Source of the DNA: an uncultured Bacillales bacterium | GTDB lineage: Bacteria; Bacillota_I; Bacilli_A; RFN20; CAG-826 | Direction of reading: 5' to 3' | DNA length: 64,000 bases | Assembly: GCA_946414655.1 (NCBI GenBank) | Contig: CAMKPL010000001.1 | Location: 47,081-111,080 of the forward strand | Shown here: piece after piece, positions 1-64,000 of the stretch | How positions within the stretch are numbered: the first letter of the stretch is position 1 | Layout: the number at the start of each line of letters is the position of its first letter | Position numbers and translations under genes: made by a program | Notes under the pieces: model-generated | The model's database searches: none | What the model saw: only the letters and a program-made list of their open reading frames with translations | Told to the model about the DNA's origin: nothing

Positions 1-539
1 ATCGGGAATCCGGCTCCTTGTAAAACACCTAAATTAATTAGAACAGAAAGGGCGAAAACACCTATACACGAAATCGTTAACAAGAGATTCATATCAATTG
101 GATTTCGTAAGTGAATAATGTTTTGAATGACCTTCCAGACTATGTCATAAACAACGATTCCAGCCGCAACTGCATGGAGTGCGAACGACACCCATGAAAA
201 TTCCTCTCCATAGATAATCATTGCGACGGCAACAAGCACCGCTGCCGCAACGATTCTTCCTAAAGTTATCCAGAATTTGTGGTTAAAAATGGAATATTTT
301 TGTTTTGAGCCTTTATTAATTCTTTCGATTCTTAATGGATCATCTTCAATCTTTTTGATCTCATTTTTTAAGTCTTCAACAGGCATCTCATCTTCGCGAT
401 AAACGATATACAAACGTTCATTTGCAAAGTCGATTGTTGCTTGTTGAACAAACTCTTGTTTATTTAAGTATCTTTCTACTTTAGAGGCGCAGTTTGGACA
501 ATCAAATCCCGAACAATGATAAACTACTTTTTTACTCAT
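1..539 (-). CDS. Heavy-metal (Cd/Zn/Pb-type) P1B-ATPase, N-terminal part; runs off the window start
   Basis: Missed by the ORF track; translated by hand from ATG at 539 (GGAGG RBS): MSKKVVYHCSGFDCPNCASKVEKYL (HMA CxxC domain), then TM helices and 'NPIDMNLLLTISCIG'; directly downstream of an ArsR gene. Confidence 0.85.
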   Translation of the reverse strand, partial: MSKKVVYHCSGFDCPNCASKVERYLNKQEFVQQATIDFANERLYIVYREDEMPVEDLKNEIKKIEDDPLRIERINKGSKQKYSIFNHKFWITLGRIVAAAVLVAVAMIIYGEEFSWVSFALHAVAAGIVVYDIVWKVIQNIIHLRNPIDMNLLLTISCIGVFALSVLINLGVLQGAGFP

Positions 540-540
540 C

Positions 541-888
541 TTATAATTCCTCCACATGTTCCACTGCCACATTTAAAAGTTGTTTAACATGACAATCAGA
601 CAAGGAATAGTAAACCTTTTGTCCTTCTTTACGAGTACGAACAAGATTAGCTCGTCGTAAAACAATTAATTGATGTGAGACTAGTGATTGAGATTCACTA
701 ACTTCACTCACAATGTCGCCAACGCATTTCTCAATCATGCATGAATGACAAGTACATTCAGAACAATTCTGCTTTCCGCACTCGCACATGCATTTTTCAT
801 CATTAAGTAAAGATAAAAGAACTTTTAACCGAGTTGGATCAGACATAATCTTGAAGATTTTAGATACATCGTTAACCTTGTTAGACAT
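541..888 (-). CDS. ArsR/SmtB family metal-sensing repressor with a Cys-rich insertion
   Basis: FKIMSDPTRLKVL, SQSLVSHQL..LRRANLV..RKEGQKVYYSL, alpha5 site DCH-x10-HVEE; true start is 888 (GGAGG RBS), as the longer ORF start at 933 lies inside the promoter. Confidence 0.92.
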   Translation of the reverse strand: MSNKVNDVSKIFKIMSDPTRLKVLLSLLNDEKCMCECGKQNCSECTCHSCMIEKCVGDIVSEVSESQSLVSHQLIVLRRANLVRTRKEGQKVYYSLSDCHVKQLLNVAVEHVEEL

Positions 889-912
889 GATCGGATTATT
901 TCCTCCGCGTAT

Positions 913-941
913 ATTATATGAATGTCCGTTCATATATTCAA
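913..941 (-). promoter_or_regulatory. Sigma-A promoter overlapped by a SmtB/CadC-type operator
   Basis: TTGAAT-17 nt-TATAAT on the minus strand; perfect inverted repeat TATATGAA-N6-TTCATATA at 915-936. Confidence 0.85.
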
Positions 942-943
942 GT

Positions 944-970
944 AAAATAAAAGGATTCCGTTAAGAATCC
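944..970 (-). terminator. Intrinsic terminator after nusG
   Basis: GGATTC-N6-GAATCC hairpin followed by a T-run on the minus strand. Confidence 0.7.
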
Positions 971-987
971 AATTATTTAGGATAATT

Positions 988-1539
988 TTAGATCTTATCG
1001 ATTTCAGAGAAATCAACATCAACTGGGGTAGCACGTCCGAAGAATATTGTTTCGATACGGCAAGCACCTGTTGTTTTATCAATGGAGAGAATCTTACCTT
1101 CGGTACCTTCGAGTGGTCCACGAATGACTTTAACATTGTCACCAACGTTATAACGATCATACATGGAGCTATCAACCATACCCATTCTTTTAAGAACTGG
1201 TTCGATTTCTTCACGGCTAACTGGAGTTGGTTTTTGACCACCACCAGCAGATCCAGCAATACCAGTAACACCCGGTGTGTTACGAACAACATACCAAGAA
1301 TTATCAGTCATAATCATTTCCACAAAGATGTTTCCTGGGAAAAGATTTTTCATTTTTGTTTTGCCTGTTGGCATTCCGTCCTTCAGGACAGGAACTTCTT
1401 GTTCAGCAACCAAGACATTGAAGATGTAGTCTTGGAGATTCATTGTTTGAATACGTTTTCTTAAGTTATCAGCAACTTTATTTTCGTGTTGAGAATAAGT
1501 TGTAACAATATACCAACGTTTTTCACCTAATTGAGCCAT
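988..1539 (-). CDS. nusG: Transcription termination/antitermination factor NusG
   Basis: KRWYIVTTYSQHE, FPGNIFVEM, WYVVRNTPGVTG, KOW motif; follows secE. Confidence 0.97.
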   Translation of the reverse strand: MAQLGEKRWYIVTTYSQHENKVADNLRKRIQTMNLQDYIFNVLVAEQEVPVLKDGMPTGKTKMKNLFPGNIFVEMIMTDNSWYVVRNTPGVTGIAGSAGGGQKPTPVSREEIEPVLKRMGMVDSSMYDRYNVGDNVKVIRGPLEGTEGKILSIDKTTGACRIETIFFGRATPVDVDFSEIDKI

Positions 1540-1552
1540 AGTTAACGTCTCC

Positions 1553-1786
1553 TTATCTAATTAAGCGGATTGCGCCTTCTGTAGCTTCTTTAGCACCACC
1601 GCCAAAAATTTCTTTGAGTTGACCAATTAATGATCCTGAGGCTAGGTCTTCGATTGATAAAATCAAAGCACAAAAAACACAAATCACGATTGTTGTGACT
1701 AGTGCTGGAACAAAGACATCTTTCTTTGGCCAACGAACACGTTTGCCTTCTTTAATGACTTCTTGAGTATACTTTTTAACACCCAT
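1553..1786 (-). CDS. secE: Preprotein translocase subunit SecE
   Basis: EGKRVRWP motif plus one TM helix; rpmG-secE-nusG synteny. Confidence 0.9.
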   Translation of the reverse strand: MGVKKYTQEVIKEGKRVRWPKKDVFVPALVTTIVICVFCALILSIEDLASGSLIGQLKEIFGGGAKEATEGAIRLIR

Positions 1787-1796
1787 ATAAGCCTCC

Positions 1797-1943
1797 TTAC
1801 TTACTTTCCTTATGTAACGTCATCTTGTTACATGTTGGACAGTACTTCTTAATTTCAAGACGTTTTGTTTCCCCTTCTTTCTTTGTTGTCGTGTAATTTC
1901 TCGACAGACATTCAGGGCAAATTAAAATAACTTTCTTTCTCAT
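1797..1943 (-). CDS. rpmG: 50S ribosomal protein L33 (zinc-binding form)
   Basis: Missed by the ORF track; [48 protein letters not shown]. Confidence 0.95.
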
Positions 1944-2015
1944 AAAACGTTATCCTATTAACATCTTGCTGGACTATTTTACTCTTTCACGAATTAAAAA
2001 GTCAATAATGACTTA

Positions 2016-2132
2016 TTATTCGTCTTCCTCGACTGGGGTGAGCATTTCGAATGGTGCGCCACAAACTGGGCAAACTTCACCTTCTTCGACTTCAACTTCT
2101 TGACCGCAGATTTGACAAACATACTTTTTCAT
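2016..2132 (-). CDS. 38-aa rubredoxin-like CxxC..CxxC metal-binding miniprotein
   Basis: Missed by the ORF track; MKKYVCQICGQEVEVEEGEVCPVCGAPFEMLTPVEEDE with AGGAG RBS, directly after mrp. Confidence 0.8.
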   Translation of the reverse strand: MKKYVCQICGQEVEVEEGEVCPVCGAPFEMLTPVEEDE

Positions 2133-2144
2133 AGTTGGTCTCCT

Positions 2145-2972
2145 TTATTTCTTAAATTCTTCAACACGATGAACAAGTTCATCGAGAACATCAGTTTTAT
2201 ATTCTTCAATCTTTCCTTCATCAACCTTTGTGGCAAGTTCTGGATCAATTGGAATCTCAGCTAAAACTTCTAAACCGTGGCGATGAACTTCATCCTCATA
2301 TTTTCCGTTACCAAAAACACGAATTTTTTCGTTACATTTTGGACATTTTACATAAGCCATATTCATTGCTACGCCTAAAATATCAACATACATCATTTTA
2401 GCCATGTTGATTGATTTAGCCACGACCATTCCAACCAGATCTTGCGGGCTAGAAACGACTATAATTCCATCAATTGGATAGCTTTGGAAAACAGTTAATG
2501 GAACATCTCCTGTTCCTGGTGGCATATCGATTAAAAGATAATCCACATCACCATAAATAACGTCGGTATAAAGTTGTTGAACAAAACCAGCAATAAGTGG
2601 CCCTCTCCAACAAATTGGATCTTCTGCGTTTTCAAGCAACGCGTTGGCAGACATGATTTTTACACCATGTTTTGAGATTAATGGGTAAAGACCGGATTCA
2701 TCTTGTGGAGCAAGTTTTCCTTTCAAACCAAAAGCTTGAGGAATGCTTGGTCCGGTAACGTCTGCGTCAATAATCGCCACCTTATGTCCACGCTTGTTTA
2801 ATGCGCTTGCTAAAAGAGATGTGACGAGACTTTTTCCAACACCACCTTTTCCAGAAATCACCGCAAAAGTCCGACGAAATGACGAAAATTGGTGTGGTTT
2901 TAGTTTTTCAATTGTTCGTTCGCCACAGTCGCTAACTGAGCAACTTGCGCAATCGTGATTACAATCCGCCAT
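2145..2972 (-). CDS. mrp: Mrp/NBP35 (ApbC) iron-sulfur cluster carrier ATPase
   Basis: GKGGVGKS, DADVTGPS, WRGP, DMPPGTGD, CPKC; N-terminal Cys-rich motif. Confidence 0.93.
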   Translation of the reverse strand: MADCNHDCASCSVSDCGERTIEKLKPHQFSSFRRTFAVISGKGGVGKSLVTSLLASALNKRGHKVAIIDADVTGPSIPQAFGLKGKLAPQDESGLYPLISKHGVKIMSANALLENAEDPICWRGPLIAGFVQQLYTDVIYGDVDYLLIDMPPGTGDVPLTVFQSYPIDGIIVVSSPQDLVGMVVAKSINMAKMMYVDILGVAMNMAYVKCPKCNEKIRVFGNGKYEDEVHRHGLEVLAEIPIDPELATKVDEGKIEEYKTDVLDELVHRVEEFKK

Positions 2973-3033
2973 ATGAGATAACCTCCGATTTGAGTGCTTC
3001 TATTATCTCATACTTAATAAAATTAAAAAACCA

Positions 3034-3618
3034 TTAATCGAGTTTATTTAATCCGGTCAAAAGTTTTTTGTTTTTACGTTGGGCGATGATTCTTCTTCTC
3101 ACGGTTGAAAGCGAGACATTCATTATTTCAGCAATTTCCTGTAATGAAAATCCAATTCCGCGATAGTAAAGGATTGCTTTATCTAGCGCAGAAATACCAT
3201 ATTCTTCTAGACTAGACGAAGCGACAATTGATTCGAGAAGATCAAGTCGAGTATCATACGATCCAATGATATCGAGCAAAAACTTCCCATCGTCGAATTT
3301 CTTGTCCAAACTTCCGCAATAAAAAAGCGGGTCTTGTTTTGATATGACCCGCCTCACAAAATCCAATGTTTTGTACTCAACTATCTTTTTAAGATAATGT
3401 TTGAATGTACATATTCCTGGTTTGTACGCTTGAATTGCGATTGTAAAGAATTCGTTATACATGTCCTCACAATCTTCTTTAGTTATGTTCATTATTCGGC
3501 ACTCCCGAAGTATGAGCATCATGTACTTACACGAGCTTTCTTGACATGCCCCGTAATAGCTCCGTGTTAATTCTAAAGGGCTCAGCGAAAAATCATCGCT
3601 ATTTTGACGTCTTTTCAT
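3034..3618 (-). CDS. Divergent sigma-70 family (SigH/ComX-like) sigma factor
   Basis: Region 2-like EDCEDMY..F..Y and C-terminal HTH GFSLQEIAEIMNVSLSTVRRR; occupies the sigH position between rlmB and rpmG. Confidence 0.65.
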   Translation of the reverse strand: MKRRQNSDDFSLSPLELTRSYYGACQESSCKYMMLILRECRIMNITKEDCEDMYNEFFTIAIQAYKPGICTFKHYLKKIVEYKTLDFVRRVISKQDPLFYCGSLDKKFDDGKFLLDIIGSYDTRLDLLESIVASSSLEEYGISALDKAILYYRGIGFSLQEIAEIMNVSLSTVRRRIIAQRKNKKLLTGLNKLD

Positions 3619-3634
3619 AAAAAGATCTCCTTAT

Positions 3635-4381
3635 CTATTTAAAGGAGGATCTTATATTACTAAGTAATATGCCTGTTGCCACTGAAACATTTAATGAGTT
3701 AACGTGGCCTAGCATTGGTATTTTGATTATGAAATCAGAATTTTCCAGAACGAGTCGTGAAATCCCATTTCCTTCCGAACCAACGATTAACGCTGTTGGC
3801 CCACCATATTTGACTTTGTCATAGTCATCTTTAGCCGATCCATCGGAGGAGTAGATCCAGAATCCAGAATCTTTCAGCACTTTGATGGCGTTAGAAATGT
3901 TACTCACTTGGCAAATCTTTACGTGATCGATTGCTCCTGTAGAAACTTTAACAACCGTCATATTGATTTGAACCTGATTGCGATTTTTCAGGATGATCCC
4001 GTCCACACCAAAAGCATCGCATGAACGAATAATTGCTCCTAGGTTATGTGGGTCTTCAACCTCATCAAGAATGAGAATTAGTGGTTGTTTTTTACCTTGG
4101 CATCCTTTTAGGATGTCTTCGAGTGTTGAGTATTTGTACTCTTCTACTTCGGCAATAACACCTTGGTGATTACCATTCTTCGATAAACTTGCTAAAACAG
4201 ATGGCTCGACATATTCAATCAAAACGTTCTTATCCTTAGCAAGTTTAAGGAGAGACTGTTCGGAGAAGCCTTTTTGTACTAAAAGTTTTTTTACTTTATT
4301 AGCCTCAATGCTACTCTTTACAGGGATCCTCCCATAAATCAAGTTAGCACGAGTTTTCTTCAAAGCATCCCCGTGTTTCAT
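3635..4381 (-). CDS. rlmB: 23S rRNA (G2251-2'-O)-methyltransferase RlmB
   Basis: NHQGV, LDEVEDPHNLGAIIRS, GSEGNG, IPMLGHVNSLNVSVA (SPOUT motifs). Confidence 0.95.
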   Translation of the reverse strand: MKHGDALKKTRANLIYGRIPVKSSIEANKVKKLLVQKGFSEQSLLKLAKDKNVLIEYVEPSVLASLSKNGNHQGVIAEVEEYKYSTLEDILKGCQGKKQPLILILDEVEDPHNLGAIIRSCDAFGVDGIILKNRNQVQINMTVVKVSTGAIDHVKICQVSNISNAIKVLKDSGFWIYSSDGSAKDDYDKVKYGGPTALIVGSEGNGISRLVLENSDFIIKIPMLGHVNSLNVSVATGILLSNIRSSFK

Positions 4382-5725
4382 TTATAAAATTCCCTTTTCG
4401 ATTAACACCTTTCGAAGGGCATCTGATTCATCAAATTTTTTCTCTGTTTTTAGTGCTAAATACTTGGCATAAGTAGCCTTATCTTCATCACTCAAAACAG
4501 GGTATTTAATATCTAAACCAAAGACATCCAAAATATCGCGGATATTTGCAAAAAGCACCAGCAATTTTTGGTTATCTTTCGGATTTTTACGTAATTCAAC
4601 ATTAGCATTTTTGAGCTCTTCATATAAACAAGTAAAGCCATTAGAAGTGTTGAAATCTTCGCTTAAGGCAGTAAGAAATTTATCGATATTTCCTTTAGCG
4701 TTTTTCAGATCTATATTGGCGACTTCGAGTGCCACTGCTAATTGTTTATATGTTTGGCTAATTTTGGTGAGTTCGTTCTTTGCAGATAAAACCGTTTCTT
4801 CTGTAAACTGAACAGGAGCACGATAATGAGTTGAAAGAATCAACAAGCGGAGAAGATTTGGTCCAAATTCCTTTAATGCATCCTTGGCTAAGATGACATT
4901 GCCTAAAGATTTAGACATCTTTTCGTTTCCAAAGTTTACAAAGCCGTTGTGCATCCAGACATTAGCGATTCGATGACCATCATGAGCTTTTGCTTGAGCA
5001 ATTTCGTTTTCGTGATGTGGGAACTTTAAGTCAAAACCGCCACCATGAATGTCAATCATCCCACCAAAGATAGAATTGATCATTACGCAACACTCAGTAT
5101 GCCAACCTGGGCGTCCTTTTCCCCAAGGGGAATCCCATTGGATACCAACATTAGTTTTCTTCCACAAGACAAAGTCTAATGGAGATTCCTTTTTGCTATT
5201 TTCTTCGATACGTGCTCCAACAACCAAATCATCAACATTAATGTTTTGGAGTTCACCATAGTTCTTGATAGAACTAATACGGAAAAACACATCACCATCG
5301 ACTTCGTAAGCAGCACCTTTTTTGACAAGTTCATCAATATACTTGATGATTGCAGGCATGTACTCAGTGACTTTTGGGTTTTGATAATGTGGTTTTACAT
5401 TTAAAGATTTTAAAACTTCTTTATAAGCAGCAATGTATCGTTCAGAAATAACTTGTTCAGGAACACCTTCCTGTTGTGCTTTATTGATGATTTTATCATC
5501 AACATCAGTGAAGTTAGATACAAGTTTAACATCATAACCGACTTTTTCTAAAAACCGACGAAAAGTGTCGAAAACAATTACTGGGCGAATGTTTCCGACG
5601 TGAGCATCGCCATAGACCGTTGGTCCACAGCAGTACATCGAAATTTCACCAGGTTTAATTGGATGTAAAATTTCTTCGCTGTTAGTTAATGAGTTAAAAA
5701 CTTTGATTTCCATAAGTATATTCAT
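4382..5725 (-). CDS. cysS: Cysteine--tRNA ligase (start 5725 or 5713)
   Basis: YCCGPTVY, HVGN, GRPGWHTEC, DIHGGG.DL.FPHHENE, KMSKS. Confidence 0.98.
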   Translation of the reverse strand: MNILMEIKVFNSLTNSEEILHPIKPGEISMYCCGPTVYGDAHVGNIRPVIVFDTFRRFLEKVGYDVKLVSNFTDVDDKIINKAQQEGVPEQVISERYIAAYKEVLKSLNVKPHYQNPKVTEYMPAIIKYIDELVKKGAAYEVDGDVFFRISSIKNYGELQNINVDDLVVGARIEENSKKESPLDFVLWKKTNVGIQWDSPWGKGRPGWHTECCVMINSIFGGMIDIHGGGFDLKFPHHENEIAQAKAHDGHRIANVWMHNGFVNFGNEKMSKSLGNVILAKDALKEFGPNLLRLLILSTHYRAPVQFTEETVLSAKNELTKISQTYKQLAVALEVANIDLKNAKGNIDKFLTALSEDFNTSNGFTCLYEELKNANVELRKNPKDNQKLLVLFANIRDILDVFGLDIKYPVLSDEDKATYAKYLALKTEKKFDESDALRKVLIEKGIL

Positions 5726-5742
5726 TGTAACATAAATCAGAA

Positions 5743-6954
5743 TTATTCAGATTTATGAGTTTTCAAATATTGTTCAGCAAGGCCACCAACCGATGTTTCA
5801 CGGTAGTTCTTTGACATATCTTTACCGGTTTGAAGCATTGTTTCAACAATGCTATCGAATGAAACTTCGTGTGAATCGCTTGCATATTCGGCTAATCGGC
5901 AAGATGTAATTGCTCTTTGTGCAGCGACGGCGTTTCGTTCTATACATGGGATTTGAACATAACCCAAAACCGGGTCACAAGTGGATCCTAATGAATGTTC
6001 CATGGCAACTTCAGCTGCACACTCAATTGTAGCTAAATCAAGACCTTTAAGATACGCAAATGCTGCCGCAGCCATTGAACACGCTGAGCCAATCTCGGCT
6101 TGGCAACCAGCAACAGCCCCGGAAATTGAACCGTTTTGTTTAATGATATTTCCAATAACGCCAGCAACTGCCAAAGCATTAACCATCTTCTCGATGGAAT
6201 TGTGGTAGTTATCGTAACAATAACGCATCACTGCTGGAAGTGTTCCGGCCGCACCACATGTTGGAGCGGTGACAACAATATTACCACTAGCGTTTTCTTC
6301 GCCAGTTGCAAAAGCATAAGCAATGATTAAGCGATATGAACGAGCAATGCTTGTTTCGCTTTCTGCTTTCGGGGTCAAAAACGAACGGGCACGACGTTTG
6401 ACGTGGAGTGGTCCAGGAAGTTCTCCTTCTTTACGTAATCCAGCATCAATTGTATCCATCATTTGGTTGAAAACTTTTTCTAAATATTTAAAGATTTCTT
6501 CACCTTCATAATGACGAACATAATCGACTAAATCCCACCCATTTTCACCGCAAATCTTGGATATTTCACCAAAATTCTTTTCTGGATAAACCTCTTCTTC
6601 ATACTCTTCAACTTCACCTTCAATTTGGATTGCTCCGCCACCAGTGGAGATGACTTCTTTCTCCAGTGAACGGCCATCACCAAAATGAAGAACAAACTTC
6701 ATTGTGTTTGGGTGTTTAACAGGAGTTTTAATATCAAAATGAATCGCACAGTCAACTGGTGCCAATGTTTGTTGAATTGTTTTGTCGGTTAAGTGACCGC
6801 GTCCAGTTAACGCAAACGATCCGTAGAGATAAACATCATAACTGACGACATCAGGATAGTTCTTACGAAAATATTTCGCGGCACGATATGGCGCAATTGA
6901 ATGAGAGGAACTTGGTCCATTTCCAATACGATATAAATATCTCAGTGATTTCAT
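5743..6954 (-). CDS. sdaA: L-serine ammonia-lyase, Fe-S dependent, single chain
   Basis: IGNGPSSSH, VTAPTCGAAG, GCQAEIG, EHSLG.TCDPVLGYVQIPCIERN. Confidence 0.93.
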   Translation of the reverse strand: MKSLRYLYRIGNGPSSSHSIAPYRAAKYFRKNYPDVVSYDVYLYGSFALTGRGHLTDKTIQQTLAPVDCAIHFDIKTPVKHPNTMKFVLHFGDGRSLEKEVISTGGGAIQIEGEVEEYEEEVYPEKNFGEISKICGENGWDLVDYVRHYEGEEIFKYLEKVFNQMMDTIDAGLRKEGELPGPLHVKRRARSFLTPKAESETSIARSYRLIIAYAFATGEENASGNIVVTAPTCGAAGTLPAVMRYCYDNYHNSIEKMVNALAVAGVIGNIIKQNGSISGAVAGCQAEIGSACSMAAAAFAYLKGLDLATIECAAEVAMEHSLGSTCDPVLGYVQIPCIERNAVAAQRAITSCRLAEYASDSHEVSFDSIVETMLQTGKDMSKNYRETSVGGLAEQYLKTHKSE

Positions 6955-6963
6955 AGCGAGAGA

Positions 6964-6972
6964 ATTATATCA
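6964..6972 (-). promoter_or_regulatory. Extended -10 promoter of sdaA
   Basis: TGATATAAT 9 nt before the ATG, no SD sequence. Confidence 0.6.
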
Positions 6973-6982
6973 TTATTTTCAT

Positions 6983-7014
6983 AAAATAAAAGCGAGTTCG
7001 GTGAGGAACTCGCT
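6983..7014 (-). terminator. Intrinsic terminator ending the catabolic operon
   Basis: GCGAGTTC-N6-GAACTCGC followed by TTTTA on the minus strand. Confidence 0.85.
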
Positions 7015-7036
7015 AGTATTTATGTTTTGGAGCTAA

Positions 7037-8047
7037 TTAACGGCGATCACTTGGGAGCTTATCGTGAACAAATAATGCCATAACAGCTTTAGCTGTGTGG
7101 ATTCTGTTCTCGGCTTCTTGATAAACCACTGATTGTGGTCCGTCGATAACCTCATCAACAACTTCGTTCACACGGTCGGCTGGAAGGGCGTGCATGTAAC
7201 GGCATGTTGGTTTGGCTAAAGCCATTTTTTCTGGTGTACACTTCCATGCTTTAAGAGCAAGTAATGCATCATCAACAACTGTGGTTGATTGGTTGGTGAC
7301 CCAAGAACCCCAGTTCTTTGGGAAGACGACATCAGCATCTTTATAAGCGGCATCCATGTCGTGAGTAATGGTTAATGAACCACCATTTTCAGCGGCATTT
7401 TTGCGGGCTTTTTCGATAACCCAGTCTGGTAAATCATAACCTTCTGGATATGCTAAGGTAACATCGATACCATAGCGTGGGAAAAGAAGAACTTGGCTAA
7501 CCGGAACTGAAATTGGTTTCTTGTGAGTTGTGGCCATCGCCCAAATAACAGAAACTTTTAAGTGCTTTGTTTTTCCGAATTCATCTTCAATGGTCATTAA
7601 GTCCGCAAGAGCTTGCATTGGGTGATATAAATCACATTGTAAGTTAATGATTGGGACTGTGGACCATTTGGCCATTTCGCGGATGTATTTGTTTCCTAAG
7701 CCCCAGTTACAATATCGGCAAGCGATCATGTGACCAAAGCTTGAAAGAATAACCGCGGTATCCTTGGCAGATTCACCATGAGCAATTTGCATCATGGATG
7801 TGTCAAGGAAGGTAGCGTGTCCGCCAAGTTGAGCCATACCACTTTCGAAAGAGTTACGGGTTCTTGTTGATTGTTCAAAGAACATCAAGAAACCTGTTTT
7901 TCCTTCTAACCATGGGGTCTTTTCGTTGGCGTAGAACGCATCTTTAAAGTCATGAGAGACTTTGAGCATGTAGTCGATTTCTTCTTTAGTAAAATCTTCT
8001 AAAGTAATGAGATGTCGACCGGCAAATCTTGGTGCTATTTTTTCCAT
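7037..8047 (-). CDS. Knotted-type (YgeW/AOTCase-like) carbamoyltransferase
   Basis: STRTR and HPMQALAD carbamoyl-phosphate motifs, MHALPADR, Pro-rich loop WAMATTHKKPISVP; context ygeY and carbamate kinase. Confidence 0.85.
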   Translation of the reverse strand: MEKIAPRFAGRHLITLEDFTKEEIDYMLKVSHDFKDAFYANEKTPWLEGKTGFLMFFEQSTRTRNSFESGMAQLGGHATFLDTSMMQIAHGESAKDTAVILSSFGHMIACRYCNWGLGNKYIREMAKWSTVPIINLQCDLYHPMQALADLMTIEDEFGKTKHLKVSVIWAMATTHKKPISVPVSQVLLFPRYGIDVTLAYPEGYDLPDWVIEKARKNAAENGGSLTITHDMDAAYKDADVVFPKNWGSWVTNQSTTVVDDALLALKAWKCTPEKMALAKPTCRYMHALPADRVNEVVDEVIDGPQSVVYQEAENRIHTAKAVMALFVHDKLPSDRR

Positions 8048-8059
8048 TTCTAAATCTCC

Positions 8060-9280
8060 TTATTTTTGTTTTGCGAGGTTTTCAAGGTAAAGACCTGGAA
8101 TTGTCGCATAGAGAGCAGCACACACGACTAAGTCGCGTTTTCTGGTCTTTTCATTTGGGGCGTGTGCTTCTTTTTCATCGCCTGGACCAAAGCCAATGCA
8201 AGGAATTCCGAAGCGTCCCATAATGGAAACACCATTGGTGGAGAATGTCCACTTATCAATCACTGGGGCTTTCTTGAAGAGTCCTTCATAACCTTGTTTT
8301 AAGGATTGAACATAAATGGAATCTTCTGGAATAACCCAGGTTGGGAAGTAGCATTCTTGTTTATAAACAAGACCAGTATAAGCTGGGCGTTCATAATCAT
8401 ACATTGAAACTTCTGCTTTCGCACGTTTCACACTTGGTAAATTTTCAATTTCCGCAATGGAAGTCTTATCGTTTTCTCCGACTGTTAAACGACGGTCGAG
8501 AGAAATCCAGCATCCATCAGCGACAGCACAACGGCTTGGAGACTTGTGGAAGATTTGGGAAATTGTGACTGTTCCTTTACCGAGGAATGGGTCATAGGCT
8601 AAACCAGTTTCATTGAGTTTTTCAATGTCTTTGATGATGTCAGCCATTTTATAAATGGCGTTATCACCACGTTCTGGTGCACTACCATGGCAAGAGATAC
8701 CACGAACGTTGACTTTGATTTCCATACGTCCACGGTGTCCACGATAGATTTGGCAGCTTGTTGGTTCAGTTGAAACAACAAATTCTGGTTTAATCTTGTC
8801 TTGCTCAATAATGTACTTCCAGCAAAGACCATCACAGTCTTCTTCTTGGACAGTACCGGTCACAAGTAAGGTAAAGTCATCTTCAAGACCGAGATCTTTA
8901 ATGATTTTACCGGCATAGACCATTGAGGCCATACCACCTTCTTGGTCACTTGTTCCACGACCACCGATATATGTTTCATCTTCGAAACCTTCATATGGAT
9001 CAAACTTCCAGTTTTTGATTTCTCCGATACCAACGGTATCGATGTGTGCATCCATGGCGATTAAGTGCTTACCATGGCCAATGTAACCTAAGACGTTACC
9101 CATTGGGTCGATGTCGACTTTGTCGAAACCAACTTTGAGCATTTCTTCTTTAATGCGAAGAACAACTTCTTTTTCGCCACATGACTCAGATGGAATCTTC
9201 ACCATGTCGCGAAGGAATTTAGTCATATCTTTTTGATATGATTCAGCTTTCTTAAGGATTTCTTCAAATGAAACTTTCAT
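8060..9280 (-). CDS. ygeY: YgeY family M20 metallo-amidohydrolase
   Basis: [50 protein letters not shown]. Confidence 0.92.
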
Positions 9281-10650
9281 TATTTAATTTCCTTTCCGCG
9301 CATTTCTTTAATCTTCTTATCATATTCGAAGACTTTGTTGTATTCTTTTTCCCAGAATTCTGGATGTCTCATCTCATCAAGATAAGATTGCTTGTAACCA
9401 AATTTAAGCCAATCGGATTCTTTTTGCTTAAAGAGTTTCTCTTTAGCTTCTTTACCACGTGTGTCTAAGACATAACGAGTATCGGCTCCGGCAAAGACAT
9501 CTTGATACCAACGTTCTAAGACGTGGTCAGTCACTTCGAGTTCACGTTCGTGTAAGTTTTGAATAACGGATGGATAGCGGTCAAATGAGTCTGTTGCGAT
9601 AGTTACAACATTATCATCTGGTCCGAGTTTGAGGTATTTGGCCATTTTGATGGCACCTAAAATGTTGCAAATACCAGAAACACCAAAGAGGTTTTCCATT
9701 TCTTTGGCAACTTTGGCTGGAACACCATGTTTTTCAAGGATCTTTGCGCCTTCATGAACGACGGCTAAACCACGGACACAATCATCATCGATGATTTGAG
9801 TAATAAAGTCGGTTGTTAAGGCGTTGTGAATAAGAGTAATCATCTTATCGCCAATACCCTCGATTCGGTGTTGTCCTAAACCACCATTGGTGAGTGTTGA
9901 ACATTCATGTGGTTCAAGAGCAACAATCTTACATTCTGGGAAGACTTGTTTAATTTGGTCACCAGCAGCTAATGTACCAGCAGAACCTGGTGCAGAGCAG
10001 AAGCAAGCAATACGACCATTACCAATACCTTTGACAGCTTCAATACAGGAATTACCTGTAACGTGTCTATGGAAACGATAGTTTGGTAAGAGTTCGAATT
10101 GAGCAAGAGTTCTGTTTTTTGGATTCTTCTTTAATTCGTAAGTTCTTTCGAGAGTAAGAATAACGTCTGATTCGGAACCTGGAGTTAAATCGAGTTTGGC
10201 TCCGTATTTTGAGATACGTTCATATCTTTCTTTCGACATGTTGTCTGGCATGATAACGATGGCGTCATACTTCATTAAGTTAGTAATGTAGCTAACACCG
10301 ATACCAAAGTTACCAGTTGATGGTCCAAGAATTGTGTGTTTTCCTGGAATAATTTCCCCATCCACACAACCTTCCATAAGTGTGGCATAAGCTGGACCCA
10401 CTTTGTGGGAGCCAGATGGGAAGTTCTTACCAAATAAGACGACAATGTTGGCGTCAACACCGGTTAAGCCTTTTGGTAAGACAATTTTGTTAACCTCATT
10501 CTTTTCGTTTTTCCAAGTGATGTTGAAGAGGTTAATTGGATCAAGTTCGTTTTCTTTGATCGCTTTGAGGGCTTTCGCTCTCACTTCTGGGTCTTGGTGT
10601 GATGGATTGAGCATCTCATCATACGTTGGCCCAAATGGGATTTTTGACAT
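9280..10650 (-). CDS. Fold-II PLP enzyme, extended cysteine-synthase-like (456 aa), substrate unknown
   Basis: SGSHKVG (Schiff-base Lys), PSTGNFG, APGSAGT, HRIEGIG; long N- and C-terminal extensions. Confidence 0.8.
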
Positions 10651-10651
10651 A

Positions 10652-11896
10652 CTAAATAGCTCCTTTTTCTTTCAAAAATTTATCCAATTCTTCAAGGTTT
10701 GGTTTCATCGGTTCAGGCATGGATACCGCCTTTTGACCGTTGACTGGATCTTTTAGACCATTGCCAGTCACAATGGTTGTTACGGTTTCACCTGGTTTAA
10801 TAATACCTTGTTCCACCGCTTTCTTTATACCGGCTATTGCGGCCACGCCAGCTGGTTCTCCGAAGATACCTTCGGTTCTTCCAAGTAGCGACATGGCTTT
10901 AATAATATCACTATCAGGTACAGAAATCCAAGCACCATGCGATAAACTTATCGCATTTTGTGCTTTTACAGGGTTTCTTGGGATACCGACAGCGATAGAG
11001 TCGGCAAGGGTGTTTTCATCGGCTTCCTTAAGTGGTTCTCCTGTTTCAGAAGCAATCACAAATGGGGCACAGCCAGTTGATTGAACACCAAGGATTTTCG
11101 GGACTTTTTTAATCAAACCTAACTTAAAAAACTCGGCAAATCCCTTATAAACGCCACCAACTGTACATCCGTCACCAACAGATATCGCAACCCAATCAGT
11201 CGGTTCAAAGTTGAGTTGTTCAGCAATCTCCATCGAGACTGTTTTCTTTCCTTCGACCATGAATGGGTTGATGGCAGCATTACGATTGTACCAACCGTAT
11301 TTATCGATCGCTTGTTTAGAAAGTTGGAAAGCGGCTTTGTAGTCGCCATCAACCTTAACTAAAGTAGCGCCGTATAAACAAATTTGAGTGGCTTTGCCAA
11401 TCGGAGCACGTTTCGGAACAAAGATTACTGCTTTGAGTCCAATATGTGCGGCTTGGCAAGCACAGCTAGAGGCAGCATTACCGGTTGAAGAACAGGCAAT
11501 TGTTTTTGCGCCTGCTTCTACAGCTTTTAAAACAGCTACTCCACTAGCTCTATCTTTAGATGAACCACTTGGATTCAATCCGTCGTCTTTGACGTAGAGT
11601 TCTTTTACGCCAAGTTCTTTTTCAAGACGACGAGCTCGATAAAGTGGGGTCCATCCAACACGTAACATTTCATCAATGTGGTCTTCTTGAATGCCCATAA
11701 TTGGAGCATAACGCCACATTGAGTAGTTGCGATTATTTTCAAAATATTCGCGTGTTAAAACTTTCTTTAATGCATCGTAGTCATAAACGACATCGAGAAT
11801 GCCTTTTTCTCCGCAATGTGGACAAGTTAAGCCAACTTCGCCTTCCTTAAATTCGGCTCCACAAAGAGTGCATTTATAACCTTTAATGTAACTCAT
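10652..11896 (-). CDS. Threonine synthase-like fold-II PLP enzyme with N-terminal zinc ribbon
   Basis: CTLC..CPHC, LNPSGSSKDR, SSTGNAA, VGDG, TLADSI, EPAG, TGNGLKD. Confidence 0.85.
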   Translation of the reverse strand: MSYIKGYKCTLCGAEFKEGEVGLTCPHCGEKGILDVVYDYDALKKVLTREYFENNRNYSMWRYAPIMGIQEDHIDEMLRVGWTPLYRARRLEKELGVKELYVKDDGLNPSGSSKDRASGVAVLKAVEAGAKTIACSSTGNAASSCACQAAHIGLKAVIFVPKRAPIGKATQICLYGATLVKVDGDYKAAFQLSKQAIDKYGWYNRNAAINPFMVEGKKTVSMEIAEQLNFEPTDWVAISVGDGCTVGGVYKGFAEFFKLGLIKKVPKILGVQSTGCAPFVIASETGEPLKEADENTLADSIAVGIPRNPVKAQNAISLSHGAWISVPDSDIIKAMSLLGRTEGIFGEPAGVAAIAGIKKAVEQGIIKPGETVTTIVTGNGLKDPVNGQKAVSMPEPMKPNLEELDKFLKEKGAI

Positions 11897-12750
11897 TATT
11901 TCCTACCTCCAACAATGTCATCAATGAACTTATTAAAGATGTTCATCGAGACTGTTTGACGATATTCTTTATTACTTCTTTGGTCATCGATTGGAGCAAT
12001 AATTTGTGCAAAATCACCAGCAATTTGCGGTTGTTTTGCTTTTAATTCTTCTAATGAAAGACCAACAACTTTTGCTTCAAGTTCTTTGCTTCTTGCCGGA
12101 CGAACTGAGACCGAACCAAAGCAACAAGCAAACTTAGTAACAACGTTCTTCTTCACTTCGTAATAACCAGCAAAGGAGAGTTTAGAAATTGAATCAGCTC
12201 GACGTGAGCCAACCTTAAACCAAAGTTCGCCAGTGTATTCAATTTTTGGGAAAATAAGTTCAGTAATTAATTCATTTGGATGACGATCGACTTTACGAAC
12301 GCCAAGAACAAAATCTTTGGCATCAACTAAACGAACTCCATCAACTGATTCAAGTTTCACTTTTGCATCAAGAAGAGCGTCGATAACAATTGTGTCTCCG
12401 GCTGGAGAAGCATTCGCGATATTCCCAACAAGTGTGCAGAAATGTCGAATATTCGTTGATGCAACTTCACAAATCGCTTTTCTTAATAAAGAAGGACAAA
12501 GCTTATGGTGCTCAATTTCATGCATTGTTGCTGTAGCACCAATGTGAACGCCTTCTTTATCTTCGTAGATGTTTGCTAGTTCCTTAATATGTGAAACATA
12601 TAAAACATCTTTATCAAATAAAGGAGCATAACCAGCAACATTCTTTTTGATAACCATCATGTCGCTTCCACCGGCAACAATGTAAGCATCATGGTTAGCT
12701 AAAAAGTCGAGAGCTTCTTTTTTGGTATAAGCAATTTTCTTTTCTACCAT
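11896..12750 (-). CDS. Xanthine dehydrogenase-family FAD-binding subunit
   Basis: AGGSD, IRHFCTLVGNIANASPAGD, PIDDQRS. Confidence 0.9.
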   Translation of the reverse strand: MVEKKIAYTKKEALDFLANHDAYIVAGGSDMMVIKKNVAGYAPLFDKDVLYVSHIKELANIYEDKEGVHIGATATMHEIEHHKLCPSLLRKAICEVASTNIRHFCTLVGNIANASPAGDTIVIDALLDAKVKLESVDGVRLVDAKDFVLGVRKVDRHPNELITELIFPKIEYTGELWFKVGSRRADSISKLSFAGYYEVKKNVVTKFACCFGSVSVRPARSKELEAKVVGLSLEELKAKQPQIAGDFAQIIAPIDDQRSNKEYRQTVSMNIFNKFIDDIVGGRK

Positions 12751-13217
12751 AATCCAGCTCCTTTCTTACTGGCAATTACTACCGCTTGAACAATAGCTTG
12801 ATAACCAGTGCAGCGGCATAAATTACCACTCATATGTGCTTTAATTTCTTCCTCAGTTGGATGAGGATTATGAGAAAGTAGAGATTGAGCAGCAATAATC
12901 ATTCCTGGAGAGCAGAATCCACATTGGGATCCTCCGACTTCAGCAAATGCTTTTTGTAAAACATCAAATTGTTTGGTTTCTTTGAAACCTTCAATAGTCA
13001 CAATCTCGTGGCCTTCTACGTTAGCTAATGGAAGCAAACAGCTATTCACTGAATATCCATCCATTAAAACAACGCAGGCTCCACAAGATCCTTCGCCACA
13101 ACCTTCTTTTACTCCTTTTAATGAGAAATGATCACGAAGGACATCAATTAAACGCATGCTTGGGTCTAAATCAACAGCAACATCTTTGCCATTTAATCGA
13201 AACTTAATGCTTGTCAT
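12744..13217 (-). CDS. Xanthine dehydrogenase-family 2x[2Fe-2S] subunit
   Basis: GCGEGSCGAC, QCGFC, GNLCRCTGY. Confidence 0.93.
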   Translation of the reverse strand: MTSIKFRLNGKDVAVDLDPSMRLIDVLRDHFSLKGVKEGCGEGSCGACVVLMDGYSVNSCLLPLANVEGHEIVTIEGFKETKQFDVLQKAFAEVGGSQCGFCSPGMIIAAQSLLSHNPHPTEEEIKAHMSGNLCRCTGYQAIVQAVVIASKKGAGLW

Positions 13218-15303
13218 GATTAATCACCTCCATGATGTATTCTGGTGTAGCAGGAATCTTATTCACTTTGTGACCAATTGCTTGTTCAATGGCAAGCGCA
13301 ATCGCTGGAGCTCCACCAACGAGAGTTAATTCACCCATTCCTTTAGCGCCGTTAGCACCATAAATAAATGGGTTATCAATAAATGCTGTCTCCATAGGAG
13401 GAGCATCTTCAAATGTCGGAATAATGTAGTCAGATAATGAACGATTACGGAATTTACCATCTTTAATTCCCATGTGTTCAAGATAACCATAGCCTAAACC
13501 TTGGAGTAATCCTCCATCAGCCTGGCCAACGGCAATACGTTCATCAACAACTCGACCAACATCATAAGTTGACCAACAATGATCAACTTTAATTTGGTAA
13601 GTTACTGGATCAAATGAGACTTCAACAACGTTGACACCCCAAGAATAGGATGGATAAGCGTCACCTTGCATTGTATCTTCATCCCAATGGATATAACTTG
13701 GTCCGACATAACTTTCAACATGTTCTTGTCGAACTCCACTCTTCCAGATTTTCTTTAATTGTTTAGCAGCTTTTTCCATTAGGAAACCAACAATAATAAT
13801 TGTTCTAGAAGCCGCTGTTGGTCCGGAGTCAGGAGTGTGATCAGTATCAGCCGCCTCCATTGTGCATTGTTCAGCTGGTAAACCAAGTGTATTAGACACG
13901 ATACGTGCTAAAGTTGTACGGTTTCCTTGACCAAAGTCAGCACTTGAAGCATAAACATGGATATGATCATTCTCATCTTTGATGAGCTTGACTTTACCAT
14001 TAATAATTGTTGATTCACCAGAACCAGTAAATCCACATCCGTGAAGGAATAAGGACATACCAATTCCTTTGTTAGAGCCTGGTTGGGCGTATTCAACTAC
14101 TTTGCGTTTGTAGTCGGACATTTCCATGGCTTTGTCTACTAACTGAGGAAGAATAATTGGGTCATGGAATTCACCAGAATTTGTTGTGATATCTCCTTGT
14201 TTTGCAAGGTATTTCATTCTTAACTGTAATGGATCAACTCCAAGTTCTTTAGCAACGTGATGGATAAACATTTCCATTGCAAAGATTGTTTGTGGAGCAC
14301 CAAATCCACGGAACGCGGCAGTCGGAACGGTGTTTGTACAATAAACATCTCCAGCCACATCTAGGTATTCAAATACGTATGCATTGCATGAAGCGATGAG
14401 CGCACGTGATAAGACAACACCAGAGCAGCCTTTATAAGCACCACCATTAAGTTTGACACGAATCCTTAAACCAAGAATTTCGTTATTCTTGCCGATAAAT
14501 GCTTCGTATGTTGAAACTGATGGGTGACGTTTTGTTGTATAAGCAATATCTTCAAAACGTTCATAACACATCTTCACTGGACGATGAATTTTATTAACCG
14601 CCACGGCAAGTTGTGAACCCATTAAACTTGGATAGTGTTCTTTGCCACCAAATGCTCCGCCAACAGCAGGTTGTTTAACACGAACTTTTTCTGGAGCAAT
14701 ACCAAGAGCTCGAGCAACAGCCTTTCTAATATAGAATGGACATTGCATTGAACCAGTTAAATAGAACTTATCATCTTCATCGATATAACAAAGAATACCT
14801 TGAGGTTCGATGTAGGCTTGTTCTTGATAACCGGTCTCATAAGTTTCTTTAATTGTTTTAACAGCATTTTTCTCAGCCTTCGAAAAATCACCTTTTGTAA
14901 ATTCTTTATGAATATATGAATTCACAAGATCGTAAACTGGTTTTTCTTCTTCATAAATAACCGAGATTTGCTGGCATAATTTGTGTAAAACCTCTTTATT
15001 TTCTCCAACAAATAAACCAATTGCTTCACCGACATAATTAACTTCTTTATCAGCAAAAATTGGCCAATCGGAGAAGATAATATTAACAACATTTTCACCA
15101 GGAATATCTTTTGCTGAAATCCAATAATAACCTTCTGGAAGTTCAGGCAGTTTGATTTCCTTTATCTTTCCTTTAGCAATTGTTGATCGCACGGTTTGAG
15201 CATAAAGCATTCCTGGTAACACAAAGTCATCAGTAAACTTTGCTTCTCCGCGGATCTTTTCAGGGAAGTCAATTTTTGGTGTACTTGACTTATATAGTTC
15301 CAT
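13204..15303 (-). CDS. Xanthine dehydrogenase-family molybdopterin subunit (XdhA-like, 699 aa)
   Basis: GGAFGGKE, AFRGFG, PTAASR, GAKGMGE. Confidence 0.92.
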   Translation of the reverse strand: MELYKSSTPKIDFPEKIRGEAKFTDDFVLPGMLYAQTVRSTIAKGKIKEIKLPELPEGYYWISAKDIPGENVVNIIFSDWPIFADKEVNYVGEAIGLFVGENKEVLHKLCQQISVIYEEEKPVYDLVNSYIHKEFTKGDFSKAEKNAVKTIKETYETGYQEQAYIEPQGILCYIDEDDKFYLTGSMQCPFYIRKAVARALGIAPEKVRVKQPAVGGAFGGKEHYPSLMGSQLAVAVNKIHRPVKMCYERFEDIAYTTKRHPSVSTYEAFIGKNNEILGLRIRVKLNGGAYKGCSGVVLSRALIASCNAYVFEYLDVAGDVYCTNTVPTAAFRGFGAPQTIFAMEMFIHHVAKELGVDPLQLRMKYLAKQGDITTNSGEFHDPIILPQLVDKAMEMSDYKRKVVEYAQPGSNKGIGMSLFLHGCGFTGSGESTIINGKVKLIKDENDHIHVYASSADFGQGNRTTLARIVSNTLGLPAEQCTMEAADTDHTPDSGPTAASRTIIIVGFLMEKAAKQLKKIWKSGVRQEHVESYVGPSYIHWDEDTMQGDAYPSYSWGVNVVEVSFDPVTYQIKVDHCWSTYDVGRVVDERIAVGQADGGLLQGLGYGYLEHMGIKDGKFRNRSLSDYIIPTFEDAPPMETAFIDNPFIYGANGAKGMGELTLVGGAPAIALAIEQAIGHKVNKIPATPEYIMEVINHDKH

Positions 15304-16400
15304 TATTCTTCCACCTTTGTATACGTGAGAGCTTTAACTGGACACTTAGAAACACAAAGTCCACAGCGGAAACATTTCTCACTGTTGAATTTTGGTTTTC
15401 CATCCATTTCAATGGCGAAGTATGGACAAACTCTAGAACATGTTCCACAACCTGTGCACTTACTGGCATCAAGTTTTGGAGTTTCCCCCATACCAAACAT
15501 GGCATGGTTTTCTAATTGAGTATCAATAACTTCTTGGACAGATTTAAATCCATATTTTTCAAGAGTTGCTGGAAGGTCAGCAAGAATCTTGGCATAAAGT
15601 TCTTTGCCTCTAAGCATTGCTGCCGAGAGCATTTGAACACCGCTTGCGCCAGCGAGAAGGAATTCAATAACGTCGCTAGCTGAAGCAATTCCACCGACAC
15701 CAATTACAGTTAATGATGGTTCGGCTTGTTTAATTGTATAAACAGTTGCTAAAGCAATGTTCTTAATATAAGGTCCACTTGTCCAAGCAAAACCTTTCGC
15801 GTTTCCATAGATAATGCTACGGGAAGCAATGTCAATCTTCATTGAAGGACCAAGGGAGTTAACGGCCACAACACCATTAGCACCATTAGCTTTGATTGTA
15901 TGAGCAAAACCTTCTGGATCTGGCATGTGGGCACTAATTTTCATATAGAATGGTTTCTTGGTGTGCTTACGAATTGTGGCAACAGTTTCACCAAGCGCAT
16001 TCAAGTCGTTTCCAACGTAGTGAGTAGAAACTTCAAATGCATCAGCAAATTTATCAAGAAGAGGAATTAAAATTTCCATATCTTCTTTGGTATAACCAAC
16101 TGAAATTATAAGAGGTTTACCAACTGACTTCTTTTTGTAATATGGTAAGAACTCGTTGATCCACTTTTCCTTAGTATATTCTGTCCATAATTCACAGTTC
16201 ATGATGTAATCACGATCACCATAAATACATGGGTGTGGGATGTGAGCATCCTTTGTGGAGATTGTTTTGGAAACAATCGCACCAAGTCCAGCGACTTGTT
16301 CTAACCAGAGCATTTTCTCGGCGTCACCAACAAGTGGACCGGCAGCTGGCATGAGTGGGTTTTCTAATTTTAACCCATCAAATTTTGTTGAAATATCCAT
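15303..16400 (-). CDS. PreA/dihydropyrimidine-dehydrogenase-like FMN enzyme with C-terminal 2x[4Fe-4S] and an altered catalytic loop
   Basis: NPLMPAAGP, KTIS, MKIS, GVGGI, two CxxCxxCxxxCP motifs; start 16400 with GGAGG RBS. Confidence 0.8.
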   Translation of the reverse strand: MDISTKFDGLKLENPLMPAAGPLVGDAEKMLWLEQVAGLGAIVSKTISTKDAHIPHPCIYGDRDYIMNCELWTEYTKEKWINEFLPYYKKKSVGKPLIISVGYTKEDMEILIPLLDKFADAFEVSTHYVGNDLNALGETVATIRKHTKKPFYMKISAHMPDPEGFAHTIKANGANGVVAVNSLGPSMKIDIASRSIIYGNAKGFAWTSGPYIKNIALATVYTIKQAEPSLTVIGVGGIASASDVIEFLLAGASGVQMLSAAMLRGKELYAKILADLPATLEKYGFKSVQEVIDTQLENHAMFGMGETPKLDASKCTGCGTCSRVCPYFAIEMDGKPKFNSEKCFRCGLCVSKCPVKALTYTKVEE

Positions 16401-16402
16401 CG

Positions 16403-17692
16403 TTATTCCTCCTTCACTTTGGACCATAAATTACTCGCGAATTTGCGAGCTTCAATAACTTCATTAATGAGCTTTTTGCTGGTAATTTTGTAATCTTTGA
16501 CACGTTTTGTACCAGCAGTATAAACATCGCTTGGTTTTAAAGCTGGGAATAATCCGTAGAAGAGATGACCTAGTGCATTTGAAGCATCCATTTTTGTAAA
16601 TGGAGTGTACTTCACGCGCATAAAGTCAGCTTCATAACCTTTCTCAAATTTTCCAAGTTTTAAGCCTAAGCGATCTCCGACATATTTATAAGAGTTTTCA
16701 ATCATTTGATGAACATCTCCAAGGCCAATACCTAAAGGAGATTCGCTCTTCAAATGACCAGTATAAAGAACATTGTTATATTCGTTAGCCATATTAGAAC
16801 TTAAGCCGTCGTTTCCAACCATAACTGGAATTCCATAATCTAAATATTTACGGACATTTGGAAGACCAACAGCATTGTTCATATTGGATGTTGTATTAAC
16901 AACCATGTAGCAGCCTCTTTCCTTAATAATTTGAAGTTCTTCATCATTAAGATGAACACCATGAACAATTAAGGAGTTTGGAACAAGTAATCCAAAATCA
17001 TCAAAGCGTTTAATGATTGGCTTTTTGTATTTTTCTTCTGAATCTGATTCATCATCTAGTGCCTCAGCAACGTGAACGTGTAAAGGAACTCCGTTTTGTG
17101 CTTTTGCAACTCTTCTAAGTGTTGCGTTTGATAGTGACATTGAAGCGTGCAATCCAAATAAACCTTCACCAGGATAACGTTTAGCAAAATTTTTGTTTTC
17201 TTTAATACAATCGCTAACATTATAACGATCGCTTGTTTCAAAGCAGAAGATTCCATGCATTTTGAGTGGTCCGACAAAAGCTTTTCTTAAAGACTTCAAA
17301 GAGCCAATAATTTCTCCTGATGCATGGTGGTCAATAACTGATGTTACACCGTTTAAAAGGAATTCTTCACCGGCACAAATTGCGGAATAGTAAGTTTCTT
17401 GATTAACAAGTTTTGCATCAATCTTCCACCACATTTGATCCAAGATTTGCTGGAAATTTTTTGGATTAAACGGTAAAGCAAGACCTCTAGCAAAAATCGA
17501 ATAAATGTGAGCGTGGGCACACACAAATGTAGGAAGAAGTAGGTCGCCTTTATAATCTTCGACTGATTGGTATTCGCCTTTTGGGAATTCGCTCATTGGG
17601 CCACATTTCACGATTTTGTCATCAAAAAGTAGATAACCGCATTCGATGTAGTTTTTGTAGTCATAAATTCGAGCATTAATAATTGCTTTCAT
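16403..17692 (-). CDS. SsnA-like metal-dependent amidohydrolase
   Basis: CAHAHIYS, DHHAS, GLHAS, HVHVAE, VHGVH, GNDG. Confidence 0.85.
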   Translation of the reverse strand: MKAIINARIYDYKNYIECGYLLFDDKIVKCGPMSEFPKGEYQSVEDYKGDLLLPTFVCAHAHIYSIFARGLALPFNPKNFQQILDQMWWKIDAKLVNQETYYSAICAGEEFLLNGVTSVIDHHASGEIIGSLKSLRKAFVGPLKMHGIFCFETSDRYNVSDCIKENKNFAKRYPGEGLFGLHASMSLSNATLRRVAKAQNGVPLHVHVAEALDDESDSEEKYKKPIIKRFDDFGLLVPNSLIVHGVHLNDEELQIIKERGCYMVVNTTSNMNNAVGLPNVRKYLDYGIPVMVGNDGLSSNMANEYNNVLYTGHLKSESPLGIGLGDVHQMIENSYKYVGDRLGLKLGKFEKGYEADFMRVKYTPFTKMDASNALGHLFYGLFPALKPSDVYTAGTKRVKDYKITSKKLINEVIEARKFASNLWSKVKEE

Positions 17693-18999
17693 TATTTAAC
17701 CTCCCCACAATTTAAGTTCTTTCCCTGATGTGGAACAATTTTTCGATTTTTTAACACAAATTGTCCACGAACAAGCACTGTTTCAAATTCACCAGAACCA
17801 AGAATTCCATCATAAATGGAGTAATCACAAGTACCGTGGTTTTCATTTTCAAAATAGTCTTCTTTTTCTAAAAACACCGACAAATCTGCATCCATTCCAA
17901 CTTTGATTTCTCCCTTGGTTGGGAAATCTTGAATTTTTGCAGAATTAAATGACATTTTGTCGATGATTTCATCACCAAATCGTCGATACATTGTTGAGAA
18001 TGAATGCTCAATTCCTCCAACACCGAGAGGGAATCCTTTTAGAGTTGGATAATCTTTGTCTTTCTTCATAAATGAACAATGGTCGGTGCCAATTGTTTCA
18101 ACATCTTTATAGTAGGCGATTAAAAGTTGTCGTTCTCTTTCACTTCTTAGTGGAGGTGCAAACGTAAATAGTTTTCCATTCTCACCTTCTAAAACAGAGT
18201 TATTAAAGATGAAATATTGTGGACAACTCTCAACAAATAAATTCTTATTAAGAATGTCTGGGAATTGTTCTTTAAGTGCTTTTAATGTTTCACCACTTGA
18301 GCAATGAACCATATAGAAGTTTCCGCCAGTTTCACGAACAAGTTTAGCAAGTTTTAGTGCCTCACTTGTTTCACTCATTGATGGGCGAGAAACTGGTAAA
18401 TCTTTATAAGTATAAGAATCGCGAAGATCGATTAAATCATCGTTTTCAATGTGCGCTTCGATAAGAACGTTGTACTTCTTAGAAAGTTGTAATAATTTTT
18501 CGATATCTTTCTCATAAGTACGTCGACCAGTGTCACTATAAGTTGTAAACAACTTAATTGTTCTCATTCCAAGTTTAACAACGGTTTTGACGTATTCTTC
18601 TAAATCGCCATTTGGCATCTTAATGCAAGCGTGCATGTGATAGTCAACAAGTGACTTCTTCGCGAGTTCAAGACGTTCATAAAACGACTTCTCTAAATCT
18701 TTGGCATTACTAGTTGGATCAAGGAAATCAACAATGGTTGTTACACCGCCATAAGCGGCACAAACTGAACCACTATAAAAGTCATCCACCGAAGTTAATC
18801 GCCCACAGTTCAGTTCAAAATGAACATGTGGATCAATTAATCCAGGAAGAACTTTCTTTCCTTTTGCGTCAAGAACTTCTTTAGCTTCGACTTCTTCTGT
18901 TCCAACGTAAGAAATTTTCTCACCTAAAACAGCCACATTGACGTTTTGCCATTTGTGGTCAATCCAAACTAATCCGTTCTTTATTAATAAGTCGTGCAT
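17692..18999 (-). CDS. Dihydropyrimidinase/hydantoinase (HyuA-like) cyclic amidohydrolase
   Basis: PGLIDPHVHF, AAYGGVTT, IKLF, HIEN, VHCS, GTDHCSF. Confidence 0.85.
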   Translation of the reverse strand: MHDLLIKNGLVWIDHKWQNVNVAVLGEKISYVGTEEVEAKEVLDAKGKKVLPGLIDPHVHFELNCGRLTSVDDFYSGSVCAAYGGVTTIVDFLDPTSNAKDLEKSFYERLELAKKSLVDYHMHACIKMPNGDLEEYVKTVVKLGMRTIKLFTTYSDTGRRTYEKDIEKLLQLSKKYNVLIEAHIENDDLIDLRDSYTYKDLPVSRPSMSETSEALKLAKLVRETGGNFYMVHCSSGETLKALKEQFPDILNKNLFVESCPQYFIFNNSVLEGENGKLFTFAPPLRSERERQLLIAYYKDVETIGTDHCSFMKKDKDYPTLKGFPLGVGGIEHSFSTMYRRFGDEIIDKMSFNSAKIQDFPTKGEIKVGMDADLSVFLEKEDYFENENHGTCDYSIYDGILGSGEFETVLVRGQFVLKNRKIVPHQGKNLNCGEVK

Positions 19000-21314
19000 T
19001 ATTTCTTTTCTTTGACCGCCTTAAAGATTCTTTCAGGAGTAATTGGTAAGTGATGGATTCTTACGCCAAAGGCGTTATAGACAGCGTTACATAAAACAGC
19101 TGGTGGAGTATCAATACCAATTTCACCAACAGATTTCGCACCAAATGGTCCTGTTGGTTCATATGAATCAGCAAATTCGGTGACTAATTCACCAACTTCA
19201 GCGCGGGTTGGAATGTGATAGACATCGAAGTTTGTTGTTAATAGTTTTCCTTTGTCGTTATAAATGACTTCTTCAGAAGAGGCCATTCCATAACCTTGGA
19301 TAATTCCACCTTCAACTTGGCCTTTAGCCAGCATTGGGTTAATTGTTGTACCACAGTCAGTTACTGTGACGTACTTAATCATCTTGTATTCGAATGTTTC
19401 AGTATCGAATTCGAATTCACCAAACGCAGCCATAAATGGAGGTGGAGAAACATGTCCATGGAAGGATTCGGTAACAGCGATTTGGCGGGTGTCTTGGTTA
19501 TATAAACGATTGGTTGCTAAATCTTCTAAGGAGAGAGATTTTTCACCAGATGTAAACATCTTTCCGTCAAATTCAACAGTGCCGACTTTCACATTCATGT
19601 ATTCAGCAGCTTCTTTAACAAGTCTTTCTCTCATCTTAGATGCAGCGTTCCATGCGGCATTACCACTAACATAAGTTGTGGAGGATGCATAAGCACCACA
19701 GTCATATGGAGTTAAATCTGTATCAGAAGAATAGATAATGACTTTATCAACAGTGGTTTGAAGTTCTTCAGCAACGATTTGAGCAATCATTGTGTCGGAA
19801 CCTTGGCCAATATCGGTCGCACCAACAGTGACCATGTAAGAACCACCATCATTGAGTTTAATTGTACAAGAACCCATGTCTAAGAATGGAATGCCAGAAC
19901 CTTGCATAGCAATAGCGCAGCCAACTGAACGAACTTTATGTGGTCCGACTTCTTTTCTTGGCCATTTCTTATCCCATTCAATGAGTTCACGACCACGTTT
20001 AATACAATATGGAAGCTTGCAGCTTTCCATAATCATCGCAGTACCTTCTGTACCTTCACCCATAATTTCAAAGATTGGGGAAGTTTCTTTTTCCTTCATT
20101 GAGTTCAGCTCACGAAGTTTAATTGGATCCATACCCATCTTTTCTGCAAGTTCATCTATGATGGATTCAACAGCATAGTTTCCTTGAATAGCACCGTATC
20201 CACGATACGCACCAGCAGAAACGTGGTTGGTATAAACAACGTGGCCACCAAATTTCACAGCCTTAACTTTGTTATATAAAGGAAGAACCTTTGAACCAAC
20301 AATCATAAAGACTGTTAAGGCGTGTTCACCGTAAGCACCAGTATCACTTAAAGCACGGCAATCAATGGCTTGAATAATACCATCCTTTGTTGCGCCGACT
20401 TTGAGAGTAATTTTCATTGGGTGACGTGTGTATGAACATCCAAATACTTCTTCACGAGTGAAGACACACTTACTTGGTTTCTTTGTTCGTAATGTAACTA
20501 AAGCGCAGAACATTTCACCATGGAAAGCTTGTTTACCACCAAATCCACCACCGACACGTGGTTTAACAACACGAATCTTTTCTACAGGAAGACCCAATGT
20601 CTTTGACATAATTCTTCTCATGTGGAATGGGGTTTGGGTTGTTGAATAAACAACTAAACGGTTATGTTCATCTAAGCGAGCATTACATGAGTGCGGTTCA
20701 AGCATCGCGTGAGCTTGGGCTTGAGAATAGAAAGTGTCTTCAACAACATAGTCACATTTCTTTAATTCTTCAGCGACATTACCAACTTCCATCTCATAGG
20801 AGGCAGCTAAATTCTTCTTTGGATCAAAGCCAATTGGGAACATTTCATGAATGCCATCTTCTGGGTGGATGACAGATTTATTTTCATAAGCTTTTTCAAA
20901 GTCGAGAACTGGTTCAAGAACTTCATAATCGACTTTGATTTTCTTCATTGCTTCTAAAGCAACTTCTTCGCTAACTGCAGCAACAGCAGCGACTTCGTCT
21001 CCTACATAACGAGCGTATTCATCAAAGATGAACTTATCATGTGGAGACGGTTCTGGATAACCTTGTCCAGCACGTGTAAAGGCAACATGTGGAACGTTAT
21101 CTTTGGTGAGAATACAAGCGACACCAGGAACTTTTTCCGCTTCACTAACATCGATTGATTTAATACGAGCAAAAGCGTGAGGACTTCTTAGTAGCTTAAT
21201 TACTAAGGAGTTTTGTTGAGCAAGATCATCAGTGTAGAAAGAACGACCTTGCATTAAGCCTTTACCATCAAGACTTGGAGTAATGTTATTAACAACACGG
21301 AAATTCTTTTTCAT
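18999..21314 (-). CDS. XdhD-like molybdopterin-binding subunit (771 aa)
   Basis: GGGFGGKQ, AYRGYG, GATDIGQG, GAYASS, GAKSVGE. Confidence 0.9.
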   Translation of the reverse strand: MKKNFRVVNNITPSLDGKGLMQGRSFYTDDLAQQNSLVIKLLRSPHAFARIKSIDVSEAEKVPGVACILTKDNVPHVAFTRAGQGYPEPSPHDKFIFDEYARYVGDEVAAVAAVSEEVALEAMKKIKVDYEVLEPVLDFEKAYENKSVIHPEDGIHEMFPIGFDPKKNLAASYEMEVGNVAEELKKCDYVVEDTFYSQAQAHAMLEPHSCNARLDEHNRLVVYSTTQTPFHMRRIMSKTLGLPVEKIRVVKPRVGGGFGGKQAFHGEMFCALVTLRTKKPSKCVFTREEVFGCSYTRHPMKITLKVGATKDGIIQAIDCRALSDTGAYGEHALTVFMIVGSKVLPLYNKVKAVKFGGHVVYTNHVSAGAYRGYGAIQGNYAVESIIDELAEKMGMDPIKLRELNSMKEKETSPIFEIMGEGTEGTAMIMESCKLPYCIKRGRELIEWDKKWPRKEVGPHKVRSVGCAIAMQGSGIPFLDMGSCTIKLNDGGSYMVTVGATDIGQGSDTMIAQIVAEELQTTVDKVIIYSSDTDLTPYDCGAYASSTTYVSGNAAWNAASKMRERLVKEAAEYMNVKVGTVEFDGKMFTSGEKSLSLEDLATNRLYNQDTRQIAVTESFHGHVSPPPFMAAFGEFEFDTETFEYKMIKYVTVTDCGTTINPMLAKGQVEGGIIQGYGMASSEEVIYNDKGKLLTTNFDVYHIPTRAEVGELVTEFADSYEPTGPFGAKSVGEIGIDTPPAVLCNAVYNAFGVRIHHLPITPERIFKAVKEKK

Positions 21315-21766
21315 TATTTCTTACCTCCAAGATATTTTTCGACAGCGTTACCTTGGCTTTGTAAACCAGTACAACGACATAAGTTTCCAACTAAGTAATC
21401 ATTGATTTCTTGACGAGTTGGATGTGGGTTTTCTTCTTTTAAGGCGTGAACAACTAGGGCGAGAGCTGCTGAGCAATATCCACATTGGTCGGCGCCTTCT
21501 TTAGCAAAATATTCGGAAAGTTGAGCAGCTTCTTCTTGGATGGATTCAACAGTCATAACTTTCTTTCCTTCAATTGAAGCTGTTAGAACAGAACAAGATA
21601 GAGTTAGTTTTCCATCAACGAGAACTGTACAAGCTCCGCAAGCGGAGGCGTTACAACCTTTCTTAACTGATTTGACTCCGTTAGCGCGAAGTGAATCAAG
21701 AAGGTATTCACCTGGTTTAACATAGTAGACAACATCTAAACCATTTAAATTGAATTTGACTTCCAT
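21314..21766 (-). CDS. 2x[2Fe-2S] subunit of the second molybdo-hydroxylase
   Basis: GCNASACGAC, QCGYC, GNLCRCTG. Confidence 0.92.
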   Translation of the reverse strand: MEVKFNLNGLDVVYYVKPGEYLLDSLRANGVKSVKKGCNASACGACTVLVDGKLTLSCSVLTASIEGKKVMTVESIQEEAAQLSEYFAKEGADQCGYCSAALALVVHALKEENPHPTRQEINDYLVGNLCRCTGLQSQGNAVEKYLGGKK

Positions 21767-22543
21767 TTATTTAACCTCCTCTAAAGCGCGTTTTAAGTAA
21801 ACACGAGCAAGATGGCTTCGGTATTCACCTTTGGCGCTCATTGAGTCGCCAAGTTTTAACTCTTGCATAGCAAGCTCAACGGCTTGATCAACATCCTTGC
21901 CACCTTCATTTAAATATTTCATCGCTCCTTCGCATAAACATGCAACTAATGGACGAGAACCAACCACAATTCGGTAATCTTTGTCTTTAGTGACACAGAC
22001 ATTCAGAATTGGGTAATCTAGAGCAGTCATTTTAACTTTCTTAAAGAAAGATTTGGCAGAACTCTTATAAATACGAACTTCAGTTAAAATTCCATCAGCA
22101 AATCCTGGTTTCTTCACGTATTCATCAAGTGATATGACTTCTTCTGGATAGAAAACTAAATCAACTTTAAATCCAAGAAGAGCAGTAATCACATCAGAGA
22201 AACCATATTTTCCGTAAACGGAACCTCCGATTGTGGCGCTATTGCGGAAAGCTGGACCCATGATTTGATGAACCGCATCAGAGAGAACTCCGCCACCAAT
22301 CTTTTTAATAATTGGAGAGGTTTCAAAAGCTCTTTGAGTAACCAACGCGCCAACTGAAACATAATCTTTTTCTTCTTTAATTTGGTCTAAACCTAGACGA
22401 GAAAGATCGATTAATTTGTCGACGTCGCCATTTCCTTTCTTTAACCATAAACCACCACCAAGAATTTTATTTTTTGGTGATGATTTTTTGAGGGAGTATG
22501 CTTCTTCCAAAGAAGCTGCACGAACATATTCGTTTACTTTCAT
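21767..22543 (-). CDS. YgfM-like FAD-binding subunit
   Basis: ILGGGLWL, FRNSATIGGSV, SAKGEYR. Confidence 0.85.
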   Translation of the reverse strand: MKVNEYVRAASLEEAYSLKKSSPKNKILGGGLWLKKGNGDVDKLIDLSRLGLDQIKEEKDYVSVGALVTQRAFETSPIIKKIGGGVLSDAVHQIMGPAFRNSATIGGSVYGKYGFSDVITALLGFKVDLVFYPEEVISLDEYVKKPGFADGILTEVRIYKSSAKSFFKKVKMTALDYPILNVCVTKDKDYRIVVGSRPLVACLCEGAMKYLNEGGKDVDQAVELAMQELKLGDSMSAKGEYRSHLARVYLKRALEEVK

Positions 22544-23115
22544 GTTTGCTTCCTTTCTAACAAAGTAAGAAGTTTTTCGTAGTCTTCCATCGTATCAACA
22601 TCAAAATTGATAAATGGATCATTAACCTCTACCTCAACAACTTTGTCTTTGTTTTGATCTAAAAAAGCATGTAAATTCGATTCCACTGGTTCCTTCTTTA
22701 ATGAAGAAAGTAAATGATTTTCAATAAAAAGAGGGTGGCCGGTTTTGCCTTGATAGGTTGGAATACGAACAGTGCCTTTAGAATGTAAGATTGTTTCATA
22801 GGTCTTGCTAGAAACGTTTGGAATATCTCCTGGAATTAAAAGAATGTCTTCATCGTGCGCTCTACTAACTCCAGTTAGCACAGAAGAAAACATTCCTAAT
22901 TCGTAATTCTTGTTGTAGGCAAATTCAACATCATATTGATGAAGAATTTCTCTAAGCTCAGCGTCATAGCGACCAGTCACAACAACAATGTGGTCTACAA
23001 AAGGTCGCATTGTTTTAAATGTATGACAAATTAATGGTTCGCCTTTAAACTCTAAAACCATCTTATTGAGTTTTACCCGGCTGGAATAACCGCCTGCGAG
23101 AACAATTCCTAGCAT
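22540..23115 (-). CDS. mocA: Molybdenum cofactor cytidylyltransferase (MocA/YgfJ-like)
   Basis: VLAGGYSSR..NKM, GMFSS, PGDIP, GHP, DVDT.EDY; first gene of the operon. Confidence 0.8.
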   Translation of the reverse strand: MLGIVLAGGYSSRVKLNKMVLEFKGEPLICHTFKTMRPFVDHIVVVTGRYDAELREILHQYDVEFAYNKNYELGMFSSVLTGVSRAHDEDILLIPGDIPNVSSKTYETILHSKGTVRIPTYQGKTGHPLFIENHLLSSLKKEPVESNLHAFLDQNKDKVVEVEVNDPFINFDVDTMEDYEKLLTLLERKQT

Positions 23116-23141
23116 ACAATCTTTCCCAAAATATAATAAAT

Positions 23142-23170
23142 ATTTTACACGAGCAAGCGCTCGCTATCAA
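23142..23170 (-). promoter_or_regulatory. Promoter of the catabolic operon with a palindrome in the spacer
   Basis: TTGATA-17 nt-TAAAAT on the minus strand; CGAGC-AAGC-GCTCG at 23150-23163. Confidence 0.65.
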
Positions 23171-23262
23171 GCAAGCTCATAAAAAGAAAATTAAATAATG
23201 CAAATATGTGCGTGTTTTGCTGTAGATTTTGTATAATATTGAAGTACGAAAGAGGTAGAAAA

Positions 23263-24180
23263 ATGTCACGTTATGTTGTCTCATTAGGAGGCAATGCACT
23301 AGGCAACAACGCCGAAGAGCAGAAGGCTCTTCTAAAGGGTGTTGCAAAAAGCATTGTCCACTTGATTAAACTTGGAAATGAAGTTGTGATTGTCCATGGA
23401 AACGGACCACAAGTAGGCATGATTAATCTTGCTTTTACTGAATCAACTTCAGCTCCAGATATGCCATTCCCAGAATGTGGAGCAATGAGCCAAGGTTATA
23501 TTGGCTTCCATATTCAAAACGCCATTCAAAACGCACTTAAAGACGAAGGTATTCAAAGAAACGTTGCCACTGTTGTCACGCAAGTGCTCGTTGATAAGGA
23601 TGATCCACTTTTCAAATCTCCATCAAAACCAGTTGGAGCATTCTATAGTGAAGAAGAAGCAAAGAAAATTGCTGCCGAAAAAGGCTATACGATGAAAGAA
23701 GATGCTGGTCGAGGTTGGAGAAGAGTTGTTGCTTCACCACTTCCAGTTGATGTTGTTGAAAAAGAATCTATTTCCCGTCTTGTTAAAGCAGGTGATGTTG
23801 TCATCTGTGCTGGCGGAGGTGGAATTCCAGTAATTAAAAATGGGGATCACTTAGAAGGTATCGCCGCAGTTATCGACAAAGACTATGCATCCGCAAAAGT
23901 TGCTGCTCTTGTTGATGCTGACTATCTTGTTATTTTAACGGCTGTTGATAATGTCTATATTAACTTCCGCAAGCCAGATGAAAGGAAACTTGAACGTGTT
24001 TCTAAAGCGGAAATGGAAGAATATTTAAAAACCGATTACTTTGCTAAAGGAAGTATGTATCCAAAGGTCAATGCCTGTGTAAAATTCTTAAACGAAAAAC
24101 CAGGCAAAACCGCAATTATTTCATCCTTAGAAAAAGCAAATTTAGCTGTTGAATTAAAAGCTGGAACAATTATTAAATAA
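23263..24180 (+). CDS. arcC: Carbamate kinase (YqeA/ArcC-like)
   Basis: SLGGNAL, HGNGPQVG, AMSQGYIG, RRVVASP, GGGGIPV, IDKD, GSMYPKV; start 23263 (AGAGG RBS). Confidence 0.95.
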   Translation: MSRYVVSLGGNALGNNAEEQKALLKGVAKSIVHLIKLGNEVVIVHGNGPQVGMINLAFTESTSAPDMPFPECGAMSQGYIGFHIQNAIQNALKDEGIQRNVATVVTQVLVDKDDPLFKSPSKPVGAFYSEEEAKKIAAEKGYTMKEDAGRGWRRVVASPLPVDVVEKESISRLVKAGDVVICAGGGGIPVIKNGDHLEGIAAVIDKDYASAKVAALVDADYLVILTAVDNVYINFRKPDERKLERVSKAEMEEYLKTDYFAKGSMYPKVNACVKFLNEKPGKTAIISSLEKANLAVELKAGTIIK

Positions 24181-24203
24181 CCAAGAATTGCTGGTTATTT
24201 CAC

Positions 24204-24236
24204 AAAAAAAGTTGACTTTTGACGGTCAACTTTTTT
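24204..24236. terminator. Bidirectional terminator between arcC and serA
   Basis: A7-GTTGAC-N8-GTCAAC-T6. Confidence 0.85.
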
Positions 24237-24251
24237 GATAGAAACTTTTAA

Positions 24252-25388
24252 TTAAATAACGCGAACTCTCTTTACGCCAGCAATGGCTTTTAAGGTAGCT
24301 TCGTCAACCTTGCCTTTAACTTCGGCTAAGGTTGCTCCGAAAGCACCTTTTACGCCACAAACTAGTTTTGTTGCATCGGCTTTAGAGATAACTTCCTTAA
24401 CTGCTTTTTCAGCTTCGGCTTCATAAAGAACAACAACACGCGTACCTTCTTTTTTACCTAAATCGAGTCGTGGATAGTTCACAGAATTAATGATGTTTCC
24501 GTTTTCTACATAATCAACGACTTGTTTAGCGGCCATCATCGCACAGTTATCTTCGGCTTCTTCGGTTGAAGCGCCTAAGTGAGAAATAGCAACGACTCCA
24601 TCCATATTAGCTGTTTTGTAATCTGGGAAGTCGGTAACGTACTTACGGACCTTACCAGAAGCAATGGCTTCTTTTAAGTCATCGTCATTAACAATAGCAT
24701 CACGAGCACAGTTAACAATAATCACGCCATCTTTCATTTTGGCAAACGCTTCTTTGTTAAGCATTCCGCGTGTGGCGTCTAATAAAGGAACGTGAACGGA
24801 AATGTAATCAGCGCGAGCATACATTTCATCATAAGAAACAATTTCCATATCGCTTGGGAAAAGATGTTTGTTTCTTTCGATTGTATCTTTACTTGGTTCA
24901 ACACCAATAACGTGCATGCCAAGTCCACCAGCGGCTTGAGCAACTAATGCACCAATCGCACCACAGCCAATAACACCAAGGGTTTTACCGAGAATTTCAG
25001 TTCCAGCAAAAGCACCTTTAGCTTTTTCCATTGATTTATTAATTAGTTCATCACCTTTATTTTCTTTCACCCATTCCATGGATCCACGAATATCACGAGC
25101 AGCAAGAAGCATCGCGGCGATTGTTAATTCTTTAACGGCATTAGCATTGGCTCCTGGTGTATTAAAAACAACAACACCAGCTTTAGCATATGGTTCAAGA
25201 GGAATATTATTCACACCAGCACCTGCACGAGCAACCGCTAAAACATTTTCTGGGAGAACAGTTTCAAGCATGTTCGCACTACGAACAAGAATTGCTGTTG
25301 CTTCATTAACATCTTCGGTAATGGTATAAGAACTTGGTAAGACCTTTAAACCAACTGGAGAGATTTTGTTTAAACAAAGTACCTTCAT
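24252..25388 (-). CDS. serA: D-3-phosphoglycerate dehydrogenase
   Basis: RAGAGVNNI, NTPGANANAV, GCGAIG, HVPL, NCAR, HLGASTEEAE; next to serC. Confidence 0.9.
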   Translation of the reverse strand: MKVLCLNKISPVGLKVLPSSYTITEDVNEATAILVRSANMLETVLPENVLAVARAGAGVNNIPLEPYAKAGVVVFNTPGANANAVKELTIAAMLLAARDIRGSMEWVKENKGDELINKSMEKAKGAFAGTEILGKTLGVIGCGAIGALVAQAAGGLGMHVIGVEPSKDTIERNKHLFPSDMEIVSYDEMYARADYISVHVPLLDATRGMLNKEAFAKMKDGVIIVNCARDAIVNDDDLKEAIASGKVRKYVTDFPDYKTANMDGVVAISHLGASTEEAEDNCAMMAAKQVVDYVENGNIINSVNYPRLDLGKKEGTRVVVLYEAEAEKAVKEVISKADATKLVCGVKGAFGATLAEVKGKVDEATLKAIAGVKRVRVI

Positions 25389-26470
25389 TATTTATGAGCC
25401 TCTTCAAATTCTTTCATGTATTTGACAAGTGCTTCAACACCAGCAATTGGCATGGCGTTATATAAAGAAGCACGAAGTCCACCAGTAGAACGGTGACCTT
25501 TGAGGTTTGTGAAGCGATATTTCTTTGCTCCTTCAAGGAATTCAGCATCAAGTTCATCGCTTGGTGTACGGAATGTTACGTTCATTAATGAACGTGAATC
25601 TTTATCCACGTATGGTTTGAAGAATTTGCTTGAATCAAGATAGTCGTAAAGAATCTTCGCTTTCTTTTCGTTGTTTGCTTTACGTGCTGCAAGTCCACCT
25701 TCTTTAAGTAACCATTTGAAGACTAATCCACAAATGTAGATACCATAGGTTGGTGGGGTGTTGTACATCGAACCATTTTCAGCATGGAGACGATAATCTA
25801 AATATGCTGGAAGAGGTTGTCTTGGTGTACGAGCAAGTAAATCATCGCGAATAATACAGATCGTAACACCAGCTGGTCCAACGTTCTTTTGGGCACCAGC
25901 ATAGATCATGCCAAATTTCTTCACATCAATTGGTTCACTTAAGAAGCATGAAGACATATCACAGATTAATGGAACGTTTCCGGTTTCTGGATATTCTTTA
26001 AATTTAGATCCATAAATGGTGTTGTTATCACACATATAGACATAGTCTGCTTCTGGATCAAACTTAATTGATTTAACATCCGGAATCTTTTTAAATCCGT
26101 TTTCTTCACCGGAAGCAACAACGTTGACTTCACCAAAGATTTTGGCATCTTTAATGGCTTTCTTTGTCCAGACGCCTGTGTTAATTAAATCGATTTTTCC
26201 TTTGACCATGAAGTTCATTGGAATCATCGCAAATCCGAGGGTAGCACCACCCTGCATAAATAGAACTTTATAGTTCTCTGGAATGCCAATTAACTTTCTT
26301 AAATCTGCTTCAGCTTCATCAATGATGCCTTGGTAGACTCTGGAACGGTGTGACATTTCCATGACCGACATGCCTGAATCATGATAATCAAGCATTTCCG
26401 CAGCAGCGGTCTTGAGGACTTCCTCAGGAAGCATTGCTGGTCCAGCGGAGAAGTTGTAAATTCGACTCAT
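25388..26470 (-). CDS. serC: Phosphoserine aminotransferase
   Basis: NFSAGPA, SVMEMSHRS, AGAQKNVGPAG, YNTPP, KGHRSTGGLRASLYNA. Confidence 0.97.
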   Translation of the reverse strand: MSRIYNFSAGPAMLPEEVLKTAAAEMLDYHDSGMSVMEMSHRSRVYQGIIDEAEADLRKLIGIPENYKVLFMQGGATLGFAMIPMNFMVKGKIDLINTGVWTKKAIKDAKIFGEVNVVASGEENGFKKIPDVKSIKFDPEADYVYMCDNNTIYGSKFKEYPETGNVPLICDMSSCFLSEPIDVKKFGMIYAGAQKNVGPAGVTICIIRDDLLARTPRQPLPAYLDYRLHAENGSMYNTPPTYGIYICGLVFKWLLKEGGLAARKANNEKKAKILYDYLDSSKFFKPYVDKDSRSLMNVTFRTPSDELDAEFLEGAKKYRFTNLKGHRSTGGLRASLYNAMPIAGVEALVKYMKEFEEAHK

Positions 26471-26487
26471 TTAAGACTCCTTTTCTG

Positions 26488-27705
26488 TTATTTAATTCTC
26501 TTTGATTCGAGATAATAACGTTTTTCTGTCGCGTGTCCCATCGAGAATGCTTTTCGTGGGAGCACTTCATCCTTCGCAATGTAAGCGAAGATATCACCTT
26601 TGGTGAGCGCTGGCATAATAATTGCCACACTACCAGGATGTTTTTTAGCCACTTCTAATGTTTGGTCTTCATCATGGATATAATCCACGGATGCGTCAGC
26701 GTGACTCTTTAGATACGCATCAACATAGGTTTGAACAATCTTGTATGCTTCTGGTCCAACTTTTGGAATGGAGAGTTCAACTTTTCCATCTTTGGTTGAA
26801 TACGCATAAGATTTGTTCTCACCTTTTAAGACTTCTTTAAGACCTCTTAGGAAATCGTCTTTCACATTAAATACAACACGATGAATTGGTTCAAAGATTA
26901 AACCTTCATCATAGATGTTTAACGCTTCGACTAATGCATAGCGACCTGGGTGGTTCTTGCGTTCCTCTTCAGAAAGATGAACTTTAACTTTATCCCAATG
27001 TGCTTTTGCAGTAGCTAAAGAATGGTTTCCATCACCAACAATGAAGAGCAATCCGTTATTGTTTTCTTTTAGAAGATCTTCGAATTGTTGGATGATTTTT
27101 TGGGTATCCTTAATCTTGTATCCTTTCAGATGTCCACCGTCTTCATTGAGCTCAAAGTCATAGACTTTCTCGAGTTCATCTCGATGCTCATAGAGCGGCT
27201 CAATGATTTTTCGCTTTGGATCATCGTAAAGGAAGAGAATATGTGGTAATTCAACTGGAGCGTTTTCTCTAATTTTTAATCTTGGAGGTATACGTTCGAC
27301 GATGGTGGCTTCACTAGCGCGAATGAGAGATTTCACACCTTTCTCGTATGTGTAATCTTCTAAATCAATCGCGATCATTAAGCCAAGTCTACGATCAACC
27401 ACATTTGTTTTACGATCGACCAAGATAAAGCATTCGCCTTGGTCGACTAAAACATTCTCTTCAAGATACTTTTGAATTGTTTCATTGATTTTATCAATGT
27501 AGGCTTTTTCATCTACCTTGCCTAAATAGGCTTCTGGGAACATCATTCTTAAAGTTGATGGTTGATCACCAACCAACTTTTCAACTCTTTCCCAGTAGTC
27601 TAATTGAGATGTAAATTGGTCGCAGGCAATAACTGCCCAGGCGGTCATATTTACACCCTTTTTAGGAAGGAGAATGTGTGGAGCTTTAATTGTCGTAAAC
27701 GACAT
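26488..27705 (-). CDS. DUF1015 family protein
   Basis: WAVIACDQFTS, IVGDGNHSLATAK, LPRKAFSMG..RYYLE; typical serA/serC neighbour; start overlaps the gdhA stop (TAATG). Confidence 0.85.
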   Translation of the reverse strand: MSFTTIKAPHILLPKKGVNMTAWAVIACDQFTSQLDYWERVEKLVGDQPSTLRMMFPEAYLGKVDEKAYIDKINETIQKYLEENVLVDQGECFILVDRKTNVVDRRLGLMIAIDLEDYTYEKGVKSLIRASEATIVERIPPRLKIRENAPVELPHILFLYDDPKRKIIEPLYEHRDELEKVYDFELNEDGGHLKGYKIKDTQKIIQQFEDLLKENNNGLLFIVGDGNHSLATAKAHWDKVKVHLSEEERKNHPGRYALVEALNIYDEGLIFEPIHRVVFNVKDDFLRGLKEVLKGENKSYAYSTKDGKVELSIPKVGPEAYKIVQTYVDAYLKSHADASVDYIHDEDQTLEVAKKHPGSVAIIMPALTKGDIFAYIAKDEVLPRKAFSMGHATEKRYYLESKRIK

Positions 27706-29051
27706 TAACAAACTCCTTGAGCGATCATGGCATCCATGACCTTTTCAAAACCAGCAATATTCGCACCTAAAGCAATATTTGTTGGTTGTCCATATTTAAC
27801 AGCTGTATCGTGACATTTTTTGAAGATGTCTTTCATGATTTGTTTTAAGCGAGCATCCACTTCTTCGAATGTCCAAGATAAGTGAATCGCGTTTTGACTC
27901 ATTTCTAAGCCAGAAACGGCAACACCACCAGCATTTGAAGCTTTTCCTGGAGCAAAGAGAACGCCATTGCTATTGAAGTAACGAATTGCTTCAACGTCGC
28001 ATGGCATATTTGCACCTTCGACAAGCATGAAGCAACCATTCTTCTTTAGAAGTTTGGCATCAGCTTCATGAATTTCTCCTTGTGTCGCACATGGAAGAGC
28101 GATGTCACATGGTACAGACCACATGCCGTGTGGGCCGGCGTGCCATTCAACACCTTTATGATCAGCGGCATAATCTTTGGAGAACATGCCTTTTTCTTTC
28201 GCTTTCTTAACAATATAAGGAACATCTAATCCATTTGGATCATAGACATAACCTTCAATGTCGGACATAGCGACTAATTTAGCGCCAAGTTCAGCGGCTT
28301 TAGCGGCTGCCATACCGCCGACTTTTCCGGAACCAGAAATAATGACTTTCATTCCTTTAATGGAAGTCTTCTTAAATTCACGGAGCATTTCCTCTACAAA
28401 GTAGAGAAGACCGTAGCCAGTGGCTTCTGGACGTCCTAATGAACCACCATAGCTCATGCCTTTACCAGTAAAGACACCGGTGAATTCATCACGAAGTTTT
28501 TTGTAATATCCAAACATATAACCGATTTCACGAGCGCCGAAACCTAAGTCTCCAGCTGGAACGTCGGTGTTTGGACCAATGTGGCGGAATAATTCAGCCA
28601 TCATTGATTGACAGAAGCGCATGATTTCTCCATCGGATTTTCCGCGTGGATCAAAATCAGCACCACCTTTACCTCCACCCATTGGTAATCCGGTTAAGGA
28701 ATTTTTGAATGTTTGTTCAAATCCTAAGAATTTAAGAATTGATAGATTTACAGACTTATCGAATCTCATGCCGCCTTTGTAAGGACCAATAGCCGAGTTA
28801 AATTCGACTCTGTAACCCGTGTTGACACGAATCTTTCCCTTGTCATCAACCCAAGGGACACGCATTGTGATGATTCTTTCTGGAACCGTAATTCTTTCAA
28901 GAATCGCAAATTTTTCAATACGTGGATCCTTATCGACAACGAAATCCATTGAATCAAAGAATTCTTCAACAGCAGAAATGAATTCTTTTTGACCTTTGTT
29001 CTTGGCTTTAATTTCACGAAGAACTTTGTTTAGGTATTTGCTTTTGTACAT
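27705..29051 (-). CDS. gdhA: Glutamate dehydrogenase (NADP-type)
   Basis: GPYKGGMRF, GLPMGGGKGG, DVPAGD, RPEATGYG, EGANMP, KASNAGGVAVS. Confidence 0.96.
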   Translation of the reverse strand: MYKSKYLNKVLREIKAKNKGQKEFISAVEEFFDSMDFVVDKDPRIEKFAILERITVPERIITMRVPWVDDKGKIRVNTGYRVEFNSAIGPYKGGMRFDKSVNLSILKFLGFEQTFKNSLTGLPMGGGKGGADFDPRGKSDGEIMRFCQSMMAELFRHIGPNTDVPAGDLGFGAREIGYMFGYYKKLRDEFTGVFTGKGMSYGGSLGRPEATGYGLLYFVEEMLREFKKTSIKGMKVIISGSGKVGGMAAAKAAELGAKLVAMSDIEGYVYDPNGLDVPYIVKKAKEKGMFSKDYAADHKGVEWHAGPHGMWSVPCDIALPCATQGEIHEADAKLLKKNGCFMLVEGANMPCDVEAIRYFNSNGVLFAPGKASNAGGVAVSGLEMSQNAIHLSWTFEEVDARLKQIMKDIFKKCHDTAVKYGQPTNIALGANIAGFEKVMDAMIAQGVC

Positions 29052-29216
29052 GGTTTTAATTACCTCCTAGAACGCAAAAGAAAAAACACAAACTAGTTGC
29101 GCATTATTTGAGTTTGCGTAGATACAGCTTTGCAATCCATTTGTTCAGCATATAAATTTTAAAACTTATTTTTTAAATAAACAAATTAGTAAACTTTTCT
29201 CATATAAAATATGTCC

Positions 29217-29427
29217 GTTTTGCTGGTGAAATTAATCAAAAATAGGTTTCAAAAATGGTTAAAAATTCAACTTCGAAAAATTCAAAAAATGACGGCAAAC
29301 GGGTTTAAAAGATGGTAAAAAGAAGAAAAATTTTGGTAATTTCAGTCAAAAAATGAAAAAACGCAAAAATAAAAAATCGACCTTATTTTAAAAAGTCGAA
29401 TTTTTCTAAAAAAATAACCAGCAAAAC
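29217..29427. repeat. 211-bp A-tract-rich element bounded by perfect 11-bp inverted repeats (MITE-like)
   Basis: GTTTTGCTGGT at 29217-29227 and ACCAGCAAAAC at 29417-29427; no clear target-site duplication. Confidence 0.45.
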
Positions 29428-30027
29428 TTATCTTTTTTCGTAAACAACGCTCATTACGTAATCGTTTAAAAAGACGCTTTCTACTTTGAGTTCTGGATGG
29501 TTTTTAATCATGGTTAGACTATCGTCGACTTCAACGTCTTCGATGGATCCAAGCAATCCTTTACCGGTTAGTTTTAAGTAACTTTCCTTAATTGTCCAAT
29601 AGGCATAGAACACTAATTCTGGTCGATCAGAAGTCTCAATTTGTTTCACTTCGTTTTCAGAAAAGAAACGTTTCGCAACATCCATCTTAGCGTCTTTAAC
29701 TAATTCGATATCACAGCCGATTGGAAATCTCGCTGCAGCAACAAGAACAGTTTCATTACAATGAGAAATCGAAAAATGAATGTCGCTATCTTTGATAATC
29801 CATTGTCCATTTTCATCTTCAATGACGTCGTTATATAAATCTAAAGCGCCTAGTTCTTTTAAACATTCTTCTAAAAGAAGCGTAGCAACAAGAGATTGTT
29901 TTTGGCGATTGCGATCTTTAAATTTCAAAACATGTTCCTGTCTTGCTTTCGGAAGATAACCAAGATTTTCATCAAAGTTTTCTTCTGTAATTTTGTAGAT
30001 CTTTCCAATCTTTAAAGAATAATTCAT
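29428..30027 (-). CDS. Sfp-type 4'-phosphopantetheinyl transferase
   Basis: FSISHC, IGCDIE, WTIKESYLKLTGKG. Confidence 0.9.
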   Translation of the reverse strand: MNYSLKIGKIYKITEENFDENLGYLPKARQEHVLKFKDRNRQKQSLVATLLLEECLKELGALDLYNDVIEDENGQWIIKDSDIHFSISHCNETVLVAAARFPIGCDIELVKDAKMDVAKRFFSENEVKQIETSDRPELVFYAYWTIKESYLKLTGKGLLGSIEDVEVDDSLTMIKNHPELKVESVFLNDYVMSVVYEKR

Positions 30028-30077
30028 CTTAAATTAATTATATTAATAATAAGAAATATAAGTATAATAATTTTGCG

Positions 30078-30638
30078 ATGGATAATAATAAACTTTATCA
30101 AAACAATCCAGAACCACAGGAATGGGATGTCGACCAATCTCTTTTTGATCACAAACCGGTCAAACAAGGTGAAAACTCTGTTGGAGAGCTTTATCGTCAC
30201 ACTCAGGAAAATCTAACTCCAGAGGATTATGATGATTTGTATAACAACTCTCAAAACGTTCGTCATGCCAAGGTTAGAGAAACAAAGAAAAGAACAAACC
30301 TTGCGTTGACCGCTACTGCTATTTTGGTTACCTCAGTTGTTGGAATTATTACAATAGTAAATCCACTAACCATGAGACCAAAGGTTCAAGATCAAAAGTT
30401 TTCGCTAGTAGGCAATGTTCTTAACTATAGTTTTGAAGTTTCAAATAGTCTTCACTATGATTGTAATCTCGTCATTTATAAAGACGGCGAAGAAACAGGA
30501 AGTTTCCCGGTTAGTGAGTCACAAAAATATCAAGGCGAATATCTTGTAACTAATTCTGGAAATTACGAATTAAAGTTTATTTCAACAAATAACATCGATT
30601 ATACAAACCGTGTCACTTTATACACGTTTACATACTAA
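30078..30638 (+). CDS. Hypothetical single-pass membrane protein
   Basis: Acidic N-terminus, TM LALTATAILVTSVVGIITIV, beta-rich C-terminus; TATAAT just upstream. Confidence 0.6.
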   Translation: MDNNKLYQNNPEPQEWDVDQSLFDHKPVKQGENSVGELYRHTQENLTPEDYDDLYNNSQNVRHAKVRETKKRTNLALTATAILVTSVVGIITIVNPLTMRPKVQDQKFSLVGNVLNYSFEVSNSLHYDCNLVIYKDGEETGSFPVSESQKYQGEYLVTNSGNYELKFISTNNIDYTNRVTLYTFTY

Positions 30639-30652
30639 ATTGGAGGTTCATT

Positions 30653-31633
30653 ATGATTAAAAAATTACAAAAACCAAGTTCCTGGTGGAACGCCCAAACA
30701 CCAAAGCAAAAGAAATACTTTATTATCGCTTTAGTCTTTGCTCTAGTAATTCTTTTTCTGTGTTGTTTTGTTTTAACAACTAAAGAATTAGGATTAACTT
30801 CAATCTCTAATTATTTGTTTGGCGAAGGTAATTCAGGATGGTACTGGTTAGCTTCAAAACTTTTTTCTGACGGAATTGCTTGGCTTGAAATTATTGGTAT
30901 CATTGCCGTGGCGTTTATGCTCTCATTCATTATTAATCTAATTATCGGATTAATCACATGGAAAGGTAAAAGAAGTAGAACAATTGGCTCACTATTTAAG
31001 TCACTAATCAAATATGCAATTACTATTGTTGCGATTGGCTTTATCTTACGAATTTGTGGAGTCGATGTTGCTTCGATTGTCGCCGGAATTGGAATTATTA
31101 CATTAATTATTGGTCTTGGTTGCCAATCATTAATTAATGATATTGTTAGTGGTGTTTTCCTTGTTTTCGATGACTTCTTCGATGTCGGAGATATTGTCGT
31201 GATCGATGGTTTCCGTGGAACAGTTATTGAAATTGGTTTAAGAAGCACTAAGATTCAAGACTGGGCTGGAAATATTAAAGGAATCAGCAACTCTCAGATC
31301 GTTACAGTTACCAATCTTTCTCGTGAAGCTACATCAATCGTTGTTAACTTCACAATCGGACGCGAAGAAGATGTTGAGCGCGTTGAAGCTATTCTTGCGG
31401 AAGCTTTGCCAAAGATTCAAAAGAAACTTTCAAAAGTTATTGGAAAAATCTCCTATATTGGTGTTTCAAGTTTAAAAGAATCTGGTATCGAACTAGCCTT
31501 CTCAATGAGTTGCGACGAAAACGATCGTTACCAAGTGAACCGCGATATGATTAGAGAACTGTTCCTTGTCATGAAAGAAAACAACATCAAGGTTCCGTTT
31601 AATCAAATCTCTGTTGTAGAAGAGAAGAAATAA
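30653..31633 (+). CDS. MscS family mechanosensitive channel
   Basis: GLGCQSLINDIVSG, FDVGDIV.I.G..G.V..IGLRST, ISNS. Confidence 0.9.
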   Translation: MIKKLQKPSSWWNAQTPKQKKYFIIALVFALVILFLCCFVLTTKELGLTSISNYLFGEGNSGWYWLASKLFSDGIAWLEIIGIIAVAFMLSFIINLIIGLITWKGKRSRTIGSLFKSLIKYAITIVAIGFILRICGVDVASIVAGIGIITLIIGLGCQSLINDIVSGVFLVFDDFFDVGDIVVIDGFRGTVIEIGLRSTKIQDWAGNIKGISNSQIVTVTNLSREATSIVVNFTIGREEDVERVEAILAEALPKIQKKLSKVIGKISYIGVSSLKESGIELAFSMSCDENDRYQVNRDMIRELFLVMKENNIKVPFNQISVVEEKK

Positions 31634-31711
31634 TCCAATAAATTCCTATTTTGTTATGTATATAAATTAGAAATCGGTTAAAATGATATTAACCAGAAAG
31701 GAAAATTAAAG

Positions 31712-32416
31712 ATGAAAAAATCCAAAATTTTAATGCTTTTACCAGCGTTCTTACTCGTCGGTTGTGCCAAGAGCATAAATAAAGAAGACGCTCAAGCAAA
31801 AGCCAAACAAATCAATGAGTATCAAGAACAACACCCAATCACCGAATTCAAGTTCGAAATGTACTCTTTAACACAAGAGGATGACGAAAAAGAAGAAGAA
31901 AGAGCTTCTTATGAATTCTCTGAAGAAAAAGTTTACTTCCACATTAAGGCTGAAGAAACTGATATGTATGCTTATAAGCAAGAATCGAAATATTACGTTG
32001 TTAACGCAACAGAAAAGCAATATTACGAATTTGGCGAAGAAGCAAAAGCAAGTTTCGATAGCATGATTGCCGGACAAAAAACTCAACTTGCTGGAAGGTT
32101 TGCTGGAATGGCACGCGCTGACATTGATGGTCTACTTGAAGAATATGTACGAGTGCCAAATGCTGAAGTCAAATACTCCACAAAGGGTGACGGCTCATTA
32201 ATTGTCGAAGCTTCTTATAAGGGTTCAGAAGGCGGAGCAACAGGTGAAATTTCTGCAAAAGTTGTATGGGATAAATACTATCCAACAGAAATGTCTGTTA
32301 AGATCAACTCTTCCGGAGAAGGACATTCTTTCAAATCAGAAATGTCAGCTAAGTTTGAATACTCTGTCAACCCATCATTTGTCGATCTTTCAAGTTATAC
32401 CAAGATCAGCAACTAA
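31712..32416 (+). CDS. Hypothetical lipoprotein
   Basis: MKKSK plus hydrophobic stretch and lipobox LVGC. Confidence 0.75.
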   Translation: MKKSKILMLLPAFLLVGCAKSINKEDAQAKAKQINEYQEQHPITEFKFEMYSLTQEDDEKEEERASYEFSEEKVYFHIKAEETDMYAYKQESKYYVVNATEKQYYEFGEEAKASFDSMIAGQKTQLAGRFAGMARADIDGLLEEYVRVPNAEVKYSTKGDGSLIVEASYKGSEGGATGEISAKVVWDKYYPTEMSVKINSSGEGHSFKSEMSAKFEYSVNPSFVDLSSYTKISN

Positions 32417-32436
32417 TCATTGATAATTCACTTTCT

Positions 32437-32467
32437 AAAATCAGTCCATTCGTGGGCTGATTTTTTT
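32437..32467 (+). terminator. Intrinsic terminator
   Basis: TCAGTCC-N6-GGGCTGA-T7. Confidence 0.8.
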
Positions 32468-32591
32468 ATGAAAATACAGGCAATTCCTGATTGTTTGTTT
32501 AAAAATGACGATAATTTATTCTTAAAAACCATATAAGGATAAATACGACGGTTATTTCTTTTAAAGAAATGTTGTGATATATTCTATAACT

Positions 32592-33899
32592 ATGATTGCT
32601 AAGACAAAAAAGATTCATGATGCAATGGAAAATGTCGGTGCTCTACAAGCTATCCGATATGTCGATCCAGAATTTATATATCTAGCAGTAACAAATGCCC
32701 GTTGTGCGACAGCAGATGTTTTTATTAAACCTGGCGATCATGTTGATTGTTGCCAAGTTGTTGGAATGCGTCATGGTCCGTTTTTTGAACAACCAATTCA
32801 TAGTACAGTCTCTGGAACATTTGTCGGTGTCGAAAAACACTACCACCGTAATGGAAAGCTTGTCGATTTTATTAAGATTCAAAACGACAAGAAAGAAACA
32901 TATGCAAAGGAAGTTAAGCAAAGAACTCCAGAAGAAATTGCTAAACTAACCAAGCAAGATATGACTGAAATCATCAAACAATGTGCTGTTGTTGGTTTAG
33001 GTGGCTCTTCTTTCCCAACATACATTAAGTTCCAAACCGATAAACCAATTCACACGATTCTTGTTAACGGAATTGAGTGTGAACCATTTATTAATGCCGA
33101 TCACCGTTTATTAATGGAGTATCCATACCGTCTCTTAGACGGAATTAAATATGTCATGCAAGCATTTAACTGTAAGCATGCCAAGATTTGTATTAAATCA
33201 AAATACAAAGACATTAAAGAAGTTTATGACCAAGTTCTTCAAGAAGAAAACTATAAGGATTCTGGCATTAAACTTTGTTGCGTTGGCAACTACTACCCAC
33301 AAGGTTGGGAAGTAGAAATGATTAAGAATGCCGAAGGTATTCAACTTGCGCCAGGTGAGCTTCCAGCTAACCGTGGCATTATCAACTTTAACGTTTCAAC
33401 AGTTGTTGGTATTTATAAAGCGATTAAATACAACATGCCTGTTATTAAACGTTTTATTACTATTAGTGGTGATGGAATTAAATCTCCAAAGAACTTTAGA
33501 GTTCGTTGTGGAACATCTATTAAAGAACTGATTCCACTCTGTGGAGGTTATACAGATGAAGGCACTGAAAAAGTCTTTATTCTTGGTGGCCCAATGATGG
33601 GGGCATCGGTGCCAAGCGATGATTGCATCATTTCTAAAACAGTGACCTCTATTTTAGTTATCAATAAACGTTCATACCAGGAAGAACCGTGTGTTAGATG
33701 TGGATCATGTGTTCTTTCTTGTCCGGTTCATCTTGAACCTGTTCAAATCATGAACGCTGTAAAAGCGCTTGATAAAGAACGCATTAAAAAACTTAATCCA
33801 CTGAGATGTATTGAATGTGGTTTATGCACATATTCATGTACATCAAAAATCCAAGTAACTGACTACGTCAGGAGGGCGAAACTTTTCGCAAAAATGTAA
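32592..33899 (+). CDS. rnfC: Rnf complex subunit C
   Basis: GLGGSSFPT, NGIECEPFI, YPQGWE, GGPMMG, two CxxCxxCxxxC clusters. Confidence 0.93.
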   Translation: MIAKTKKIHDAMENVGALQAIRYVDPEFIYLAVTNARCATADVFIKPGDHVDCCQVVGMRHGPFFEQPIHSTVSGTFVGVEKHYHRNGKLVDFIKIQNDKKETYAKEVKQRTPEEIAKLTKQDMTEIIKQCAVVGLGGSSFPTYIKFQTDKPIHTILVNGIECEPFINADHRLLMEYPYRLLDGIKYVMQAFNCKHAKICIKSKYKDIKEVYDQVLQEENYKDSGIKLCCVGNYYPQGWEVEMIKNAEGIQLAPGELPANRGIINFNVSTVVGIYKAIKYNMPVIKRFITISGDGIKSPKNFRVRCGTSIKELIPLCGGYTDEGTEKVFILGGPMMGASVPSDDCIISKTVTSILVINKRSYQEEPCVRCGSCVLSCPVHLEPVQIMNAVKALDKERIKKLNPLRCIECGLCTYSCTSKIQVTDYVRRAKLFAKM

Positions 33900-35002
33900 T
33901 GACAATTGTTAAGGAAAGCGCACCACACTTAAGAAAAAAAGCTTCCGTCACCAGAATGATGGTTGATGTTTTAATTGCGCTTGCACCAACTCTCATTTTT
34001 GCATTTGTGGTTTATCCATTAAATACACTCTGGATTTTCTTAATTTCGTTATTAACGATGAATGCTTGTGAGTTTATTTATGTTGGCTTACGCAACATGA
34101 TGCCAAAAGATAATCTCAAGCATTCATTCAAAGAAAGATTTAATTACTCCTACAAAGGAAAATACAAATTATCTAACGCATTAACCGCTTCAATTAGTGC
34201 AGTTATCTTCTGTTTAATTGTTCCAGCAGGTTGCCCATTATACGCCGTCTTCCTCGGTTCCTTAGTTGGAATCACATTGGGAAAACTTGTTTTTGGCGGA
34301 CTTGGAAGCAATATCTTTAACCCAGCTGCGGTTGGTATGCTCTTTGCCAAGATTTGCTTTGGTCCATATCCACAAGTTAATACTTGGTACTACACCATTC
34401 CTGATGCAGCAAGTGGAGGAACACCTTTAGGTGTTCTTAATGGAGGCAATCTCACAAATATTGGAGATTACCCATTATTAGATCTCTTCTTAGGAAGAAT
34501 TCCAGGAACTCTTGGTGAAGTCTTTAAAATCACCATTATTCTTGGATTAATTTATCTATTAATTCGCCGTTCTGCTGATTACAGAATTGTTGTTTCTTAT
34601 TTAGGAACATTTGCCATCTTAATGCTCATTGCGGGCTTAACAATTCCAGGAGTGAACGCCCTACACTTCACCGCATATGCCCTTCTTTCTGGTGGTGTTT
34701 TATTCGGTGCAACATTTATGTTAACTGATCCGGTAACTAGTCCAATTAATCCACCAAATCGATGGATTTATGGTATTGTTGCCGCTATCTTTACTGTTTT
34801 TATTCGTTTATTCGCTGCTCTTCCAGAAGGCGTTGGATTCTCCATCCTTTTGGCAAACATGATCGCGGTCTTCTTAGACCACTACGAATGGAGTAATCCA
34901 CGTTATACATGGAAGAAATATTTAGCAATGGGATTACTGCTTGTTCTTTCAGGATTAACTGTTTTTCTCGTTATTAAATTTGGAGGTGTTGTCAATGGCT
35001 AA
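33899..35002 (+). CDS. rnfD: Rnf complex subunit D
   Basis: SAPH, KLVFGGLGSNIFNPA, SGGTPL (FMN-Thr), PGTLGE, MLTDPVTSP. Confidence 0.93.
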   Translation: MTIVKESAPHLRKKASVTRMMVDVLIALAPTLIFAFVVYPLNTLWIFLISLLTMNACEFIYVGLRNMMPKDNLKHSFKERFNYSYKGKYKLSNALTASISAVIFCLIVPAGCPLYAVFLGSLVGITLGKLVFGGLGSNIFNPAAVGMLFAKICFGPYPQVNTWYYTIPDAASGGTPLGVLNGGNLTNIGDYPLLDLFLGRIPGTLGEVFKITIILGLIYLLIRRSADYRIVVSYLGTFAILMLIAGLTIPGVNALHFTAYALLSGGVLFGATFMLTDPVTSPINPPNRWIYGIVAAIFTVFIRLFAALPEGVGFSILLANMIAVFLDHYEWSNPRYTWKKYLAMGLLLVLSGLTVFLVIKFGGVVNG

Positions 35003-35522
35003 TACAAAGCGTTATGTCATCACCGCCATCACTCTCGGTATTATTGGCGCAGCTAGTGCTGCTATTATTGGTGTGACTAATTTAGTAACAAGAGAACAAA
35101 TTAAGCAAAACGAGCAAAACAAAATTAATGACGGAATTGCTGAGATTTTCGGTCAAAACTCCACTATTTTGAATACACAATCTATTGAAAACGAAAAATA
35201 TACAAACACTGTTTATTTCGTTAAAGCAGATGAGAAAAACCAATATGCATTTAGAGCTGATGGCTCAAATATGTACGGCAAAATTTCTCTTCTTGTTGGC
35301 TTTAATGAACTCAACCAATTTAAAGGAATCTCCGTTATCGTTAATGAACAAACATACGCTTCAACATTAGTTAATGAATACATTGATCCAATGAAAAAAG
35401 CTGATAACAAAGATGAAGCTTTAGAAGATGTCTCCTGTGGAGCAACTTATGGAGCAAAATTAATTCGTGATTTAGTAAACGACGCTCGAAGCGTTGTTAT
35501 GAAGATTAATGCAAAGGAATAG
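34995..35522 (+). CDS. rnfG: Rnf complex subunit G (FMN-binding)
   Basis: N-terminal TM, G.YG.I, SCGAT flavinylation-like motif; start at MANTK. Confidence 0.85.
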   Translation: MANTKRYVITAITLGIIGAASAAIIGVTNLVTREQIKQNEQNKINDGIAEIFGQNSTILNTQSIENEKYTNTVYFVKADEKNQYAFRADGSNMYGKISLLVGFNELNQFKGISVIVNEQTYASTLVNEYIDPMKKADNKDEALEDVSCGATYGAKLIRDLVNDARSVVMKINAKE

Positions 35523-35523
35523 T

Positions 35524-36261
35524 ATGAAAAGAGAGAAAGGACAAACAAAGAAGAATTTCCTCAAAGGGATAATTCAAGAAAACCCACTACTTGTTTCGAT
35601 TCTTGGAACATGTCCTGCTTTAGCCACGACTAAAAGCTTAGAAGCAGCCATTGGTATGGGTATTTTGTTCACGATCGTTTTACTCTGCTCTAACGTTCTT
35701 ATTTCTTTACTTAGAAAACTGATTCCTGATGAAATCAGAACTCCAGCTTATATCGTCATTATTGCGACATTCGTCACAATGGTTAAAATGTTCACCAATG
35801 CGTTCCTACCAGAACTTTATTCCACATTAGGTGTGTTTATTTCACTGATTGTTGTTAACTGCATCGTTCTTGGTCGAGCTGAAGCCTATGCGAGTAAGAA
35901 CGGGGTCTTTGATTCCTTTATTGATGCTTTAGGCATGGGTGTTGGTTATACCTTATCACTCTGTTTATTAGCGTTCTTTAGAGAACTTCTCGGAACTGGT
36001 GGATTTACATTCGGACAAATCTTTACATTTATTCCATTAACAAAACTTATTATTCCGGGCGCGGAGAAGTTTGCGATTTCATTATTCCAAACTCCAGCAG
36101 GCGCTTTTATCGTCTTTGGCATTGTTCTTGCTGTTGTCGCCTTTATTAAGAATAGAAAAGCTGAATTAAAAGCCTTTGAGGCTAAACAAGCTAAATTAAA
36201 AGCCGCCGAGGAAGCGAAAGCTAAATTAGCTGCTCAACAAGCACAAGGAGGTCAACAATAA
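35524..36261 (+). CDS. rnfE: Rnf complex subunit E
   Basis: ENP...LGTCPALA, LIVVNCIVLGRAE. Confidence 0.93.
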   Translation: MKREKGQTKKNFLKGIIQENPLLVSILGTCPALATTKSLEAAIGMGILFTIVLLCSNVLISLLRKLIPDEIRTPAYIVIIATFVTMVKMFTNAFLPELYSTLGVFISLIVVNCIVLGRAEAYASKNGVFDSFIDALGMGVGYTLSLCLLAFFRELLGTGGFTFGQIFTFIPLTKLIIPGAEKFAISLFQTPAGAFIVFGIVLAVVAFIKNRKAELKAFEAKQAKLKAAEEAKAKLAAQQAQGGQQ

Positions 36262-36860
36262 TGTCTACATTTATTTCGTTTATTCTAGCCATTATTTCCT
36301 CCATGTTAATTGATAACGTCGTGTTATCTAGATTCTATGGAATTTGCCCATTCCTTGGTGTTTCCCGTAAGGTTAAATCATCATTAGGTATGGGAATTGC
36401 CGTGGTTTTCGTTATTATCTTAGCCACTTGTATCTGCTGGCCAATTTACACTTATGTATTAGTTCCAGCCGGTATTCCATTTATGGATACGGTCGCATAC
36501 ATTCTTGTTATTGCCTCACTTGTTCAACTCGTTGGATTGTTTATTAAGAAATATTCTCCAGCGTTATATAAAACACTTGGTATTTACCTTCCACTTATCA
36601 CCACAAACTGTGCCGTTTTAGGCGTCGTCCAAGGTAACACCGACCAAGGTTTAACATTCTTAAATGCTCTTGCTAATGGCGTTGGAACCTCACTTGGATT
36701 CCTCGTTGTTATTGTTGTCTTTAGTTGTATCCGCGTTCGTTTAGAAAGCGCAAATACACCAAAGGCTTTCAAGGGTTTACCAATTGCTTTAATCACTGCC
36801 GCGATTATGGCAATTGCTTTTATGGGTTTACAAGGATTATTCTCCGGAATTAAGTTATGA
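36261..36860 (+). CDS. rnfA: Rnf complex subunit A
   Basis: NVVLSRFYGICPFLGVS, LPLITTNCAVLG. Confidence 0.94.
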   Translation: MSTFISFILAIISSMLIDNVVLSRFYGICPFLGVSRKVKSSLGMGIAVVFVIILATCICWPIYTYVLVPAGIPFMDTVAYILVIASLVQLVGLFIKKYSPALYKTLGIYLPLITTNCAVLGVVQGNTDQGLTFLNALANGVGTSLGFLVVIVVFSCIRVRLESANTPKAFKGLPIALITAAIMAIAFMGLQGLFSGIKL

Positions 36861-37078
36861 GCCAAACTGAATACTTAATTATCGCGATCGTGATTCTTGT
36901 AATTCTTGCGGTTACATTCATCGTTTCCTTTGTTCTTTATCAAAGAACACCGAAACCAAAAGGATGTGAAGATTTAAAACCTAGCGATGAAAAATGTGCT
37001 GGGTGCACAAACGATGCTTGTGCTTTCTATAAAGAAAAAGATAGTGTCGAATCAATAGAGAAAAAGGAGGAAAAATAG
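36857..37078 (+). CDS. Small membrane protein with a 4-Cys motif
   Basis: TM helix then C-x9-C-x2-C-x4-C; ATGA overlap with the rnfA stop. Confidence 0.75.
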   Translation: MSQTEYLIIAIVILVILAVTFIVSFVLYQRTPKPKGCEDLKPSDEKCAGCTNDACAFYKEKDSVESIEKKEEK

Positions 37079-37081
37079 TCT

Positions 37082-37399
37082 ATGGAAATCTTGTGGGCTG
37101 TACTAATTCTACTTGGATTAGGTCTCCTTTTAGGTCTTGGTCTAGCAATCGCAGAAAAGATTCTACACGTTAAAGAAGATGAACGAATTGAGGAAGTCGC
37201 TAAACGTCTTCCTAATTATAACTGTGGTTCATGTGGATACGCCGGATGTAAAGGTATGGCCGAGGCCATCGTTAATGGCGATGAAGAAAACCTTCGTAAA
37301 TGTAAGCCTGGTAAAGAGGAACAAAACTTTAAACCGATTATCGAATATCTTGATCAACATCCAAATGAGGATGGTTCAAAAGTAAAAGTTCACTTATAA
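37082..37399 (+). CDS. rnfB: Truncated RnfB (TM plus one Fe-S domain only)
   Basis: [16 protein letters not shown]......C.PG; stops at 105 aa with no ferredoxin repeats; GGAGG RBS. Confidence 0.8.
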
Positions 37400-38353
37400 A
37401 TGAAAAAAATATTTCTACCATTATTATTTTGTTTAACCCTTGTTTCCTGTTCTAGTCGAATGGTTGAAAATAAGGATTTTTTCTATGCATACGACACATA
37501 TGTTGATATTAAAACTTATCAAGGTTCTGCAGAAGATATCCAAGAATTGCGTGGAATTTTAGAAACATTTAGTAAGGAAACAAACAACTATCAAACAAGC
37601 GATATTAATAGTGTTTCAACAATCAATGGAAGTAATTCTGAAATCCCGGTTGGCGATAACCTCTATGGTTGTTTAAAACAAGCAGACGCGTTAACTCAAG
37701 AACTTGATACCTATTTTTCCATGTATATTGGTTCTCTATCAAAAATATGGAAAGAAACTTTATCAACAGGAATTCTACCTGACACTACAACAATAGATGC
37801 TGAATTAACCAAAGCAAGAAACACATCTTTAACATTTGATGATGTAAATCAAAAAGTAACTAGAACCGGATCGGGCGAGATTGATTTGGGCGCAATTGCA
37901 AAGGGTTATGCGTTAGATATTGCTAAGAATCATTTTAAAAACAAGAACATTTCTAATTACATTGTTGATGCGGGATCATCAAGTATTCTTCTTGGTGAAA
38001 AAGTTACAGACGACGGTTTATTTACAATCAAGATTAAAAACTTATCTGAAACATACATAAAAGCTAAAAATGTTTGTATCTCAACATCTTCTATTTCGGA
38101 ACAATACAAAGTAATTGATGGTGTTCGCTACTCGCACATCGTCTCTCCAGAAAACGGGGATGCAAGGCCGATAAATGAAGCTGTTATTGTTCTATCTGAA
38201 CAAGGCGCTTTAGGCGATGCCTTATCAACATCAATGATGATGATGTCCACCACCGAAGTTGTTTCCATTGAAAATGAATTCCACGTGAAAGCTCTTGTGA
38301 TTCGTGATCGCAAAATTGAATACGTTAATAAAGATATTGAACTATTTCACTAA
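37400..38353 (+). CDS. apbE: FAD:protein FMN transferase (ApbE/FmnB) lipoprotein
   Basis: Lipobox LVSC, IDLGAIAKGY, STS, YSHIVSP, DALST. Confidence 0.92.
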   Translation: MKKIFLPLLFCLTLVSCSSRMVENKDFFYAYDTYVDIKTYQGSAEDIQELRGILETFSKETNNYQTSDINSVSTINGSNSEIPVGDNLYGCLKQADALTQELDTYFSMYIGSLSKIWKETLSTGILPDTTTIDAELTKARNTSLTFDDVNQKVTRTGSGEIDLGAIAKGYALDIAKNHFKNKNISNYIVDAGSSSILLGEKVTDDGLFTIKIKNLSETYIKAKNVCISTSSISEQYKVIDGVRYSHIVSPENGDARPINEAVIVLSEQGALGDALSTSMMMMSTTEVVSIENEFHVKALVIRDRKIEYVNKDIELFH

Positions 38354-38727
38354 TGGATAAAAAGAAATTAAGGAACGATCTTTTATTAATTGTGTCGCTA
38401 CTTGTAGCGGCTATTATTGCTTTAATTGTTATTTTAACAAGAAAAACAGATAAACCTTTAGTCGCAAGGGTTTATGTTTCTGATGCGATTGTTGAAACAA
38501 TCGATCTTTCCGATAAAACGGAACGAGATTACACAATTAAGGGTAAGAACGGCGAATTGGTCATTCATGTTCATGATGGAAAGATCAAAGTCAGTAAATC
38601 AAACTGCCCACACCAAGACTGTGTTAACCAGGGTGAAGTTAGTGACATTAATCACCCAATCATTTGTGCGTATAACGAGGTTTATATCGTAATTAATGGC
38701 GATGCCAATTATGACGTGGAGATTTAA
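38353..38727 (+). CDS. NusG domain II-containing (DUF1312, EetA-like) membrane protein
   Basis: TM, then SNCPHQDCV..G......IICAYN. Confidence 0.85.
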   Translation: MDKKKLRNDLLLIVSLLVAAIIALIVILTRKTDKPLVARVYVSDAIVETIDLSDKTERDYTIKGKNGELVIHVHDGKIKVSKSNCPHQDCVNQGEVSDINHPIICAYNEVYIVINGDANYDVEI

Positions 38728-39263
38728 TGATGAAAGAATCAAAATTTAACGTTCATAAAATGACTGTTCTAGCAATACTAACAGCTGGAGCAATTGTTAT
38801 TGGCATTTTAGAATCGCTCATTCCATCAATTGGAATACCAGGGGTTAAACTAGGACTTTCTAATATCGTCATTTTAGTTGTTCTTTATGAGTTAGGAATC
38901 TGGGAAGCACTACTAGTTAGTCTGTCTAGAGTTCTAATTGTTTCACTTGTGAGAGGAACATTCCTTTCGATGGGTTTTGTGATGTCACTAAGTGGGGCTC
39001 TACTTTCTCTTGGCATGATGATTCTTTTCTTCTTACTCATTAGAAAGTTCTCCATTATAGGTATAAGTGTTATTGGCGCATTATTCCATGTCTTTGGTCA
39101 GATTGCTGTAGCAATGATTTATTTATCTACTACTTATGTCCTTTACTATCTACCAATTATTGCTTTATCAGCAATCATTACTGGTGTTATTGTTGGGGTT
39201 TCCGCTCAACTAATAATTAATACAAAAGTCATATCAAAACAAAAAGAAAAATATAAATTTTAA
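38727..39263 (+). CDS. Gx transporter / heptaprenyl-PP synthase component I family (EetB-like)
   Basis: ESLIP...PGVKLGLSNI, SVIGALFHVFGQ. Confidence 0.88.
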   Translation: MMKESKFNVHKMTVLAILTAGAIVIGILESLIPSIGIPGVKLGLSNIVILVVLYELGIWEALLVSLSRVLIVSLVRGTFLSMGFVMSLSGALLSLGMMILFFLLIRKFSIIGISVIGALFHVFGQIAVAMIYLSTTYVLYYLPIIALSAIITGVIVGVSAQLIINTKVISKQKEKYKF

Positions 39264-39288
39264 CCAAGAAATGCTGGTGATTTAAAAT

Positions 39289-39315
39289 AAAAACAGAGGA
39301 TTAGCTCTGTTTTTT
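39289..39315. terminator. Bidirectional terminator
   Basis: AAAACAGAG-N6-CTCTGTTTTT between convergent genes. Confidence 0.75.
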
Positions 39316-40090
39316 ATCCAAGTAGAATTTCTAGAATCATCATAATGATGAATCCAACGGTAAATCCAATTGTGCCAAGATTGGAGTGCCCATCCTGGCT
39401 GGCTTCAGGAATCAATTCTTCAACAACGACGTAAACCATCACGCCTGCAGCAAACGCCAAAGTGTATGGAAGAATAACAACAATTAATGATGTTAATCCA
39501 AGAGCGATTAATGAAGCGATTGGTTCAACAACACCAGATAATGTTCCTAATCCAAACGCTTTCCATTTCGACATACCTTCTTCTTTTAAAGGTAAAGAGA
39601 CAATCATTCCTTCAGGTAAATTTTGAATCGCGATACCAATTGCTAATACAAGCATTGCTTGTTCATTAATATTACCATTCATCATTCCTGCAACGACAAC
39701 ACCAACAGCTAAACCTTCAGGAATATTGTGAAGCGTCACAGCTAAAAAGAATTTGAATGTTCTAGAAAGTTTTGGTCTTTTGACACCTTCTTCAGATCCG
39801 TGTAAATGGATATGAGGAATAAGGTAATCCAAAAGAAGCATAAATCCAACACCAAGAAGAAAACCAATAGCCGGAACAAACCATTTACGGAAGTCACCCT
39901 CTCCATAAGATTCAATTGCTGGTGAAAGTAAAGACCAAAAAGCAGCAGCAATCATTACGCCACTAGCAAATCCCATTAAAGCTTTTTGGATTTTTGGGTT
40001 TAATTCTTTCTTTAGAAAGAAAACCATAGCACTACCCAAGGCAGTACCAACAAGGGGAATGAATAAAGATAAGATTACAATAAACGACAT
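39314..40090 (-). CDS. ZIP (GufA/ZupT) family metal transporter
   Basis: FASGVM, TLHNIPEG, IAIQNLPEG, SGVVEP, EELIPE. Confidence 0.92.
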   Translation of the reverse strand: MSFIVILSLFIPLVGTALGSAMVFFLKKELNPKIQKALMGFASGVMIAAAFWSLLSPAIESYGEGDFRKWFVPAIGFLLGVGFMLLLDYLIPHIHLHGSEEGVKRPKLSRTFKFFLAVTLHNIPEGLAVGVVVAGMMNGNINEQAMLVLAIGIAIQNLPEGMIVSLPLKEEGMSKWKAFGLGTLSGVVEPIASLIALGLTSLIVVILPYTLAFAAGVMVYVVVEELIPEASQDGHSNLGTIGFTVGFIIMMILEILLG

Positions 40091-40151
40091 TTCAGTATGC
40101 TTTCCGTAGAGAGTTTAACACTTTATATGTGTTAAGCAAGGAAAATAAGAT

Positions 40152-40388
40152 TTATTTTGTTTTCTTTAAAACTTCATCAATCCAGTGATTAAAACAAAGC
40201 GAAATTAAAATACCAATGAAGATAACACTTCCTCCAGAAGTAAGAAGTGGTACAGCAACGCTGTAAATATCTAAAACAGTTAAAGGAATACCGGCAACAA
40301 GAGCTAAAAAACCAATCGCAAAAATAACAACAACAACATTTTTTAGTCTTGTAGCGATTTGTAAACTTCTTTTCTCTTGATCACTCAT
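40152..40388 (-). CDS. Small two-TM hypothetical protein
   Basis: 78-aa ORF with two hydrophobic segments, overlapping the upstream gene. Confidence 0.6.
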   Translation of the reverse strand: MSDQEKRSLQIATRLKNVVVVIFAIGFLALVAGIPLTVLDIYSVAVPLLTSGGSVIFIGILISLCFNHWIDEVLKKTK

Positions 40389-40965
40389 GTTGTTCTTTCC
40401 TTTTTCTTAATACTCGAATAAGTGTTTTATTATCTTCGCTATATTCTTTGGATAATAAATGAATTAGATTCATTTCGATTGATCCATATAAAGCGAAACA
40501 TCCAAAGAAGATTTCGTATGAGTTATATAACCAATAGATTTCTCCAATGAATGTGTATGGGAATAAGAATACTGTAGCTGACATTAATTTGTTCATGTAA
40601 GTATGAACAGAACTAAAGCATCGGAATTTAACAAAGCACACTACATAGGCAACCATATGTAATGTGAATGGAATAAGAATAATGACCCAGTTCCACCACT
40701 CTAAAATGCCTAATAGATATGGAAGAATACGAATAGCCATAATTAATTGAAGAGCCCAGTCAGCAACGCTATCGATTACAGATCCGATTCGTGATTCGAG
40801 ATGAAATCGTCGTGCGATGAAACCATCTAAAGGATCCGTTAACCCAGCAATTCCATAAACAATAAAGAACGCTAGACTCATTGGTTCAATAAAAATGATT
40901 GCAATAGCAAGAAGAATTCTTATTGAAGAGAGAATATTTGGAGTCTGACTAAAAATCTTTTTCAT
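40381..40965 (-). CDS. CDP-alcohol phosphatidyltransferase family protein
   Basis: PNILSSIR, TDPLDGFIARR....S.IGSVIDSVAD. Confidence 0.88.
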   Translation of the reverse strand: MKKIFSQTPNILSSIRILLAIAIIFIEPMSLAFFIVYGIAGLTDPLDGFIARRFHLESRIGSVIDSVADWALQLIMAIRILPYLLGILEWWNWVIILIPFTLHMVAYVVCFVKFRCFSSVHTYMNKLMSATVFLFPYTFIGEIYWLYNSYEIFFGCFALYGSIEMNLIHLLSKEYSEDNKTLIRVLRKRKEQHE

Positions 40966-41349
40966 TAACAGTGCTTCATAATTATTAAACAAAAAAATAT
41001 TTTTTTAAATATTTGTCTAAGTAATTATTATAAATTGTCAATCAAAGCAAAGTAAAAAGTGGGACAAGTCTCCTCTTATTTCTGTAATGAATCGCAAGTT
41101 TCTTTTACGAGTTTTTGAAGTTCCTCTTTGATATTGAAGTCGATGTGTCTCAATCAATGTTGCTTTAATATATCTTTCCTGAAAGACTTTTCGATGTTCT
41201 TTAATTAACTTAGTAATAGTTCCTTTACATACAAGCATTTATTTAACCAGTTATCATAAAAGATTCACGATTCATTGAAAAATTTTGATAATTATCCAAA
41301 TTTTGCTGGTAATTTTGCAAAATTCTCAAATATTTTAATTTAACAAAAA

Positions 41350-41371
41350 GAAAAAACTCCACGAAGGAGTT
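41350..41371 (-). terminator. Terminator after the tRNA cluster
   Basis: AACTCC-N5-GGAGTT with T-run on the minus strand. Confidence 0.7.
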
Positions 41372-41376
41372 ATCTT

Positions 41377-41461
41377 TGGTGGAGATAACAGGACTTGAAC
41401 CTGCACGGGTCGCCCCACTAGATCCTAAGTCTAGCGCGTCTGCCAGTTTCGCCATATCTCC
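41377..41461 (-). tRNA. tRNA-Leu (TAG)
   Basis: Acceptor GGAGATA/TATCTCC, anticodon loop CTTAGGA, long variable arm, GGTTCAAGT, CCA encoded. Confidence 0.95.
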
Positions 41462-41537
41462 AAGTGAGCGATATTATAACACACTTAATTACTTTTTGAA
41501 TAAAAAGAAAAACGGCTCTTTCGAACCGTTATTTCGG

Positions 41538-41610
41538 TGCCTTCTATCGGACTTGAACCAACAACCTACCGCTTACAAGGCGGTTGCTCTGCCAATTGAG
41601 CTAAGAAGGC
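41538..41610 (-). tRNA. tRNA-Thr (TGT)
   Basis: GCCTTCT/AGAAGGC, loop CTTGTAA; followed by ACCG rather than ACCA. Confidence 0.93.
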
Positions 41611-41614
41611 AATG

Positions 41615-41690
41615 TGGTGGGCGCTACTGGTCTCGAACCAGCGACCTCTTCCGTGTGAAGGAAACGCTCTCCCAGCTGAGCTAAGTGCCC
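41615..41690 (-). tRNA. tRNA-Val (CAC)
   Basis: Anticodon arm TTTCC-TTCACAC-GGAAG, GGTTCGAG, CCA; one A.C mismatch in the acceptor stem. Confidence 0.9.
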
Positions 41691-41775
41691 ATTTTGGGAG
41701 TATTTAACGACATTGTCGTTAAGGGTCTCCCTAATAAAATTGCCCGTTGAAGTTTGGGCAACCTTGAATGTAGTT

Positions 41776-41852
<77 letters not shown>

Positions 41853-41953
41853 AAATTTTCTATCGCGCTCTTCAGCGCTTAAATAATATACATTTATTTT
41901 TCTGATAGTTCAAGTCTATTTTCTATGAAAATCTATCGTCTTATTTAGAAATG

Positions 41954-41985
41954 AAAAATGCGTACGCAGGAGCGCACGCATTTTT
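41954..41985 (-). terminator. Terminator after rpsI
   Basis: AAAAATGCGT...ACGCATTTTT. Confidence 0.8.
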
Positions 41986-42000
41986 ATAGACAACAATGAA

Positions 42001-42393
42001 TTAACGTTTGGAGAATTGTGGAGCACGACGAGCGGCTTTAAGACCGTATTTCTTACGTTCTTTAGCACGGGCGTCACGAGTGAGCATACCAGCAACTTTT
42101 AAAGTCTTGCGATCAACACCGGCCTCTAAAAGAGCACGGGCGATACCAAGACGGATAGCACCAGCTTGTCCACTAAAGCCACCACCTTCGACGAATGCTT
42201 CAACATCAAATTTTGCTTTTGTACCAGTTAGTTCAAGAGGTTGGGAGAGGTCCATCACTAAAGTGGCATATGGCATATATTTTTCAACGGCTTCGCCATT
42301 AACAATAATTTTGCCTTTACCAGCTTTGATATAGACTCTAGCAACGGATGATTTACGTCTTCCGGTACCATAGTATTTCTTTGCTTCTGCCAT
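42001..42393 (-). CDS. rpsI: 30S ribosomal protein S9
   Basis: [43 protein letters not shown]. Confidence 0.99.
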
Positions 42394-42407
42394 AGTAACT
42401 TATCTCC

Positions 42408-42851
42408 TTACTTCTTCCACACGAGCACTTCTGGTTTTTGGGCTTCGTGTTGGTGTTCAGCACCTTTGTAAACAAAGAGCTTTTTGAAAATTTGACGGCC
42501 TAATGGGCCTTTTGGTAGCATTCCCCAGATGGAGCGTTCAACCATTTCTTCAGGATAACGTTCAATCATCTCACCAGCAGTTCTGGTGCGAAGACCACCG
42601 TTATATCCAGACACATTGTAGTACTTTTTATTTTGTAATTTATTTTTTCCAGAAAGAGCAACCTTTTCGGCGTTGATAATAATGACGTAATCACCGCAAT
42701 CGACATGTGGAGTGTAGATTGGTTTGTCCTTACCCATTAATTTCACAGCGACAAAGGAGGCAAGACGACCATATGGAATGCCTGTTGCATCAATGACATA
42801 CCATTTACGTTCGATCTTTTCTGGTTTTGCGATCGTTGTTTGACGTTGCAT
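42408..42851 (-). CDS. rplM: 50S ribosomal protein L13
   Basis: WYVIDA...[24 protein letters not shown]; start 42851 (GGAGG RBS). Confidence 0.98.
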
Positions 42852-42875
42852 TTTTAGTACCTCCAATTCATTCAA

Positions 42876-42902
42876 GCAATAATCTTACCGGGACTATTGA
42901 TT
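42876..42902 (-). promoter_or_regulatory. Probable L13-leader-type autoregulatory hairpin
   Basis: CAATAGT-CCCGGTAAG-ATTATTG hairpin just 5' of the rplM RBS, resembling the CCCGG-loop leader of low-GC Gram-positives. Confidence 0.45.
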
Positions 42903-43037
42903 TGTTGTGCGAGCAAAAGTATACATTTTATATTTATATAAGTCAAAAAATATTTTAGAAACTGAATTTTCTTTTAGAGAATTCAAGGATAAATCATCAC
43001 GAATTACGTAAATAAATCATGGTCATTTTTAAAAAAG

Positions 43038-43064
43038 AAAATGACGCGGTTTTTGCGTCATTTT
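43038..43064 (-). terminator. Intrinsic terminator
   Basis: AAAATGACGC-N7-GCGTCATTTT. Confidence 0.75.
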
Positions 43065-43085
43065 ATCTAGGTTTTACAGGTGATT

Positions 43086-43505
43086 TTAGATTTTAAACAC
43101 GTTTAATCCGGTTGTTAAGTCTTTCTTACGATTAATCTCAGATTGGGTTAGTCCAATCACACCTTCAAATGTTCCCGAAATACGACAATATGAGAGGTGT
43201 CCTCCATAAACATTAAAGTCTTTATCTCCAAAGTTCATATGAAGATGAAGATAGGGCTCTCCGTCCTTTCTAGAAACATTTCCAACGCAGGAGATAATTT
43301 CGAAATCTCCTTCGAAACGCTTTGATAGATACTGCTGTTTTTCAACTTCGTATAAACCAACTTCGACGATGTCGGCTGCTCCGATAGCAGTAATAAAACC
43401 GCCTTTGAGATTTTCGTCTTTAATAATTTTTAAAAACGAAGACATAACTTCGTCTCCACGATCAAGACGGACAATAATTTTTCCGGGCTCTTTTTTGTAT
43501 TCCAT
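43086..43505 (-). CDS. PPC/DUF296 domain protein
   Basis: RLDRGDEV, AIGA, EIISCVGN, HLHMNF, GGHL. Confidence 0.9.
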   Translation of the reverse strand: MEYKKEPGKIIVRLDRGDEVMSSFLKIIKDENLKGGFITAIGAADIVEVGLYEVEKQQYLSKRFEGDFEIISCVGNVSRKDGEPYLHLHMNFGDKDFNVYGGHLSYCRISGTFEGVIGLTQSEINRKKDLTTGLNVFKI

Positions 43506-43535
43506 AATAAAGAAAAAGAGAAGATAAATCTTCTC

Positions 43536-44243
43536 TTATAACTCAACGTTGTGCGCCACGTTTTGAACATCTTCGAGTTCATCGAGCGCATCAATTAATT
43601 CTTCGAATTTTCGTTTGTCTTCTGGATCTTCAATGGTCATCCATTCGTTTGGTTCCATACGGACTTCGGCTTCTTCGAATTCGGTAATGCCCATTTCACC
43701 GAGAACTTCTTTTGCTTTTGCAAATGATTCTGGTGTGACATAGACATAGATTGTGTCTTCATCTAATTCAACTTCTTGGACATCGACATCGCCAAGGATT
43801 AAGGCTTCTTCGACTTCATCGCGGTTTGTTCCTTTGAATGCCAGAACACCAAGTTGTGTGAAGTTGAAGATGACGCTTCCTAAGTGTCCACCCTTACGGA
43901 TAACATTTGTACGAACTTCAACAAGAGCACGATTTGGATTATCAGTTAATGTATCAATGATGAGGTAAGAATTACCTGGACCAAAGGCTTCGTATCTTCC
44001 TTCGACGTAAGCAACTTGGTCGCCACCTTGTGCTTTCTTAATAGCGCGATCGAATACGTCACGTGGGACGGATTTACCACGATATTTTTCATAAACAGCT
44101 CTTAATGCAAGGTTTGTTTTTGGATCTGGAGAACCTTGCTTGGCGGCCATATATGCTTCTTTAGAAGCACGAGCGTATAATGCTGATTTAATTTTTCCAG
44201 TACGAGCCATTGCTGCGGCACGAACTTCATGATGTCTACCCAT
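43536..44243 (-). CDS. YebC/PmpR family protein
   Basis: DPKTNLALR, DRAIKKA, YEAFGPG, TDNPNR, LDELEDVQNV.HN. Confidence 0.93.
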   Translation of the reverse strand: MGRHHEVRAAAMARTGKIKSALYARASKEAYMAAKQGSPDPKTNLALRAVYEKYRGKSVPRDVFDRAIKKAQGGDQVAYVEGRYEAFGPGNSYLIIDTLTDNPNRALVEVRTNVIRKGGHLGSVIFNFTQLGVLAFKGTNRDEVEEALILGDVDVQEVELDEDTIYVYVTPESFAKAKEVLGEMGITEFEEAEVRMEPNEWMTIEDPEDKRKFEELIDALDELEDVQNVAHNVEL

Positions 44244-44309
44244 AAGTAATTATCTCCTTTGGCGTTAATTATTATATGCCTATTGGTGTATTTTTCAAAG
44301 AAAAGTCAC

Positions 44310-45038
44310 CTAATATTTCACTTCAACAAGGAACAAGCCCTTGCCTTCTGCTTTATATGAAACAACTTTCCTGGTTGTTGTCTCCATTAACTTTTGAACT
44401 TCACTAATGGTTAACTTCCCTTTTCCAACTTGGATTAAAGTTCCGACAAGGAAGCGGACCATGTATCTCATAAAACCGTTTCCAGTAAATTGAATGCGAA
44501 GGTGTTTGTTCTCTAAAATAAATTTGATTTCATAAATGGTTCGAACAAAGTTATTTTGATCTTCCTCTTTTGTTGTGAAGTTTCTAAAACAATGTTCTCC
44601 AACAAAGATTTTTGAACACTTTTTCATTTCTTCAATATCTAAAGGTAAGTCGACGTGCTCTTCATATTTGTAATCGAACGCACTTTCTTCTTTAAGATTG
44701 ATTCGATATTCATATGTTTTTTGTTTGGCACTTAATCTAGCGTGAAAATCATCTGGAACGACTCGTAAAGACTTGATGCGAACATCTTTTGGAAGGACGC
44801 AATTGATTGAATAACGGAATTTTTCTAAATCGCGTTCCTCATCAATATCAAAATGGAACGTTTGACCAAGGGCGTGGACTTCAGCATCAGTTCTTCCACT
44901 ACCAAAAATGTGTGTTTCAGTGTTGCGAATTCTCGAAATCGCGTTTCCAATGGTTTCTTGAACACTAATTTCGTTTGGTTGATATTGCCACCCAGCATAA
45001 GAGGTTCCGTCGTATTCACAAACAGCTAATAATCTCAT
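44310..45038 (-). CDS. truA: tRNA pseudouridine(38-40) synthase
   Basis: EYDGTSYAGWQ, GRTDAEVHA, FHAR, GFMRYMVR. Confidence 0.96.
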   Translation of the reverse strand: MRLLAVCEYDGTSYAGWQYQPNEISVQETIGNAISRIRNTETHIFGSGRTDAEVHALGQTFHFDIDEERDLEKFRYSINCVLPKDVRIKSLRVVPDDFHARLSAKQKTYEYRINLKEESAFDYKYEEHVDLPLDIEEMKKCSKIFVGEHCFRNFTTKEEDQNNFVRTIYEIKFILENKHLRIQFTGNGFMRYMVRFLVGTLIQVGKGKLTISEVQKLMETTTRKVVSYKAEGKGLFLVEVKY

Positions 45039-45964
45039 TTTTTATACCTCCTTGCGTTGGCGGCTCCAAGACCAAAAAGATAGAACAATACCAAGCAACA
45101 TCCGATAACCAACCATGGTACAAATAACGGTGTTTTGATGGTGAAATTCATAACAGAAAACACAATTGTTGCTGCCATAAACGCACCACAAAGAATAAAA
45201 ACAAATAAGTCATTTACCGAGAATCTTAATTTGTGATATGTTGTTCTTTTTGCTTTTGGATCATAACCACGAGCTTCCATACTATCAGCCAGTTCTTCTG
45301 CTCGTTGGAAACTTGCAATGAATAAAGGAATTATTAGTGAAATAATCGCTTTAAATCTTGATGAAATTTTTCCGTGTTTAAAGTCTACACCTCGGCTTGT
45401 TTGCGCCTTCATAATTCGTTCAACTTCATTTAGCAAAGTTGGAATAAAACGAAGGGCAATTGAAATGGTCATGGCGATTTCGTGGGTTGGGAATTTAATC
45501 ACTTTCAAAGGTTTCATAAACCACTCCAATGCATAGGTTAAATCAAGTGGTTTTGTCGATGTGGTAAGAATCATTGTTAGACTCACCATCAGGAATAATC
45601 TGATGATGATTTTTAGTGATTGGAAAATCGACTCCCAATAAATGTCTAGTGATCCAATAGAGAAGGCAATGATTTCGGCGTTATTTGGCTTAATAAGGAT
45701 GTTAATTAATAATAAGAAAATAATCAGGAACCACATCGCTCTTAAAGATTTAAATAAAAGCCTAAAGCTGGTGTTTGAAATAAGAGCAAGAAGGAAAATA
45801 AACAATCCCAAAATTCCTGCCATAATAAAGGTCATTTCCCACGTCGAATAGGAAATAAATATAGCAACCATTAATAAAATTAATGAAATAATCTTAACAC
45901 GAGGGTCGAGGCTATGAATAAAGGTATCGCGAGGAACGTATCTTCCAAGAGTAATATTGCTCAT
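45035..45964 (-). CDS. ecfT: ECF transporter T component
   Basis: LDPRVK, IALRFIPTL, AQTSRG, AMEARGY-like SMEARGY. Confidence 0.95.
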   Translation of the reverse strand: MSNITLGRYVPRDTFIHSLDPRVKIISLILLMVAIFISYSTWEMTFIMAGILGLFIFLLALISNTSFRLLFKSLRAMWFLIIFLLLINILIKPNNAEIIAFSIGSLDIYWESIFQSLKIIIRLFLMVSLTMILTTSTKPLDLTYALEWFMKPLKVIKFPTHEIAMTISIALRFIPTLLNEVERIMKAQTSRGVDFKHGKISSRFKAIISLIIPLFIASFQRAEELADSMEARGYDPKAKRTTYHKLRFSVNDLFVFILCGAFMAATIVFSVMNFTIKTPLFVPWLVIGCCLVLFYLFGLGAANARRYKK

Positions 45965-46821
45965 TTTGAAGTCCTCCTCTGCTTAACAATCTCATCAACC
46001 AAATCATCAATAAAAGCAATCTTTTGAAGATCAAATTTATATCCTTTATTTTCCAAACCTTGAATAAGTTTTGTAACAAGTGGAGTCTCTAAAGAATATT
46101 CATCGACACTGCGATTAAAAAGTTCGTGTGGACCTCCTTGATAAACGACCTTTCCGTGGTCCATAACAATGACGTCTGAAGCATAGCCATAAACAAGATT
46201 CATATCGTGTGTCACAAGTACAACCGTTGTGCCCTGTTCATGAAGTTGTTTAAAGAGCAACATCATCTCTTTGACACCGCGCGGATCTAGTCCAACGGTT
46301 GGCTCGTCTAAAACAATAACTTCTGGCTGCATTGCCATAATACCAGCGATCGCTACACGACGCCGTTCACCGCCACTTAAATCAAATGGGGATTTTTTGA
46401 AGAACGATTCTCCAATGCCGACTTTGAGAAGACTTTCATGAGCAATTTTGAGTGCTTCTTCTTTCTTAACTCCAAAGTTCATCGGGCCAAAAGCAACATC
46501 TTCTTCAACAGTATTTTCAAACAATTGATATTCAGAGAATTGGAAGACAATTCCGACTTTTTGACGTAGAGGTTTTAATTTTTTTGTTCTTTCTTTTTTG
46601 TTGCTAGAAACAACGAAATCACCAGCAAAAACCGAACCTTTTGACGGAATAAGCAGTCCATTTAATTGTTGAATTAGCGTAGATTTTCCACATCCAGTGT
46701 GTCCAACTATACATGTGAAAGATTTTTCTTTAATCTCACAATCAATATCGTTCAGAGCCTGAAAAAGATATGGGGCTTTTGTTCCATAGAAGAAATCAAC
46801 GTGGTTAAACTTTAGCTTCAT
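45961..46821 (-). CDS. ecfA2: ECF transporter ATPase EcfA2
   Basis: GHTGCGKST, VFQFSEYQLF, LSGGERRR, LDEPT. Confidence 0.95.
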   Translation of the reverse strand: MKLKFNHVDFFYGTKAPYLFQALNDIDCEIKEKSFTCIVGHTGCGKSTLIQQLNGLLIPSKGSVFAGDFVVSSNKKERTKKLKPLRQKVGIVFQFSEYQLFENTVEEDVAFGPMNFGVKKEEALKIAHESLLKVGIGESFFKKSPFDLSGGERRRVAIAGIMAMQPEVIVLDEPTVGLDPRGVKEMMLLFKQLHEQGTTVVLVTHDMNLVYGYASDVIVMDHGKVVYQGGPHELFNRSVDEYSLETPLVTKLIQGLENKGYKFDLQKIAFIDDLVDEIVKQRRTSK

Positions 46822-47624
46822 AAGTTTTTCACCACCTCTTCTAAAGAAGATCCTTCAATCTTAACGCCTTTTGCTTCAAGCTTGTTTTTTAATAAAACTA
46901 CAAAAGGTATATCTAATCCAATTTCTTGTAATTTCTTTTGGTCTTTTAAAACTTCTGCTGGTTTTCCTTGGAAAACAACTTTTCCATCATTAAAAGCGAT
47001 AACTTCATCAGCTTGATAGGCTTCTTCAATATCATGAGTAATAGAAAGAATTGTCATTCCAGGATTTTCTTTTTTCATTTTGAGAATTGTTTCACGAATT
47101 TCTTTCTTTCCTTTTGGGTCCAACATCGCAGTAGCTTCATCAAAGATAACGATTTCAGGATTCATCGAAAGAACGCCAGCAATTGCTACTCTTTGTTTTT
47201 GCCCACCTGATAAGTTTTCTGGTTCTTTATCCAAGAACTCAACCATATTCACTTTTTTGGCGTATTCGTTAATAATCTCATCCATGTTCTCGCGCTTTAC
47301 GCAACGATTCTCAAGCCCAAAGGCCAAATCATCGCGCACGGTTGCACCAACGAATTGGTTGTCTGGGTTTTGGAAAACAATACCCATTCTATTTCGAAGT
47401 TCGTGAATGGTTTTTCGATTTAAATCAATACCGAATTCTTTAATTGAATTTTCATTTGGTTCAAGAAGACCCATTAAAAGTTTGGCAAATGTAGATTTGC
47501 CTGAACCGTTATGGCCAATAATCGTAACATATTTTCCTGCTTCAATGCTAAAAGAGACGTCGTTTATCGCGACGTCCGTTTCGTTGTATTTGTATGAGAG
47601 ATGATTGATTTCAATGATTTTCAT
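46818..47624 (-). CDS. ecfA1: ECF transporter ATPase EcfA1
   Basis: GHNGSGKST, VFQNPDNQF, LSGGQKQR, FDEAT. Confidence 0.95.
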   Translation of the reverse strand: MKIIEINHLSYKYNETDVAINDVSFSIEAGKYVTIIGHNGSGKSTFAKLLMGLLEPNENSIKEFGIDLNRKTIHELRNRMGIVFQNPDNQFVGATVRDDLAFGLENRCVKRENMDEIINEYAKKVNMVEFLDKEPENLSGGQKQRVAIAGVLSMNPEIVIFDEATAMLDPKGKKEIRETILKMKKENPGMTILSITHDIEEAYQADEVIAFNDGKVVFQGKPAEVLKDQKKLQEIGLDIPFVVLLKNKLEAKGVKIEGSSLEEVVKNL

Positions 47625-48097
47625 TAAAACTCTAGTTTTGGAACTCTTCCTTTGTATTGTCTCGTTTTGACTCCAGCGAGTTCAAGCATTAATGCACTAG
47701 CTTTTGTCTCGGTAGTATTTGCATACTTGTTTTCTAAATAAACAACTTCTTTAATTCCCTTTTGAATAATAGCTTTTGTACATTCATTACATGGGAATAA
47801 AGTGACATAAAGAGTGCAACCTTTTAAAGCAGCTCCATCTCTTGTGTTTAAAATTGCGTTAAATTCAGCGTGACAAACATACAGATATTTCGAATCTAGA
47901 TCAGCACCTTTATTCCAAGATAAGTGGTCTTCGTCACAACCGGTTGGCATACCATTGTATCCGTTTGAAACAATCTTGTGATCCGGATCAACAATACATG
48001 CACCAACTTTAGTGTTTGGGTCTTTACTTCTTTGGGCACTTAAAAGAGCCATACCCATAAAGTATTCGTCCCATGAAATATTTGCTTTGTGTTCCAT
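47624..48097 (-). CDS. dCMP deaminase (ComEB family)
   Basis: SKDPNTKVGA, GYNG, HAEFNAI, TLFPCNEC. Confidence 0.93.
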   Translation of the reverse strand: MEHKANISWDEYFMGMALLSAQRSKDPNTKVGACIVDPDHKIVSNGYNGMPTGCDEDHLSWNKGADLDSKYLYVCHAEFNAILNTRDGAALKGCTLYVTLFPCNECTKAIIQKGIKEVVYLENKYANTTETKASALMLELAGVKTRQYKGRVPKLEF

Positions 48098-48164
48098 AGT
48101 AGTTATTCCTCGAGTTGCGTAAATTATACATTATTTACGCCTAACTACAAATATATTTAATAAA

Positions 48165-48326
48165 TTAAACAACGAAAATGGTAATAATGCAGCCAATCAT
48201 CAACAAAAGTATAATTCCGCAAAAAATCAACCACTTCCAAGGAGCAGAGGTTTTTTCCACTAGTGGCTCGTTTTCGTCAGCAACTTCGAGCTTTGGATAT
48301 TTTTGTCTGGTTTCTTTTTCTTCCAT
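48165..48326 (-). CDS. 53-aa single-TM hypothetical protein
   Basis: Missed by the ORF track; MEEKETRQKYPKLEVADENEPLVEKTSAPWKWLIFCGIILLLMIGCIITIFVV, starting 2 nt after the folT stop. Confidence 0.6.
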   Translation of the reverse strand: MEEKETRQKYPKLEVADENEPLVEKTSAPWKWLIFCGIILLLMIGCIITIFVV

Positions 48327-48327
48327 G

Positions 48328-49086
48328 TCATTTCACCACTTTCTTAAAAAGAACTCCGAGAAGACTTACAACAAATGTATTTAAAGGTATATCAATAAAG
48401 AAAACCACGGCTTGTGAGAAAAACACGAACAAGAAGTCTACTCCAAAGAACAAAACCTTAACAATCGTGTTTAGAATAAGCATCACAATTAATTCAGTAA
48501 CAACACATGCAACAGCAATTGGGTAGGAGTTAATCACATCATCTCCATATTTCTTTTCCAAATGTCTATTAATGAAATAAATCGCAATAACTGTTCCAAT
48601 TGATAACACCCAAGACAAAGAAATAATTAGTGCCTTATGCCAAGTCAAAAATTCATATGTTTTTCCAAACAAAATTATGGATGAATTTAAGCTCATAAAA
48701 ATGGTCACAAAAACACATAAACAACCAAGAATTGCGGTGATTATTGAGAAATAGAAAGTATTTTTCTTAAACATTTTTGCAAGTTTAATAATAAAATATG
48801 GAAGTAAACCAAGAAGGCCATAAACGACGGTAAATAACGGGTTAATTGAGTAGCCCAACGCATTAGGAAAAAGAACAATTCCAAGAATGTCAGAGGCTGC
48901 ACCAACAACCAAACCATATATTGGCCCAATAAAGATTGATGTAAAAATAATTAAGGCTGGTCCAATCGAAATACGAACAAAAGGAATGATAGGAACATTT
49001 TGGATTGATAGTAGTCTTGTGCAAATGATTGTTAAAGCAAGAATAAGAGCTGATAAAGTAATTTGACGAACGACATTATTTTTCAT
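48328..49086 (-). CDS. Folate-family ECF transporter S component (FolT-like)
   Basis: ALILALTII, RISIG......GP..G...G...DILG; coupled to folC. Confidence 0.8.
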   Translation of the reverse strand: MKNNVVRQITLSALILALTIICTRLLSIQNVPIIPFVRISIGPALIIFTSIFIGPIYGLVVGAASDILGIVLFPNALGYSINPLFTVVYGLLGLLPYFIIKLAKMFKKNTFYFSIITAILGCLCVFVTIFMSLNSSIILFGKTYEFLTWHKALIISLSWVLSIGTVIAIYFINRHLEKKYGDDVINSYPIAVACVVTELIVMLILNTIVKVLFFGVDFLFVFFSQAVVFFIDIPLNTFVVSLLGVLFKKVVK

Positions 49087-50299
49087 TTTTCATCGCTCCT
49101 CTCACAAGACCAGCAAAATATAAAGATCCCGTTACAAGAATTAAGTCGTCAGGATATTTTTCTTCTAATTCTTTTATATATCCTACGTAATCGTGGACAA
49201 ATTTGTAGTCACCTAAATATAGAAAATATTCGTCTTCGGTTCTTGCTCTTTTGTGTTCAAATGTTGTTAAAACAACATCATTAGAAATCGAACCGAGCGA
49301 AATTAACATTTGATCAATGTTTTTATCCCTAAATGCAGCAAAGACAACATGAATAGGACGTGTTTCAACTTTTCCTAATGTTTCAATTAAGGATTTCATT
49401 GCTTCAGGATTGTGTGCGCCATCCACCATGACATTCTTTTTAACATATTCGAAACGGCATGGAAGTGGGTTCGCTTTTAATCCTTTTCTAATAGATTCTT
49501 CGCTAACCGCAAATTTGTCTTGGAGCATTTTTACTGCTTCAACGGCTATTGATGCGTTCTTAATTTGATAAGTTGCCGAAGTAGAAAGCTCTAAAGCCTT
49601 GTAAGGACGATAATCAAATGTGACTTTATCTGCTCCAATAACCTCATTGTGATAGTCATCAACAATAACAATATTTGATTCAGTTTCCTTTGCTCTTTGC
49701 CGAATCGCAAACATTGCAGTTTCTTCAAGTTTTCCAAGCAAAACCGGGATATCTCTCTTAATAATTCCTGCTTTATTGTCAGCAATTTCAGAAACTGATT
49801 TACCCAGATAAGCAGTATGTTCAAGAGAAACAGAGGTGATAATTGAAAGACAAGGAATAAAGATGTTTGTGGCATCAATATAGCCACCCATTCCAACCTC
49901 AATAATGGCGATATCAAGATGCAAATTTTTAAAATATGTGAAAGCTAAAACAGTCTGCATTTCGAAGGTAGATAAATCATATTTTTCGAACCCATTTTCT
50001 AGTGAATTAAATAATGATAAATATTCGCTTTCTGAAATCTCTTTTTCATTTGCTTGAATCATCTCAAAAAGTGTTGTTGTAGAGGGAGAAGAAAATAGTC
50101 CAACTTTGTATCCTTGAGCCAAATATATCTCATAGAGATACTTTGCTGTAGAACCCTTCCCATTTGTACCAGTGATGTGGATTGATGGAATATTAAAAAT
50201 AAATCCCGTTTTCTTGAGATATTTATCATAATTTTCTCTTGAATAAGTCGGTACTGCTTTAACTAAAAAATACTTCTCTAATTCAGCGATGCTATTCAT
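49076..50299 (-). CDS. folC: Folylpolyglutamate synthase FolC
   Basis: HITGTNGKGST, EVGMGG..DATN, SLEH..YLG, VDGAHNPEA, VTGSLY; start 50299 overlaps the smpB end. Confidence 0.92.
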   Translation of the reverse strand: MNSIAELEKYFLVKAVPTYSRENYDKYLKKTGFIFNIPSIHITGTNGKGSTAKYLYEIYLAQGYKVGLFSSPSTTTLFEMIQANEKEISESEYLSLFNSLENGFEKYDLSTFEMQTVLAFTYFKNLHLDIAIIEVGMGGYIDATNIFIPCLSIITSVSLEHTAYLGKSVSEIADNKAGIIKRDIPVLLGKLEETAMFAIRQRAKETESNIVIVDDYHNEVIGADKVTFDYRPYKALELSTSATYQIKNASIAVEAVKMLQDKFAVSEESIRKGLKANPLPCRFEYVKKNVMVDGAHNPEAMKSLIETLGKVETRPIHVVFAAFRDKNIDQMLISLGSISNDVVLTTFEHKRARTEDEYFLYLGDYKFVHDYVGYIKELEEKYPDDLILVTGSLYFAGLVRGAMKNEK

Positions 50300-50762
50300 A
50301 GTCTTTTGTAAGTGATTTTTTAGCCTTATCCATCGCTCGTTCATCATCGCGTTTTTTGATGACTTCACGTTTATCAAATTTCTTTTTACCTTTACCCAAG
50401 GCTATCTCGATTTTAAGAATACCTTTTTTCATGTAGACCTTGGTTGGAACAATAGTCATAGCTTTTTCTTTGGCCTTTTGTTCCATTTTGAGAATTTGTT
50501 TTTTATGTAATAAAAGTTTTCTGGTGCGACGTGGTTCGTGGTTGAACATATTGCCTTGTTTATAAGGGGCAATATACATGTTAATGAGATAAGCTTCTTG
50601 GTTACGAATCACAACATAAGTGTCCATCAATGATGCACCATTTTGACGAATCGATTTAATCTCGCTGCCCTTGAGTTCAACACCGCATTCTAAAAAATCT
50701 TCAAGAAAATAGTTGAAGTAGGCTTTGGAATTTTTCGTGATTAAATCGTTGTTGTGATTCAT
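50292..50762 (-). CDS. smpB: SsrA-binding protein
   Basis: GVELKGSEIKSIR, RKLLLHK, LGKGKKKFDKR; start 50762. Confidence 0.97.
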   Translation of the reverse strand: MNHNNDLITKNSKAYFNYFLEDFLECGVELKGSEIKSIRQNGASLMDTYVVIRNQEAYLINMYIAPYKQGNMFNHEPRRTRKLLLHKKQILKMEQKAKEKAMTIVPTKVYMKKGILKIEIALGKGKKKFDKREVIKKRDDERAMDKAKKSLTKDYE

Positions 50763-50900
50763 AAAAATTGCTCCACCATAATCAAGATTATGAACTAAAC
50801 AGTTTAAAAACAAAAGATTTTTTGGTTTGATGTTCACTTGTAAACATCATTTTGATTTCTTTTGTGGAGAAAATATTGTCATTGAATTATACTACATTCA

Positions 50901-52667
50901 ATGGCATTTGAGACATTAACATTTACCGATAAATCCTCAGAGCATTTTTATTACTTTGTTGATCGATTTACTTTATCAACAAAAAGAGATTTGTTTAATG
51001 CGGTCTTTTTTGTGCCAACTGACAATGATGAAGAAGAACCAAAAGTTACTCTAGATATTCCAGAGGACTTAGCTTTATTCCGTTTTAAAGTTCACGTAGA
51101 GAACTATGGAACATATATGTTCTTCTTTGAAAGAGATGCTTTCAACAATGGCAAAGATGAATTTATCGAAAAAGTTAAAAACCTAAAAAATATTCAAAAT
51201 AACGACGCGTTAAAGGTTGAGAAGTTATTAAACAATGTCTGCAAAATGAAACCAGAACTTATCGGCTTCTATGATGAAAGAGAAGACGACATTTCCTTTG
51301 CAGAATTACGTAAACCGTTCTTAAAAGAACACATCAAATGCAAAGTCATTATCTTTAGAAAAATAGAACTTGATCAAGGTTCTCCAAAACCAAAGAAAGA
51401 AAATTCTTTCGTAAATGATATCAAACTCGTTGCTCACGGAACCAAGAAAGCTGCTCATGGCATTAAGGTTGGTGCCATTGCCATAGCAAAGGCTTGTAAA
51501 TGGACTTGGAATAAAGTTCTTAAACCAGCTGGAAGAGGGATTAAAAAAGTTACATTTGCAACAGGACGATTTATTAAGCGTTGTGCTCTCGGGGTAGCTT
51601 CTGCAGCATGTGCGATTGGTAGAGGTTTTGTTTGGTTCTATTACAAGGTAATTAAACCAATTATTTATTCAGTTGCATTGGCGTTTGTCTATATCGGAAG
51701 AGGCCTAAAGAAAGTCTTTGTTCCATTAGGAAAACTTATATCCAAATTCTTTAAATGGCTTGGACGCGGCATTTCAAAAGCGTTCCCAAAATTGCTTCCT
51801 GCCCTTGGTCGATTCTTTAAGAAAGTCGGACACGGAATTAAGGTGGCCGCCATTCATGTTTGGGCGTGGCTCAAACGTTTCGGAATTGTTCTTGGTGGTT
51901 TCTTTAAAGCATTGGGAATTGCCATTTGGAAAGCGATTAAATTCCTGGCAAAATGGGCTTGGATTGGTCTTAAAGCTCTTGGAAGAGTTCTTTGGAAAGG
52001 TCTTAAAATTCTCGGTAAATACCTTTGGATCTTCCTTAAATGGTTGGGTAAATGGCTTGGCCGATTCTTCGTCTGGCTTGGTAAGAAACTCAAAAAGTTC
52101 TTCATTATGGTTGGTCATGGAATTAAGCACCTTCCAAAATATCTTCAATGGAAGAGTGATTATAGTTTCTATGTCATCTTCACCATTCTCTTTGCGTTCG
52201 CACTTCTTTGTGGAAACGTATGGGCGCTTAATGGGGATGGTTTATCCGTATTCTTCTATGTGATGACTGGATTATTCCTTCTTATATGCGTGTACGCTAC
52301 ATATATAGAAAGAAAAGACCACAAAGACTGGAAGATTACAGCAAAGAACACTATCACGCCAAACTTAGCCATATTCCTTGGATTAACAGCTGGTATTATT
52401 AGTTCATATTTCACTGCAAAAGCGATTGTCAAAATACCAGAAGGAAAAACAATCGACTTTGGTCTTGCGTTATGGATCACAATCGGTGCTTCTGCATTTT
52501 TATTAATCCTTCTGAATTTTACACCGTTTATTATTCATAAAGTTAAAGAAAGTCAGGACGCTAAAGAGAAAGCTGAAAAACAAAAACAACCAGCAAAACC
52601 CCAACAAAACACGGAAATTGCTGGAGAAAATAAAGAACTTCAAAACGACGGGGGAGAACATCAATGA
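50901..52667 (+). CDS. Hypothetical membrane protein with a long cationic 11-mer amphipathic repeat and four C-terminal TMs
   Basis: Acidic N-domain; repeats such as LWKGLKILGKY / LWIFLKWLGKW; then hydrophobic helices. Confidence 0.75.
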   Translation: MAFETLTFTDKSSEHFYYFVDRFTLSTKRDLFNAVFFVPTDNDEEEPKVTLDIPEDLALFRFKVHVENYGTYMFFFERDAFNNGKDEFIEKVKNLKNIQNNDALKVEKLLNNVCKMKPELIGFYDEREDDISFAELRKPFLKEHIKCKVIIFRKIELDQGSPKPKKENSFVNDIKLVAHGTKKAAHGIKVGAIAIAKACKWTWNKVLKPAGRGIKKVTFATGRFIKRCALGVASAACAIGRGFVWFYYKVIKPIIYSVALAFVYIGRGLKKVFVPLGKLISKFFKWLGRGISKAFPKLLPALGRFFKKVGHGIKVAAIHVWAWLKRFGIVLGGFFKALGIAIWKAIKFLAKWAWIGLKALGRVLWKGLKILGKYLWIFLKWLGKWLGRFFVWLGKKLKKFFIMVGHGIKHLPKYLQWKSDYSFYVIFTILFAFALLCGNVWALNGDGLSVFFYVMTGLFLLICVYATYIERKDHKDWKITAKNTITPNLAIFLGLTAGIISSYFTAKAIVKIPEGKTIDFGLALWITIGASAFLLILLNFTPFIIHKVKESQDAKEKAEKQKQPAKPQQNTEIAGENKELQNDGGEHQ

Positions 52668-53308
52668 AGAAACTTTTAAAAACATTTTTCCTTGGCATTT
52701 TAGCCGGGTTTGCGATTGGTCTAGGATCATTTGCGTTTGTAATGTGCAAAGCGGCCGGATCACATATTGTCGGCTCATTTGCTTTCTCAATTGGATTACT
52801 CTTAGTTTGTTTCCTTGGGTTAAATCTCTACACAGGCAAAATTGGTTTCGCAATTGATGGACCCAAAGAGAACATTATTAATCTGGCCCCTATCTATGTT
52901 GGAAATATTGTTGGTGCCGTTCTCTCTGGTTATCTCTTCTTCTTTGCAACCAAAAACATCCAAAGTGTGGTTGATTCAATTGATGGGGTTGTTGCTGCAA
53001 GAGTAATTGGATATGCTGATCCATGGTATCGTTGCTTAATTATGTCGTCTCTTTGTGGAATATTTGTCTTCCTTGCAGTCTATGGATATAAGAAATTCCA
53101 AAACCAAGGCATGAAGGCATTCGCCATTATTATGTGCGTGTTTATCTTTGTTGTAACAGGTATGGAACACACAATTGCTAACATGGTTTATTTTTCATTT
53201 GGAAATGCCTGGTCTTGGAATGCTGTATTAAATATCTTGATTACAACCGTTGGTAACTCGCTTGGTGCAATCCTTGCTTATCTATCAATTAAAGTTGTCC
53301 AAAAATAG
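52664..53308 (+). CDS. Formate/nitrite transporter (FNT) family
   Basis: FSIGLLLV....LYTG, YVGNIVGA, CGIFVFLA, EHTIANM, TVGNSLG. Confidence 0.9.
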   Translation: MKKLLKTFFLGILAGFAIGLGSFAFVMCKAAGSHIVGSFAFSIGLLLVCFLGLNLYTGKIGFAIDGPKENIINLAPIYVGNIVGAVLSGYLFFFATKNIQSVVDSIDGVVAARVIGYADPWYRCLIMSSLCGIFVFLAVYGYKKFQNQGMKAFAIIMCVFIFVVTGMEHTIANMVYFSFGNAWSWNAVLNILITTVGNSLGAILAYLSIKVVQK

Positions 53309-53320
53309 CTTAAACTTACA

Positions 53321-53358
53321 AAAAAGAAAAAGAACCGCACGGTTCTTTTCGTTTTCAT
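53321..53358. terminator. Bidirectional terminator
   Basis: AAAAGAACCG-N-CGGTTCTTTT between convergent genes. Confidence 0.8.
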
Positions 53359-53362
53359 TTAT

Positions 53363-56300
53363 TTATTTTACTTTTCTTCGTCGAATAAAGAAGTATCCGC
53401 CTACAGCTGATAGACCAATTATTGAACCGATCACAATAAGAATTGTTCCATTATTCCAAGTTACAGTTTCAAAAACATTTAAGACTGGGTTCTTTGATAT
53501 TACATAGTCATCTGCAGAAGGACTAATTGTTTTGCCTAAGTGAGCAGCCCACGCTAATAAACGTTCTCTCGCTGTTGAAATGACATAGTCATCGCTTGTC
53601 ATAAATGTCACACGACCGTCTTTTGTCATATTTTCAAAATATCCTTTAACTGTAGCAAATTTTGTTGTGCATTGATTATTTGTGTCTTCATACATAATGT
53701 AATTTGCAACAGCTTCAGGAGTATCGCTTCCATAAAATCCTAGAACAATCGAAGAAATATTGCTGTATGAGCTTGATGTAGATTCGTAAGAGATTTTTAC
53801 AAAGTAATAGTTATTAGTATTGAAATTTGCGCTTGATGTTAATGTCCACGATGACCCGTTTGTACTCACATAAATTTTTCCATCGTTTCTAGCACCACTC
53901 TTCTGAGTAAATGATGCCGAGGTTAACTTCTTGCTAAAGGCACTTGTGTTTTGTATTGAACCAATACCTTTTCCAAAAGAAAGGTAATATGTTGAGTTCG
54001 TATTGTAGGCATATGCATTTGTAGTAACGGTAAAAGCTATTCCTCCAATAGTTACATTAGTATTGCTTGCTGTTCCTGAACTTTTAGAAAGATCAGACGA
54101 ACCAAAGTCGGAACTTGAAATTGTTGTGTTTGTATTTGATGGGGCAGCATAAGCGTTTCTTGAGACATTTACATTAAACAAATAATTCTGCCCAAAATAA
54201 CTTATTGATAATTGTTTTTGTGTAGAGGATCCACCGCTATTAGCATCGCTATATTTAAATTGATAACCATCGTTGTTAAATGTGTAATCAGTTACAACTT
54301 CTTGCTTTCCACTAATATGCGTTACGGTAACAGTTAAATCGCTCTTGGAGATAGTTTCTCCTGGATGATAACTTTTGCTCGACGAAACTGAGACGTTTGA
54401 GATAGTGTCTTCGACAATTGTCAGCGTTAAAGTTGTTGTTAAAGGAGTTGCGGATGTACTTAAAGAACCGGTATAGGTAATTGTTAATTGGTTAGAACCA
54501 GCAGAAGAAGAATTAAATCCCGTAATCGAATAATTACTAGAGCTTAATACAGCATCTGGATATTTGCTTGAATCAGTAAATGAAGCAGTAACAGATATCG
54601 AACTTTCATTAAGTTCATCACCAATGTAAATTGTTCCTCCAGAATAAGAAGCACTTAAAGTATCAACTATTTTGTCAGATAAATCTTGAACCTCGTATGT
54701 AACGGAAACCTGATTACACCAGAATGAATTAGCTGTTGATGTTAATGTAATAACTATGTTACCTTCACACTCAAATGAGCCGGAAAACAAGGTGTAAGAT
54801 TTATAAGAGCTTGTAAGATCACTACTTGAGTATGTTGTTTTAGAAAGAGAAATGGAACTACCAGCATTTGTAATAGATACTGTACCAGAACCACTTGAAC
54901 TATTTTTATGAAGTTGGGCTGTAATAGATGTAATAACACAGTCCGAGTACCCTGAAATAGTCCATAACTCGCGCTTGCCACTAGTCATTTGGTCACTACT
55001 GTTTGAACCATTATTATTGTATGAAACAGAACTTCCCTCGGGGTAATCTCCGGCAATTGTGGCAGATGTTTTTGTTGAAACACTAAATGTTGTTGTTCCA
55101 GTTATTGGAGCTGTAATAGTTACAGAGCACGATGCTTGATAGCCGCCATCAACAGTTGTTGCTGTGATTATTGCGCTACCAGCAGAAACCCCAGTTACAA
55201 CGCCATTATTGACGGTTGCTACGCCAGTATTACTACTTGACCAGTTTAAACTCTTATTTGTCGCGTTATTTGGAGAAACAGTTGCGGTTAATGTTTCACT
55301 ACCTCCGACAGTAATCGATGTTGAATTTTTGTTAAGAGTTACGCCGGTTACATGAACAGTTGAGTCTGTTACTGTTATAGCACATGTTCCATTCTTTGTT
55401 CCATCAGCTTGAGAAGTTGCTGTAATAGTTGCATTACCTGTTGCTTTAGCAGTTACGACACCAGTAGATGATACTGTTGCAATACTTGTATTGCTACTGG
55501 ACCAAGTGACTGCTTGAGAAGGATTGTTAGTTCCATGAACGGTTGCACTTAAAGTTCCAGTTTTAGTTCCATTCAGGTCTAAACTTAATGATGACGGTGA
55601 AATACTAACAGAGGAGACGGTTGGAGATGCGGCTGCTTTTGTAACAGTTACATCAATACCTGCATATACCGAATCATCAATAGTAGATGTAATATAAACA
55701 AAATCTTCTCCCTCTCCAATTGCAGTAATCTTTCCAGATGAGCTTACTGAAACAACATTATTCGTTCCGCTATCAGTTGAAAATGTTACAGTTTTATCAA
55801 AAGTTCCAACGCCGTTAACTGTCCAATCCAAATCCAAAGTATCACCAACTTCCAGCTCTAATTCGTCATTAATTACCTCAGGGTTATTAACAACAATATT
55901 TGTTGGCCCGACAGACTCAACACCCAAAAACTTATCAATATTTAATCGACCGTTTCCTGCCCAAGCAGGACTACCGGAAATAGCATCACAAGAAGCATAT
56001 AAGGCGCTTTCAATCTCAGCTGGCGTTGCGCTTGGATTTTGCTGCTTATAAAGAGCGATTGCGGCTGTAACGATTGGAGCAGAGAAAGAAGTCCCACTAT
56101 TTTTTCTATAAGCAGAGCTTGTCACTTTGTCTGCAACATACACTGTTCCAGGTGCAACAAGATCTATTCCATATGTGTTCGAGTAACCAGCTTTTATATA
56201 AGTAGATGATTCAGCAAGTGAACCAACAGAAATTACATGATCATTGTTGGCTGGATATGATGGTTCGCTGGTGTTGTAGTTTCCGGCGGCTGCAACAAGC

Positions 56301-57040
56301 GTAATTCCAGCGTTATAACAGCTATTAATATAGTTTGTTAATTGGGTTGAACAATTTTTTGAAGCAGACATTGTTGATCCGTTGTATGTCACATCGTGTT
56401 CATAGGCCTGGAAGGACATATTAATGACATCTATTCCTTCGGAAATACAATAGCTTAGCGCACTATTAATTGCGGTCCATTCATAACCGTTATTTGTGTT
56501 TGTTACTTTGTAAATATATAACTCAACATTTGGAGCAATACCGGCGCAACCCAAAGCATTAATTTGGCTAGCAATTACAGAAGCCACATTTGTGCCATGA
56601 CCTAATGAATCAACTATTTTAGATTGATAACCCGAACTAAACTGATAATAAAGCCAACCACCAGATGTATTATCAATGGTTCTAGAATTGCCTTGAATAA
56701 TTTGGTTACCATTAGTGTCAGCAAAATCTTCATGCGTGTAGTTAAGACCGCTATCAATAACTGCAACTTTTACGGAATCACCGCGATATTCTTGAGGTGC
56801 ATTATTAAACCCCATTGTAGAGAATGTGTAACTGTTTTGTGTCGAATAATTAGGCTCGTTTGTAATGTCGGTTGAATAATCAGCCGCATAAAACATTGGA
56901 CCTTCCTCACCCGTATCTTCGCAAATAAAAACTCCTCCATCATTATCTGGTTTTGAACTTGATTCAGAAGCAGAACCCATTAAAAGTCCACTTGATAGAA
57001 GCAGAGCAGATATAGCTAAGAGGATCTTATTCTTTTTCAT
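53363..57040 (-). CDS. Cell-surface S8 (subtilisin-like) serine protease with Ig-like repeats and C-terminal TM anchor
   Basis: Signal peptide MKKNK..., triad motifs VAVIDSG / GHGT / SGTSFSAP, Big_2-like repeats (W.SSNT..ATV), terminal TM plus RRRKVK. Confidence 0.9.
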   Translation of the reverse strand: MKKNKILLAISALLLSSGLLMGSASESSSKPDNDGGVFICEDTGEEGPMFYAADYSTDITNEPNYSTQNSYTFSTMGFNNAPQEYRGDSVKVAVIDSGLNYTHEDFADTNGNQIIQGNSRTIDNTSGGWLYYQFSSGYQSKIVDSLGHGTNVASVIASQINALGCAGIAPNVELYIYKVTNTNNGYEWTAINSALSYCISEGIDVINMSFQAYEHDVTYNGSTMSASKNCSTQLTNYINSCYNAGITLVAAAGNYNTSEPSYPANNDHVISVGSLAESSTYIKAGYSNTYGIDLVAPGTVYVADKVTSSAYRKNSGTSFSAPIVTAAIALYKQQNPSATPAEIESALYASCDAISGSPAWAGNGRLNIDKFLGVESVGPTNIVVNNPEVINDELELEVGDTLDLDWTVNGVGTFDKTVTFSTDSGTNNVVSVSSSGKITAIGEGEDFVYITSTIDDSVYAGIDVTVTKAAASPTVSSVSISPSSLSLDLNGTKTGTLSATVHGTNNPSQAVTWSSSNTSIATVSSTGVVTAKATGNATITATSQADGTKNGTCAITVTDSTVHVTGVTLNKNSTSITVGGSETLTATVSPNNATNKSLNWSSSNTGVATVNNGVVTGVSAGSAIITATTVDGGYQASCSVTITAPITGTTTFSVSTKTSATIAGDYPEGSSVSYNNNGSNSSDQMTSGKRELWTISGYSDCVITSITAQLHKNSSSGSGTVSITNAGSSISLSKTTYSSSDLTSSYKSYTLFSGSFECEGNIVITLTSTANSFWCNQVSVTYEVQDLSDKIVDTLSASYSGGTIYIGDELNESSISVTASFTDSSKYPDAVLSSSNYSITGFNSSSAGSNQLTITYTGSLSTSATPLTTTLTLTIVEDTISNVSVSSSKSYHPGETISKSDLTVTVTHISGKQEVVTDYTFNNDGYQFKYSDANSGGSSTQKQLSISYFGQNYLFNVNVSRNAYAAPSNTNTTISSSDFGSSDLSKSSGTASNTNVTIGGIAFTVTTNAYAYNTNSTYYLSFGKGIGSIQNTSAFSKKLTSASFTQKSGARNDGKIYVSTNGSSWTLTSSANFNTNNYYFVKISYESTSSSYSNISSIVLGFYGSDTPEAVANYIMYEDTNNQCTTKFATVKGYFENMTKDGRVTFMTSDDYVISTARERLLAWAAHLGKTISPSADDYVISKNPVLNVFETVTWNNGTILIVIGSIIGLSAVGGYFFIRRRKVK

Positions 57041-57182
57041 GGTTAGCCGCATCAAACTTTATGCTTTTAATATTCTACACACATACACATAAAATTCCCA
57101 CATCGAAAAATTTTGGGATAAAATCCACAAAATGTTTCGTTGGAGTTTTGCTATAAAATCACCTGCAAATCCAAAATAAATT

Positions 57183-57212
57183 AAAAAGAAGCACCTCTGT
57201 GAGATGCTTCTT
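57183..57212 (-). terminator. Terminator after preA
   Basis: AAGAAGCA-N11-TGCTTCTT with T-run on the minus strand. Confidence 0.7.
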
Positions 57213-57230
57213 AAATATTGATAATATCGA

Positions 57231-58478
57231 TTAAAGTTTAATGTCTTCCACCTTACATTTACGTCCTGGTTTAATTGTAATCTTACCCGGAGTAATAGCA
57301 CCAACTGGACAGACATGTCCGCAAAGGAGACAACCGACGCACTTATCGGTATTGCAGCTTGGTTCACGTTTTTCAGCGTTCCATTCAATGGCTTGGTGAC
57401 CACCATCATAACAGGAAATATAGCAACGTCCACACTTGATACATTTATCAAGATCAATGTTTGGACGGACAATGTAGTCACGGTTAAGGTTTTCTGCCGG
57501 AATGATGTTCTTATTGGCTTTGCCAACAAGTTCATGAAGTGAATCAACACCTTGTTCAACCATGTAGTGCTCAAGACCGTTTTTCATATCTTCCACAACA
57601 CGATAACCATATTGCATAATGGCTGTTGTAACTTGGAGAGTTGTTGCACCGACTAAGATAAACTCAGCAGCGTCTTCCCACGTTTCAATTCCACCAATAC
57701 CAGAGATTTCGAGGTTTTCAAGGCCTTCTGCTTGTCTCATTTGTTGAATGAAACGAAGGGCAACTGGTTTAACGGCTTTACCGGAGTAACCGGAAATAGC
57801 GGATTTGCCATCGACAATTGGTAAACCAACTTTCTTATCAAGATCGATATTACAAATTGATTTGATTGTGTTAATGGCAGCAATACCATCAGCTCCACCT
57901 TCTAAACAGGCTTTGGCTACTGGAACCATATCGGTGATGTTTGGTGTCATTTTAGCCATCATTGGAAGTTTACTTCCACGTTTGACGGCTTGGCAGTATT
58001 TCTTACAAAGTTCGGCGTTTGTACCAACATCACTACCCATGGCATGAGAAGTCATTTGTGGACAGGATAAGTTCATTTCGATCATATCTGCACCAGCTTC
58101 TTCAACCATGCGAGCTAGGTCTTCCCAAGTCTTTTCATCATTACCCATAATAGAGGCAATTAAGACTTGATTTGGGAATTCTTTTTTAAGTTTACGTAAA
58201 TCGCGTAAGTTTTCTTCTAAAGAGTGTTCAGCGATTTGTTCCATGTTCTTGAAGCCAACAAATGGAGTAGATTCCTTGTTGAGCTTATCGAAACGTGGAG
58301 AAACTTCATCAATAAAGTATGATTTTGGGCCGATTGTCTTAAAGACAACACCACCCCAACCAACTTCATATGCTTTCTTACACATGTCGTAGCAGTTTCC
58401 GACTGGCGAAGAGGATAAGCAGAATGGGTTTGGGAATTTCACACCTAAGAAGGTGACTGATAAATCTTTATGTACCAT
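57231..58478 (-). CDS. preA: NAD-dependent dihydropyrimidine dehydrogenase subunit PreA
   Basis: [23 protein letters not shown] (catalytic Cys), KMTPN, SGYSG.AVKP, two 4Fe-4S motifs. Confidence 0.95.
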
Positions 58479-58479
58479 T

Positions 58480-59712
58480 TTATTTACCTCCTAACGCAGC
58501 ATGGACATACAAGGCAACTTCTTTACCTGTACGAACACCGCCAACAACTGTTTTATCATATGCACTATGTGCAATATCGCCACAAACAAAGACTTTTGGA
58601 TCTTTGGTGTAGTATGGCTTTCCTTCATTGACTTCACCTTTAACGAGTTCAATTCCGAGTCCTTTAACTTCTGGGTATTGTCCAACAGCAAGAACGACTA
58701 AATCTGCTTCAACTTTAATTTCAGCTTTTATTTCGCGGTGAGCAAATGTGACAACATTTCCTTCAACCTTGCTTGGGACATAACCGTCAACGATGGTAAC
58801 ACCCATTTTTTGAGCGCCTTCAAGTTCTTTCTTGCTGGCTTTGAATTCTTTAAATTGTTCGTAGACAACATCAGTCACGTGTTCAACACCTAAAAGTTTA
58901 AGTGTAGTAACAACGTCCATAGCAACGTCACCACCACCAACGACTAAGACGTTGGCTGGAACTTTAACAGCTCCGCCTTTTGCTTTGACTTCTCTTAAAA
59001 AATCAACAGCAGAAATTACATATTTGTTGTTTTCGAATGCTGGAAGCATCTTACCATAGGAATATCCTGGGGCAAGAACAACAGCGTCATGTTTCTTTTT
59101 AAGATCTTCGACAGAAACCTTTTTACCAACTTCAACTCCAGTATGGAATTTCACTCCGAGATCTTCAATGCGTTTAATTTCGACATCAACGACTCTGTTT
59201 GGTAAACGATATTCTGGGATGAGTCTAAGCATACCGCCTAAGACTTTTTCTTTTTCGTAAACATGGACTTCATATCCAAGTTTATTGAAGCTTACAGCAG
59301 CTTGAAGAGCAGCTGGACCAGAGCCGACAAGAGCAACAGATTTACCATTTTTCTTACCGGCTTCTAAGATTTTCATCTTATTAGCTTCTTCGAAGTCTGT
59401 CACATAACGTTGAATACGACCAATGTCAATTGGTTTATCGATTCCGCTACGTGAGCAACCTTTTTGGCAATATTTTTCGGTTGGACAAACGCGAGCACAA
59501 ATTGAACCTAATGCGTTGTTTTCACGAATTGTTTCAGCCGCACCTTTGAAGTTACGGAAGCGAACTGAACGAATGAATTTGTCCGGATTAGTGCCAGCCG
59601 GACATGCTTTCGAACATGGTGCATCATGACAAAGAAGGCAGCGAGCTGCTTCTTCGCAAACGTTTAATGGAGAAAATCCAGGTTCGAAATCTTTTTTGTA
59701 ATTTGAATCCAT
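58480..59712 (-). CDS. preT: Dihydropyrimidine dehydrogenase subunit PreT
   Basis: [39 protein letters not shown]; adjacent to preA. Confidence 0.93.
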
Positions 59713-59775
59713 ATGAAAATTCCTTTCGCTTATATTTTAACAAATATGATTCTGTTTTAAATTTAGTTTTTAAAC

Positions 59776-59806
59776 AAAAAAGAAATCCGATTATTTCGGA
59801 TTCCTT
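59776..59806 (-). terminator. Terminator after fic
   Basis: AATCCGA-N5-TCGGATT with T-run on the minus strand. Confidence 0.7.
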
Positions 59807-59826
59807 AAATCGCCTGCAAATCTCCA

Positions 59827-60549
59827 TTATTTTCGCCAATCCTCTGGTTTTTTAATCGTTTCCAATTTTTTTATTGTGTGGTGTGTATATGAGTATTTAG
59901 ATACTTCGTTTCCATCAATTGTTTCGTATTTTTGTGTGTTGAAATTTTTTCTTGTACACAAGTCTGTGACAAATCCGTTTAAAAATTCATAACGAGAATT
60001 ATTGTACAAAGAAGACAAAACCAATGCATTTCTAAAATATTTCCCATACTTAGAAATTGTTTCGAAATTTATAGTTAAATTGTTCTGTTTTGCAAGGAAA
60101 TAAAGAAACACAGAAGTTGTCCTAGAATTCCCCTCTCTAAATGGATGAATATGCCAAAACTCTGAAATAAAGTAGCAAATTTTATCAACCAATTCCTTAG
60201 CGCTTAACGTTTTAAAATTGTACTTTTTATATTCCCCATCCAACTCCGTGAGTGCTGTTTTAATATAACTTGCAAAAACATAGTCAATTGAAGAACCACC
60301 CAAAATTAGTTCTGACTTATATATATCGATCGATCTCGGTTTTCCGGCCCATTCGAAAATGCCTGAAAATAAGGTTTTATGTATTAACAGAACATCAAAG
60401 ATTGAATCGATATGGAAATTGCTTCGAACCAAGTTATTAAAACCAAGCAAAAAATAATCTGCTTCAATATGCTCCAATTCATCTTCGTCTTGAATGTCGA
60501 AGCAATTTTTTAAAACTTTAGTTCCTGGATAAACATATGGATCAATCAT
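59827..60549 (-). CDS. Fic domain protein (FicT-like toxin)
   Basis: DPYVYPGTKVLKN, IHKTLF..IFEWAG..R, HPFREGNSRT. Confidence 0.9.
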   Translation of the reverse strand: MIDPYVYPGTKVLKNCFDIQDEDELEHIEADYFLLGFNNLVRSNFHIDSIFDVLLIHKTLFSGIFEWAGKPRSIDIYKSELILGGSSIDYVFASYIKTALTELDGEYKKYNFKTLSAKELVDKICYFISEFWHIHPFREGNSRTTSVFLYFLAKQNNLTINFETISKYGKYFRNALVLSSLYNNSRYEFLNGFVTDLCTRKNFNTQKYETIDGNEVSKYSYTHHTIKKLETIKKPEDWRK

Positions 60550-60864
60550 CTATTTGTGCAACCTCCCAATTGCAAATTGAGCTGTTTCATAATCGATCTG
60601 ACCCGTCGCATACAATCGTACGATCCTTTTAGCCTCTTCAGACGGGGCAACACCATCAATTTGAGCGAGTGCCGAACCCATTTCGATTTCTTTTTCAACG
60701 TCATTAGATAAAGTTAATTCAAACGGCAGACCCCTTTTATTAACTGATGCATTTAAAAATAAGCTTATTGCTTGACTCGTAGTTAATCCAAGGGCGGCAA
60801 AAATTTTGTCTGCGCTCGCTTTAACCTCTGGGGTTACTCTAGTATGAACGGTCATTGTTTTCAT
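60550..60864 (-). CDS. RelB/DinJ-type RHH antitoxin fused to a VbhA-like C-terminal domain
   Basis: RVTPEVKASA..IFAALGLTTSQAISLFL...GLPFEL plus SALAQIDGVAPSEEA...YATGQIDYE. Confidence 0.8.
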   Translation of the reverse strand: MKTMTVHTRVTPEVKASADKIFAALGLTTSQAISLFLNASVNKRGLPFELTLSNDVEKEIEMGSALAQIDGVAPSEEAKRIVRLYATGQIDYETAQFAIGRLHK

Positions 60865-60882
60865 ATTTCTTTCCTCGAAAAT

Positions 60883-60911
60883 AGTGTATCACAATTGCGA
60901 CACAAGCGCAA
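60883..60911 (-). promoter_or_regulatory. Promoter of the antitoxin-fic operon
   Basis: TTGCGC-17 nt-TACACT (with TG extension) and an imperfect palindrome around CAATTG in the spacer. Confidence 0.55.
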
Positions 60912-60920
60912 GAGATGAGA

Positions 60921-60950
60921 AAAATAAAAGGAGACTTTTCAAAGTCTCCT
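60921..60950 (-). terminator. Terminator after lemA
   Basis: AGGAGACTT-N4-AAGTCTCCT with T-run on the minus strand. Confidence 0.8.
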
Positions 60951-60971
60951 AGTAGTGTTATCAAATTTTCC

Positions 60972-61625
60972 TTAGAAAAACACGCCGCGAGCTTGTTGCT
61001 TAACTTCTTTAGAAACAGAGAATGGAATACGAGTTGTATATCCACGTTTTGCGGCAATGATTTGTTTGAATGGCCACTCAAAGATGGCTTTATTCCATTC
61101 AGCGACAACATCATTATAATGTTCGCGTGCAGCAGTGATTTCACGTTGAGTATAGCTATTTTGTTGCATTGCATCAGCAAGTTCTTGGTGAGCCTTTAAA
61201 TCTGGATAGTTTTCAAATGCAACATTAATCTTACGTGAAACTTCTTCGATTGCCTTATTTTGTTCGGTGAATGATTCAGCACCACCAGCACGTAATTTAG
61301 CAATTTCTGTAAAGGTTGATTTATCTAAATCAATTCCTTTTTCAACAAGCTTAGCAGCATTTTGAAGAATAACGACACGTTGTTCCATGTAGTTATCAAC
61401 TTGAGAAGCAGCTTGTTGGATCTTTTGTTGAAGTTGGCTTAGTTTTTTACCAGCATTGACTCTGGCAAGTAGCACAAATGGAATTGGGATAATAAATAAG
61501 CACAAGACCACTTGGAAAATTGTTGAGCCAACACCAACTTTTACTGGGATTTGTTTTTCAATGACATTAACGTCACGTCCAGCCTCGTTAACTGGACCAG
61601 TCATTTCGTCTAATTCGTTTGCCAT
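60972..61625 (-). CDS. lemA: LemA family protein
   Basis: TM, then ENYPDLKA, REHYNDVV..WN..I..WP...IA. Confidence 0.88.
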   Translation of the reverse strand: MANELDEMTGPVNEAGRDVNVIEKQIPVKVGVGSTIFQVVLCLFIIPIPFVLLARVNAGKKLSQLQQKIQQAASQVDNYMEQRVVILQNAAKLVEKGIDLDKSTFTEIAKLRAGGAESFTEQNKAIEEVSRKINVAFENYPDLKAHQELADAMQQNSYTQREITAAREHYNDVVAEWNKAIFEWPFKQIIAAKRGYTTRIPFSVSKEVKQQARGVFF

Positions 61626-61628
61626 AGG

Positions 61629-63320
61629 TTAATTTTCCTCCTTCGCCATTTGCGATTTTAGACTTTTTATATCTACATTCAACCCTGATTGTAAAGCAAT
61701 CAAGCCTCTCCTGTAAATAGTATTTTCATTGCCAAGTGAGCGGAAAGCAATTTCGTTTCCACCAACATTGGCTGTTTGAATGTCGCCTTCTCCGGTCACG
61801 CCAATATATTCCACCCAAGGAACCGGAACGTTATGAAGACGACCATCTCCGCCCATTACTGGAACGAGTTCAACATGGTTTTCTCCGCGGAATGATTCGG
61901 CGACAACATGCACTTGGTCGGCACCACCTTTTTCACCATTATAGAATGTGCGATAAATGATATCAGTTATCGAGGATTTATCGGCAAATTCTTTTGGATT
62001 AAAGAGATTGACCAACATCTCGTGTTCAAAGGGAGTTATCTGGGATTTGACGGTGTTTTTATAAATATATTCTTTTGGTTTATATTGTTGATAAAGTGGA
62101 ATAGAAAGAAGTGGGGCAAAGTCAAAATAGATAGCTTTGAAATAGTAATCGTTAAAGTCTAAGAAGAACTCACGAACCTTATCATAATCAAAGCCTCTAA
62201 AATCAGCGATGTCCATGAAAATGCTTCTTCCTCTCATATGCAGAGATTCAATAATATTGATGTATTTATCTTTTTTGAAATAGAAATCATCACCGAAGCC
62301 CTGGTCAGAAAAGAGAAGATCAATCATCGCTTTTTGAGCAAGAGGAGTAAACAGTAAACGATATTCAACTTCATTGTTTCTGTTAAGACCACCAAAGGAT
62401 AATTCAAATAAAGAATTTCCAAGAGGAGTATAGGTTCCTCCTTTAGTCATTGCTTTTTCGGCTAGCTTACTAAGATTTCCTTCGTTCTTACGAACATATT
62501 TTTCGCGTTGTTTCTCATCCATGCCATTCATTTCGCTTGGTCCACGAGAAAACTCAAGATGAGGTGCGGCTTCGTTGCCATAAACAAGATATGTTTCTTC
62601 TGAATATTCTGGCTTTGGTTTAGTAACGGTTGCTCTTAAAGTTTGGGTTTCAACAACAGTATAGCTTCCATCTTTTGTGTAAACGCGGCGTGTATATGTA
62701 ATTACCTTTGTTCCAACATAGGTATGAGGAACCATCTTCATCACTTTGTCTTTAAAGAAAACGAATGGATTACCAAGAATACTTCCTGTTTGGAGATTTA
62801 AAACCGAGCGATTTTCCATTGATGAACCCCACATGCCATACTTATTAACAAGCATTTCATATTTGGTTCGATCAAAGTTTCGATCCATCTGAATTAAAGG
62901 AACGCTTTGTTGGAACAGTTTGGCTGGCATATCATCATTAAATAATGCATTAAGGGGAGCCATTTGTTCCCATGCTTCTGAACGTAATTTATTGATTTCT
63001 ACATCGATTTTTGCCAGCATTTCTTGGATATTTTTCTTTTTTGGTCGATAAACAAAAATAAATAAAAAGATTCCAACAATGACTAAACAAAGAATGCCGA
63101 AGAGAAAAGCAAGCCATGCGAGATTTCCAAGTTTTTTCTGAAGCTTTTCTTTCTCGGCTTGTTTAGCATAAAGTCTCTTGCAGGTAGCTTGGTTAGCACT
63201 AATATCAATGCCAGATTTCTTTACGAGTTCATCAAAAAACTTTTCAACACGTTCATGATGTTGATCTTTTAATTGAAGTCGATAAAGTTTAGACGGCTCA
63301 AGTAAATCTGTTTGATTCAT
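61629..63320 (-). CDS. Conserved hypothetical membrane protein coupled to lemA
   Basis: 563-aa ORF, coiled coil-TM-large soluble domain, ends 3 nt before lemA. Confidence 0.7.
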   Translation of the reverse strand: MNQTDLLEPSKLYRLQLKDQHHERVEKFFDELVKKSGIDISANQATCKRLYAKQAEKEKLQKKLGNLAWLAFLFGILCLVIVGIFLFIFVYRPKKKNIQEMLAKIDVEINKLRSEAWEQMAPLNALFNDDMPAKLFQQSVPLIQMDRNFDRTKYEMLVNKYGMWGSSMENRSVLNLQTGSILGNPFVFFKDKVMKMVPHTYVGTKVITYTRRVYTKDGSYTVVETQTLRATVTKPKPEYSEETYLVYGNEAAPHLEFSRGPSEMNGMDEKQREKYVRKNEGNLSKLAEKAMTKGGTYTPLGNSLFELSFGGLNRNNEVEYRLLFTPLAQKAMIDLLFSDQGFGDDFYFKKDKYINIIESLHMRGRSIFMDIADFRGFDYDKVREFFLDFNDYYFKAIYFDFAPLLSIPLYQQYKPKEYIYKNTVKSQITPFEHEMLVNLFNPKEFADKSSITDIIYRTFYNGEKGGADQVHVVAESFRGENHVELVPVMGGDGRLHNVPVPWVEYIGVTGEGDIQTANVGGNEIAFRSLGNENTIYRRGLIALQSGLNVDIKSLKSQMAKEEN

Positions 63321-63365
63321 ACTTAAATGTTATACCTATTATAATTAAATATACATAGAAAAGAT

Positions 63366-63397
63366 AAAAATAAAAGAGAGCCACAATGTGACTCTCT
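63366..63397 (-). terminator. Terminator after the isomerase-like gene
   Basis: AGAGAG-C-CAC-AAT-GTG-A-CTCTCT with T-run on the minus strand. Confidence 0.7.
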
Positions 63398-63416
63398 ATA
63401 AGTAGATAAATAATTA

Positions 63417-64000
63417 TTAGAAGAAACGTCCAATAATATCTTTTGAAGCGGCACAAGTATCTTCCATGTCGCCGAAGGAAATAATTTCTCCAGCGTAGAA
63501 GGTGTTCTTTGTTCCTTGAAGTGCTTCAAGTTTATCATACCATCCGTCCGCATAATCTTTTGAGGAGACGTGTGGGCAATAATAAACTTCTTGAGCATAA
63601 AGTTTTTCTTTAATTGGGAATCCGACTTTCTTCATGTCTTCATCCATTGTTTTCATTACAACATCATAATCAACATCTTTTGAACCGGTGTGATTTGCTA
63701 AAGCGTAAACTGTCGCTGGACAATCGCGATCAAGGCATTGCCATCTGTTGTAATAAACCATCGCATGTCCAAGTCTTTCCGGAACCATATTTTCAACAAG
63801 ATAACCGGAAATATTCGGTGATTTTCCTTCTTCGAAAGTAGCAATGTAATCACAATATCTTTCGTGAATAATCTTGGAGAAGAGTTCTTTTTCTTCCTTG
63901 GTTGCATCAGCGTATTGAGCAAAGTAATCAAGTGGTGTTGTGACGATTAACTTATCAAATTCTTCTTTTTTAAGTTTTCCGTCTTTTCCTTTAATTGTGA
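63417..64000 (-). CDS. FAD-dependent enzyme homologous to C. acnes polyunsaturated fatty acid (linoleate) isomerase PAI; C-terminal ~193 aa, start beyond the window
   Basis: The frame stays open from 63998: ..DKLIVTTPLDYF..FSKIIHERY..PNISGYLVENMVPERLGHAMVYYNRW..YYCPHVSSKDYADGWYDKLEALQGTKNTFYAGEIISFG..SKDIIGRFF; matches my recollection of the PAI C-terminus. Confidence 0.8.
   Translation of the reverse strand, partial: TIKGKDGKLKKEEFDKLIVTTPLDYFAQYADATKEEKELFSKIIHERYCDYIATFEEGKSPNISGYLVENMVPERLGHAMVYYNRWQCLDRDCPATVYALANHTGSKDVDYDVVMKTMDEDMKKVGFPIKEKLYAQEVYYCPHVSSKDYADGWYDKLEALQGTKNTFYAGEIISFGDMEDTCAASKDIIGRFF

Follow-up and report, generated by a model that had tools for sequence, protein, structure and literature searches.

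The anaerobic degradation of urate was reconstituted in 2025: urate is converted to 2,8-dioxopurine, and ring openings lead to 2,3-diureidopropionate, which is taken through diaminopropionate (DAP) to pyruvate (PMC12507026; bioRxiv 10.1101/2025.04.24.650524), the chemistry up to DAP having been assayed with enzymes from E. coli, C. sporogenes, and C. difficile. In C. difficile, the PydA-like protein UacX has been published and assayed as a substitute for YgfK. The locus described here lies in a 64-kb stretch of DNA from an uncultured Bacillales bacterium (the window); the original prediction for this stretch called the pathway merely "implicated", a wording that the reconstitution has made outdated.

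Operon layout and the published pathway

Fourteen overlapping or abutting genes run on the minus strand from 23115 to 7037, with a carbamate kinase gene placed divergently. All 15 predicted open reading frames were found in place, and their families were assigned with NCBIfam and Pfam profiles.

23206–24180, plus: carbamate kinase, YqeA/ArcC (TIGR00746, 386.2 bits; cut-off 358.25)
23142–23170, minus: sigma-70-like promoter TTGATA-17-TAAAAT (10/12 matches), heading the 14-gene operon
22540–23115, minus: MocA-like molybdenum-cofactor cytidylyltransferase (TIGR03310, 123.6 bits; cut-off of 186.45 not reached)
21767–22543, minus: FAD subunit of Mo enzyme 1 (FAD1), YgfM/XdhB-like (26% identical to YgfM)
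21314–21766, minus: 2x[2Fe-2S] subunit of Mo enzyme 1 (FeS1; profile match and E. coli comparison)
18999–21314, minus: XdhD-type molybdopterin subunit (Mo1), predicted 2,8-dioxopurine dehydrogenase
17692–18999, minus: HyuA-like cyclic amidohydrolase, predicted hydantoin ring opening
16403–17692, minus: SsnA-like amidohydrolase, predicted cleavage of the pyrimidine ring in reduced 2,8-dioxopurine
15303–16427, minus: UacX-type reductase, DHO_dh (FMN) plus two [4Fe-4S] motifs, predicted ferredoxin-dependent 2,8-dioxopurine reductase in YgfK's stead
13204–15303, minus: XDH/PucD-type molybdopterin subunit (Mo2), predicted hypoxanthine/xanthine oxidation to urate
12744–13217, minus: 2Fe-2S subunit of XDH (FeS2), PucE/XdhC-like (profile match)
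11896–12750, minus: FAD subunit of XDH (FAD2), XdhB-like (profile match)
10652–11896, minus: ThrC-like fold-type-II PLP enzyme with N-terminal CxxC...CxxC zinc ribbon, candidate YgeX replacement acting on 2,3-diaminopropionate
9280–10650, minus: CysK/beta-substituted-alanine-synthase-like PLP enzyme, 456 aa, with N- and C-terminal extensions
8060–9280, minus: YgeY M20 hydrolase (692.7 bits; cut-off 321.5)
7037–8047, minus: short YgeW-related carbamoyltransferase, 336 aa, predicted ureido phosphorolysis
6991–7014, minus: intrinsic terminator, 9-bp stem with 5 G-C pairs, then TTTTATTTT

Junctions between operon genes are overlaps of 1–25 nt or gaps of 0–12 nt. The promoter-like site (23170–23142) has the top score, shared with one other site of the region, and its spacer holds a 5-bp inverted repeat (CGAGC-gctt-GCTCG, 23150–23163), while the hairpin and T-run at 7014–6991 form the strongest terminator-like site. 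Open reading frames, junctions, and both sites thus agree with the proposed 14 coupled genes between one promoter and one terminator and the divergent kinase.

The gene families match the published enzyme roles one-to-one, every step but that of YgeX having a candidate, and agree with the purine-type ygeW-ygeY-hyuA-ssnA-xdhD logic plus carbamate kinase that had been proposed; the pathway encoded by the operon is very probably the anaerobic one via 2,8-dioxopurine (reductive urate pathway). An XDH composed of Mo2, FeS2, and FAD2 would convert hypoxanthine or xanthine to urate, from which the XdhD-type enzyme (FAD1, FeS1, and Mo1) would strip the 6-oxo group to give 2,8-dioxopurine. Mo1 is 36.5% identical to E. 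coli XdhD (493 bits, versus 370 bits for XdhA) and contains both insertions that mark XdhD, among them GEG at the Glu606 position; XdhA and Mo2 lack them. The 2Fe-2S part, fused to the XdhD N-terminus in E. coli, is a separate gene here. The MocA-like protein (148.4 bits to the DVU_1551 NTP-transferase family; 28% identical to E. coli MocA) is predicted to mature the cofactor of both Mo enzymes.

The UacX-type reductase and SsnA would then dearomatise and open the pyrimidine ring. With its DHO_dh domain and Fe-S motifs, the absence of a FAD/NAD domain in the profile-based domain assignment, and a gene overlapping that of SsnA by 25 nt, the reductase fits the description of C. difficile UacX. 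An earlier label, PreA-like, has to be dropped: the window has a genuine PreA/PreT pair at another place (57231–59712), and the reductase is only 27% identical to that PreA. The SsnA-like protein scores 325 and 300 bits with SsnA models (next family, 114) and is 30% identical to E. coli SsnA. The HyuA-like protein (D-hydantoinase model, 227 bits; 27% identical to E. coli HyuA), whose gene keeps its position in ∼45 loci, would open the hydantoin to 2,3-diureidopropionate.

The carbamoyltransferase would release carbamoyl phosphate, from which carbamate kinase (53% identical to E. coli YqeA) is predicted to form ATP. The transferase is 36% identical to YgeW and has the YgeW signature motifs QIAHGE, NLQCDxxHP, PKxW, and YMHxLPAD, but its top-scoring models are those of ornithine carbamoyltransferase (260 bits, against 181–191 for YgeW models with cut-offs of 453–500); the ornithine-site motif DxxxSMG is absent from its sequence. 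The transferase and the SsnA- and HyuA-like proteins are only 27–36% identical to the E. coli enzymes, and all three score under the curated cut-offs. YgeY, in turn, has 72% identity to its E. coli counterpart and so, by implication, the same ureido-amino-acid substrate; it is predicted to take off the second ureido group to yield DAP.

Probable displacement of YgeX by two PLP enzymes

As originally claimed, the cluster lacks DpaL (YgeX) and YgfK: tblastn with the E. coli K-12 proteins found no YgeX and no full-length YgfK homologue in the whole 64-kb window, although a ygeX gene could lie elsewhere in the genome. The usual place of YgeX, directly 5' of ygeY, is occupied by the ThrC-like and long CysK-like genes, which are translationally coupled within the catabolic operon.

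Relatives of the ThrC-like protein occur in at least 160 species genomes and those of the CysK-like protein in at least 592, and about two-thirds of the sampled PLP-enzyme loci carry urate-pathway genes. Urate-linked relatives are found in Bacilli, Oscillospiraceae, Desulfosporosinus, Halanaerobium, Synergistota, and others, and the pair is also present in urate clusters of Aminiphilus, Anaerolineae, and Terriglobia. Both genes recur across many lineages, in well over 100 urate clusters, at the usual position of YgeX, and many bacteria of the gut and rumen have them in such clusters. Carriers in culture include Vescimonas sanitatis MH37-1 and Halanaerobium kushneri ATCC 700103. The gene order of the window is kept in ∼45 Bacilli MAG species, whose proteins are as little as 43%–78% identical.

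In a YgeY-seeded sample (loci of at least 15 kb), YgeX was the sole one of the three PLP enzymes in 48 of 54 loci, and where present it lies beside ygeY-ygeW-yqeA, mostly in the order YgeX-YgeY-YgeW-YqeA. In ThrC-seeded and CysK-seeded samples, counted where YgeY or the carbamoyltransferase was nearby, 69 loci had the ThrC-like gene without YgeX, two had the CysK-like gene and YgeX without the ThrC-like gene, and one had all three; the ThrC-like enzyme and YgeX almost never share a locus. Because YgeX stands alongside both PLP genes in L077 and L123, the pair is no strict alternative to it, and because each gene occurs without the other (CysK-like beside YgeX and without ThrC-like in L117 and L141; ThrC-like without CysK-like in L051 and L062), joint action is not required. 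L142, L144, and L151 have the CysK-like enzyme as their sole PLP enzyme; the ThrC-like enzyme has this place in L051/L052, where it adjoins SsnA-YgfK-XdhA, and in the lower-pathway operons of L062/L064 (four Bmp/PnrA binding proteins, YgeY-like protein, carbamoyltransferase, amidohydrolase, ThrC-like enzyme, hydantoinase, and carbamate kinase).

Taken together, we consider it probable that the PLP pair fills the role of YgeX. The 2025 pathway papers and the 2022 preprints do not mention such a replacement, and it would be hidden in the neighbourhood analysis of Li et al., in which any PF00291 protein was taken as "YgeX". Of the new variant originally suggested, the DpaL replacement is apparently new, whereas the YgfK replacement had already been published as UacX.

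Possible links to serine metabolism

The sequence of the ThrC-like protein sets it apart from normal threonine synthases. Five threonine synthases of solved structure share STGNT.AS and N-S-x-N-[PS]-x-R; the ThrC-like subfamily has lost these invariant residues, 76 of 76 members having STGNAASS and NA[AG][IV]NPx[MLC]. The window protein itself carries STGNAASS instead of STGNT.AS, and NAAINPFMVEGKKT instead of NSVNPxRxEGQKT. It also has an NRNA motif with an Arg two residues ahead of the equivalent of threonine-synthase Asn154, so that an anion or phosphate site may persist. Threonine synthase closes its reaction with addition of water at C-beta. The best PDB profile match of the CysK-like family is Fn1055, which turns cysteine into serine, with water as the incoming group, and the CysK-like enzyme is predicted to carry out beta-replacement or beta-elimination on DAP.

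Next to the operon lie further genes of serine metabolism:

27705–29051, minus: GDH, first of a linked module (24252–29051)
26488–27711, minus: DUF1015/SerBK, same module
25388–26470, minus: SerC, same module
24252–25388, minus: SerA, same module
5743–6954, minus: Fe-S L-serine ammonia-lyase, SdaA type (TIGR00720, 356.9 bits; cut-off 345.1)

The GDH-DUF1015-SerC-SerA order adjoins carbamate kinase in 15 of its 19 closest relatives (72%–98% identical kinases). SdaA, directly downstream of the operon terminator, forms its own transcription unit; in 16 related loci it follows the carbamoyltransferase gene, and in L095 it is again downstream. Elsewhere the PLP pair is repeatedly operonic with or adjacent to SerC, SerA, DUF1015 (SerBK), GDH, and L-serine dehydratase: operons read YgeW-CysK-like-ThrC-like-SerC in L053 (gaps of 24, 3, and 24 nt), ThrC-like-SerC-SerA-YgeY in L311, CysK-like-SerC-SerA-like-DUF1015-YgeX in L099, and SerC-SerA-carbamate kinase in L235. 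In ∼50 YgeX-type loci of the YgeY-seeded sample, SerC was not found once.

From this context, we tentatively propose that the PLP pair would act on DAP by beta-replacement, forming ammonia and either L-serine or O-phosphoserine. DUF1015 has been proposed to be a serine kinase (SerBK), with serine used via SerC and reverse SerA (bioRxiv 10.1101/2024.10.14.618325), and the GDH-SerBK-SerC-SerA module is proposed to let the C3 unit leave or enter via serine or O-phosphoserine. The product might thus proceed to 3-phosphoglycerate, with GDH recycling 2-oxoglutarate, or to pyruvate by a possible SdaA step. If so, purine breakdown would be joined to serine metabolism, and DAP would not go directly to pyruvate. 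Ordinary serine biosynthesis, fed with ammonia from purines, would account for the module equally well.

Other readings of the PLP pair and the operon

Somewhat unlikely is a non-orthologous DAP ammonia-lyase (DAP to pyruvate and two NH3) in the ThrC-like protein, with ordinary biosynthetic serine genes and an accessory CysK-like enzyme, which may serve, for example, a second stereoisomer, detoxification, or cysteine formation. The near-exclusive occurrence of the ThrC-like enzyme and YgeX in the same place beside ygeY, and the loci in which the former is the sole PLP enzyme (L062/L064, L051/L052), are as expected for such an enzyme. Threonine synthase deprived of its phosphate forms the 2-oxo acid with no water addition, and loss of the phosphate-site residues would favour elimination. 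This reading leaves unexplained, however, the linkage to SerC, SerA, DUF1015, and SdaA in several unrelated lineages, missing from the ∼50 YgeX-type loci, and the equally conserved CysK-like partner, which is sole PLP enzyme in three loci.

That the PLP genes are biosynthetic passengers, a threonine synthase and an O-phosphoserine or O-acetylserine sulfhydrylase with no purine-catabolic role, is a good deal less probable. The ThrC-like protein does score above threshold with TIGR00260 thrC (211 bits; cut-off 167) and is called threonine synthase by public records, one source calls the CysK-like protein cysteine synthase, and the SerA/SerC linkage would suit an O-phosphoserine-using cysteine synthase. 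But the invariant residues are replaced across the whole ThrC-like subfamily, the CysK-like protein reaches 133 bits against a cysK cut-off of 351, hom/thrB and cysE were not found nearby in the window and a few fully annotated related loci, and the two genes are coupled inside a catabolic operon and recur at the position of YgeX in more than 100 urate clusters of many lineages.

A different heterocycle (a purine isomer, modified base, or pterin) degraded by the same enzyme logic, an alternative raised originally for which one could cite the divergent SsnA, HyuA, and carbamoyltransferase and the two distinct Mo hydroxylases, is very improbable given the one-to-one map onto the 2,8-dioxopurine pathway, the XdhD-specific insertions and Glu606 position of Mo1, the highly similar YgeY, the absence of an extra ring-modifying enzyme from the operon, and a second Mo enzyme of the XDH type that is expected for feeding hypoxanthine and xanthine into urate.

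Gene content of the operon and its match to the reductive urate pathway

The 14 minus-strand ORFs running from 23115 to 7037 overlap by 1-25 nt or are spaced 0-12 nt apart, with a plus-strand ORF (23206-24180) diverging from them, and their NCBIfam and Pfam families bear out the gene content and order of the original prediction. In a consensus scan, two promoter-like sites share the top score (10/12), one of them at 23170-23142, and the strongest terminator-like hairpin lies at 7014-6991 (9 pairs, then TTTTATTTT). An inverted repeat (CGAGC gctt GCTCG, 23150-23163) lies inside the -35/-10 spacer of the operon promoter, within the 90-nt region common to the operon and the divergent carbamate kinase gene; it could be an operator, though each arm has just 5 bp. 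Near the operon, Rfam detects neither a riboswitch nor any further RNA element, its only matches in the window being four tandem tRNA genes (41380-41852, minus strand). At the protein level, the window matches contig DGVS01000003 (MAG "Bacillales bacterium UBA4278") with 98-99% identity; this MAG is among many from Bacilli of the rumen and gut, frequently labelled Erysipelotrichaceae.

Genes of the operon, numbered from 23115 to 7037 (assigned from NCBIfam and Pfam), and neighboring genes discussed in the text
Gene 1, minus strand: MocA-like cytidylyltransferase
Genes 2-4, minus strand: FAD, 2Fe-2S, and Mo subunits of the first molybdenum hydroxylase (Mo subunit, Mo1, 18999-21314)
Genes 5 and 6, minus strand: hydantoinase-like amidohydrolase, then SsnA-like amidohydrolase
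Gene 7, 15303-16427, minus strand: protein with DHO_dh and 2x[4Fe-4S] (UacX-like protein)
Genes 8-10, minus strand: Mo, 2Fe-2S, and FAD subunits of the second hydroxylase (Mo subunit, Mo2, 13204-15303)
Gene 11, 10652-11896, minus strand: ThrC-like PLP enzyme
Gene 12, 9280-10650, minus strand: 456-aa CysK-like PLP enzyme
Genes 13 and 14, minus strand: YgeY, then OTC-superfamily carbamoyltransferase
23206-24180, plus strand: carbamate kinase, on the opposite strand to the operon
24252-29051, minus strand: GDH-DUF1015(SerBK)-SerC-SerA operon, directly upstream and convergent with carbamate kinase
32574-38353, plus strand: Rnf-type ferredoxin:NAD+ oxidoreductase set (RnfC, RnfD, Rnf-Nqr membrane subunit, then ApbE)
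58480-59712, minus strand: PreT/GltD-like protein, 410 aa (Fer4_20 and Pyr_redox_2)
Within 57231-59712, minus strand: PreA, 415 aa, directly downstream of the PreT-like gene (NF006183, 624 bits against a cut-off of 335)

The assignment to purine-type degradation stands, but the description of the E. coli genes as merely implicated in it is outdated, as the pathway of the E. coli and C. sporogenes clusters was reconstituted in 2025 (bioRxiv 10.1101/2025.04.24.650524; PMC12507026). In the reconstituted pathway, XdhD/DOPDH reductively converts urate to 2,8-dioxopurine ("yanthine"), YgfK dearomatizes the latter, SsnA then opens the pyrimidine ring, and HyuA opens the hydantoin to give 2,3-diureidopropionate; YgeW releases carbamoyl phosphate, which YqeA turns into ATP, YgeY yields 2,3-diaminopropionate (DAP), and YgeX converts DAP to pyruvate and ammonia (bioRxiv 10.1101/2025.04.24.650524; PMC12507026).

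We mapped the operon against the E. coli K-12 cluster. Mo1 is 36.5% identical to XdhD (493 bits, versus 370 bits to XdhA), and in the alignment it has both XdhD-specific insertions, including the "GEG" with Glu606, a residue singled out as orienting urate (Li et al. 2025, PMC12507026), which are absent from XdhA and from Mo2; by its sequence, Mo1 is thus of the XdhD type and distinguishable from XdhA. It is accompanied by a YgfM-like FAD subunit and by its 2Fe-2S domain as a separate subunit. The SsnA-like protein (30% identical to E. coli SsnA) reaches 325 and 300 bits on the SsnA models, whose cut-offs are 444 and 455, with the next family at 114, and the HyuA-like protein (27% identical to HyuA) scores 227 bits on the hydantoinase model (cut-off 393). 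YgeY, at 72% identity and 692.7 bits on TIGR03526 (cut-off 321.5), and carbamate kinase, at 53% identity, both exceed their family cut-offs. Every step of the pathway except that of YgeX has a candidate gene, making it unlikely that the substrate is a different heterocycle, an option left open by the original prediction that we now consider highly improbable.

Mo2 and its PucE-like and XdhB-like partner subunits are of the ordinary XDH type, which fits a role in feeding hypoxanthine and xanthine into urate. We infer that the four reducing equivalents gained when hypoxanthine is oxidized to urate are exactly those needed for the two reductive steps, a balance that provides a rationale for the presence of both Mo enzymes in one operon.

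The carbamoyltransferase has 36% identity to YgeW, which is 60 residues longer, and its scores lie under the YgeW cut-offs (180.9 and 191.4 bits on TIGR03316 and NF005538, against 500 and 453). Because it has the signature motifs QIAHGE, NLQCDxxHP, PKxW, and YMHxLPAD in common with YgeW, we regard it as a YgeW relative, and the cluster would thus encode the pathway's combination of YgeW-type carbamoyltransferase and carbamate kinase. An OTC/carbamate kinase pair of the arginine-deiminase type was considered and rejected: the ornithine-site motif DxxxSMG is missing, the YgeW motifs are present, and arcA is absent. The carbamoyltransferase is the most conserved protein of the cluster, with 93-100% identity across Bacilli MAGs (loci L003-L033 of our comparative scans) in which HyuA and SsnA are 53-80% identical. 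Its identity remains at 65-69% in Desulfosporosinus, Halanaerobium, and Aminiphilus (L119, L148, L159), where YgeY travels with it at 68-70% identity. Such conservation suggests that the lower module is under strong constraint or has been laterally transferred.

As predicted, the cluster lacks DpaL (YgeX) and YgfK: tblastn with the E. coli proteins finds no homolog of YgeX, YgfK, or the selenium-cofactor maturation proteins YqeB and YqeC in the 64-kb window. A YqeB-like gene does lie upstream of hyuA in Izemoplasmatales clusters and in a "Staphylococcaceae"-labelled MAG (L055-L057). The replacement of YgfK, put forward in the original prediction as a novelty, had however already been published for C. 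difficile, where a PydA-like, FAD-less protein, UacX (Q181U4), takes its place; UacX and SsnA are active on yanthine, and further reductase variants have been noted (Li et al. 2025, PMC12507026). The product of gene 7 has PF01180 and two 4Fe-4S motifs and lacks an FAD/NAD domain, and its gene overlaps ssnA by 25 nt; its features agree with the description of UacX, and it is the predicted 2,8-dioxopurine reductase beside SsnA. It scores only 118.1 bits on the PreA model (cut-off 335), has no PreT neighbor, and is 27% identical to the genuine PreA of the window. The Rnf set is a plausible source of reduced ferredoxin for such a FAD-less reductase. The sole YgfK/YgfT-like match in the window is the PreT-like protein, which we considered as a detached half of YgfK and rejected as the main reading, since it adjoins a bona fide PreA. 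From sequence, the PreA/PreT-like pair looks like a separate NAD-dependent dihydropyrimidine dehydrogenase, and the organism therefore probably also has reductive pyrimidine catabolism.

Relative to the E. coli and C. sporogenes cluster (xdhD-ygfM, ygfK, ssnA, hyuA, ygeW, yqeA, ygeY, ygeX), the operon has in common the XdhD-type Mo enzyme with its YgfM-like FAD subunit, amidohydrolases like SsnA and HyuA, the YgeW-type carbamoyltransferase with ATP-forming carbamate kinase, YgeY, and a MocA-like maturation gene, and the chemical steps up to DAP presumably follow in the same order. It differs in having a UacX-type reductase instead of YgfK, a ThrC-like and a long CysK-like enzyme instead of YgeX, a separate XdhD 2Fe-2S domain, and a complete second XDH built in. 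The C. difficile cluster (Li et al. 2025) likewise has a PydA-like, FAD-less DHO_dh/Fe-S reductase beside SsnA for YgfK, a type that is probably ferredoxin-dependent in both, but it is without YgeW and carbamate kinase, has the hydrolytic UacY, keeps YgeX, and has an XdhD without the YgfM subunit, whereas the operon retains phosphorolysis, carbamate kinase, and the YgfM-like FAD subunit, and has no YgeX. The operon combines the E. coli and C. difficile types and adds a new end.

Two PLP enzymes in the place of YgeX

The ThrC-like and CysK-like genes occupy the place of YgeX, directly 5' of ygeY. In E. coli, deletion of ygeX leads to accumulation of DAP on urate. Within the window, tblastn with E. 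coli YgeX matches the ThrC-like gene best (25% over 176 residues, E 7e-6), and the DpaL model NF006058 gives 59.8 bits (cut-off 276). The ThrC-like protein shares ~40% identity with bacterial threonine synthases of solved structure and keeps their PLP lysine motif; with 211.2 bits on TIGR00260 (cut-off 167.1), it is named "threonine synthase" in databases, although it does not pass PRK08197 (273.7 against 303). Like threonine synthase and cysteate synthase, it is a fold-type-II PLP enzyme, but it departs from the former at specific residues. Five solved threonine synthases (four bacterial, one plant) have STGNT.AS (STGDT in the plant enzyme) and N-S-x-N-[PS]-x-R-x-E-G-Q-K-T, whereas in the query and in each of the 76 subfamily members these motifs read STGNAASS and N-A-[AG]-[IV]-N-P-x-[M/L/C]-x-E-G-K-K-T; that is, Thr, Ser, and Arg are replaced across the subfamily by Ala, Ala, and Met/Leu (or Cys). 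We take these three residues to be the substrate-phosphate binders of the T. thermophilus structures, an assignment backed by their invariance in the five solved enzymes. An NRNA motif holds an Arg two residues upstream of the equivalent of threonine-synthase Asn154, which may be a relocated anion site and weakens the claim that this site has been lost. The subfamily further differs from threonine synthase in an N-terminal CxxC...CxxC zinc ribbon (62 of the 76 members) and in its genomic context of purine genes, Bmp/PnrA transporters, and serC/serA; neither hom nor thrB turned up in the window or in those few related loci that were given a Pfam annotation. An exhaustive representative search with the protein gives 1473 clusters at E<1e-30, which form a large and heterogeneous superfamily of ThrC-like proteins with zinc ribbons, and points to no characterized member.

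The CysK-like enzyme shares with the CysK family, including Fn1055 and SbnA, the fold, the PLP lysine (HKVG), the PSTGN loop, and the GSAGT phosphate loop. It is set apart by its length, 456 aa as opposed to ~300-320 aa for CysK/CysM, owing to ~150 extra residues in conserved extensions (N-terminal ~60, C-terminal helical ~90), by invariant motifs of its own, by a low score on the cysK model (133.3 bits against 350.95), and by its context of urate clusters and serC/serA. An AlphaFold model (pLDDT 74.9, low in the active-site loops) gives only the generic CysK/beta-substituted-alanine-synthase fold in Foldseek (probability 1.0), with no match for the extensions. In public records the protein is called "pyridoxal-phosphate dependent enzyme" or "cysteine synthase," and the best PDB profile match of the family is Fn1055.

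To follow the two families, we ran four scans of species-representative genomes, seeded with the ThrC-like enzyme, the CysK-like enzyme, carbamate kinase, and YgeY, and used blastp comparisons with proteins of the window and of E. coli to annotate the loci. The gene order of the window is kept in ~45 Bacilli MAG species, whose proteins have diverged to 43-78% identity, and also in Izemoplasmatales. Relatives of the ThrC-like enzyme are found in at least 160 species genomes and those of the CysK-like enzyme in at least 592. The PLP genes might be biosynthetic passengers, as the names given to their products would have it, which we think improbable; among loci of at least 10 kb, urate-pathway genes are present in 55/74 ThrC-seeded and 37/58 CysK-seeded cases, and other ThrC-like loci adjoin Bmp/PnrA-type nucleoside ABC transporters. 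The lineages with urate-linked loci include Oscillospiraceae (the cultured Vescimonas sanitatis), Desulfosporosinus, Halanaerobium kushneri, Aminiphilus, Anaerolineae, Terriglobia, Thermotogae, and Bipolaricaulota.

The YgeY-seeded sample (Lachnospiraceae, Veillonella, Clostridium, Enterococcus, and others) comprises 54 loci of at least 15 kb, in 48 of which YgeX is the sole one of the three PLP enzymes; one has CysK-like and YgeX, one has CysK-like and ThrC-like, and four have none. Where present in this sample, YgeX lies beside ygeY-ygeW-yqeA, usually in the order YgeX>YgeY>YgeW>YqeA. Among seeded loci with YgeY or the carbamoyltransferase nearby, 69 have the ThrC-like enzyme without YgeX, two have CysK-like and YgeX without ThrC-like (L117, L141), and one has all three (L077). 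Taken together with the YgeY-seeded sample, these counts indicate that ThrC-like and YgeX behave as alternatives at the same position. The CysK-like enzyme partners either of them and is occasionally the sole PLP gene (L142, L144, L151). The pair is not mentioned in Liu et al. 2025, Li et al. 2025, or the 2022 preprints; as PF00291 serves as the proxy for YgeX in Li et al. (PMC12507026), ThrC-like, CysK-like, and YgeX are lumped together there.

Gene links to serine metabolism and the proposed fate of DAP

The GDH-DUF1015-SerC-SerA operon is found next to the purine operon in 15/19 of the closest carbamate kinase relatives (kinase 72-98% identical; L162-L180), and an Fe-S L-serine dehydratase lies directly downstream of the terminator, a position kept in 16 related loci. 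The association with serine genes recurs independently in Clostridia, as in YgeW>CysK-like>ThrC-like>SerC with spacers of 24, 3, and 24 nt (L053), ThrC-like>SerC>SerA>YgeY (L311), CysK-like>SerC>SerA-like>DUF1015>YgeX (L099), CysK-like>SerC>SerA...SdaA>M20 (L095), CysK-like>ThrC-like...SerC>SerA (L115), and SerC>SerA>carbamate kinase (L235); in six further loci, the ThrC-like gene adjoins SerA/SerC. SerC is found in none of the ~50 YgeX-type loci. [quoted passage not shown] The window has the same three genes in one operon, differing in the added GDH and in the synteny with a purine-degradation operon; no link of the module to purine catabolism is reported in that preprint (10.1101/2024.10.14.618325). 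The presence of GDH within the serA/serC/DUF1015 operon makes transamination and redox self-balancing in either direction.

Relevant reactions are known for relatives of both enzymes. Threonine synthase ends its reaction with the addition of water at C-beta, cysteate synthase, an offshoot of ThrC, carries out beta-replacement on O-phosphoserine, Fn1055 is a cysteine (hydroxyl) lyase that replaces the thiol of cysteine with water to give serine, and SbnA acts in the O-phosphoserine-dependent steps of DAP biosynthesis. The gene neighborhoods, the DUF1015 proposal, and the chemistry of Fn1055 and threonine synthase together suggest that the pair makes serine, or directly O-phosphoserine, from DAP, which we put forward tentatively as something quite possible, if short of probable. 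The product would then have two exits: serine could be converted to pyruvate by SdaA, or SerBK-SerC-SerA and GDH could lead to 3-phosphoglycerate.

A simpler alternative, and a strong rival, is that the ThrC-like enzyme is a non-orthologous DAP ammonia-lyase that deaminates DAP directly, as would suit a protein alternating with YgeX at one position; this we consider rather unlikely, as it leaves unexplained why serine genes recur beside the pair in separate lineages and SerC is found in none of the YgeX-type loci. The reverse direction, i.e., serine biosynthesis fed by purine-derived ammonia, also fits, as the GDH-SerBK-SerC-SerA set suits serine biosynthesis equally well.

Within the proposed conversion of DAP to serine or O-phosphoserine, it is possible but doubtful that one of the PLP enzymes is phosphorolytic, catalyzing a beta-replacement in which DAP and phosphate give O-phospho-L-serine and ammonia, the reverse of the chemistry of O-phosphoserine-dependent CysK and ThrC relatives. 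Reverse SerC and SerA, with GDH recycling 2-oxoglutarate, would then carry the purine C3 unit to 3-phosphoglycerate, and, if so, a second phosphate bond would be conserved per purine besides carbamoyl phosphate, with pyruvate bypassed. The L053 and L311 operons, with no serine kinase gene on the short contigs recovered, agree with what a phosphorolytic enzyme predicts.

Carriers of the variant and marker-gene surveys

The main claim of the original prediction has been overtaken, in that the pathway and the replacement of YgfK are already published. The variant of the terminal module, with its two large uncharacterized families of PLP enzymes and its repeated association with the phosphoserine pathway, is well supported and apparently undescribed. 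Both families are conserved and unannotated, and, if DAP is indeed converted to serine or phosphoserine, purine catabolism would be connected to the newly proposed SerBK module, with 3-phosphoglycerate or serine, not pyruvate, as predicted end products. Since cultured carriers exist, among them Vescimonas sanitatis MH37-1 (L074), Halanaerobium kushneri ATCC 700103 (L148), and Desulfosporosinus nitroreducens P130 (L123), the question is directly testable.

Urate- and purine-consuming bacteria of the gut and rumen affect host urate, and surveys of them rest on marker genes. One published criterion calls for all five markers, including ygeX, and another for at least 4/7 proteins above identity cut-offs set against C. 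sporogenes. Because ygeX and ygfK are absent and several proteins share only 27-36% identity with their E. coli counterparts, the present cluster type would probably be scored negative by both, an approximation in that the comparison is with E. coli rather than C. sporogenes. Carriers include many uncultured rumen and gut Bacilli as well as human-gut Oscillospiraceae (Vescimonas, Faecousia, Dysosmobacter); with the variant this widespread yet likely missed, purine-degrading capacity may be under-counted.

Other arrangements were seen in the scans. Two loci from uncultured Eubacteriales/Bacillota MAGs (L062/L064) have a compact operon of the lower pathway only, in the order YgeY-like, short carbamoyltransferase, amidohydrolase, ThrC-like, hydantoinase, and carbamate kinase, preceded by four tandem Bmp/PnrA-type substrate-binding proteins (identified in L062); this operon lacks genes for a Mo enzyme, a reductase, a CysK-like protein, and YgeX, and it may serve the uptake of a partly degraded ureide rather than a purine. 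In Vescimonas sanitatis MH37-1, a YheO-like PAS and HTH protein (L074, 7140-7961) is encoded between the divergent ygeY-ygeW-yqeA and CysK-like-ThrC-like-amidohydrolase genes and is a candidate regulator of the module in Oscillospiraceae. The window also encodes a 1230-aa subtilase (Peptidase_S8; 53363-57055, minus strand) that carries Ig-like domains of the Big_2 and Big_3 families and is probably a protease of the cell surface or a secreted one.

Follow-up and report, generated by a model that had tools for sequence, protein, structure and literature searches.

The reductive urate pathway was worked out between 2023 and 2025 and is in use to survey and engineer uric-acid-lowering gut bacteria. 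At the end of the published pathway, YgeY forms 2,3-diaminopropionate (DAP), which YgeX converts to pyruvate (PMC12507026; bioRxiv 2025.04.24.650524). The reductase UacX was defined in PMC12507026, which also describes HyuA as D-specific and the lyase DpaL (YgeX) as accepting both isomers. The pathway intermediates have been proposed to be R (D) configured, a question that is still open (PMC12990295). In DpaL, Asp120 acts as the second catalytic base (cited in PMC4000059). A cluster of Xianfuyuplasma coldseepsis combines XDH genes, purine deaminases, an OTC, a "cysteine synthase", a "threonine synthase" and an aminohydrolase; it was co-up-regulated and responded to thiosulfate (PMC8397711). 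In the literature searched, we found no description of a module made of such a pair of PLP enzymes.

The purine operon and its two fold-II genes

The window, that is, the whole stretch of 64,000 nucleotides that was analysed, carries an operon which, judged from its gene content, is devoted to anaerobic, reductive (2,8-dioxopurine-type) breakdown of purines or urate without ygeX (Table 1). The features in common with reductive urate clusters are YgeY, an XdhD-type molybdenum enzyme, a UacX-type reductase, and a carbamoyltransferase together with a carbamate kinase. YgeY reached 692.7 bits against the TIGR03526 cut-off of 321.5 and is 72% identical to its E. coli counterpart. The carbamate kinase also passed its family cut-off (386 versus 358 bits), and the first Mo subunit shares 36.5% identity with XdhD. 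The OTC-like transferase, which was found in ygeX-type clusters too, is the YgeW counterpart of Firmicutes type. On the other hand, the SsnA-like and HyuA-like proteins are divergent, scoring 325 bits (cut-off 444) and 227 bits (cut-off 393), respectively. A tblastn search with E. coli YgeX revealed no dpaL/ygeX homolog in the 64 kb; its sole match was the ThrC-like gene, at 26% identity over 200 aa.

The preliminary description of this DNA had reported two reading frames with intact Schiff-base lysines, coupled to ygeY, and this was confirmed. Both frames were found where they had been placed, on the minus strand, and the alignments position the lysine at K114 of the ThrC-like protein and K83 of the CysK-like protein. 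The CysK-like gene and ygeY share a TAATG overlap, while a single nucleotide separates the pair (TAG-T-ATG, with AAAGGAG upstream). A further TAATG overlap joins the ThrC-like gene to the FAD gene of the second xanthine-dehydrogenase-family enzyme (FAD2), and the genes for this enzyme lie directly 5' of the ThrC-like gene in most Firmicutes/Tenericutes loci. The description had also stated that hom, thrB and cysE are missing nearby. None of them was seen among the ORFs examined in the 64 kb, which comprise all but a few short ones.

Table 1. Positions of the operon genes and neighbouring features in the window
Feature	Position	Strand	Remark
SdaA, Fe-S L-serine ammonia-lyase	5743-6954	-	possible downstream partner if the product is serine
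Terminator-like hairpin, 9-bp stem, T-rich tail	6991-7014	-	between the carbamoyltransferase gene and sdaA
OTC-like carbamoyltransferase	7037-8047	-	35% identity to YgeW
YgeY, M20 ureido-group hydrolase	8060-9280	-	presumed 2,3-diaminopropionate producer
Long CysK/CBS-like fold-II PLP enzyme, 456 aa	9280-10650	-	PALP, CysK fold
ThrC-like fold-II PLP enzyme, 414 aa	10652-11896	-	zinc-ribbon, "GDG[CV]" family
Second xanthine-dehydrogenase-family enzyme	11896-15303	-	Mo 13204-15303, 2Fe-2S 12744-13217, FAD 11896-12750
PydA/UacX-like dihydroorotate-dehydrogenase-family reductase, C-terminal ferredoxin domain	15303-16427	-	presumed dearomatising reductase
SsnA-like aminohydrolase	16403-17692	-	29% identity to E. 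coli SsnA
HyuA-like hydantoinase/dihydropyrimidinase	17692-18999	-	27% identity to E. coli HyuA
First xanthine-dehydrogenase-family enzyme and maturation gene	18999-23115	-	Mo 18999-21314, 2Fe-2S 21314-21766, FAD 21767-22543
MocA-like cytidylyltransferase (maturation gene of the first xanthine-dehydrogenase-family enzyme)	22540-23115	-	
Promoter-like site	23170-23142		upstream of the first xanthine-dehydrogenase-family gene set
Carbamate kinase, divergently transcribed	23206-24180	+	53% identity to YqeA

Distribution of the pair and of ygeX

Both genes are real; orthologs, ranging from near-identical down to 74% identity, occur in more than 500 species-representative genomes. The comparative set comprised 240 loci from three scans, anchored on the CysK-like gene, YgeY and the ThrC-like gene. 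The YgeY-anchored loci fell into 53 with ygeX only, 17 with the full pair only and five with neither; two more carried only the CysK-like gene (at a contig edge), and 2-3 carried both ygeX and the pair. Around the CysK-like gene, the ThrC-like gene was present wherever the contig allowed. The exclusivity toward ygeX, raised at the outset as a check, holds as a strong tendency: ygeX was absent from all 80 CysK-like-anchored loci and, across at least 12 phyla, from all but one of the 80 ThrC-like-anchored loci. Nevertheless, it is not a strict rule, for ygeX accompanies the pair in L137/L167 and L147 and the CysK-like gene in L159. This co-occurrence in 2-3 loci suggests that the functions may not be strictly identical. 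Outside Gammaproteobacteria, 17-19 of the 34 YgeY-anchored loci were of the pair type, versus 7-10 of the ygeX type.

Gene order places the pair in the DpaL/YgeX position, as originally proposed. Two Firmicutes loci (L140 and L149) read Mo2-FeS2-FAD2-ygeX-(hyuA)-ygeY-OTC, and the order in the window is Mo2-FeS2-FAD2-ThrClike-CysKlike-ygeY-OTC. A series of Desulfobacterota type comprises loci with ygeX alone (L150), with ygeX and the pair (L147, L137) and with the pair alone (L146), all other genes being unchanged. An earlier suggestion, elimination on a diamino acid of greater length that derives from another ring system, became unlikely, because YgeY is so similar to the E. coli protein and the remaining cluster is unchanged between ygeX- and pair-type loci. 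We favour, at a probability of about 0.6, the reading that the pair is the terminal module of a reductive purine/urate fermentation operon and a non-orthologous displacement of DpaL/YgeX. The co-up-regulation of the X. coldseepsis cluster described above speaks for this reading. A point against displacement is that DpaL alone is enough to take DAP to pyruvate, which leaves the need for two enzymes unexplained.

The two genes did not behave alike. The constant one is the ThrC-like gene, with hosts among rumen Bacilli, Izemoplasmatales, Desulfobacterota, Spirochaetota, Bacteroidota, Cloacimonadota, Acidobacteriota, Verrucomicrobiota and others. In about two thirds of the distant loci, its CysK-like partner is found no more than 10 kb away, and at least nine long loci have no fold-II gene other than the ThrC-like one within 10 kb. 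The role of the CysK-like protein may thus be separable. A further point against displacement is that some pairs (L077, L172) have unrelated genes around them.

Active sites and candidate reactions

The ThrC-like protein matched Pfam PALP with E=5.9e-77, and its closest solved structures are class I threonine synthases (TS). Across 71 orthologs, neither the zinc-ribbon cysteines (C9/C12/C25/C28) nor the Schiff-base K114 (SSKDR) varies; the substrate-carboxylate loop S137-T138-G139-N140 is invariant as well. The protein scored above the cut-off of TIGR00260 (thrC; 211.2 versus 167.1 bits), below that of PRK08197 (273.7 versus 303) and below that of the DpaL model NF006058 (59.8 versus 276). In the alignment, R160, N188, S155 and T88 of the T. 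thermophilus enzyme do not vary among five solved threonine synthases, and from structural work on that enzyme we take these to be the residues that bind the phosphate of O-phosphohomoserine. The corresponding residues of the ThrC-like protein are M213, D242, A208 and A141. Across the family, the R160 position is M, L, T or S, N188 is replaced by an invariant Asp, and S155 and T88 by Ala; none of about 170 orthologs (71+20+80) has Arg at the R160 position. As read from these alignments, the family keeps the carboxylate and PLP machinery of TS, and its phosphate pocket is rebuilt. The loss of the Arg and the invariant Asp in the GDG[CV] loop suggest that the pocket would suit a neutral or cationic beta substituent, not a phosphate ester.

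The CysK-like protein matched PALP with E=1e-21, and its AlphaFold model (pLDDT 93) shows the CysK fold, outside of which lie helical extensions of about 60 aa at the N-terminus and about 90 aa at the C-terminus. K83, in the motif "SHKVG", aligned with the Schiff-base Lys of CysK. The Asn loop reads "PSTGNFG" (the family motifs are HKVG and PSTGN[FY]), and the Q of "AQFELL" (carboxylate contact) and the S of "GVSG" (PLP N1) match their CysK counterparts. The scores were far below the cut-offs of the CysK models (TIGR01139, 133.3 versus 350.95; TIGR01136, 133.1 versus 344.15) and of the DpaL model TIGR03528 (21.8 versus 532).

In databases, the ThrC-like protein is called "threonine synthase"; for the CysK-like protein, NCBI gives "pyridoxal-phosphate dependent enzyme" and JGI "cysteine synthase". 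These names, the TIGR00260 score and the thiosulfate response of the X. coldseepsis cluster would suit accessory or biosynthetic riders, namely ordinary threonine and cysteine synthases, or enzymes mobilising S/Se for the molybdenum cofactor. We consider such riders highly improbable: the TS phosphate-site residues are gone in every ortholog, the CysK models are missed by a wide margin, hom, thrB and cysE were not found among the ORFs scanned, and riders would not yield near-exclusion with ygeX at the same cluster position. We rejected an ordinary threonine synthase on the lost phosphate site and the lack of hom/thrB among the ORFs scanned, and an ordinary CysK/CysM on the scores, the distinct motifs, the terminal extensions and the lack of cysE among these ORFs. 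This agrees with the earlier view that neither enzyme is an ordinary synthase.

A ureido compound might be the substrate instead of DAP, for example through beta-elimination or beta-replacement on albizziin (2-amino-3-ureidopropionate). Albizziin is isosteric with O-phosphoserine and uncharged, and the loss of the Arg and gain of the Asp could fit a neutral, hydrogen-bond-donating ureido group. Moreover, CysK homologs take nucleophiles resembling urea, the matches include O-ureido-L-serine synthase (3x43), and the CysK-like gene often adjoins a carbamoyltransferase gene. We nevertheless regard a ureido substrate as quite improbable. YgeY and the carbamoyltransferase, or two other decarbamoylases in the Rhodocyclaceae locus described below, are always there and would strip both ureido groups, and ygeX-type and pair-type clusters are alike in all other genes.

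As to substrate, products and division of labour under the displacement reading, we infer the following course. DAP, probably as the D isomer, would be delivered by the joint action of the Mo hydroxylases, the UacX-like reductase, the two ring hydrolases (SsnA-like and HyuA-like), the carbamoyltransferase and its carbamate kinase, and YgeY. The PLP module would convert DAP to pyruvate and ammonia, either directly or via L-serine, which an Fe-S serine dehydratase would then deaminate. The ThrC-like protein, as the constant member, is most likely the DAP-converting enzyme; the CysK-like protein, as a frequent second enzyme, could contribute beta-replacement, a stereochemical step or aminoacrylate handling. 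A more specific proposal, which we make tentatively and with considerable doubt, is that the GDG[CV] family represents a new TS-derived PLP activity that converts DAP, with an active-site Asp in place of the phosphate of the substrate or product. Acting with its CysK-like partner, it would make L-serine from D-2,3-diaminopropionate, or else pyruvate, in the latter case with no free aminoacrylate.

The branch through serine, contained within the displacement reading, is a serious possibility, if a minority one. Here the pair would turn (D-)DAP into L-serine, with water replacing the beta amine and with or without inversion at C-alpha, and a separate Fe-S L-serine dehydratase would yield pyruvate. 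Among fold-II enzymes, threonine synthase is the specialist for the addition of water to an unsaturated intermediate bound to PLP, and the invariant Asp of the ThrC-like family would stand in for the released phosphate as the base in this addition. Genomic context offers some independent support. The sdaA gene lies beside pair-type clusters in three unrelated lineages, namely rumen Bacilli including the window, Desulfuromonadales (L163) and Betaproteobacteria (L192/L194), and was seen in none of the 56 ygeX-carrying loci of the YgeY-anchored set. In the Rhodocyclaceae locus L192, one operon encodes a TRAP binding protein, an M20 carbamoylase-family amidase, a CN-hydrolase, the ThrC-like and CysK-like proteins and SdaA, which scores above the TIGR00720 cut-off and whose gene overlaps the 3' end of the CysK-like gene. 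Its decarbamoylases differ from YgeY/YgeW and the PLP pair is the same, so the shared intermediate would be the de-carbamoylated diamino acid. The composition of this operon points to diaminopropionate as the substrate and possibly L-serine as the product. On the other hand, most pair-type loci lack sdaA, and a route through serine has no obvious gain over direct elimination. Apart from L163, L192 and L194, the adjacency is kept only in close relatives. In the window itself, sdaA is a neighbour gene as first described, but the terminator-like hairpin splits it from the operon. The serA/serC neighbourhood, also raised at that stage, turned out not to be conserved.

Stereochemistry could be another reason for two enzymes within the displacement reading: one might racemise D-DAP for an L-specific lyase, or, as first proposed, each might handle one enantiomer. 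The proposed R (D) configuration, the D-specificity of HyuA beside the dual specificity of DpaL, and the CuyB/CuyA precedent in anaerobes are in favour (PMC12990295; PMC12507026; PMC11193023). We nonetheless think such a split unlikely. Several lineages have the ThrC-like gene alone nearby, a poor fit to one enzyme per enantiomer, and a stereospecific hydantoinase should give a single enantiomer. Furthermore, both proteins carry a Thr at the second-base position, which is Asp120 in DpaL and Ser84 in serine racemase.

The pair bears on how pathways are counted. One survey requires ygeX/dpaL at more than 25% identity, so pair-type organisms would be under-counted; another scores every neighbouring PF00291 protein as "YgeX", which would conflate the pair with DpaL. 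Two large enzyme families, ThrC-like and CysK-like, are misnamed or generically named. The chemistry of the pair bears on the stereochemistry of the last pathway intermediates and on the ways in which anaerobes deal with diaminopropionate, a toxic amino acid. If the ThrC-like family is indeed a TS-derived DAP enzyme, anaerobic purine fermentation outside Gammaproteobacteria would end mainly through the pair, and dpaL-based surveys would overlook a large share of uricolytic bacteria.

Comparison with known systems

Like the pair, DpaL/YgeX is a fold-type II PLP enzyme encoded beside ygeY and a carbamoyltransferase gene in otherwise syntenic purine clusters, and the substrate is presumably shared. 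By contrast, it is a single gene where the window has two, its identity to the ThrC-like protein is only that of the tblastn match, and DpaL models score both window proteins far below cut-off. Its loop "TDGNHG" contains the catalytic Asp120, whereas both window proteins have "STGN".

The class I threonine synthases of T. thermophilus, M. tuberculosis, B. subtilis and A. aeolicus are 33-36% identical to the ThrC-like protein (TM ~0.83) and have the same Schiff-base Lys and S-T-G-N carboxylate loop. The ThrC-like protein differs in its extra N-terminal Cys4 zinc ribbon and in its setting, a catabolic purine operon without hom/thrB. The CysK/cystathionine beta-synthase core resembles the CysK-like protein (TM ~0.85 on target), with a recognisable PLP-phosphate loop. 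However, CysK is a single domain of about 300-320 aa, against 456-500 aa with helical extensions, and has "VKDR" after the Lys region and a "TSGNTG" loop, against "HKVG" and "PSTGN[FY]".

The cysteate pathway of anaerobes offers an analogy, in which stereochemistry accounts for two enzymes where one lyase would be expected (PMC11193023). There, CuyA is a D-specific fold-II lyase and CuyB a PLP-independent racemase, and there is no homology to the window pair. The same two-gene layout recurs in an unrelated genome (L082), where a PRK08197-type zinc-ribbon "threonine synthase" accompanies a long CysK-like protein (33% and 44% identity to the window proteins, respectively). This ThrC-like protein keeps the Arg, has GGGTG instead of GDGC and lies outside any purine context; its function is probably different.

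The purine operon around the two PLP genes

The two fold-II PLP genes, one ThrC-like and one CysK-like, belong to a tightly packed minus-strand gene string that runs from window position 23115 to about 7037. A promoter-like site lies upstream of mocA, the first gene, and a terminator-like hairpin follows the last, before sdaA. The genes were compared with the reductive route of urate breakdown published in 2025, which proceeds from urate through 2,8-dioxopurine, its dihydro form and 5-ureidomethylhydantoin to 2,3-diureidopropionate, and from there through a mono-ureido intermediate and 2,3-diaminopropionate (DAP) to pyruvate, the last step belonging to YgeX, the diaminopropionate ammonia-lyase DpaL (PMC12507026; bioRxiv 2025.04.24.650524; commentary PMC12990295). 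The gene set matches this pathway, and the sole absent member is YgeX: a tblastn search with E. coli YgeX over the 64 kb returned nothing beyond a weak match on the ThrC-like gene. This agrees with the preliminary description, in which two PLP enzymes stand where DpaL is expected. The translational coupling that it reported was also seen, with start and stop codons overlapping or 1 nt apart at three of three junctions.

Features of the window, with the members of the purine operon in gene order
Feature	Position	Strand	Remarks
MocA-like cytidylyltransferase		-	first gene of the string
Xanthine-dehydrogenase-family enzyme, three subunits		-	after mocA; Mo subunit 36.5% identical to E. coli XdhD
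HyuA-like hydantoinase/dihydropyrimidinase		-	after first Mo enzyme
SsnA-like aminohydrolase		-	after HyuA-like gene
PydA/UacX-like reductase with ferredoxin domain		-	after SsnA-like gene
Second Mo enzyme, three subunits	11896-15303	-	upstream of ThrC-like gene
ThrC-like gene	10652-11896	-	
'EKGAI/EKGVI' end of ThrC-like gene	10652-10680	-	
CysK-like gene	9280-10650	-	
YgeY		-	after CysK-like gene; 72% identical to E. coli YgeY; 693 bits vs cut-off 321
OTC-like carbamoyltransferase		-	last gene of the string
Terminator-like hairpin	7014-6991		3' of carbamoyltransferase gene
Carbamate kinase	23206-24180		divergent from operon
serA, serC, DUF1015 protein, NAD(P) glutamate dehydrogenase	24252-29051	-	in a row, adjoining the operon
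Rnf-type complex, then ApbE	32574-38353	+	RnfC, RnfD, two Rnf-Nqr membrane subunits; 180-aa ORF without Pfam match at RnfG position
Subtilase (S8)	53363-57055	-	1230 aa; Big_2 and Big_3 domains
PreA-like gene beside PreT/GltD-like gene	57231-59712	-	DHODH family + 4Fe-4S; Fer4_20 + pyridine-nucleotide oxidoreductase
E. coli YgfK match	58798-59631		30% identity
Fic-domain protein	59827-60864	-	VbhT-like (E=3e-19 vs PDB 3shg); 104-aa ORF before it

The 699-aa Mo subunit of the second Mo hydroxylase is 25-26% identical to XdhA/XdhD and falls under every family cut-off. In most Firmicutes/Tenericutes loci reaching that far, its genes immediately precede the ThrC-like gene, and in the Izemoplasma stretch examined it is the sole Mo enzyme. 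Possibly it serves as the urate reductase of the pathway, the 771-aa enzyme then being an ordinary purine hydroxylase.

The block adjoining the operon is a serine biosynthesis block. Its serA and serC genes had been taken as a hint of a serine route; this hint is weakened, as the block is not kept beside the cluster in other genomes. Elsewhere in the window, the Rnf-type complex fits a ferredoxin-based anaerobe that could feed the operon's ferredoxin-type reductases, and the PreA-like and PreT/GltD-like genes resemble a dihydropyrimidine dehydrogenase of two subunits, or else a YgfK-like reductase split in two. The subtilase is probably a surface or secreted protease, and the Fic-domain protein and the ORF before it may form a toxin and its antitoxin.

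The two PLP proteins and their database names

Judged by sequence, neither protein matches its database name. Both are genuine fold-II PLP genes, as first described: the ORFs are long with strong PALP matches, the Schiff-base lysine is kept in both proteins, and the zinc ribbon of the ThrC-like protein, an N-terminal Cys4 ribbon, is invariant among orthologs. Also as described, hom, thrB and cysE were not found among the window ORFs examined. Ordinary biosynthesis by the pair is among the less likely readings.

The ThrC-like protein scores above the cut-off of the generic thrC model (211 bits vs 167), and the structures closest to it are those of class I threonine synthases. We examined the residues R160, N188, S155 and T88 of the T. 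thermophilus enzyme, which we take to be its binders of the substrate phosphate (as in the structural work of Omi and Murakawa). In an alignment to that enzyme they are invariant in five of five solved threonine synthases, and the window protein carries M213, D242, A208 and A141 at these positions. The absence of the Arg, together with a 'GDG[CV]' loop whose Asp never varies, recurs in 71 orthologs from Firmicutes and Tenericutes, in 20 from Desulfobacterota, Cloacimonadota and Lentisphaeria, and in 80 from a further dozen phyla. This pattern suggests that the phosphate pocket has become, across the family, a pocket suiting a neutral or cationic group.

The CysK-like protein has a CysK fold (AlphaFold pLDDT 93; TM about 0.85 against CysK structures), reaches 133 bits where the CysK cut-off is 351, and is extended by about 60 N-terminal and about 90 C-terminal residues. 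Its family has motifs of its own ('HKVG' at the lysine, 'PSTGN[FY]' and 'IEGIGDK'), and we found no member with a solved structure or a functional name. Clade A, from Firmicutes and Tenericutes, is remarkably conserved (66-96% identity); clade B, from other phyla, is 33-42% identical to the window protein. The family's 'TG[AS]HKVG' motif around the Schiff-base Lys (residues 79-87 of the window protein) resembles that of tryptophan synthase beta rather than the 'SVKDR' of CysK.

Two further ideas were rejected. The C-terminal 'KGAI' of the ThrC-like protein recalls the C-terminal Ile of CysE inserted into CysK, but such tail docking is ruled out as a general feature by the 'EKGAI/EKGVI' end being kept in close relatives only. 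The codons for this end fall on the AAAGGAG that serves the CysK-like gene as ribosome-binding site, and their conservation is probably at the nucleotide level. Rosetta-stone fusions of the pair were also dismissed: the long matches proved to be a plant-type CysK in tandem, a chimera with an ABC ATPase and probable read-through calls, and no ThrC-like/CysK-like fusion was found among those inspected.

Probable displacement of ygeX across genomes

We ran three anchored scans of species-representative genomes, taking the best 80 matches of each with 10 kb of flank per locus; the sample is phylogenetically uneven, and each family occurs in at least several hundred species. The CysK-like-anchored loci came from rumen Bacilli, Izemoplasmatales, Acholeplasmatales and other Bacillota. 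Wherever the contig reaches, the ThrC-like gene is there, followed by YgeY and a carbamoyltransferase, and ygeX appeared in none of these best 80 loci within the flanks. Some carry a true YgeW (66% identity to E. coli) in the order ygeW-CysKlike-yqeA-ThrClike-ygeY.

Among the YgeY-anchored loci, ygeX alone was found in 53 (46 of them from Gammaproteobacteria) and the full pair alone in 17. Two more had only the CysK-like gene, at a contig edge, and five had neither, three of these on truncated contigs. The mutual exclusivity proposed for ygeX and the pair across ygeY clusters therefore stands as near-exclusion and fails as a strict rule: ygeX accompanies the full pair in two loci (L137, Desulfuromusa; L147, Geobacteraceae) and the CysK-like gene in one, at a contig end (L159). 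A synteny series runs from L150 (ygeX-ygeY-yqeA-ygeW-...) through L147 (divergent pair plus ygeX-ygeY-...) to L146 (divergent pair plus ygeY-...). Likewise, the Firmicutes loci L140 and L149 read Mo2-FeS2-FAD2-ygeX-...-ygeY-OTC, where the window reads Mo2-FeS2-FAD2-ThrClike-CysKlike-ygeY-OTC (Mo2, FeS2 and FAD2 being subunits of the second Mo enzyme). Such an arrangement is the one expected of non-orthologous displacement, and an intermediate state survives.

The clade-B ThrC-like anchor drew its best 80 loci from Desulfobacterota, Marinimicrobia, WOR-3, SAR324, Spirochaetota, Acidobacteriota, Bacteroidota, Betaproteobacteria, Cloacimonadota, Verrucomicrobiota, Chloroflexota and others; ygeX lay within the flanks of one, the same Desulfuromusa contig. 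A CysK-like gene lay within 10 kb in 54 of the 80, and in at least nine long loci the ThrC-like gene was the sole fold-II gene nearby, sometimes directly after ygeY (L225, L245, L174, L185). Hence the ThrC-like gene is the constant component, with the CysK-like gene as its frequent partner.

In a Cloacimonadota locus (L083, 3983-20009), a single purine cluster combines YgeY, the two PLP genes and two Mo enzymes with three OTC-like carbamoyltransferase paralogs and a carbamate kinase; phosphorolysis of both ureido groups may yield ATP there. Two OTC-like paralogs each occur in L226, L216 and L245. Some candidates were set aside: L082, whose ThrC-like partner is a PRK08197 protein with the Arg kept and was treated as a different system; L085 and L086, whose CysK-like proteins (33% identity, among F420 genes) are too distant and lack a ThrC-like partner; and the stand-alone contexts L077, L172, L177, L190 and L225, whose neighbours are uninformative.

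Substrate, product and known systems

Given the observed gene content and position, near-exclusion with ygeX, loss of the phosphate site and breadth of distribution, we put at about three in five the chance that the module, in general terms, converts DAP to pyruvate and ammonia. YgeY and the carbamoyltransferase would supply DAP, and the PLP module would then act either by direct beta-elimination by the ThrC-like enzyme or by a route through L-serine. Action of the pair on albizziin and an accessory role are both less likely.

Other contexts give hints about the substrate. Izemoplasma sp. B36 has a gene for adenine deaminase between FAD2 and the ThrC-like gene. Published expression data for Xianfuyuplasma coldseepsis agree with operon membership: a cluster of XDH genes, purine deaminases, OTC, 'cysteine synthase', 'threonine synthase' and an aminohydrolase, whose gene list matches the Izemoplasmatales loci, is upregulated together both in culture and in situ (PMC8397711). 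In a Rhodocyclaceae MAG, L192, a compact six-product operon (6728-14007) encodes a TRAP solute-binding protein, an M20 amidase of the carbamoylase/allantoate-amidohydrolase family, a CN-hydrolase, the ThrC-like and CysK-like proteins and L-serine ammonia-lyase (SdaA), the start of whose gene overlaps the stop of the CysK-like gene. The operon has the look of a complete route, from uptake to degradation, for an amino acid with one or two ureido groups. Neither of its two ureido-cleaving enzymes is related to YgeY or YgeW, yet it carries the same PLP pair, and what it shares with the purine contexts points to a de-carbamoylated diamino acid, diaminopropionate.

The possibility that L-serine is the product of the module stays alive because sdaA adjoins it in the window's relatives, in L163 and in L192/L194, which are three lineages unrelated to one another, whereas such adjacency was seen in none of the 56 ygeX-carrying loci. 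However, the terminator-like hairpin separates sdaA from the operon in the window, and sdaA is missing from most pair-type loci. A stereochemical division of labour, with a racemase and a lyase by analogy with CuyB and CuyA (PMC11193023), is likewise possible: the pathway intermediates are proposed to be D-configured (PMC12990295), but at the position of DpaL's second base, Asp120, each of the two proteins carries a Thr.

In the literature searched, no threonine synthase or cysteine synthase stand-in for YgeX was described. Any neighbouring PF00291 protein was coloured as 'YgeX' in one paper on the pathway (PMC12507026) and one published survey demanded a ygeX homolog, so the pair-type variant would have been conflated with DpaL or missed. 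In the cultured gut bacterium Bilophila wadsworthia, the 52-kDa PF00291 protein E5Y7Z0 and the 'threonine synthase' E5Y294, which adjoins a tricarboxylate transporter and reportedly showed no cysteate lyase activity (PMC11193023), could be members of the two families. The module would resemble DpaL in function, but by descent it belongs neither with DpaL nor with bona fide threonine synthase or CysK; for each of the three, defining features were looked for and found lacking. The system is a known pathway ending in an uncharacterised, widespread terminal module that possibly has new PLP chemistry.

Follow-up and report, generated by a model that had tools for sequence, protein, structure and literature searches.

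How is the ring of 2,8-dioxopurine reduced in an operon that encodes the other steps of the 2,8-dioxopurine pathway but no YgfK? Gut and rumen anaerobes remove urate by this recently described pathway. Its ring reduction is thermodynamically hard and has been demonstrated for the NADPH-dependent YgfK only. The compound is also called isoxanthine or yanthine. No ygfK-like gene was found within the window, that is, the whole stretch of 64 kb of DNA that was analyzed. The operon does contain a gene for a small FMN and iron-sulfur protein (the target). We regard this protein, with a probability of roughly 0.7, as a UacX-type reductase that is linked to ferredoxin and replaces YgfK (DOPOR) in the reductive route via 2,8-dioxopurine.

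The UacX-like gene extends over positions 15303..16400 of the minus strand and encodes 365 amino acids, which form an FMN (DHO_dh) barrel and a C-terminal 2x[4Fe-4S] domain. The corresponding open reading frame in the list is longer (15303..16427, minus strand, 374 aa). Nevertheless, the boundaries 15303-16400 given in the first-pass annotation are exact, and the true start is the ATG at 16400. This start is served by the Shine-Dalgarno sequence AAGGAGGAA (16406..16414, minus strand) within the last ssnA codons, whose GGAGG box (16412-16408) lies 7 nt 5' of the ATG. Homologs of the target are 357-365 aa long. The TAA stop codon of the ssnA-like gene (16405-16403) is located just 5' of the ATG. 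At the other end the TAA of the target overlaps the ATG of the downstream Mo-subunit gene as TAATG. The gene is translationally coupled to both the upstream ssnA-like gene and the downstream xanthine dehydrogenase gene. The ssnA coupling had already been recognized from the sequence and compared to E. coli, where ygfK and ssnA are adjacent.

The upstream part of the operon, all on the minus strand, consists of the ssnA-like amidohydrolase gene (16403..17692), a hyuA-like hydantoinase/dihydropyrimidinase gene 5' of it (17692..18999) and set B of xanthine-dehydrogenase-family genes (18999..23115). The ssnA-like product scored 325 bits against the SsnA model (cut-off 444) and would open the reduced purine ring. 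Set B encodes a Mo subunit of 771 aa (18999-21314), a 2Fe-2S subunit (21314-21766), a FAD subunit (21767-22543) and a short, putatively mocA-like protein (22540-23115) which is labeled from position and the weak tblastn similarity of related loci only. Downstream, again on the minus strand, set A (11896..15303) comprises a Mo subunit of 699 aa (13204-15303) directly 3' of the target, a 2Fe-2S subunit (12744-13217) and a FAD subunit (11896-12750). The place of ygeX is held by two genes for PLP enzymes (9280..11896), one of them thrC-like with an N-terminal CxxC...CxxC ribbon (10652-11896), the other cysK-like (9280-10650). The M20 hydrolase gene ygeY (8060-9280) and a gene for an OTC-family carbamoyltransferase in the role of ygeW (7037-8047) are also found on this strand. 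A carbamate kinase gene in the role of yqeA (23206..24180, plus strand) is divergent from the operon. Since the other steps of the 2,8-dioxopurine pathway are present and ygfK is missing, the target is a candidate replacement for YgfK.

In Pfam searches the target showed only DHO_dh and Fer4 and no FAD/NAD(P)H-binding domain. The DHO_dh match (98.7 bits) covers ORF residues 13-289 and profile positions 3-291 of 291. It is followed by two Fer4 motifs in a C-terminal ferredoxin domain (15306..15479, minus strand; residues ~308-365). The eight cysteines of the protein form two CxxCxxCxxxC motifs, and C315/318/321/325 and C343/346/349/353 are the predicted cluster ligands. This corresponds to the FMN barrel plus 2x[4Fe-4S] that had been read from the sequence before. 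Structure prediction with AF2, also suggested at that stage, yielded a model with a DHOD/DPD-type barrel (pLDDT 86.6, pTM 0.85). Its top structural matches were pig DPD (TMq 0.74), which ranked first, and DHODB. The FMN/pyrimidine-site residues K45, N68, K154, N181, G236 and G237 are invariant.

Fold and domain order of the target are those of PreA. As in E. coli PreA of the PreAT system and in domains IV-V of pig DPD, an FMN barrel precedes 2x[4Fe-4S], and the K, N and GG residues at the FMN and pyrimidine site are retained. The best database names read "dihydroorotate dehydrogenase". These features would fit an ordinary dihydropyrimidine or dihydroorotate dehydrogenase of the PreA, PydAc or PyrD type, possibly using the distant PreT. 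We consider such an enzyme very improbable, because the target scored far below every curated cut-off, with 118.1 bits against the PreA model NF006183 (cut-off 335) and 148.6 and 145.5 bits against the PyrD models NF005574/TIGR01037 (cut-off ~270; 269 for the former score). The window contains a genuine PreA (57231-58478; 624 bits against the same cut-off of 335), which is only 29% identical to the target. A GltD/PreT-type gene (58480-59712) adjoins it, and both form a separate and complete preAT operon 42 kb from the target. The target has no PreT partner, and its gene context is that of purines and not of pyrimidines. Profile searches found neither a PreT- nor a PyrK-like gene in the target operon, in agreement with the first-pass annotation. 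Among 160 related loci, none had a PreT-like gene within 10 kb, and none had a PyrK-like gene. The separate preAT operon and these 160 loci speak against PreT as the electron partner of the target, which had been offered as one option.

The comparison with the other two types gave a similar result. Among solved structures, PyrD of the Lactococcus lactis DHODB (1EP3) scored highest by sequence against the family profile (E 3e-33, ~26% identity). However, it possesses a catalytic Cys loop and a PyrK partner; the target has neither and carries an added ferredoxin domain. PydAc from Clostridium chromiireducens is a ferredoxin-dependent DPD which reduces uracil and is encoded next to PydB (PMC7332683). 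Like the target it has no NAD(P)H/FAD domains, and its electrons pass from ferredoxin or methyl viologen via Fe-S clusters to FMN (PMC7332683). In contrast to the target with its eight cysteines, one dicluster domain and purine cluster, PydAc contains two ferredoxin domains, with four [4Fe-4S] clusters in all, on either side of the FMN domain (PMC7332683).

A further difference concerns the beta4 active-site loop. PreA, DPD and class 1 DHOD have an E-x-N-x-S-C-P loop, which is E-M-N-L-S-C-P-Q in the PreA of the window. Alignment of the two proteins revealed E-V-S-T-H-Y-V at this place in the target (E123-V129, numbered from the 16400 start), with the codons of E123-V-S125-T126-H127-Y128 at 16017..16034 of the minus strand. 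The loop exchange described in the first-pass annotation is therefore real, and both the catalytic Cys and the preceding Asn are absent from the loop. From the beta4 Glu to the Gly opening helix 4 there are 6 residues in the target versus 14-15 in PreA and DHODB, which shortens the loop by 8-9 residues. The missing NxSCP motif and the shortening both argue against an ordinary dehydrogenase. Of the 120 closest homologs in the database, 118 keep the loop as [EV/EI]S[T/C]HY, so that it did not arise by chance; the position of T126 is occupied by Cys in ~16% of the close homologs.

His/Tyr had been suggested as the acid in place of the Cys. Depending on the alignment, S125, T126 or Y128 stands opposite the classical Cys. 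MAFFT deleted "MNLSCPQ" of the window PreA and paired S-T-H-Y with T-S-H-A; in the ungapped register from the conserved "AD" of this alignment, read by eye, Y128 faces the PreA Cys. HMMER placed T126 at the Cys position of DHODB, and phmmer placed S125 at the mutated Cys position of the DPD C671S mutant. Consequently, the sequence permits no assignment of the proton donor, and His/Tyr is only one of several readings, which is also weakened by the occasional Cys in place of T126 and by the nearest relatives without STHY. These relatives have PRYV or ARFH for THYV (EYVPRYV, ECVARFH) and occur in clusters with SsnA-like, YgeY-like and OTC-like genes, so that a THYV-type loop is not strictly needed in SsnA-like clusters. 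The clusters of these close relatives are related to that of the target but not identical and also encode nucleoside transporters and deaminases of the CDA type.

Reduction of 2,8-dioxopurine has been demonstrated for YgfK, which requires coupling to SsnA or profits from it. The E. coli enzyme (DOPOR, NADPH:2,8-dioxopurine oxidoreductase) shares with the target the ssnA adjacency and the same proposed reaction. With 1032 aa it is much larger: its barrel carries large insertions, and it also has a Fer4_20 domain of the DPD type, a FAD/NADPH module resembling GltD and a C-terminal Fe-S domain of its own. The 365-aa target lacks the NADPH machinery and Fer4_20 and is thus no fusion protein of the YgfK type. 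When profiles were compared by hhalign, the UacX-like family matched the YgfK N-terminal domain with 95.8% probability (E 8e-9, 262 columns), whereas a classical PreA-like profile reached only 51%. A family alignment of YgfK was required for this result; a single YgfK sequence gave 44% only. Overall, the UacX-like family is far closer to PreA/PyrD-like sequences (E 4e-91). The alignments proposed in the first-pass annotation therefore revealed strong homology to PreA/PyrD and a remote homolog in the YgfK FMN barrel, and the term "split YgfK" does not apply in the literal sense.

The motifs PAAGP, PCI, NxE[LW][WS]xE, SVGY and S-T-(x)-H were common to the UacX-like family and the YgfK barrel and absent from PreA. 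That the UacX-like family has motifs of the YgfK N-terminal barrel which PreA does not possess is a new observation. A BLAST register which equated "EVSTH" with "DASDH" of YgfK was dropped, since the profile-profile alignment puts the YgfK beta4 loop ~55 residues later, at V-T-L-S-T-M-H-G-C-P-P. The S-T-M-H-G-C-P-P part of this loop keeps a Cys, whereas the target loop has none.

Substitution of YgfK by UacX was already published in 2025. Li et al. (Life Metab, PMC12507026) named UacX of Clostridioides difficile (UniProt Q181U4), which has a PF01180 FMN barrel, no FAD/NAD(P)H domain and a gene that shares a uricolytic, ygfK-free cluster with ssnA and hyuA. The authors proposed that UacX is ferredoxin-dependent and acts in place of YgfK (PMC12507026). 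CdUacX was cloned and a methyl-viologen assay is given in the Methods, with no assay result reported in the text or supplement (PMC12507026). The target likewise has a PF01180 barrel and no FAD/NAD(P)H domain, and the 64-kb window is free of ygfK. Its gene lies directly 3' of the coupled ssnA-like gene, with hyuA, ygeY and xanthine dehydrogenase genes around it; the SsnA neighborhood of Li et al. covered 15 genes (PMC12507026).

A cluster of Paraclostridium dentum (Peptostreptococcaceae) with the order YgeX, YgeY, UacY, SsnA, permease, ELSTHY protein, HyuA and fused XdhD has the composition of the published C. difficile cluster from which UacX was named. Its ELSTHY protein (367 aa) shows the same architecture as the target and is ~38% identical. 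Because this C. difficile-like cluster carries the ELSTHY protein, we assign the target to the UacX family of Li et al., an assignment that is made via the P. dentum proxy cluster and not via Q181U4 itself. The C. difficile-type cluster differs from the target operon in some respects. It contains UacY and YgeX, whereas the target operon encodes an OTC-like transferase plus carbamate kinase and two other PLP enzymes, and the xanthine dehydrogenases of the target operon have FAD subunits, unlike that of the C. difficile-type cluster. Moreover, PydAc, to which Li et al. compare UacX, has two ferredoxin domains, and the target has one.

The gene context was compared among the related loci. The best 80 Bacilli-clade loci by similarity were all collinear with the target locus, and ssnA was found directly upstream of the target homolog in 74 of the 75 testable ones. 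Among the matches listed, 43 ExSTHY relatives belonged to other phyla and had at least 6 kb on both sides; 35 of these had ssnA within 6 kb. Such loci include members of the Hadarchaeota, Heimdallarchaeota, Chloroflexota, Acidobacteriota, Thermotogota and Clostridium; the Thorarchaeota loci among the retrieved relatives exhibited no clear ssnA link. This other-phyla set was partly retrieved by a pattern containing STHY, with a 7-sequence alignment as query, and its 100% STHY conservation is biased for this reason. An alignment of 20 distant family members yielded no conserved stretch. A YgfK-like gene was missing from 159 of the 160 related loci. The gene context conserved among phyla, a pathway operon complete but for the ygfK step, the YgfK-barrel motifs and the independent proposal of UacX (PMC12507026) lend good support to the earlier idea of a YgfK substitute that reduces a non-uracil ring. 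In the exceptional locus, from Anaerolineales, ssnA occurs alongside genes for a UacX-like FMN-only protein and a full-length YgfK, which means that UacX-like proteins and YgfK are not always alternatives. This locus was rejected as a literal "split YgfK", since the neighboring ORF encodes YgfK in full length, barrel included.

All 51 Bacilli-clade loci examined for it and 29 of the 43 other-phyla loci encoded a xanthine dehydrogenase Mo subunit at a distance of no more than 8 kb. This linkage, the translational coupling to the downstream Mo subunit gene and the lack of the classical Cys would be compatible with a diaphorase-like subunit that transfers electrons from ferredoxin to the neighboring xanthine-dehydrogenase-family enzymes and reduces no substrate itself. 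Such a role is quite unlikely. Each xanthine dehydrogenase set already has its own FeS and FAD subunits, the SsnA linkage is tighter than the xanthine dehydrogenase linkage in the other-phyla loci, and the pyrimidine-binding Asn and the full set of substrate-side motifs are invariant and common to the catalytic barrel of YgfK.

Somewhat less improbable, though still unlikely, is a reductase of the same pathway family for another ring, such as xanthine, 6,8-dioxopurine, urate or a ureido-pyrimidine produced by a flanking xanthine-dehydrogenase-type enzyme. The two distinct enzymes of this family in the operon are of unassigned specificity, the other-loop relatives occur beside deaminase and transporter genes in non-identical clusters, and one locus has both YgfK and the UacX-like protein. 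On the other hand, the operon otherwise matches the 2,8-dioxopurine pathway step by step, with the YgfK step alone lacking a candidate. SsnA pairing is the most conserved feature, and the demonstrated substrate of SsnA is the YgfK product. Therefore, 2,8-dioxopurine is most likely the ring substrate of the target.

For this UacX-type reductase the following mechanism may be proposed. The electrons would come one at a time from a low-potential donor, most likely reduced ferredoxin, and enter the two C-terminal [4Fe-4S] clusters, from which they would pass to the FMN in the DHOD/DPD-type barrel. The FMNH2 hydride would be transferred to C6 of 2,8-dioxopurine, whose pyrimidine face would be held by the conserved residues N68, N181 and S182, and C5 would receive its proton from one of the residues in the shortened loop S125-T126-H127-Y128. 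Hydrolysis of the dearomatized ring by SsnA would pull the unfavorable reduction forward, and HyuA, YgeY, the OTC-like transferase with carbamate kinase and the PLP enzymes would complete the pathway. Ferredoxin is a plausible donor, as had been suggested before. Rnf, mentioned there as nearby, is encoded 16 kb away on the opposite strand and outside the operon. A search of the 64-kb window with a dicluster pattern detected no ferredoxin gene; its only matches were the target, RnfC and PreA.

More tentatively, and with less confidence than in the function of the target itself, UacX-type proteins and the YgfK N-terminal barrel might form one ancient DHOD/DPD sub-lineage for 2,8-dioxopurine. Its members may deliver the proton via the short S-T-H(-Y) turn without the classical mobile Cys loop, and the donor may be a Thr/Cys-His dyad or, as in Old Yellow Enzymes, the Tyr. 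SsnA-UacX may represent a portable two-gene module with a range from Asgard archaea and Hadarchaeota to the Bacilli of the gut. The target may be one tip of a large "short-loop" DHOD-ferredoxin family (ELVSY etc.) reducing other N-heterocycles.

As the substitution of YgfK by UacX is already in the literature, the gain lies in validation and mechanism and not in a new concept. If the activity is true, the target would be a natural DPD-family enzyme working without the catalytic Cys loop and a small ferredoxin-driven reductase for the engineering of urate-lowering strains, and SsnA plus UacX would be a better marker pair for metagenome surveys. Many organisms have a UacX-like protein beside ssnA and no ygfK, among them relatives of C. 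difficile, Chloroflexota, several archaeal phyla and uncultured Bacilli of gut and rumen. Surveys of the pathway by YgfK homology would miss such organisms at the reduction step.

An ORF scan listed a minus-strand frame of 374 aa (15303..16427), whose ATG at 16427 falls within the ssnA-like gene. The sequence around the true start is ...AAG GAG GAA TAA CG ATG GAT ATT..., with a GGAGG box (16412-16408) located 7 nt 5' of the ATG at 16400 and the ssnA stop codon TAA at 16405-16403. Homologs in the databases are 357-365 aa long. Thus, the UacX-like gene is 15303-16400 and encodes a protein of 365 aa, exactly as delimited in the first-pass annotation. Residue numbers are counted from this start. 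At the 3' end, the stop TAA shares its final A with the start codon of the following gene (TAATG). Translational coupling is present on both sides, and the earlier proposed coupling to the ssnA-like gene is borne out by the GGAGG box and the ssnA stop codon just before its ATG.

In Pfam searches the DHO_dh domain was matched over its full length (98.7 bits, profile positions 3-291 of 291), and two Fer4 motifs were also present; eight Cys residues form two CxxCxxCxxxC motifs. The top NCBIfam matches were PyrD (148.6 bits, cut-off 269) and PreA (118.1 bits, cut-off 335), and no curated NCBIfam family accepted the protein. The UacX-like protein shares 29% identity with the genuine PreA of the window (57231-58478), which scores 624 bits and has a GltD/PreT-type gene next to it at 58480-59712. 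An AlphaFold2 model was calculated from 122 sequences (pLDDT 86.6, pTM 0.85). The best Foldseek match of this model was pig dihydropyrimidine dehydrogenase (DPD), with a TMq of about 0.74 and both the barrel and the Fe-S domain covered; L. lactis DHODB was also among the best matches. The solved structures searched included none of the UacX or YgfK type.

The loop following strand beta4 was compared by alignment. A segment of 21 residues in PreA stands against A-D-A-F-E-V-S-T-H-Y-V-G-N-D in the UacX-like protein. In the model beta4 comprises residues 121-124, followed by a coil (125-132) and helix 4 starting at 133. From the Glu at the strand end to the Gly before the helix there are 6 residues, compared to 14-15 in PreA and DHODB, and both the Cys and the Asn are absent. 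The rewritten loop EVSTHYV, described before as lacking these two residues, is confirmed. The UacX-like protein has lost the mobile lid on which DPD and class 1 DHODs carry their catalytic Cys.

The alignments disagree on the residue at the Cys position. The ungapped register from the conserved "AD", used in the first-pass annotation, aligns S125 with the Asn and Y128 with the Cys. MAFFT opens a gap against MNLSCPQ and matches S-T-H-Y to T-S-H-A, HMMER places T126 opposite the catalytic Cys of DHODB, and phmmer places S125 opposite residue 671 of the DPD C671S mutant. The sequence does not reveal the residue replacing the Cys. The proposal that His or Tyr simply serves as the acid is weakened by this disagreement, and also because relatives without STHY carry Arg for His127 and Tyr or Phe for Tyr128. 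Among the 120 closest homologs, 98 contain STHY and 19 SCHY, while 2 gave no match to the motif pattern. In the 19 SCHY proteins (EVSCHYVG, including P0087 and P0103) Thr126, encoded at 16023-16025, is replaced by Cys; this variation may be a natural proton-donor swap or neutral. Outside the loop K45, N68-x-E70, K154, N181-S182, S208-G209 and G236-G237 are invariant, in agreement with a functional site for FMN and pyrimidine. We take these residues to correspond to the Lys and Asn residues of DPD that bind FMN and pyrimidine (Dobritzsch et al.).

An alignment with the barrel of YgfK, the E. coli 2,8-dioxopurine reductase, had been proposed in the first-pass annotation, and its outcome supports a relation. 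Pairwise BLAST gave an E value of 1e-5 over the N-terminal 250 residues. When family alignments of 150 UacX-type proteins and 85 YgfK N-terminal domains were compared by hhalign, the whole barrel was matched (95.8% probability, E 8e-9, 262 columns), whereas the profile of classical NxSCP proteins reached only 51% with YgfK. Several motifs are common to UacX and YgfK and absent from PreA: P-A-A-G-P, N-x-E-[LW]-[WS]-x-E, P-C-I (YgfK P96-C97-I98), S-V-G-Y (YgfK S150-Y153) and an S-T closing beta4 followed by His. S125-T126-H127-Y128 of UacX stands against S226-T227-M228-H229-G-C231-P-P of YgfK, all about 100% conserved. The protein had been suggested to be a split YgfK substitute. It is far closer to PreA-like proteins (E 4e-91) than to YgfK and was rejected as a detached piece of the latter; what stands is the YgfK signature on the substrate side. 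To judge from these motifs, the protein is a compact barrel carrying this signature, which is the main new evidence presented here for a common substrate of UacX and YgfK.

The genes between 23115 and 7037 are all encoded on the minus strand, each abutting or overlapping its neighbour. The operon begins with a short mocA-like gene, a label based only on position and weak similarity. It is followed by the XDH-family set B (18999-22543; FAD, 2Fe-2S and 771-aa Mo subunits), a hyuA-like gene, the ssnA-like gene, the UacX-like gene, the XDH-family set A (11896-15303; 699-aa Mo, 2Fe-2S and FAD subunits), a thrC-like and then a cysK-like PLP enzyme gene (9280-11896), ygeY and finally an OTC-family carbamoyltransferase gene (7037-8047). 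A carbamate kinase gene is divergent from the operon. The steps of the reductive uric acid/2,8-dioxopurine pathway were established in 2025. Urate is reduced to 2,8-dioxopurine by XdhD (DOPDH), YgfK (DOPOR) dearomatises this product, SsnA and HyuA open the rings, YgeW/YqeA and YgeY remove the ureido groups and YgeX yields pyruvate. The operon is the enzyme set of this pathway. The only step without a candidate in it is that of YgfK, and the only protein without an assigned step is the UacX-like protein. The core of the earlier inference, a YgfK substitute acting on a non-uracil ring, is well supported.

The gene for diaminopropionate ammonia-lyase, ygeX, is absent from the operon. In its place are the thrC-like enzyme, which carries an N-terminal CxxC...CxxC ribbon, and the cysK-like enzyme of 456 aa. 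In the flanks of 160 related loci YgeX and thrC-like/cysK-like genes never occurred together (YgeX only in 8, thrC-like without YgeX in 87). This suggests a different last pathway step. The carbamoyltransferase is not a YgeW ortholog (191 bits, cut-off 453) and most resembles ornithine carbamoyltransferase (260 bits, cut-off 281). Its conservation is 93-100% in the closest relatives, and its identity is 64% in the P0121 and P0122 clusters. The ssnA-uacX-hyuA core lies between the two complete XDH-family enzymes, which each consist of Mo, 2Fe-2S and FAD subunits and both score under all curated cut-offs. One of them may be the urate 6-dehydroxylase (DOPDH/XdhD) and the other a xanthine dehydrogenase.

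A pattern search with one genome per species yielded 199 close relatives. The best 80 of these 199 all belong to uncultured Bacilli or Acholeplasmatales-like MAGs, mostly from rumen, gut or faeces, and all 80 are collinear with the window; one contig of Bacillales bacterium UBA4278 encodes an identical protein. Of the 75 loci with sufficient flanking sequence, 74 carried ssnA immediately upstream of the gene. When distant ExSTHY proteins were used as seeds for a further search, more than 533 relatives were retrieved. Their sources include Clostridium sardiniense, C. paraputrificum, C. tetanomorphum, Paraclostridium dentum, Orenia and Propionispira, further Thermotogota, Halanaerobiales, Acidobacteriota and Chloroflexota, and archaea (Hadarchaeota, Bathyarchaeia, Desulfurococcales, Thorarchaeota, Heimdallarchaeota). 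An SsnA homolog (at least 30% identity) was present within 6 kb in 35 of 43 loci with at least 6 kb on each side, a linkage unaffected by the use of STHY in one of the two search patterns, which makes the perfect motif conservation in the set partly a selection effect. Several of the remaining loci had a weaker SsnA-like match directly upstream. The ssnA link was clear in the Heimdallarchaeota but not in the Thorarchaeota loci. Most archaeal ExSTHY genes (L082-L086, L097-L098, L109, L112-L113, L157-L161; the Desulfurococcales case is Thermogladius) adjoin SsnA-like genes, the Thorarchaeota ones not clearly, and in Heimdallarchaeota thrC-like and XDH subunit genes follow too. The published surveys consulted list SsnA only for bacterial phyla.

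C. difficile is without ygfK and possesses instead a PydA homolog (PF01180, no FAD domain), which was named UacX and suggested to use ferredoxin (Li et al., Life Metab 2025, PMC12507026). In the SsnA neighbourhood network of that study every PF01180 protein was counted as UacX. CdUacX was cloned and a methyl-viologen assay is described in the Methods, with no result in the main text or supplement (PMC12507026). The literature searched contained no further paper on UacX in this sense; the family thus has a name and a position in the pathway, with no activity reported there. The inference of the first-pass annotation thus reproduces a published but untested proposal (PMC12507026). The cluster of Paraclostridium dentum, a member of the family of C. 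difficile, encodes a sigma54 regulator, YgeX, YgeY, a 526-aa Amidohydro_3 protein (UacY type), SsnA, a xanthine/uracil permease, a 367-aa DHO_dh + Fer4 protein with ELSTHY, HyuA and a fused FeS-Mo XdhD without FAD subunit. Since this is the composition given by Li et al. for C. difficile, clostridial UacX is probably of the ExSTHY type. The protein from the window shares about 38% identity with the clostridial ELSTHY protein. By this proxy it appears to belong to the UacX family, in which we would place it as a new and rather divergent member. New here are the shortened Cys-less loop that defines the family, the motifs that relate the family to the YgfK barrel, the wide distribution of the SsnA-UacX module, which extends to several archaeal phyla, and a variant operon with different terminal enzymes in gut and rumen Bacilli.

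The UacX-like protein contains one ferredoxin domain, as does PreA, whereas the clostridial ferredoxin-dependent PydAc contains two. As noted before, the operon encodes no PreT or PyrK partner; PreT-, PyrK- and GltD-like genes were also absent within 10 kb in all 160 related loci. The only such gene of the window is that of the preAT pair, at a distance of 42 kb. Electron supply from this distant PreT, one of the options considered earlier, is not supported. RnfC, RnfD, RnfE and RnfA are encoded at 32574-36860 on the strand opposite to the operon. The ORF in the expected place of RnfG (34980-35522) matched no NCBIfam family. At 37400-38353 in the Rnf region (32574-38353, plus strand), where RnfB might be expected, a 317-aa ORF gave no match and contains no CxxCxxCxxxC. 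The window lacks a gene for a free dicluster ferredoxin. We infer that reduced ferredoxin is the most economical donor. It could be reduced by oxidation of pyruvate, the pathway product, or via Rnf, and would drive this ring reduction more strongly than NAD(P)H. The YgfK-type reduction was detectable only when coupled to SsnA (Li et al., PMC12507026). After the genuine preT-preA pair, also on the minus strand, comes the gene for a 1230-aa subtilisin/mycosin-like protease (together 53363-59712). Because of this pair, the window holds separate reductive pyrimidine and purine systems.

A large family of DHOD-ferredoxin proteins of about 365 aa has even shorter loops (ELVSY and similar). Those retrieved (P0149-P0227) also carry SVGH, DSxGP and GW[LI]SG motifs, and no assigned function was found for this set. 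Among the 50%-cluster representatives, the nearest ones lacking STHY are P0121 (EYVPRYV), P0122 (ECVARFH) and a Chordicoccus protein (ELSVQYV). Their clusters also contain SsnA-like, YgeY-like, OTC-like or XDH genes and add CDA-type deaminases and nucleoside ABC transporters. These other N-heterocycle clusters probably represent related pathways for other substrates, and the beta4 loop perhaps varies among proteins of this gene context with the substrate. On the contigs of P0121, P0122 and P0282 (L163-L169) CDA-fold deaminases and Bmp-type nucleoside ABC transporters were observed, once together with OCD/PrpD/CN-hydrolase genes.

UacX-like and YgfK proteins can coexist and are not always alternatives, since both occur in locus L144 of an Anaerolineales MAG. 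There (8343-15507) ssnA is followed by a 303-aa UacX-like ELSTHY barrel without ferredoxin domain, a full-length YgfK with 41% identity to E. coli YgfK and a second DHO_dh + Fer4 protein. A similar arrangement was observed in loci L134 and L140.
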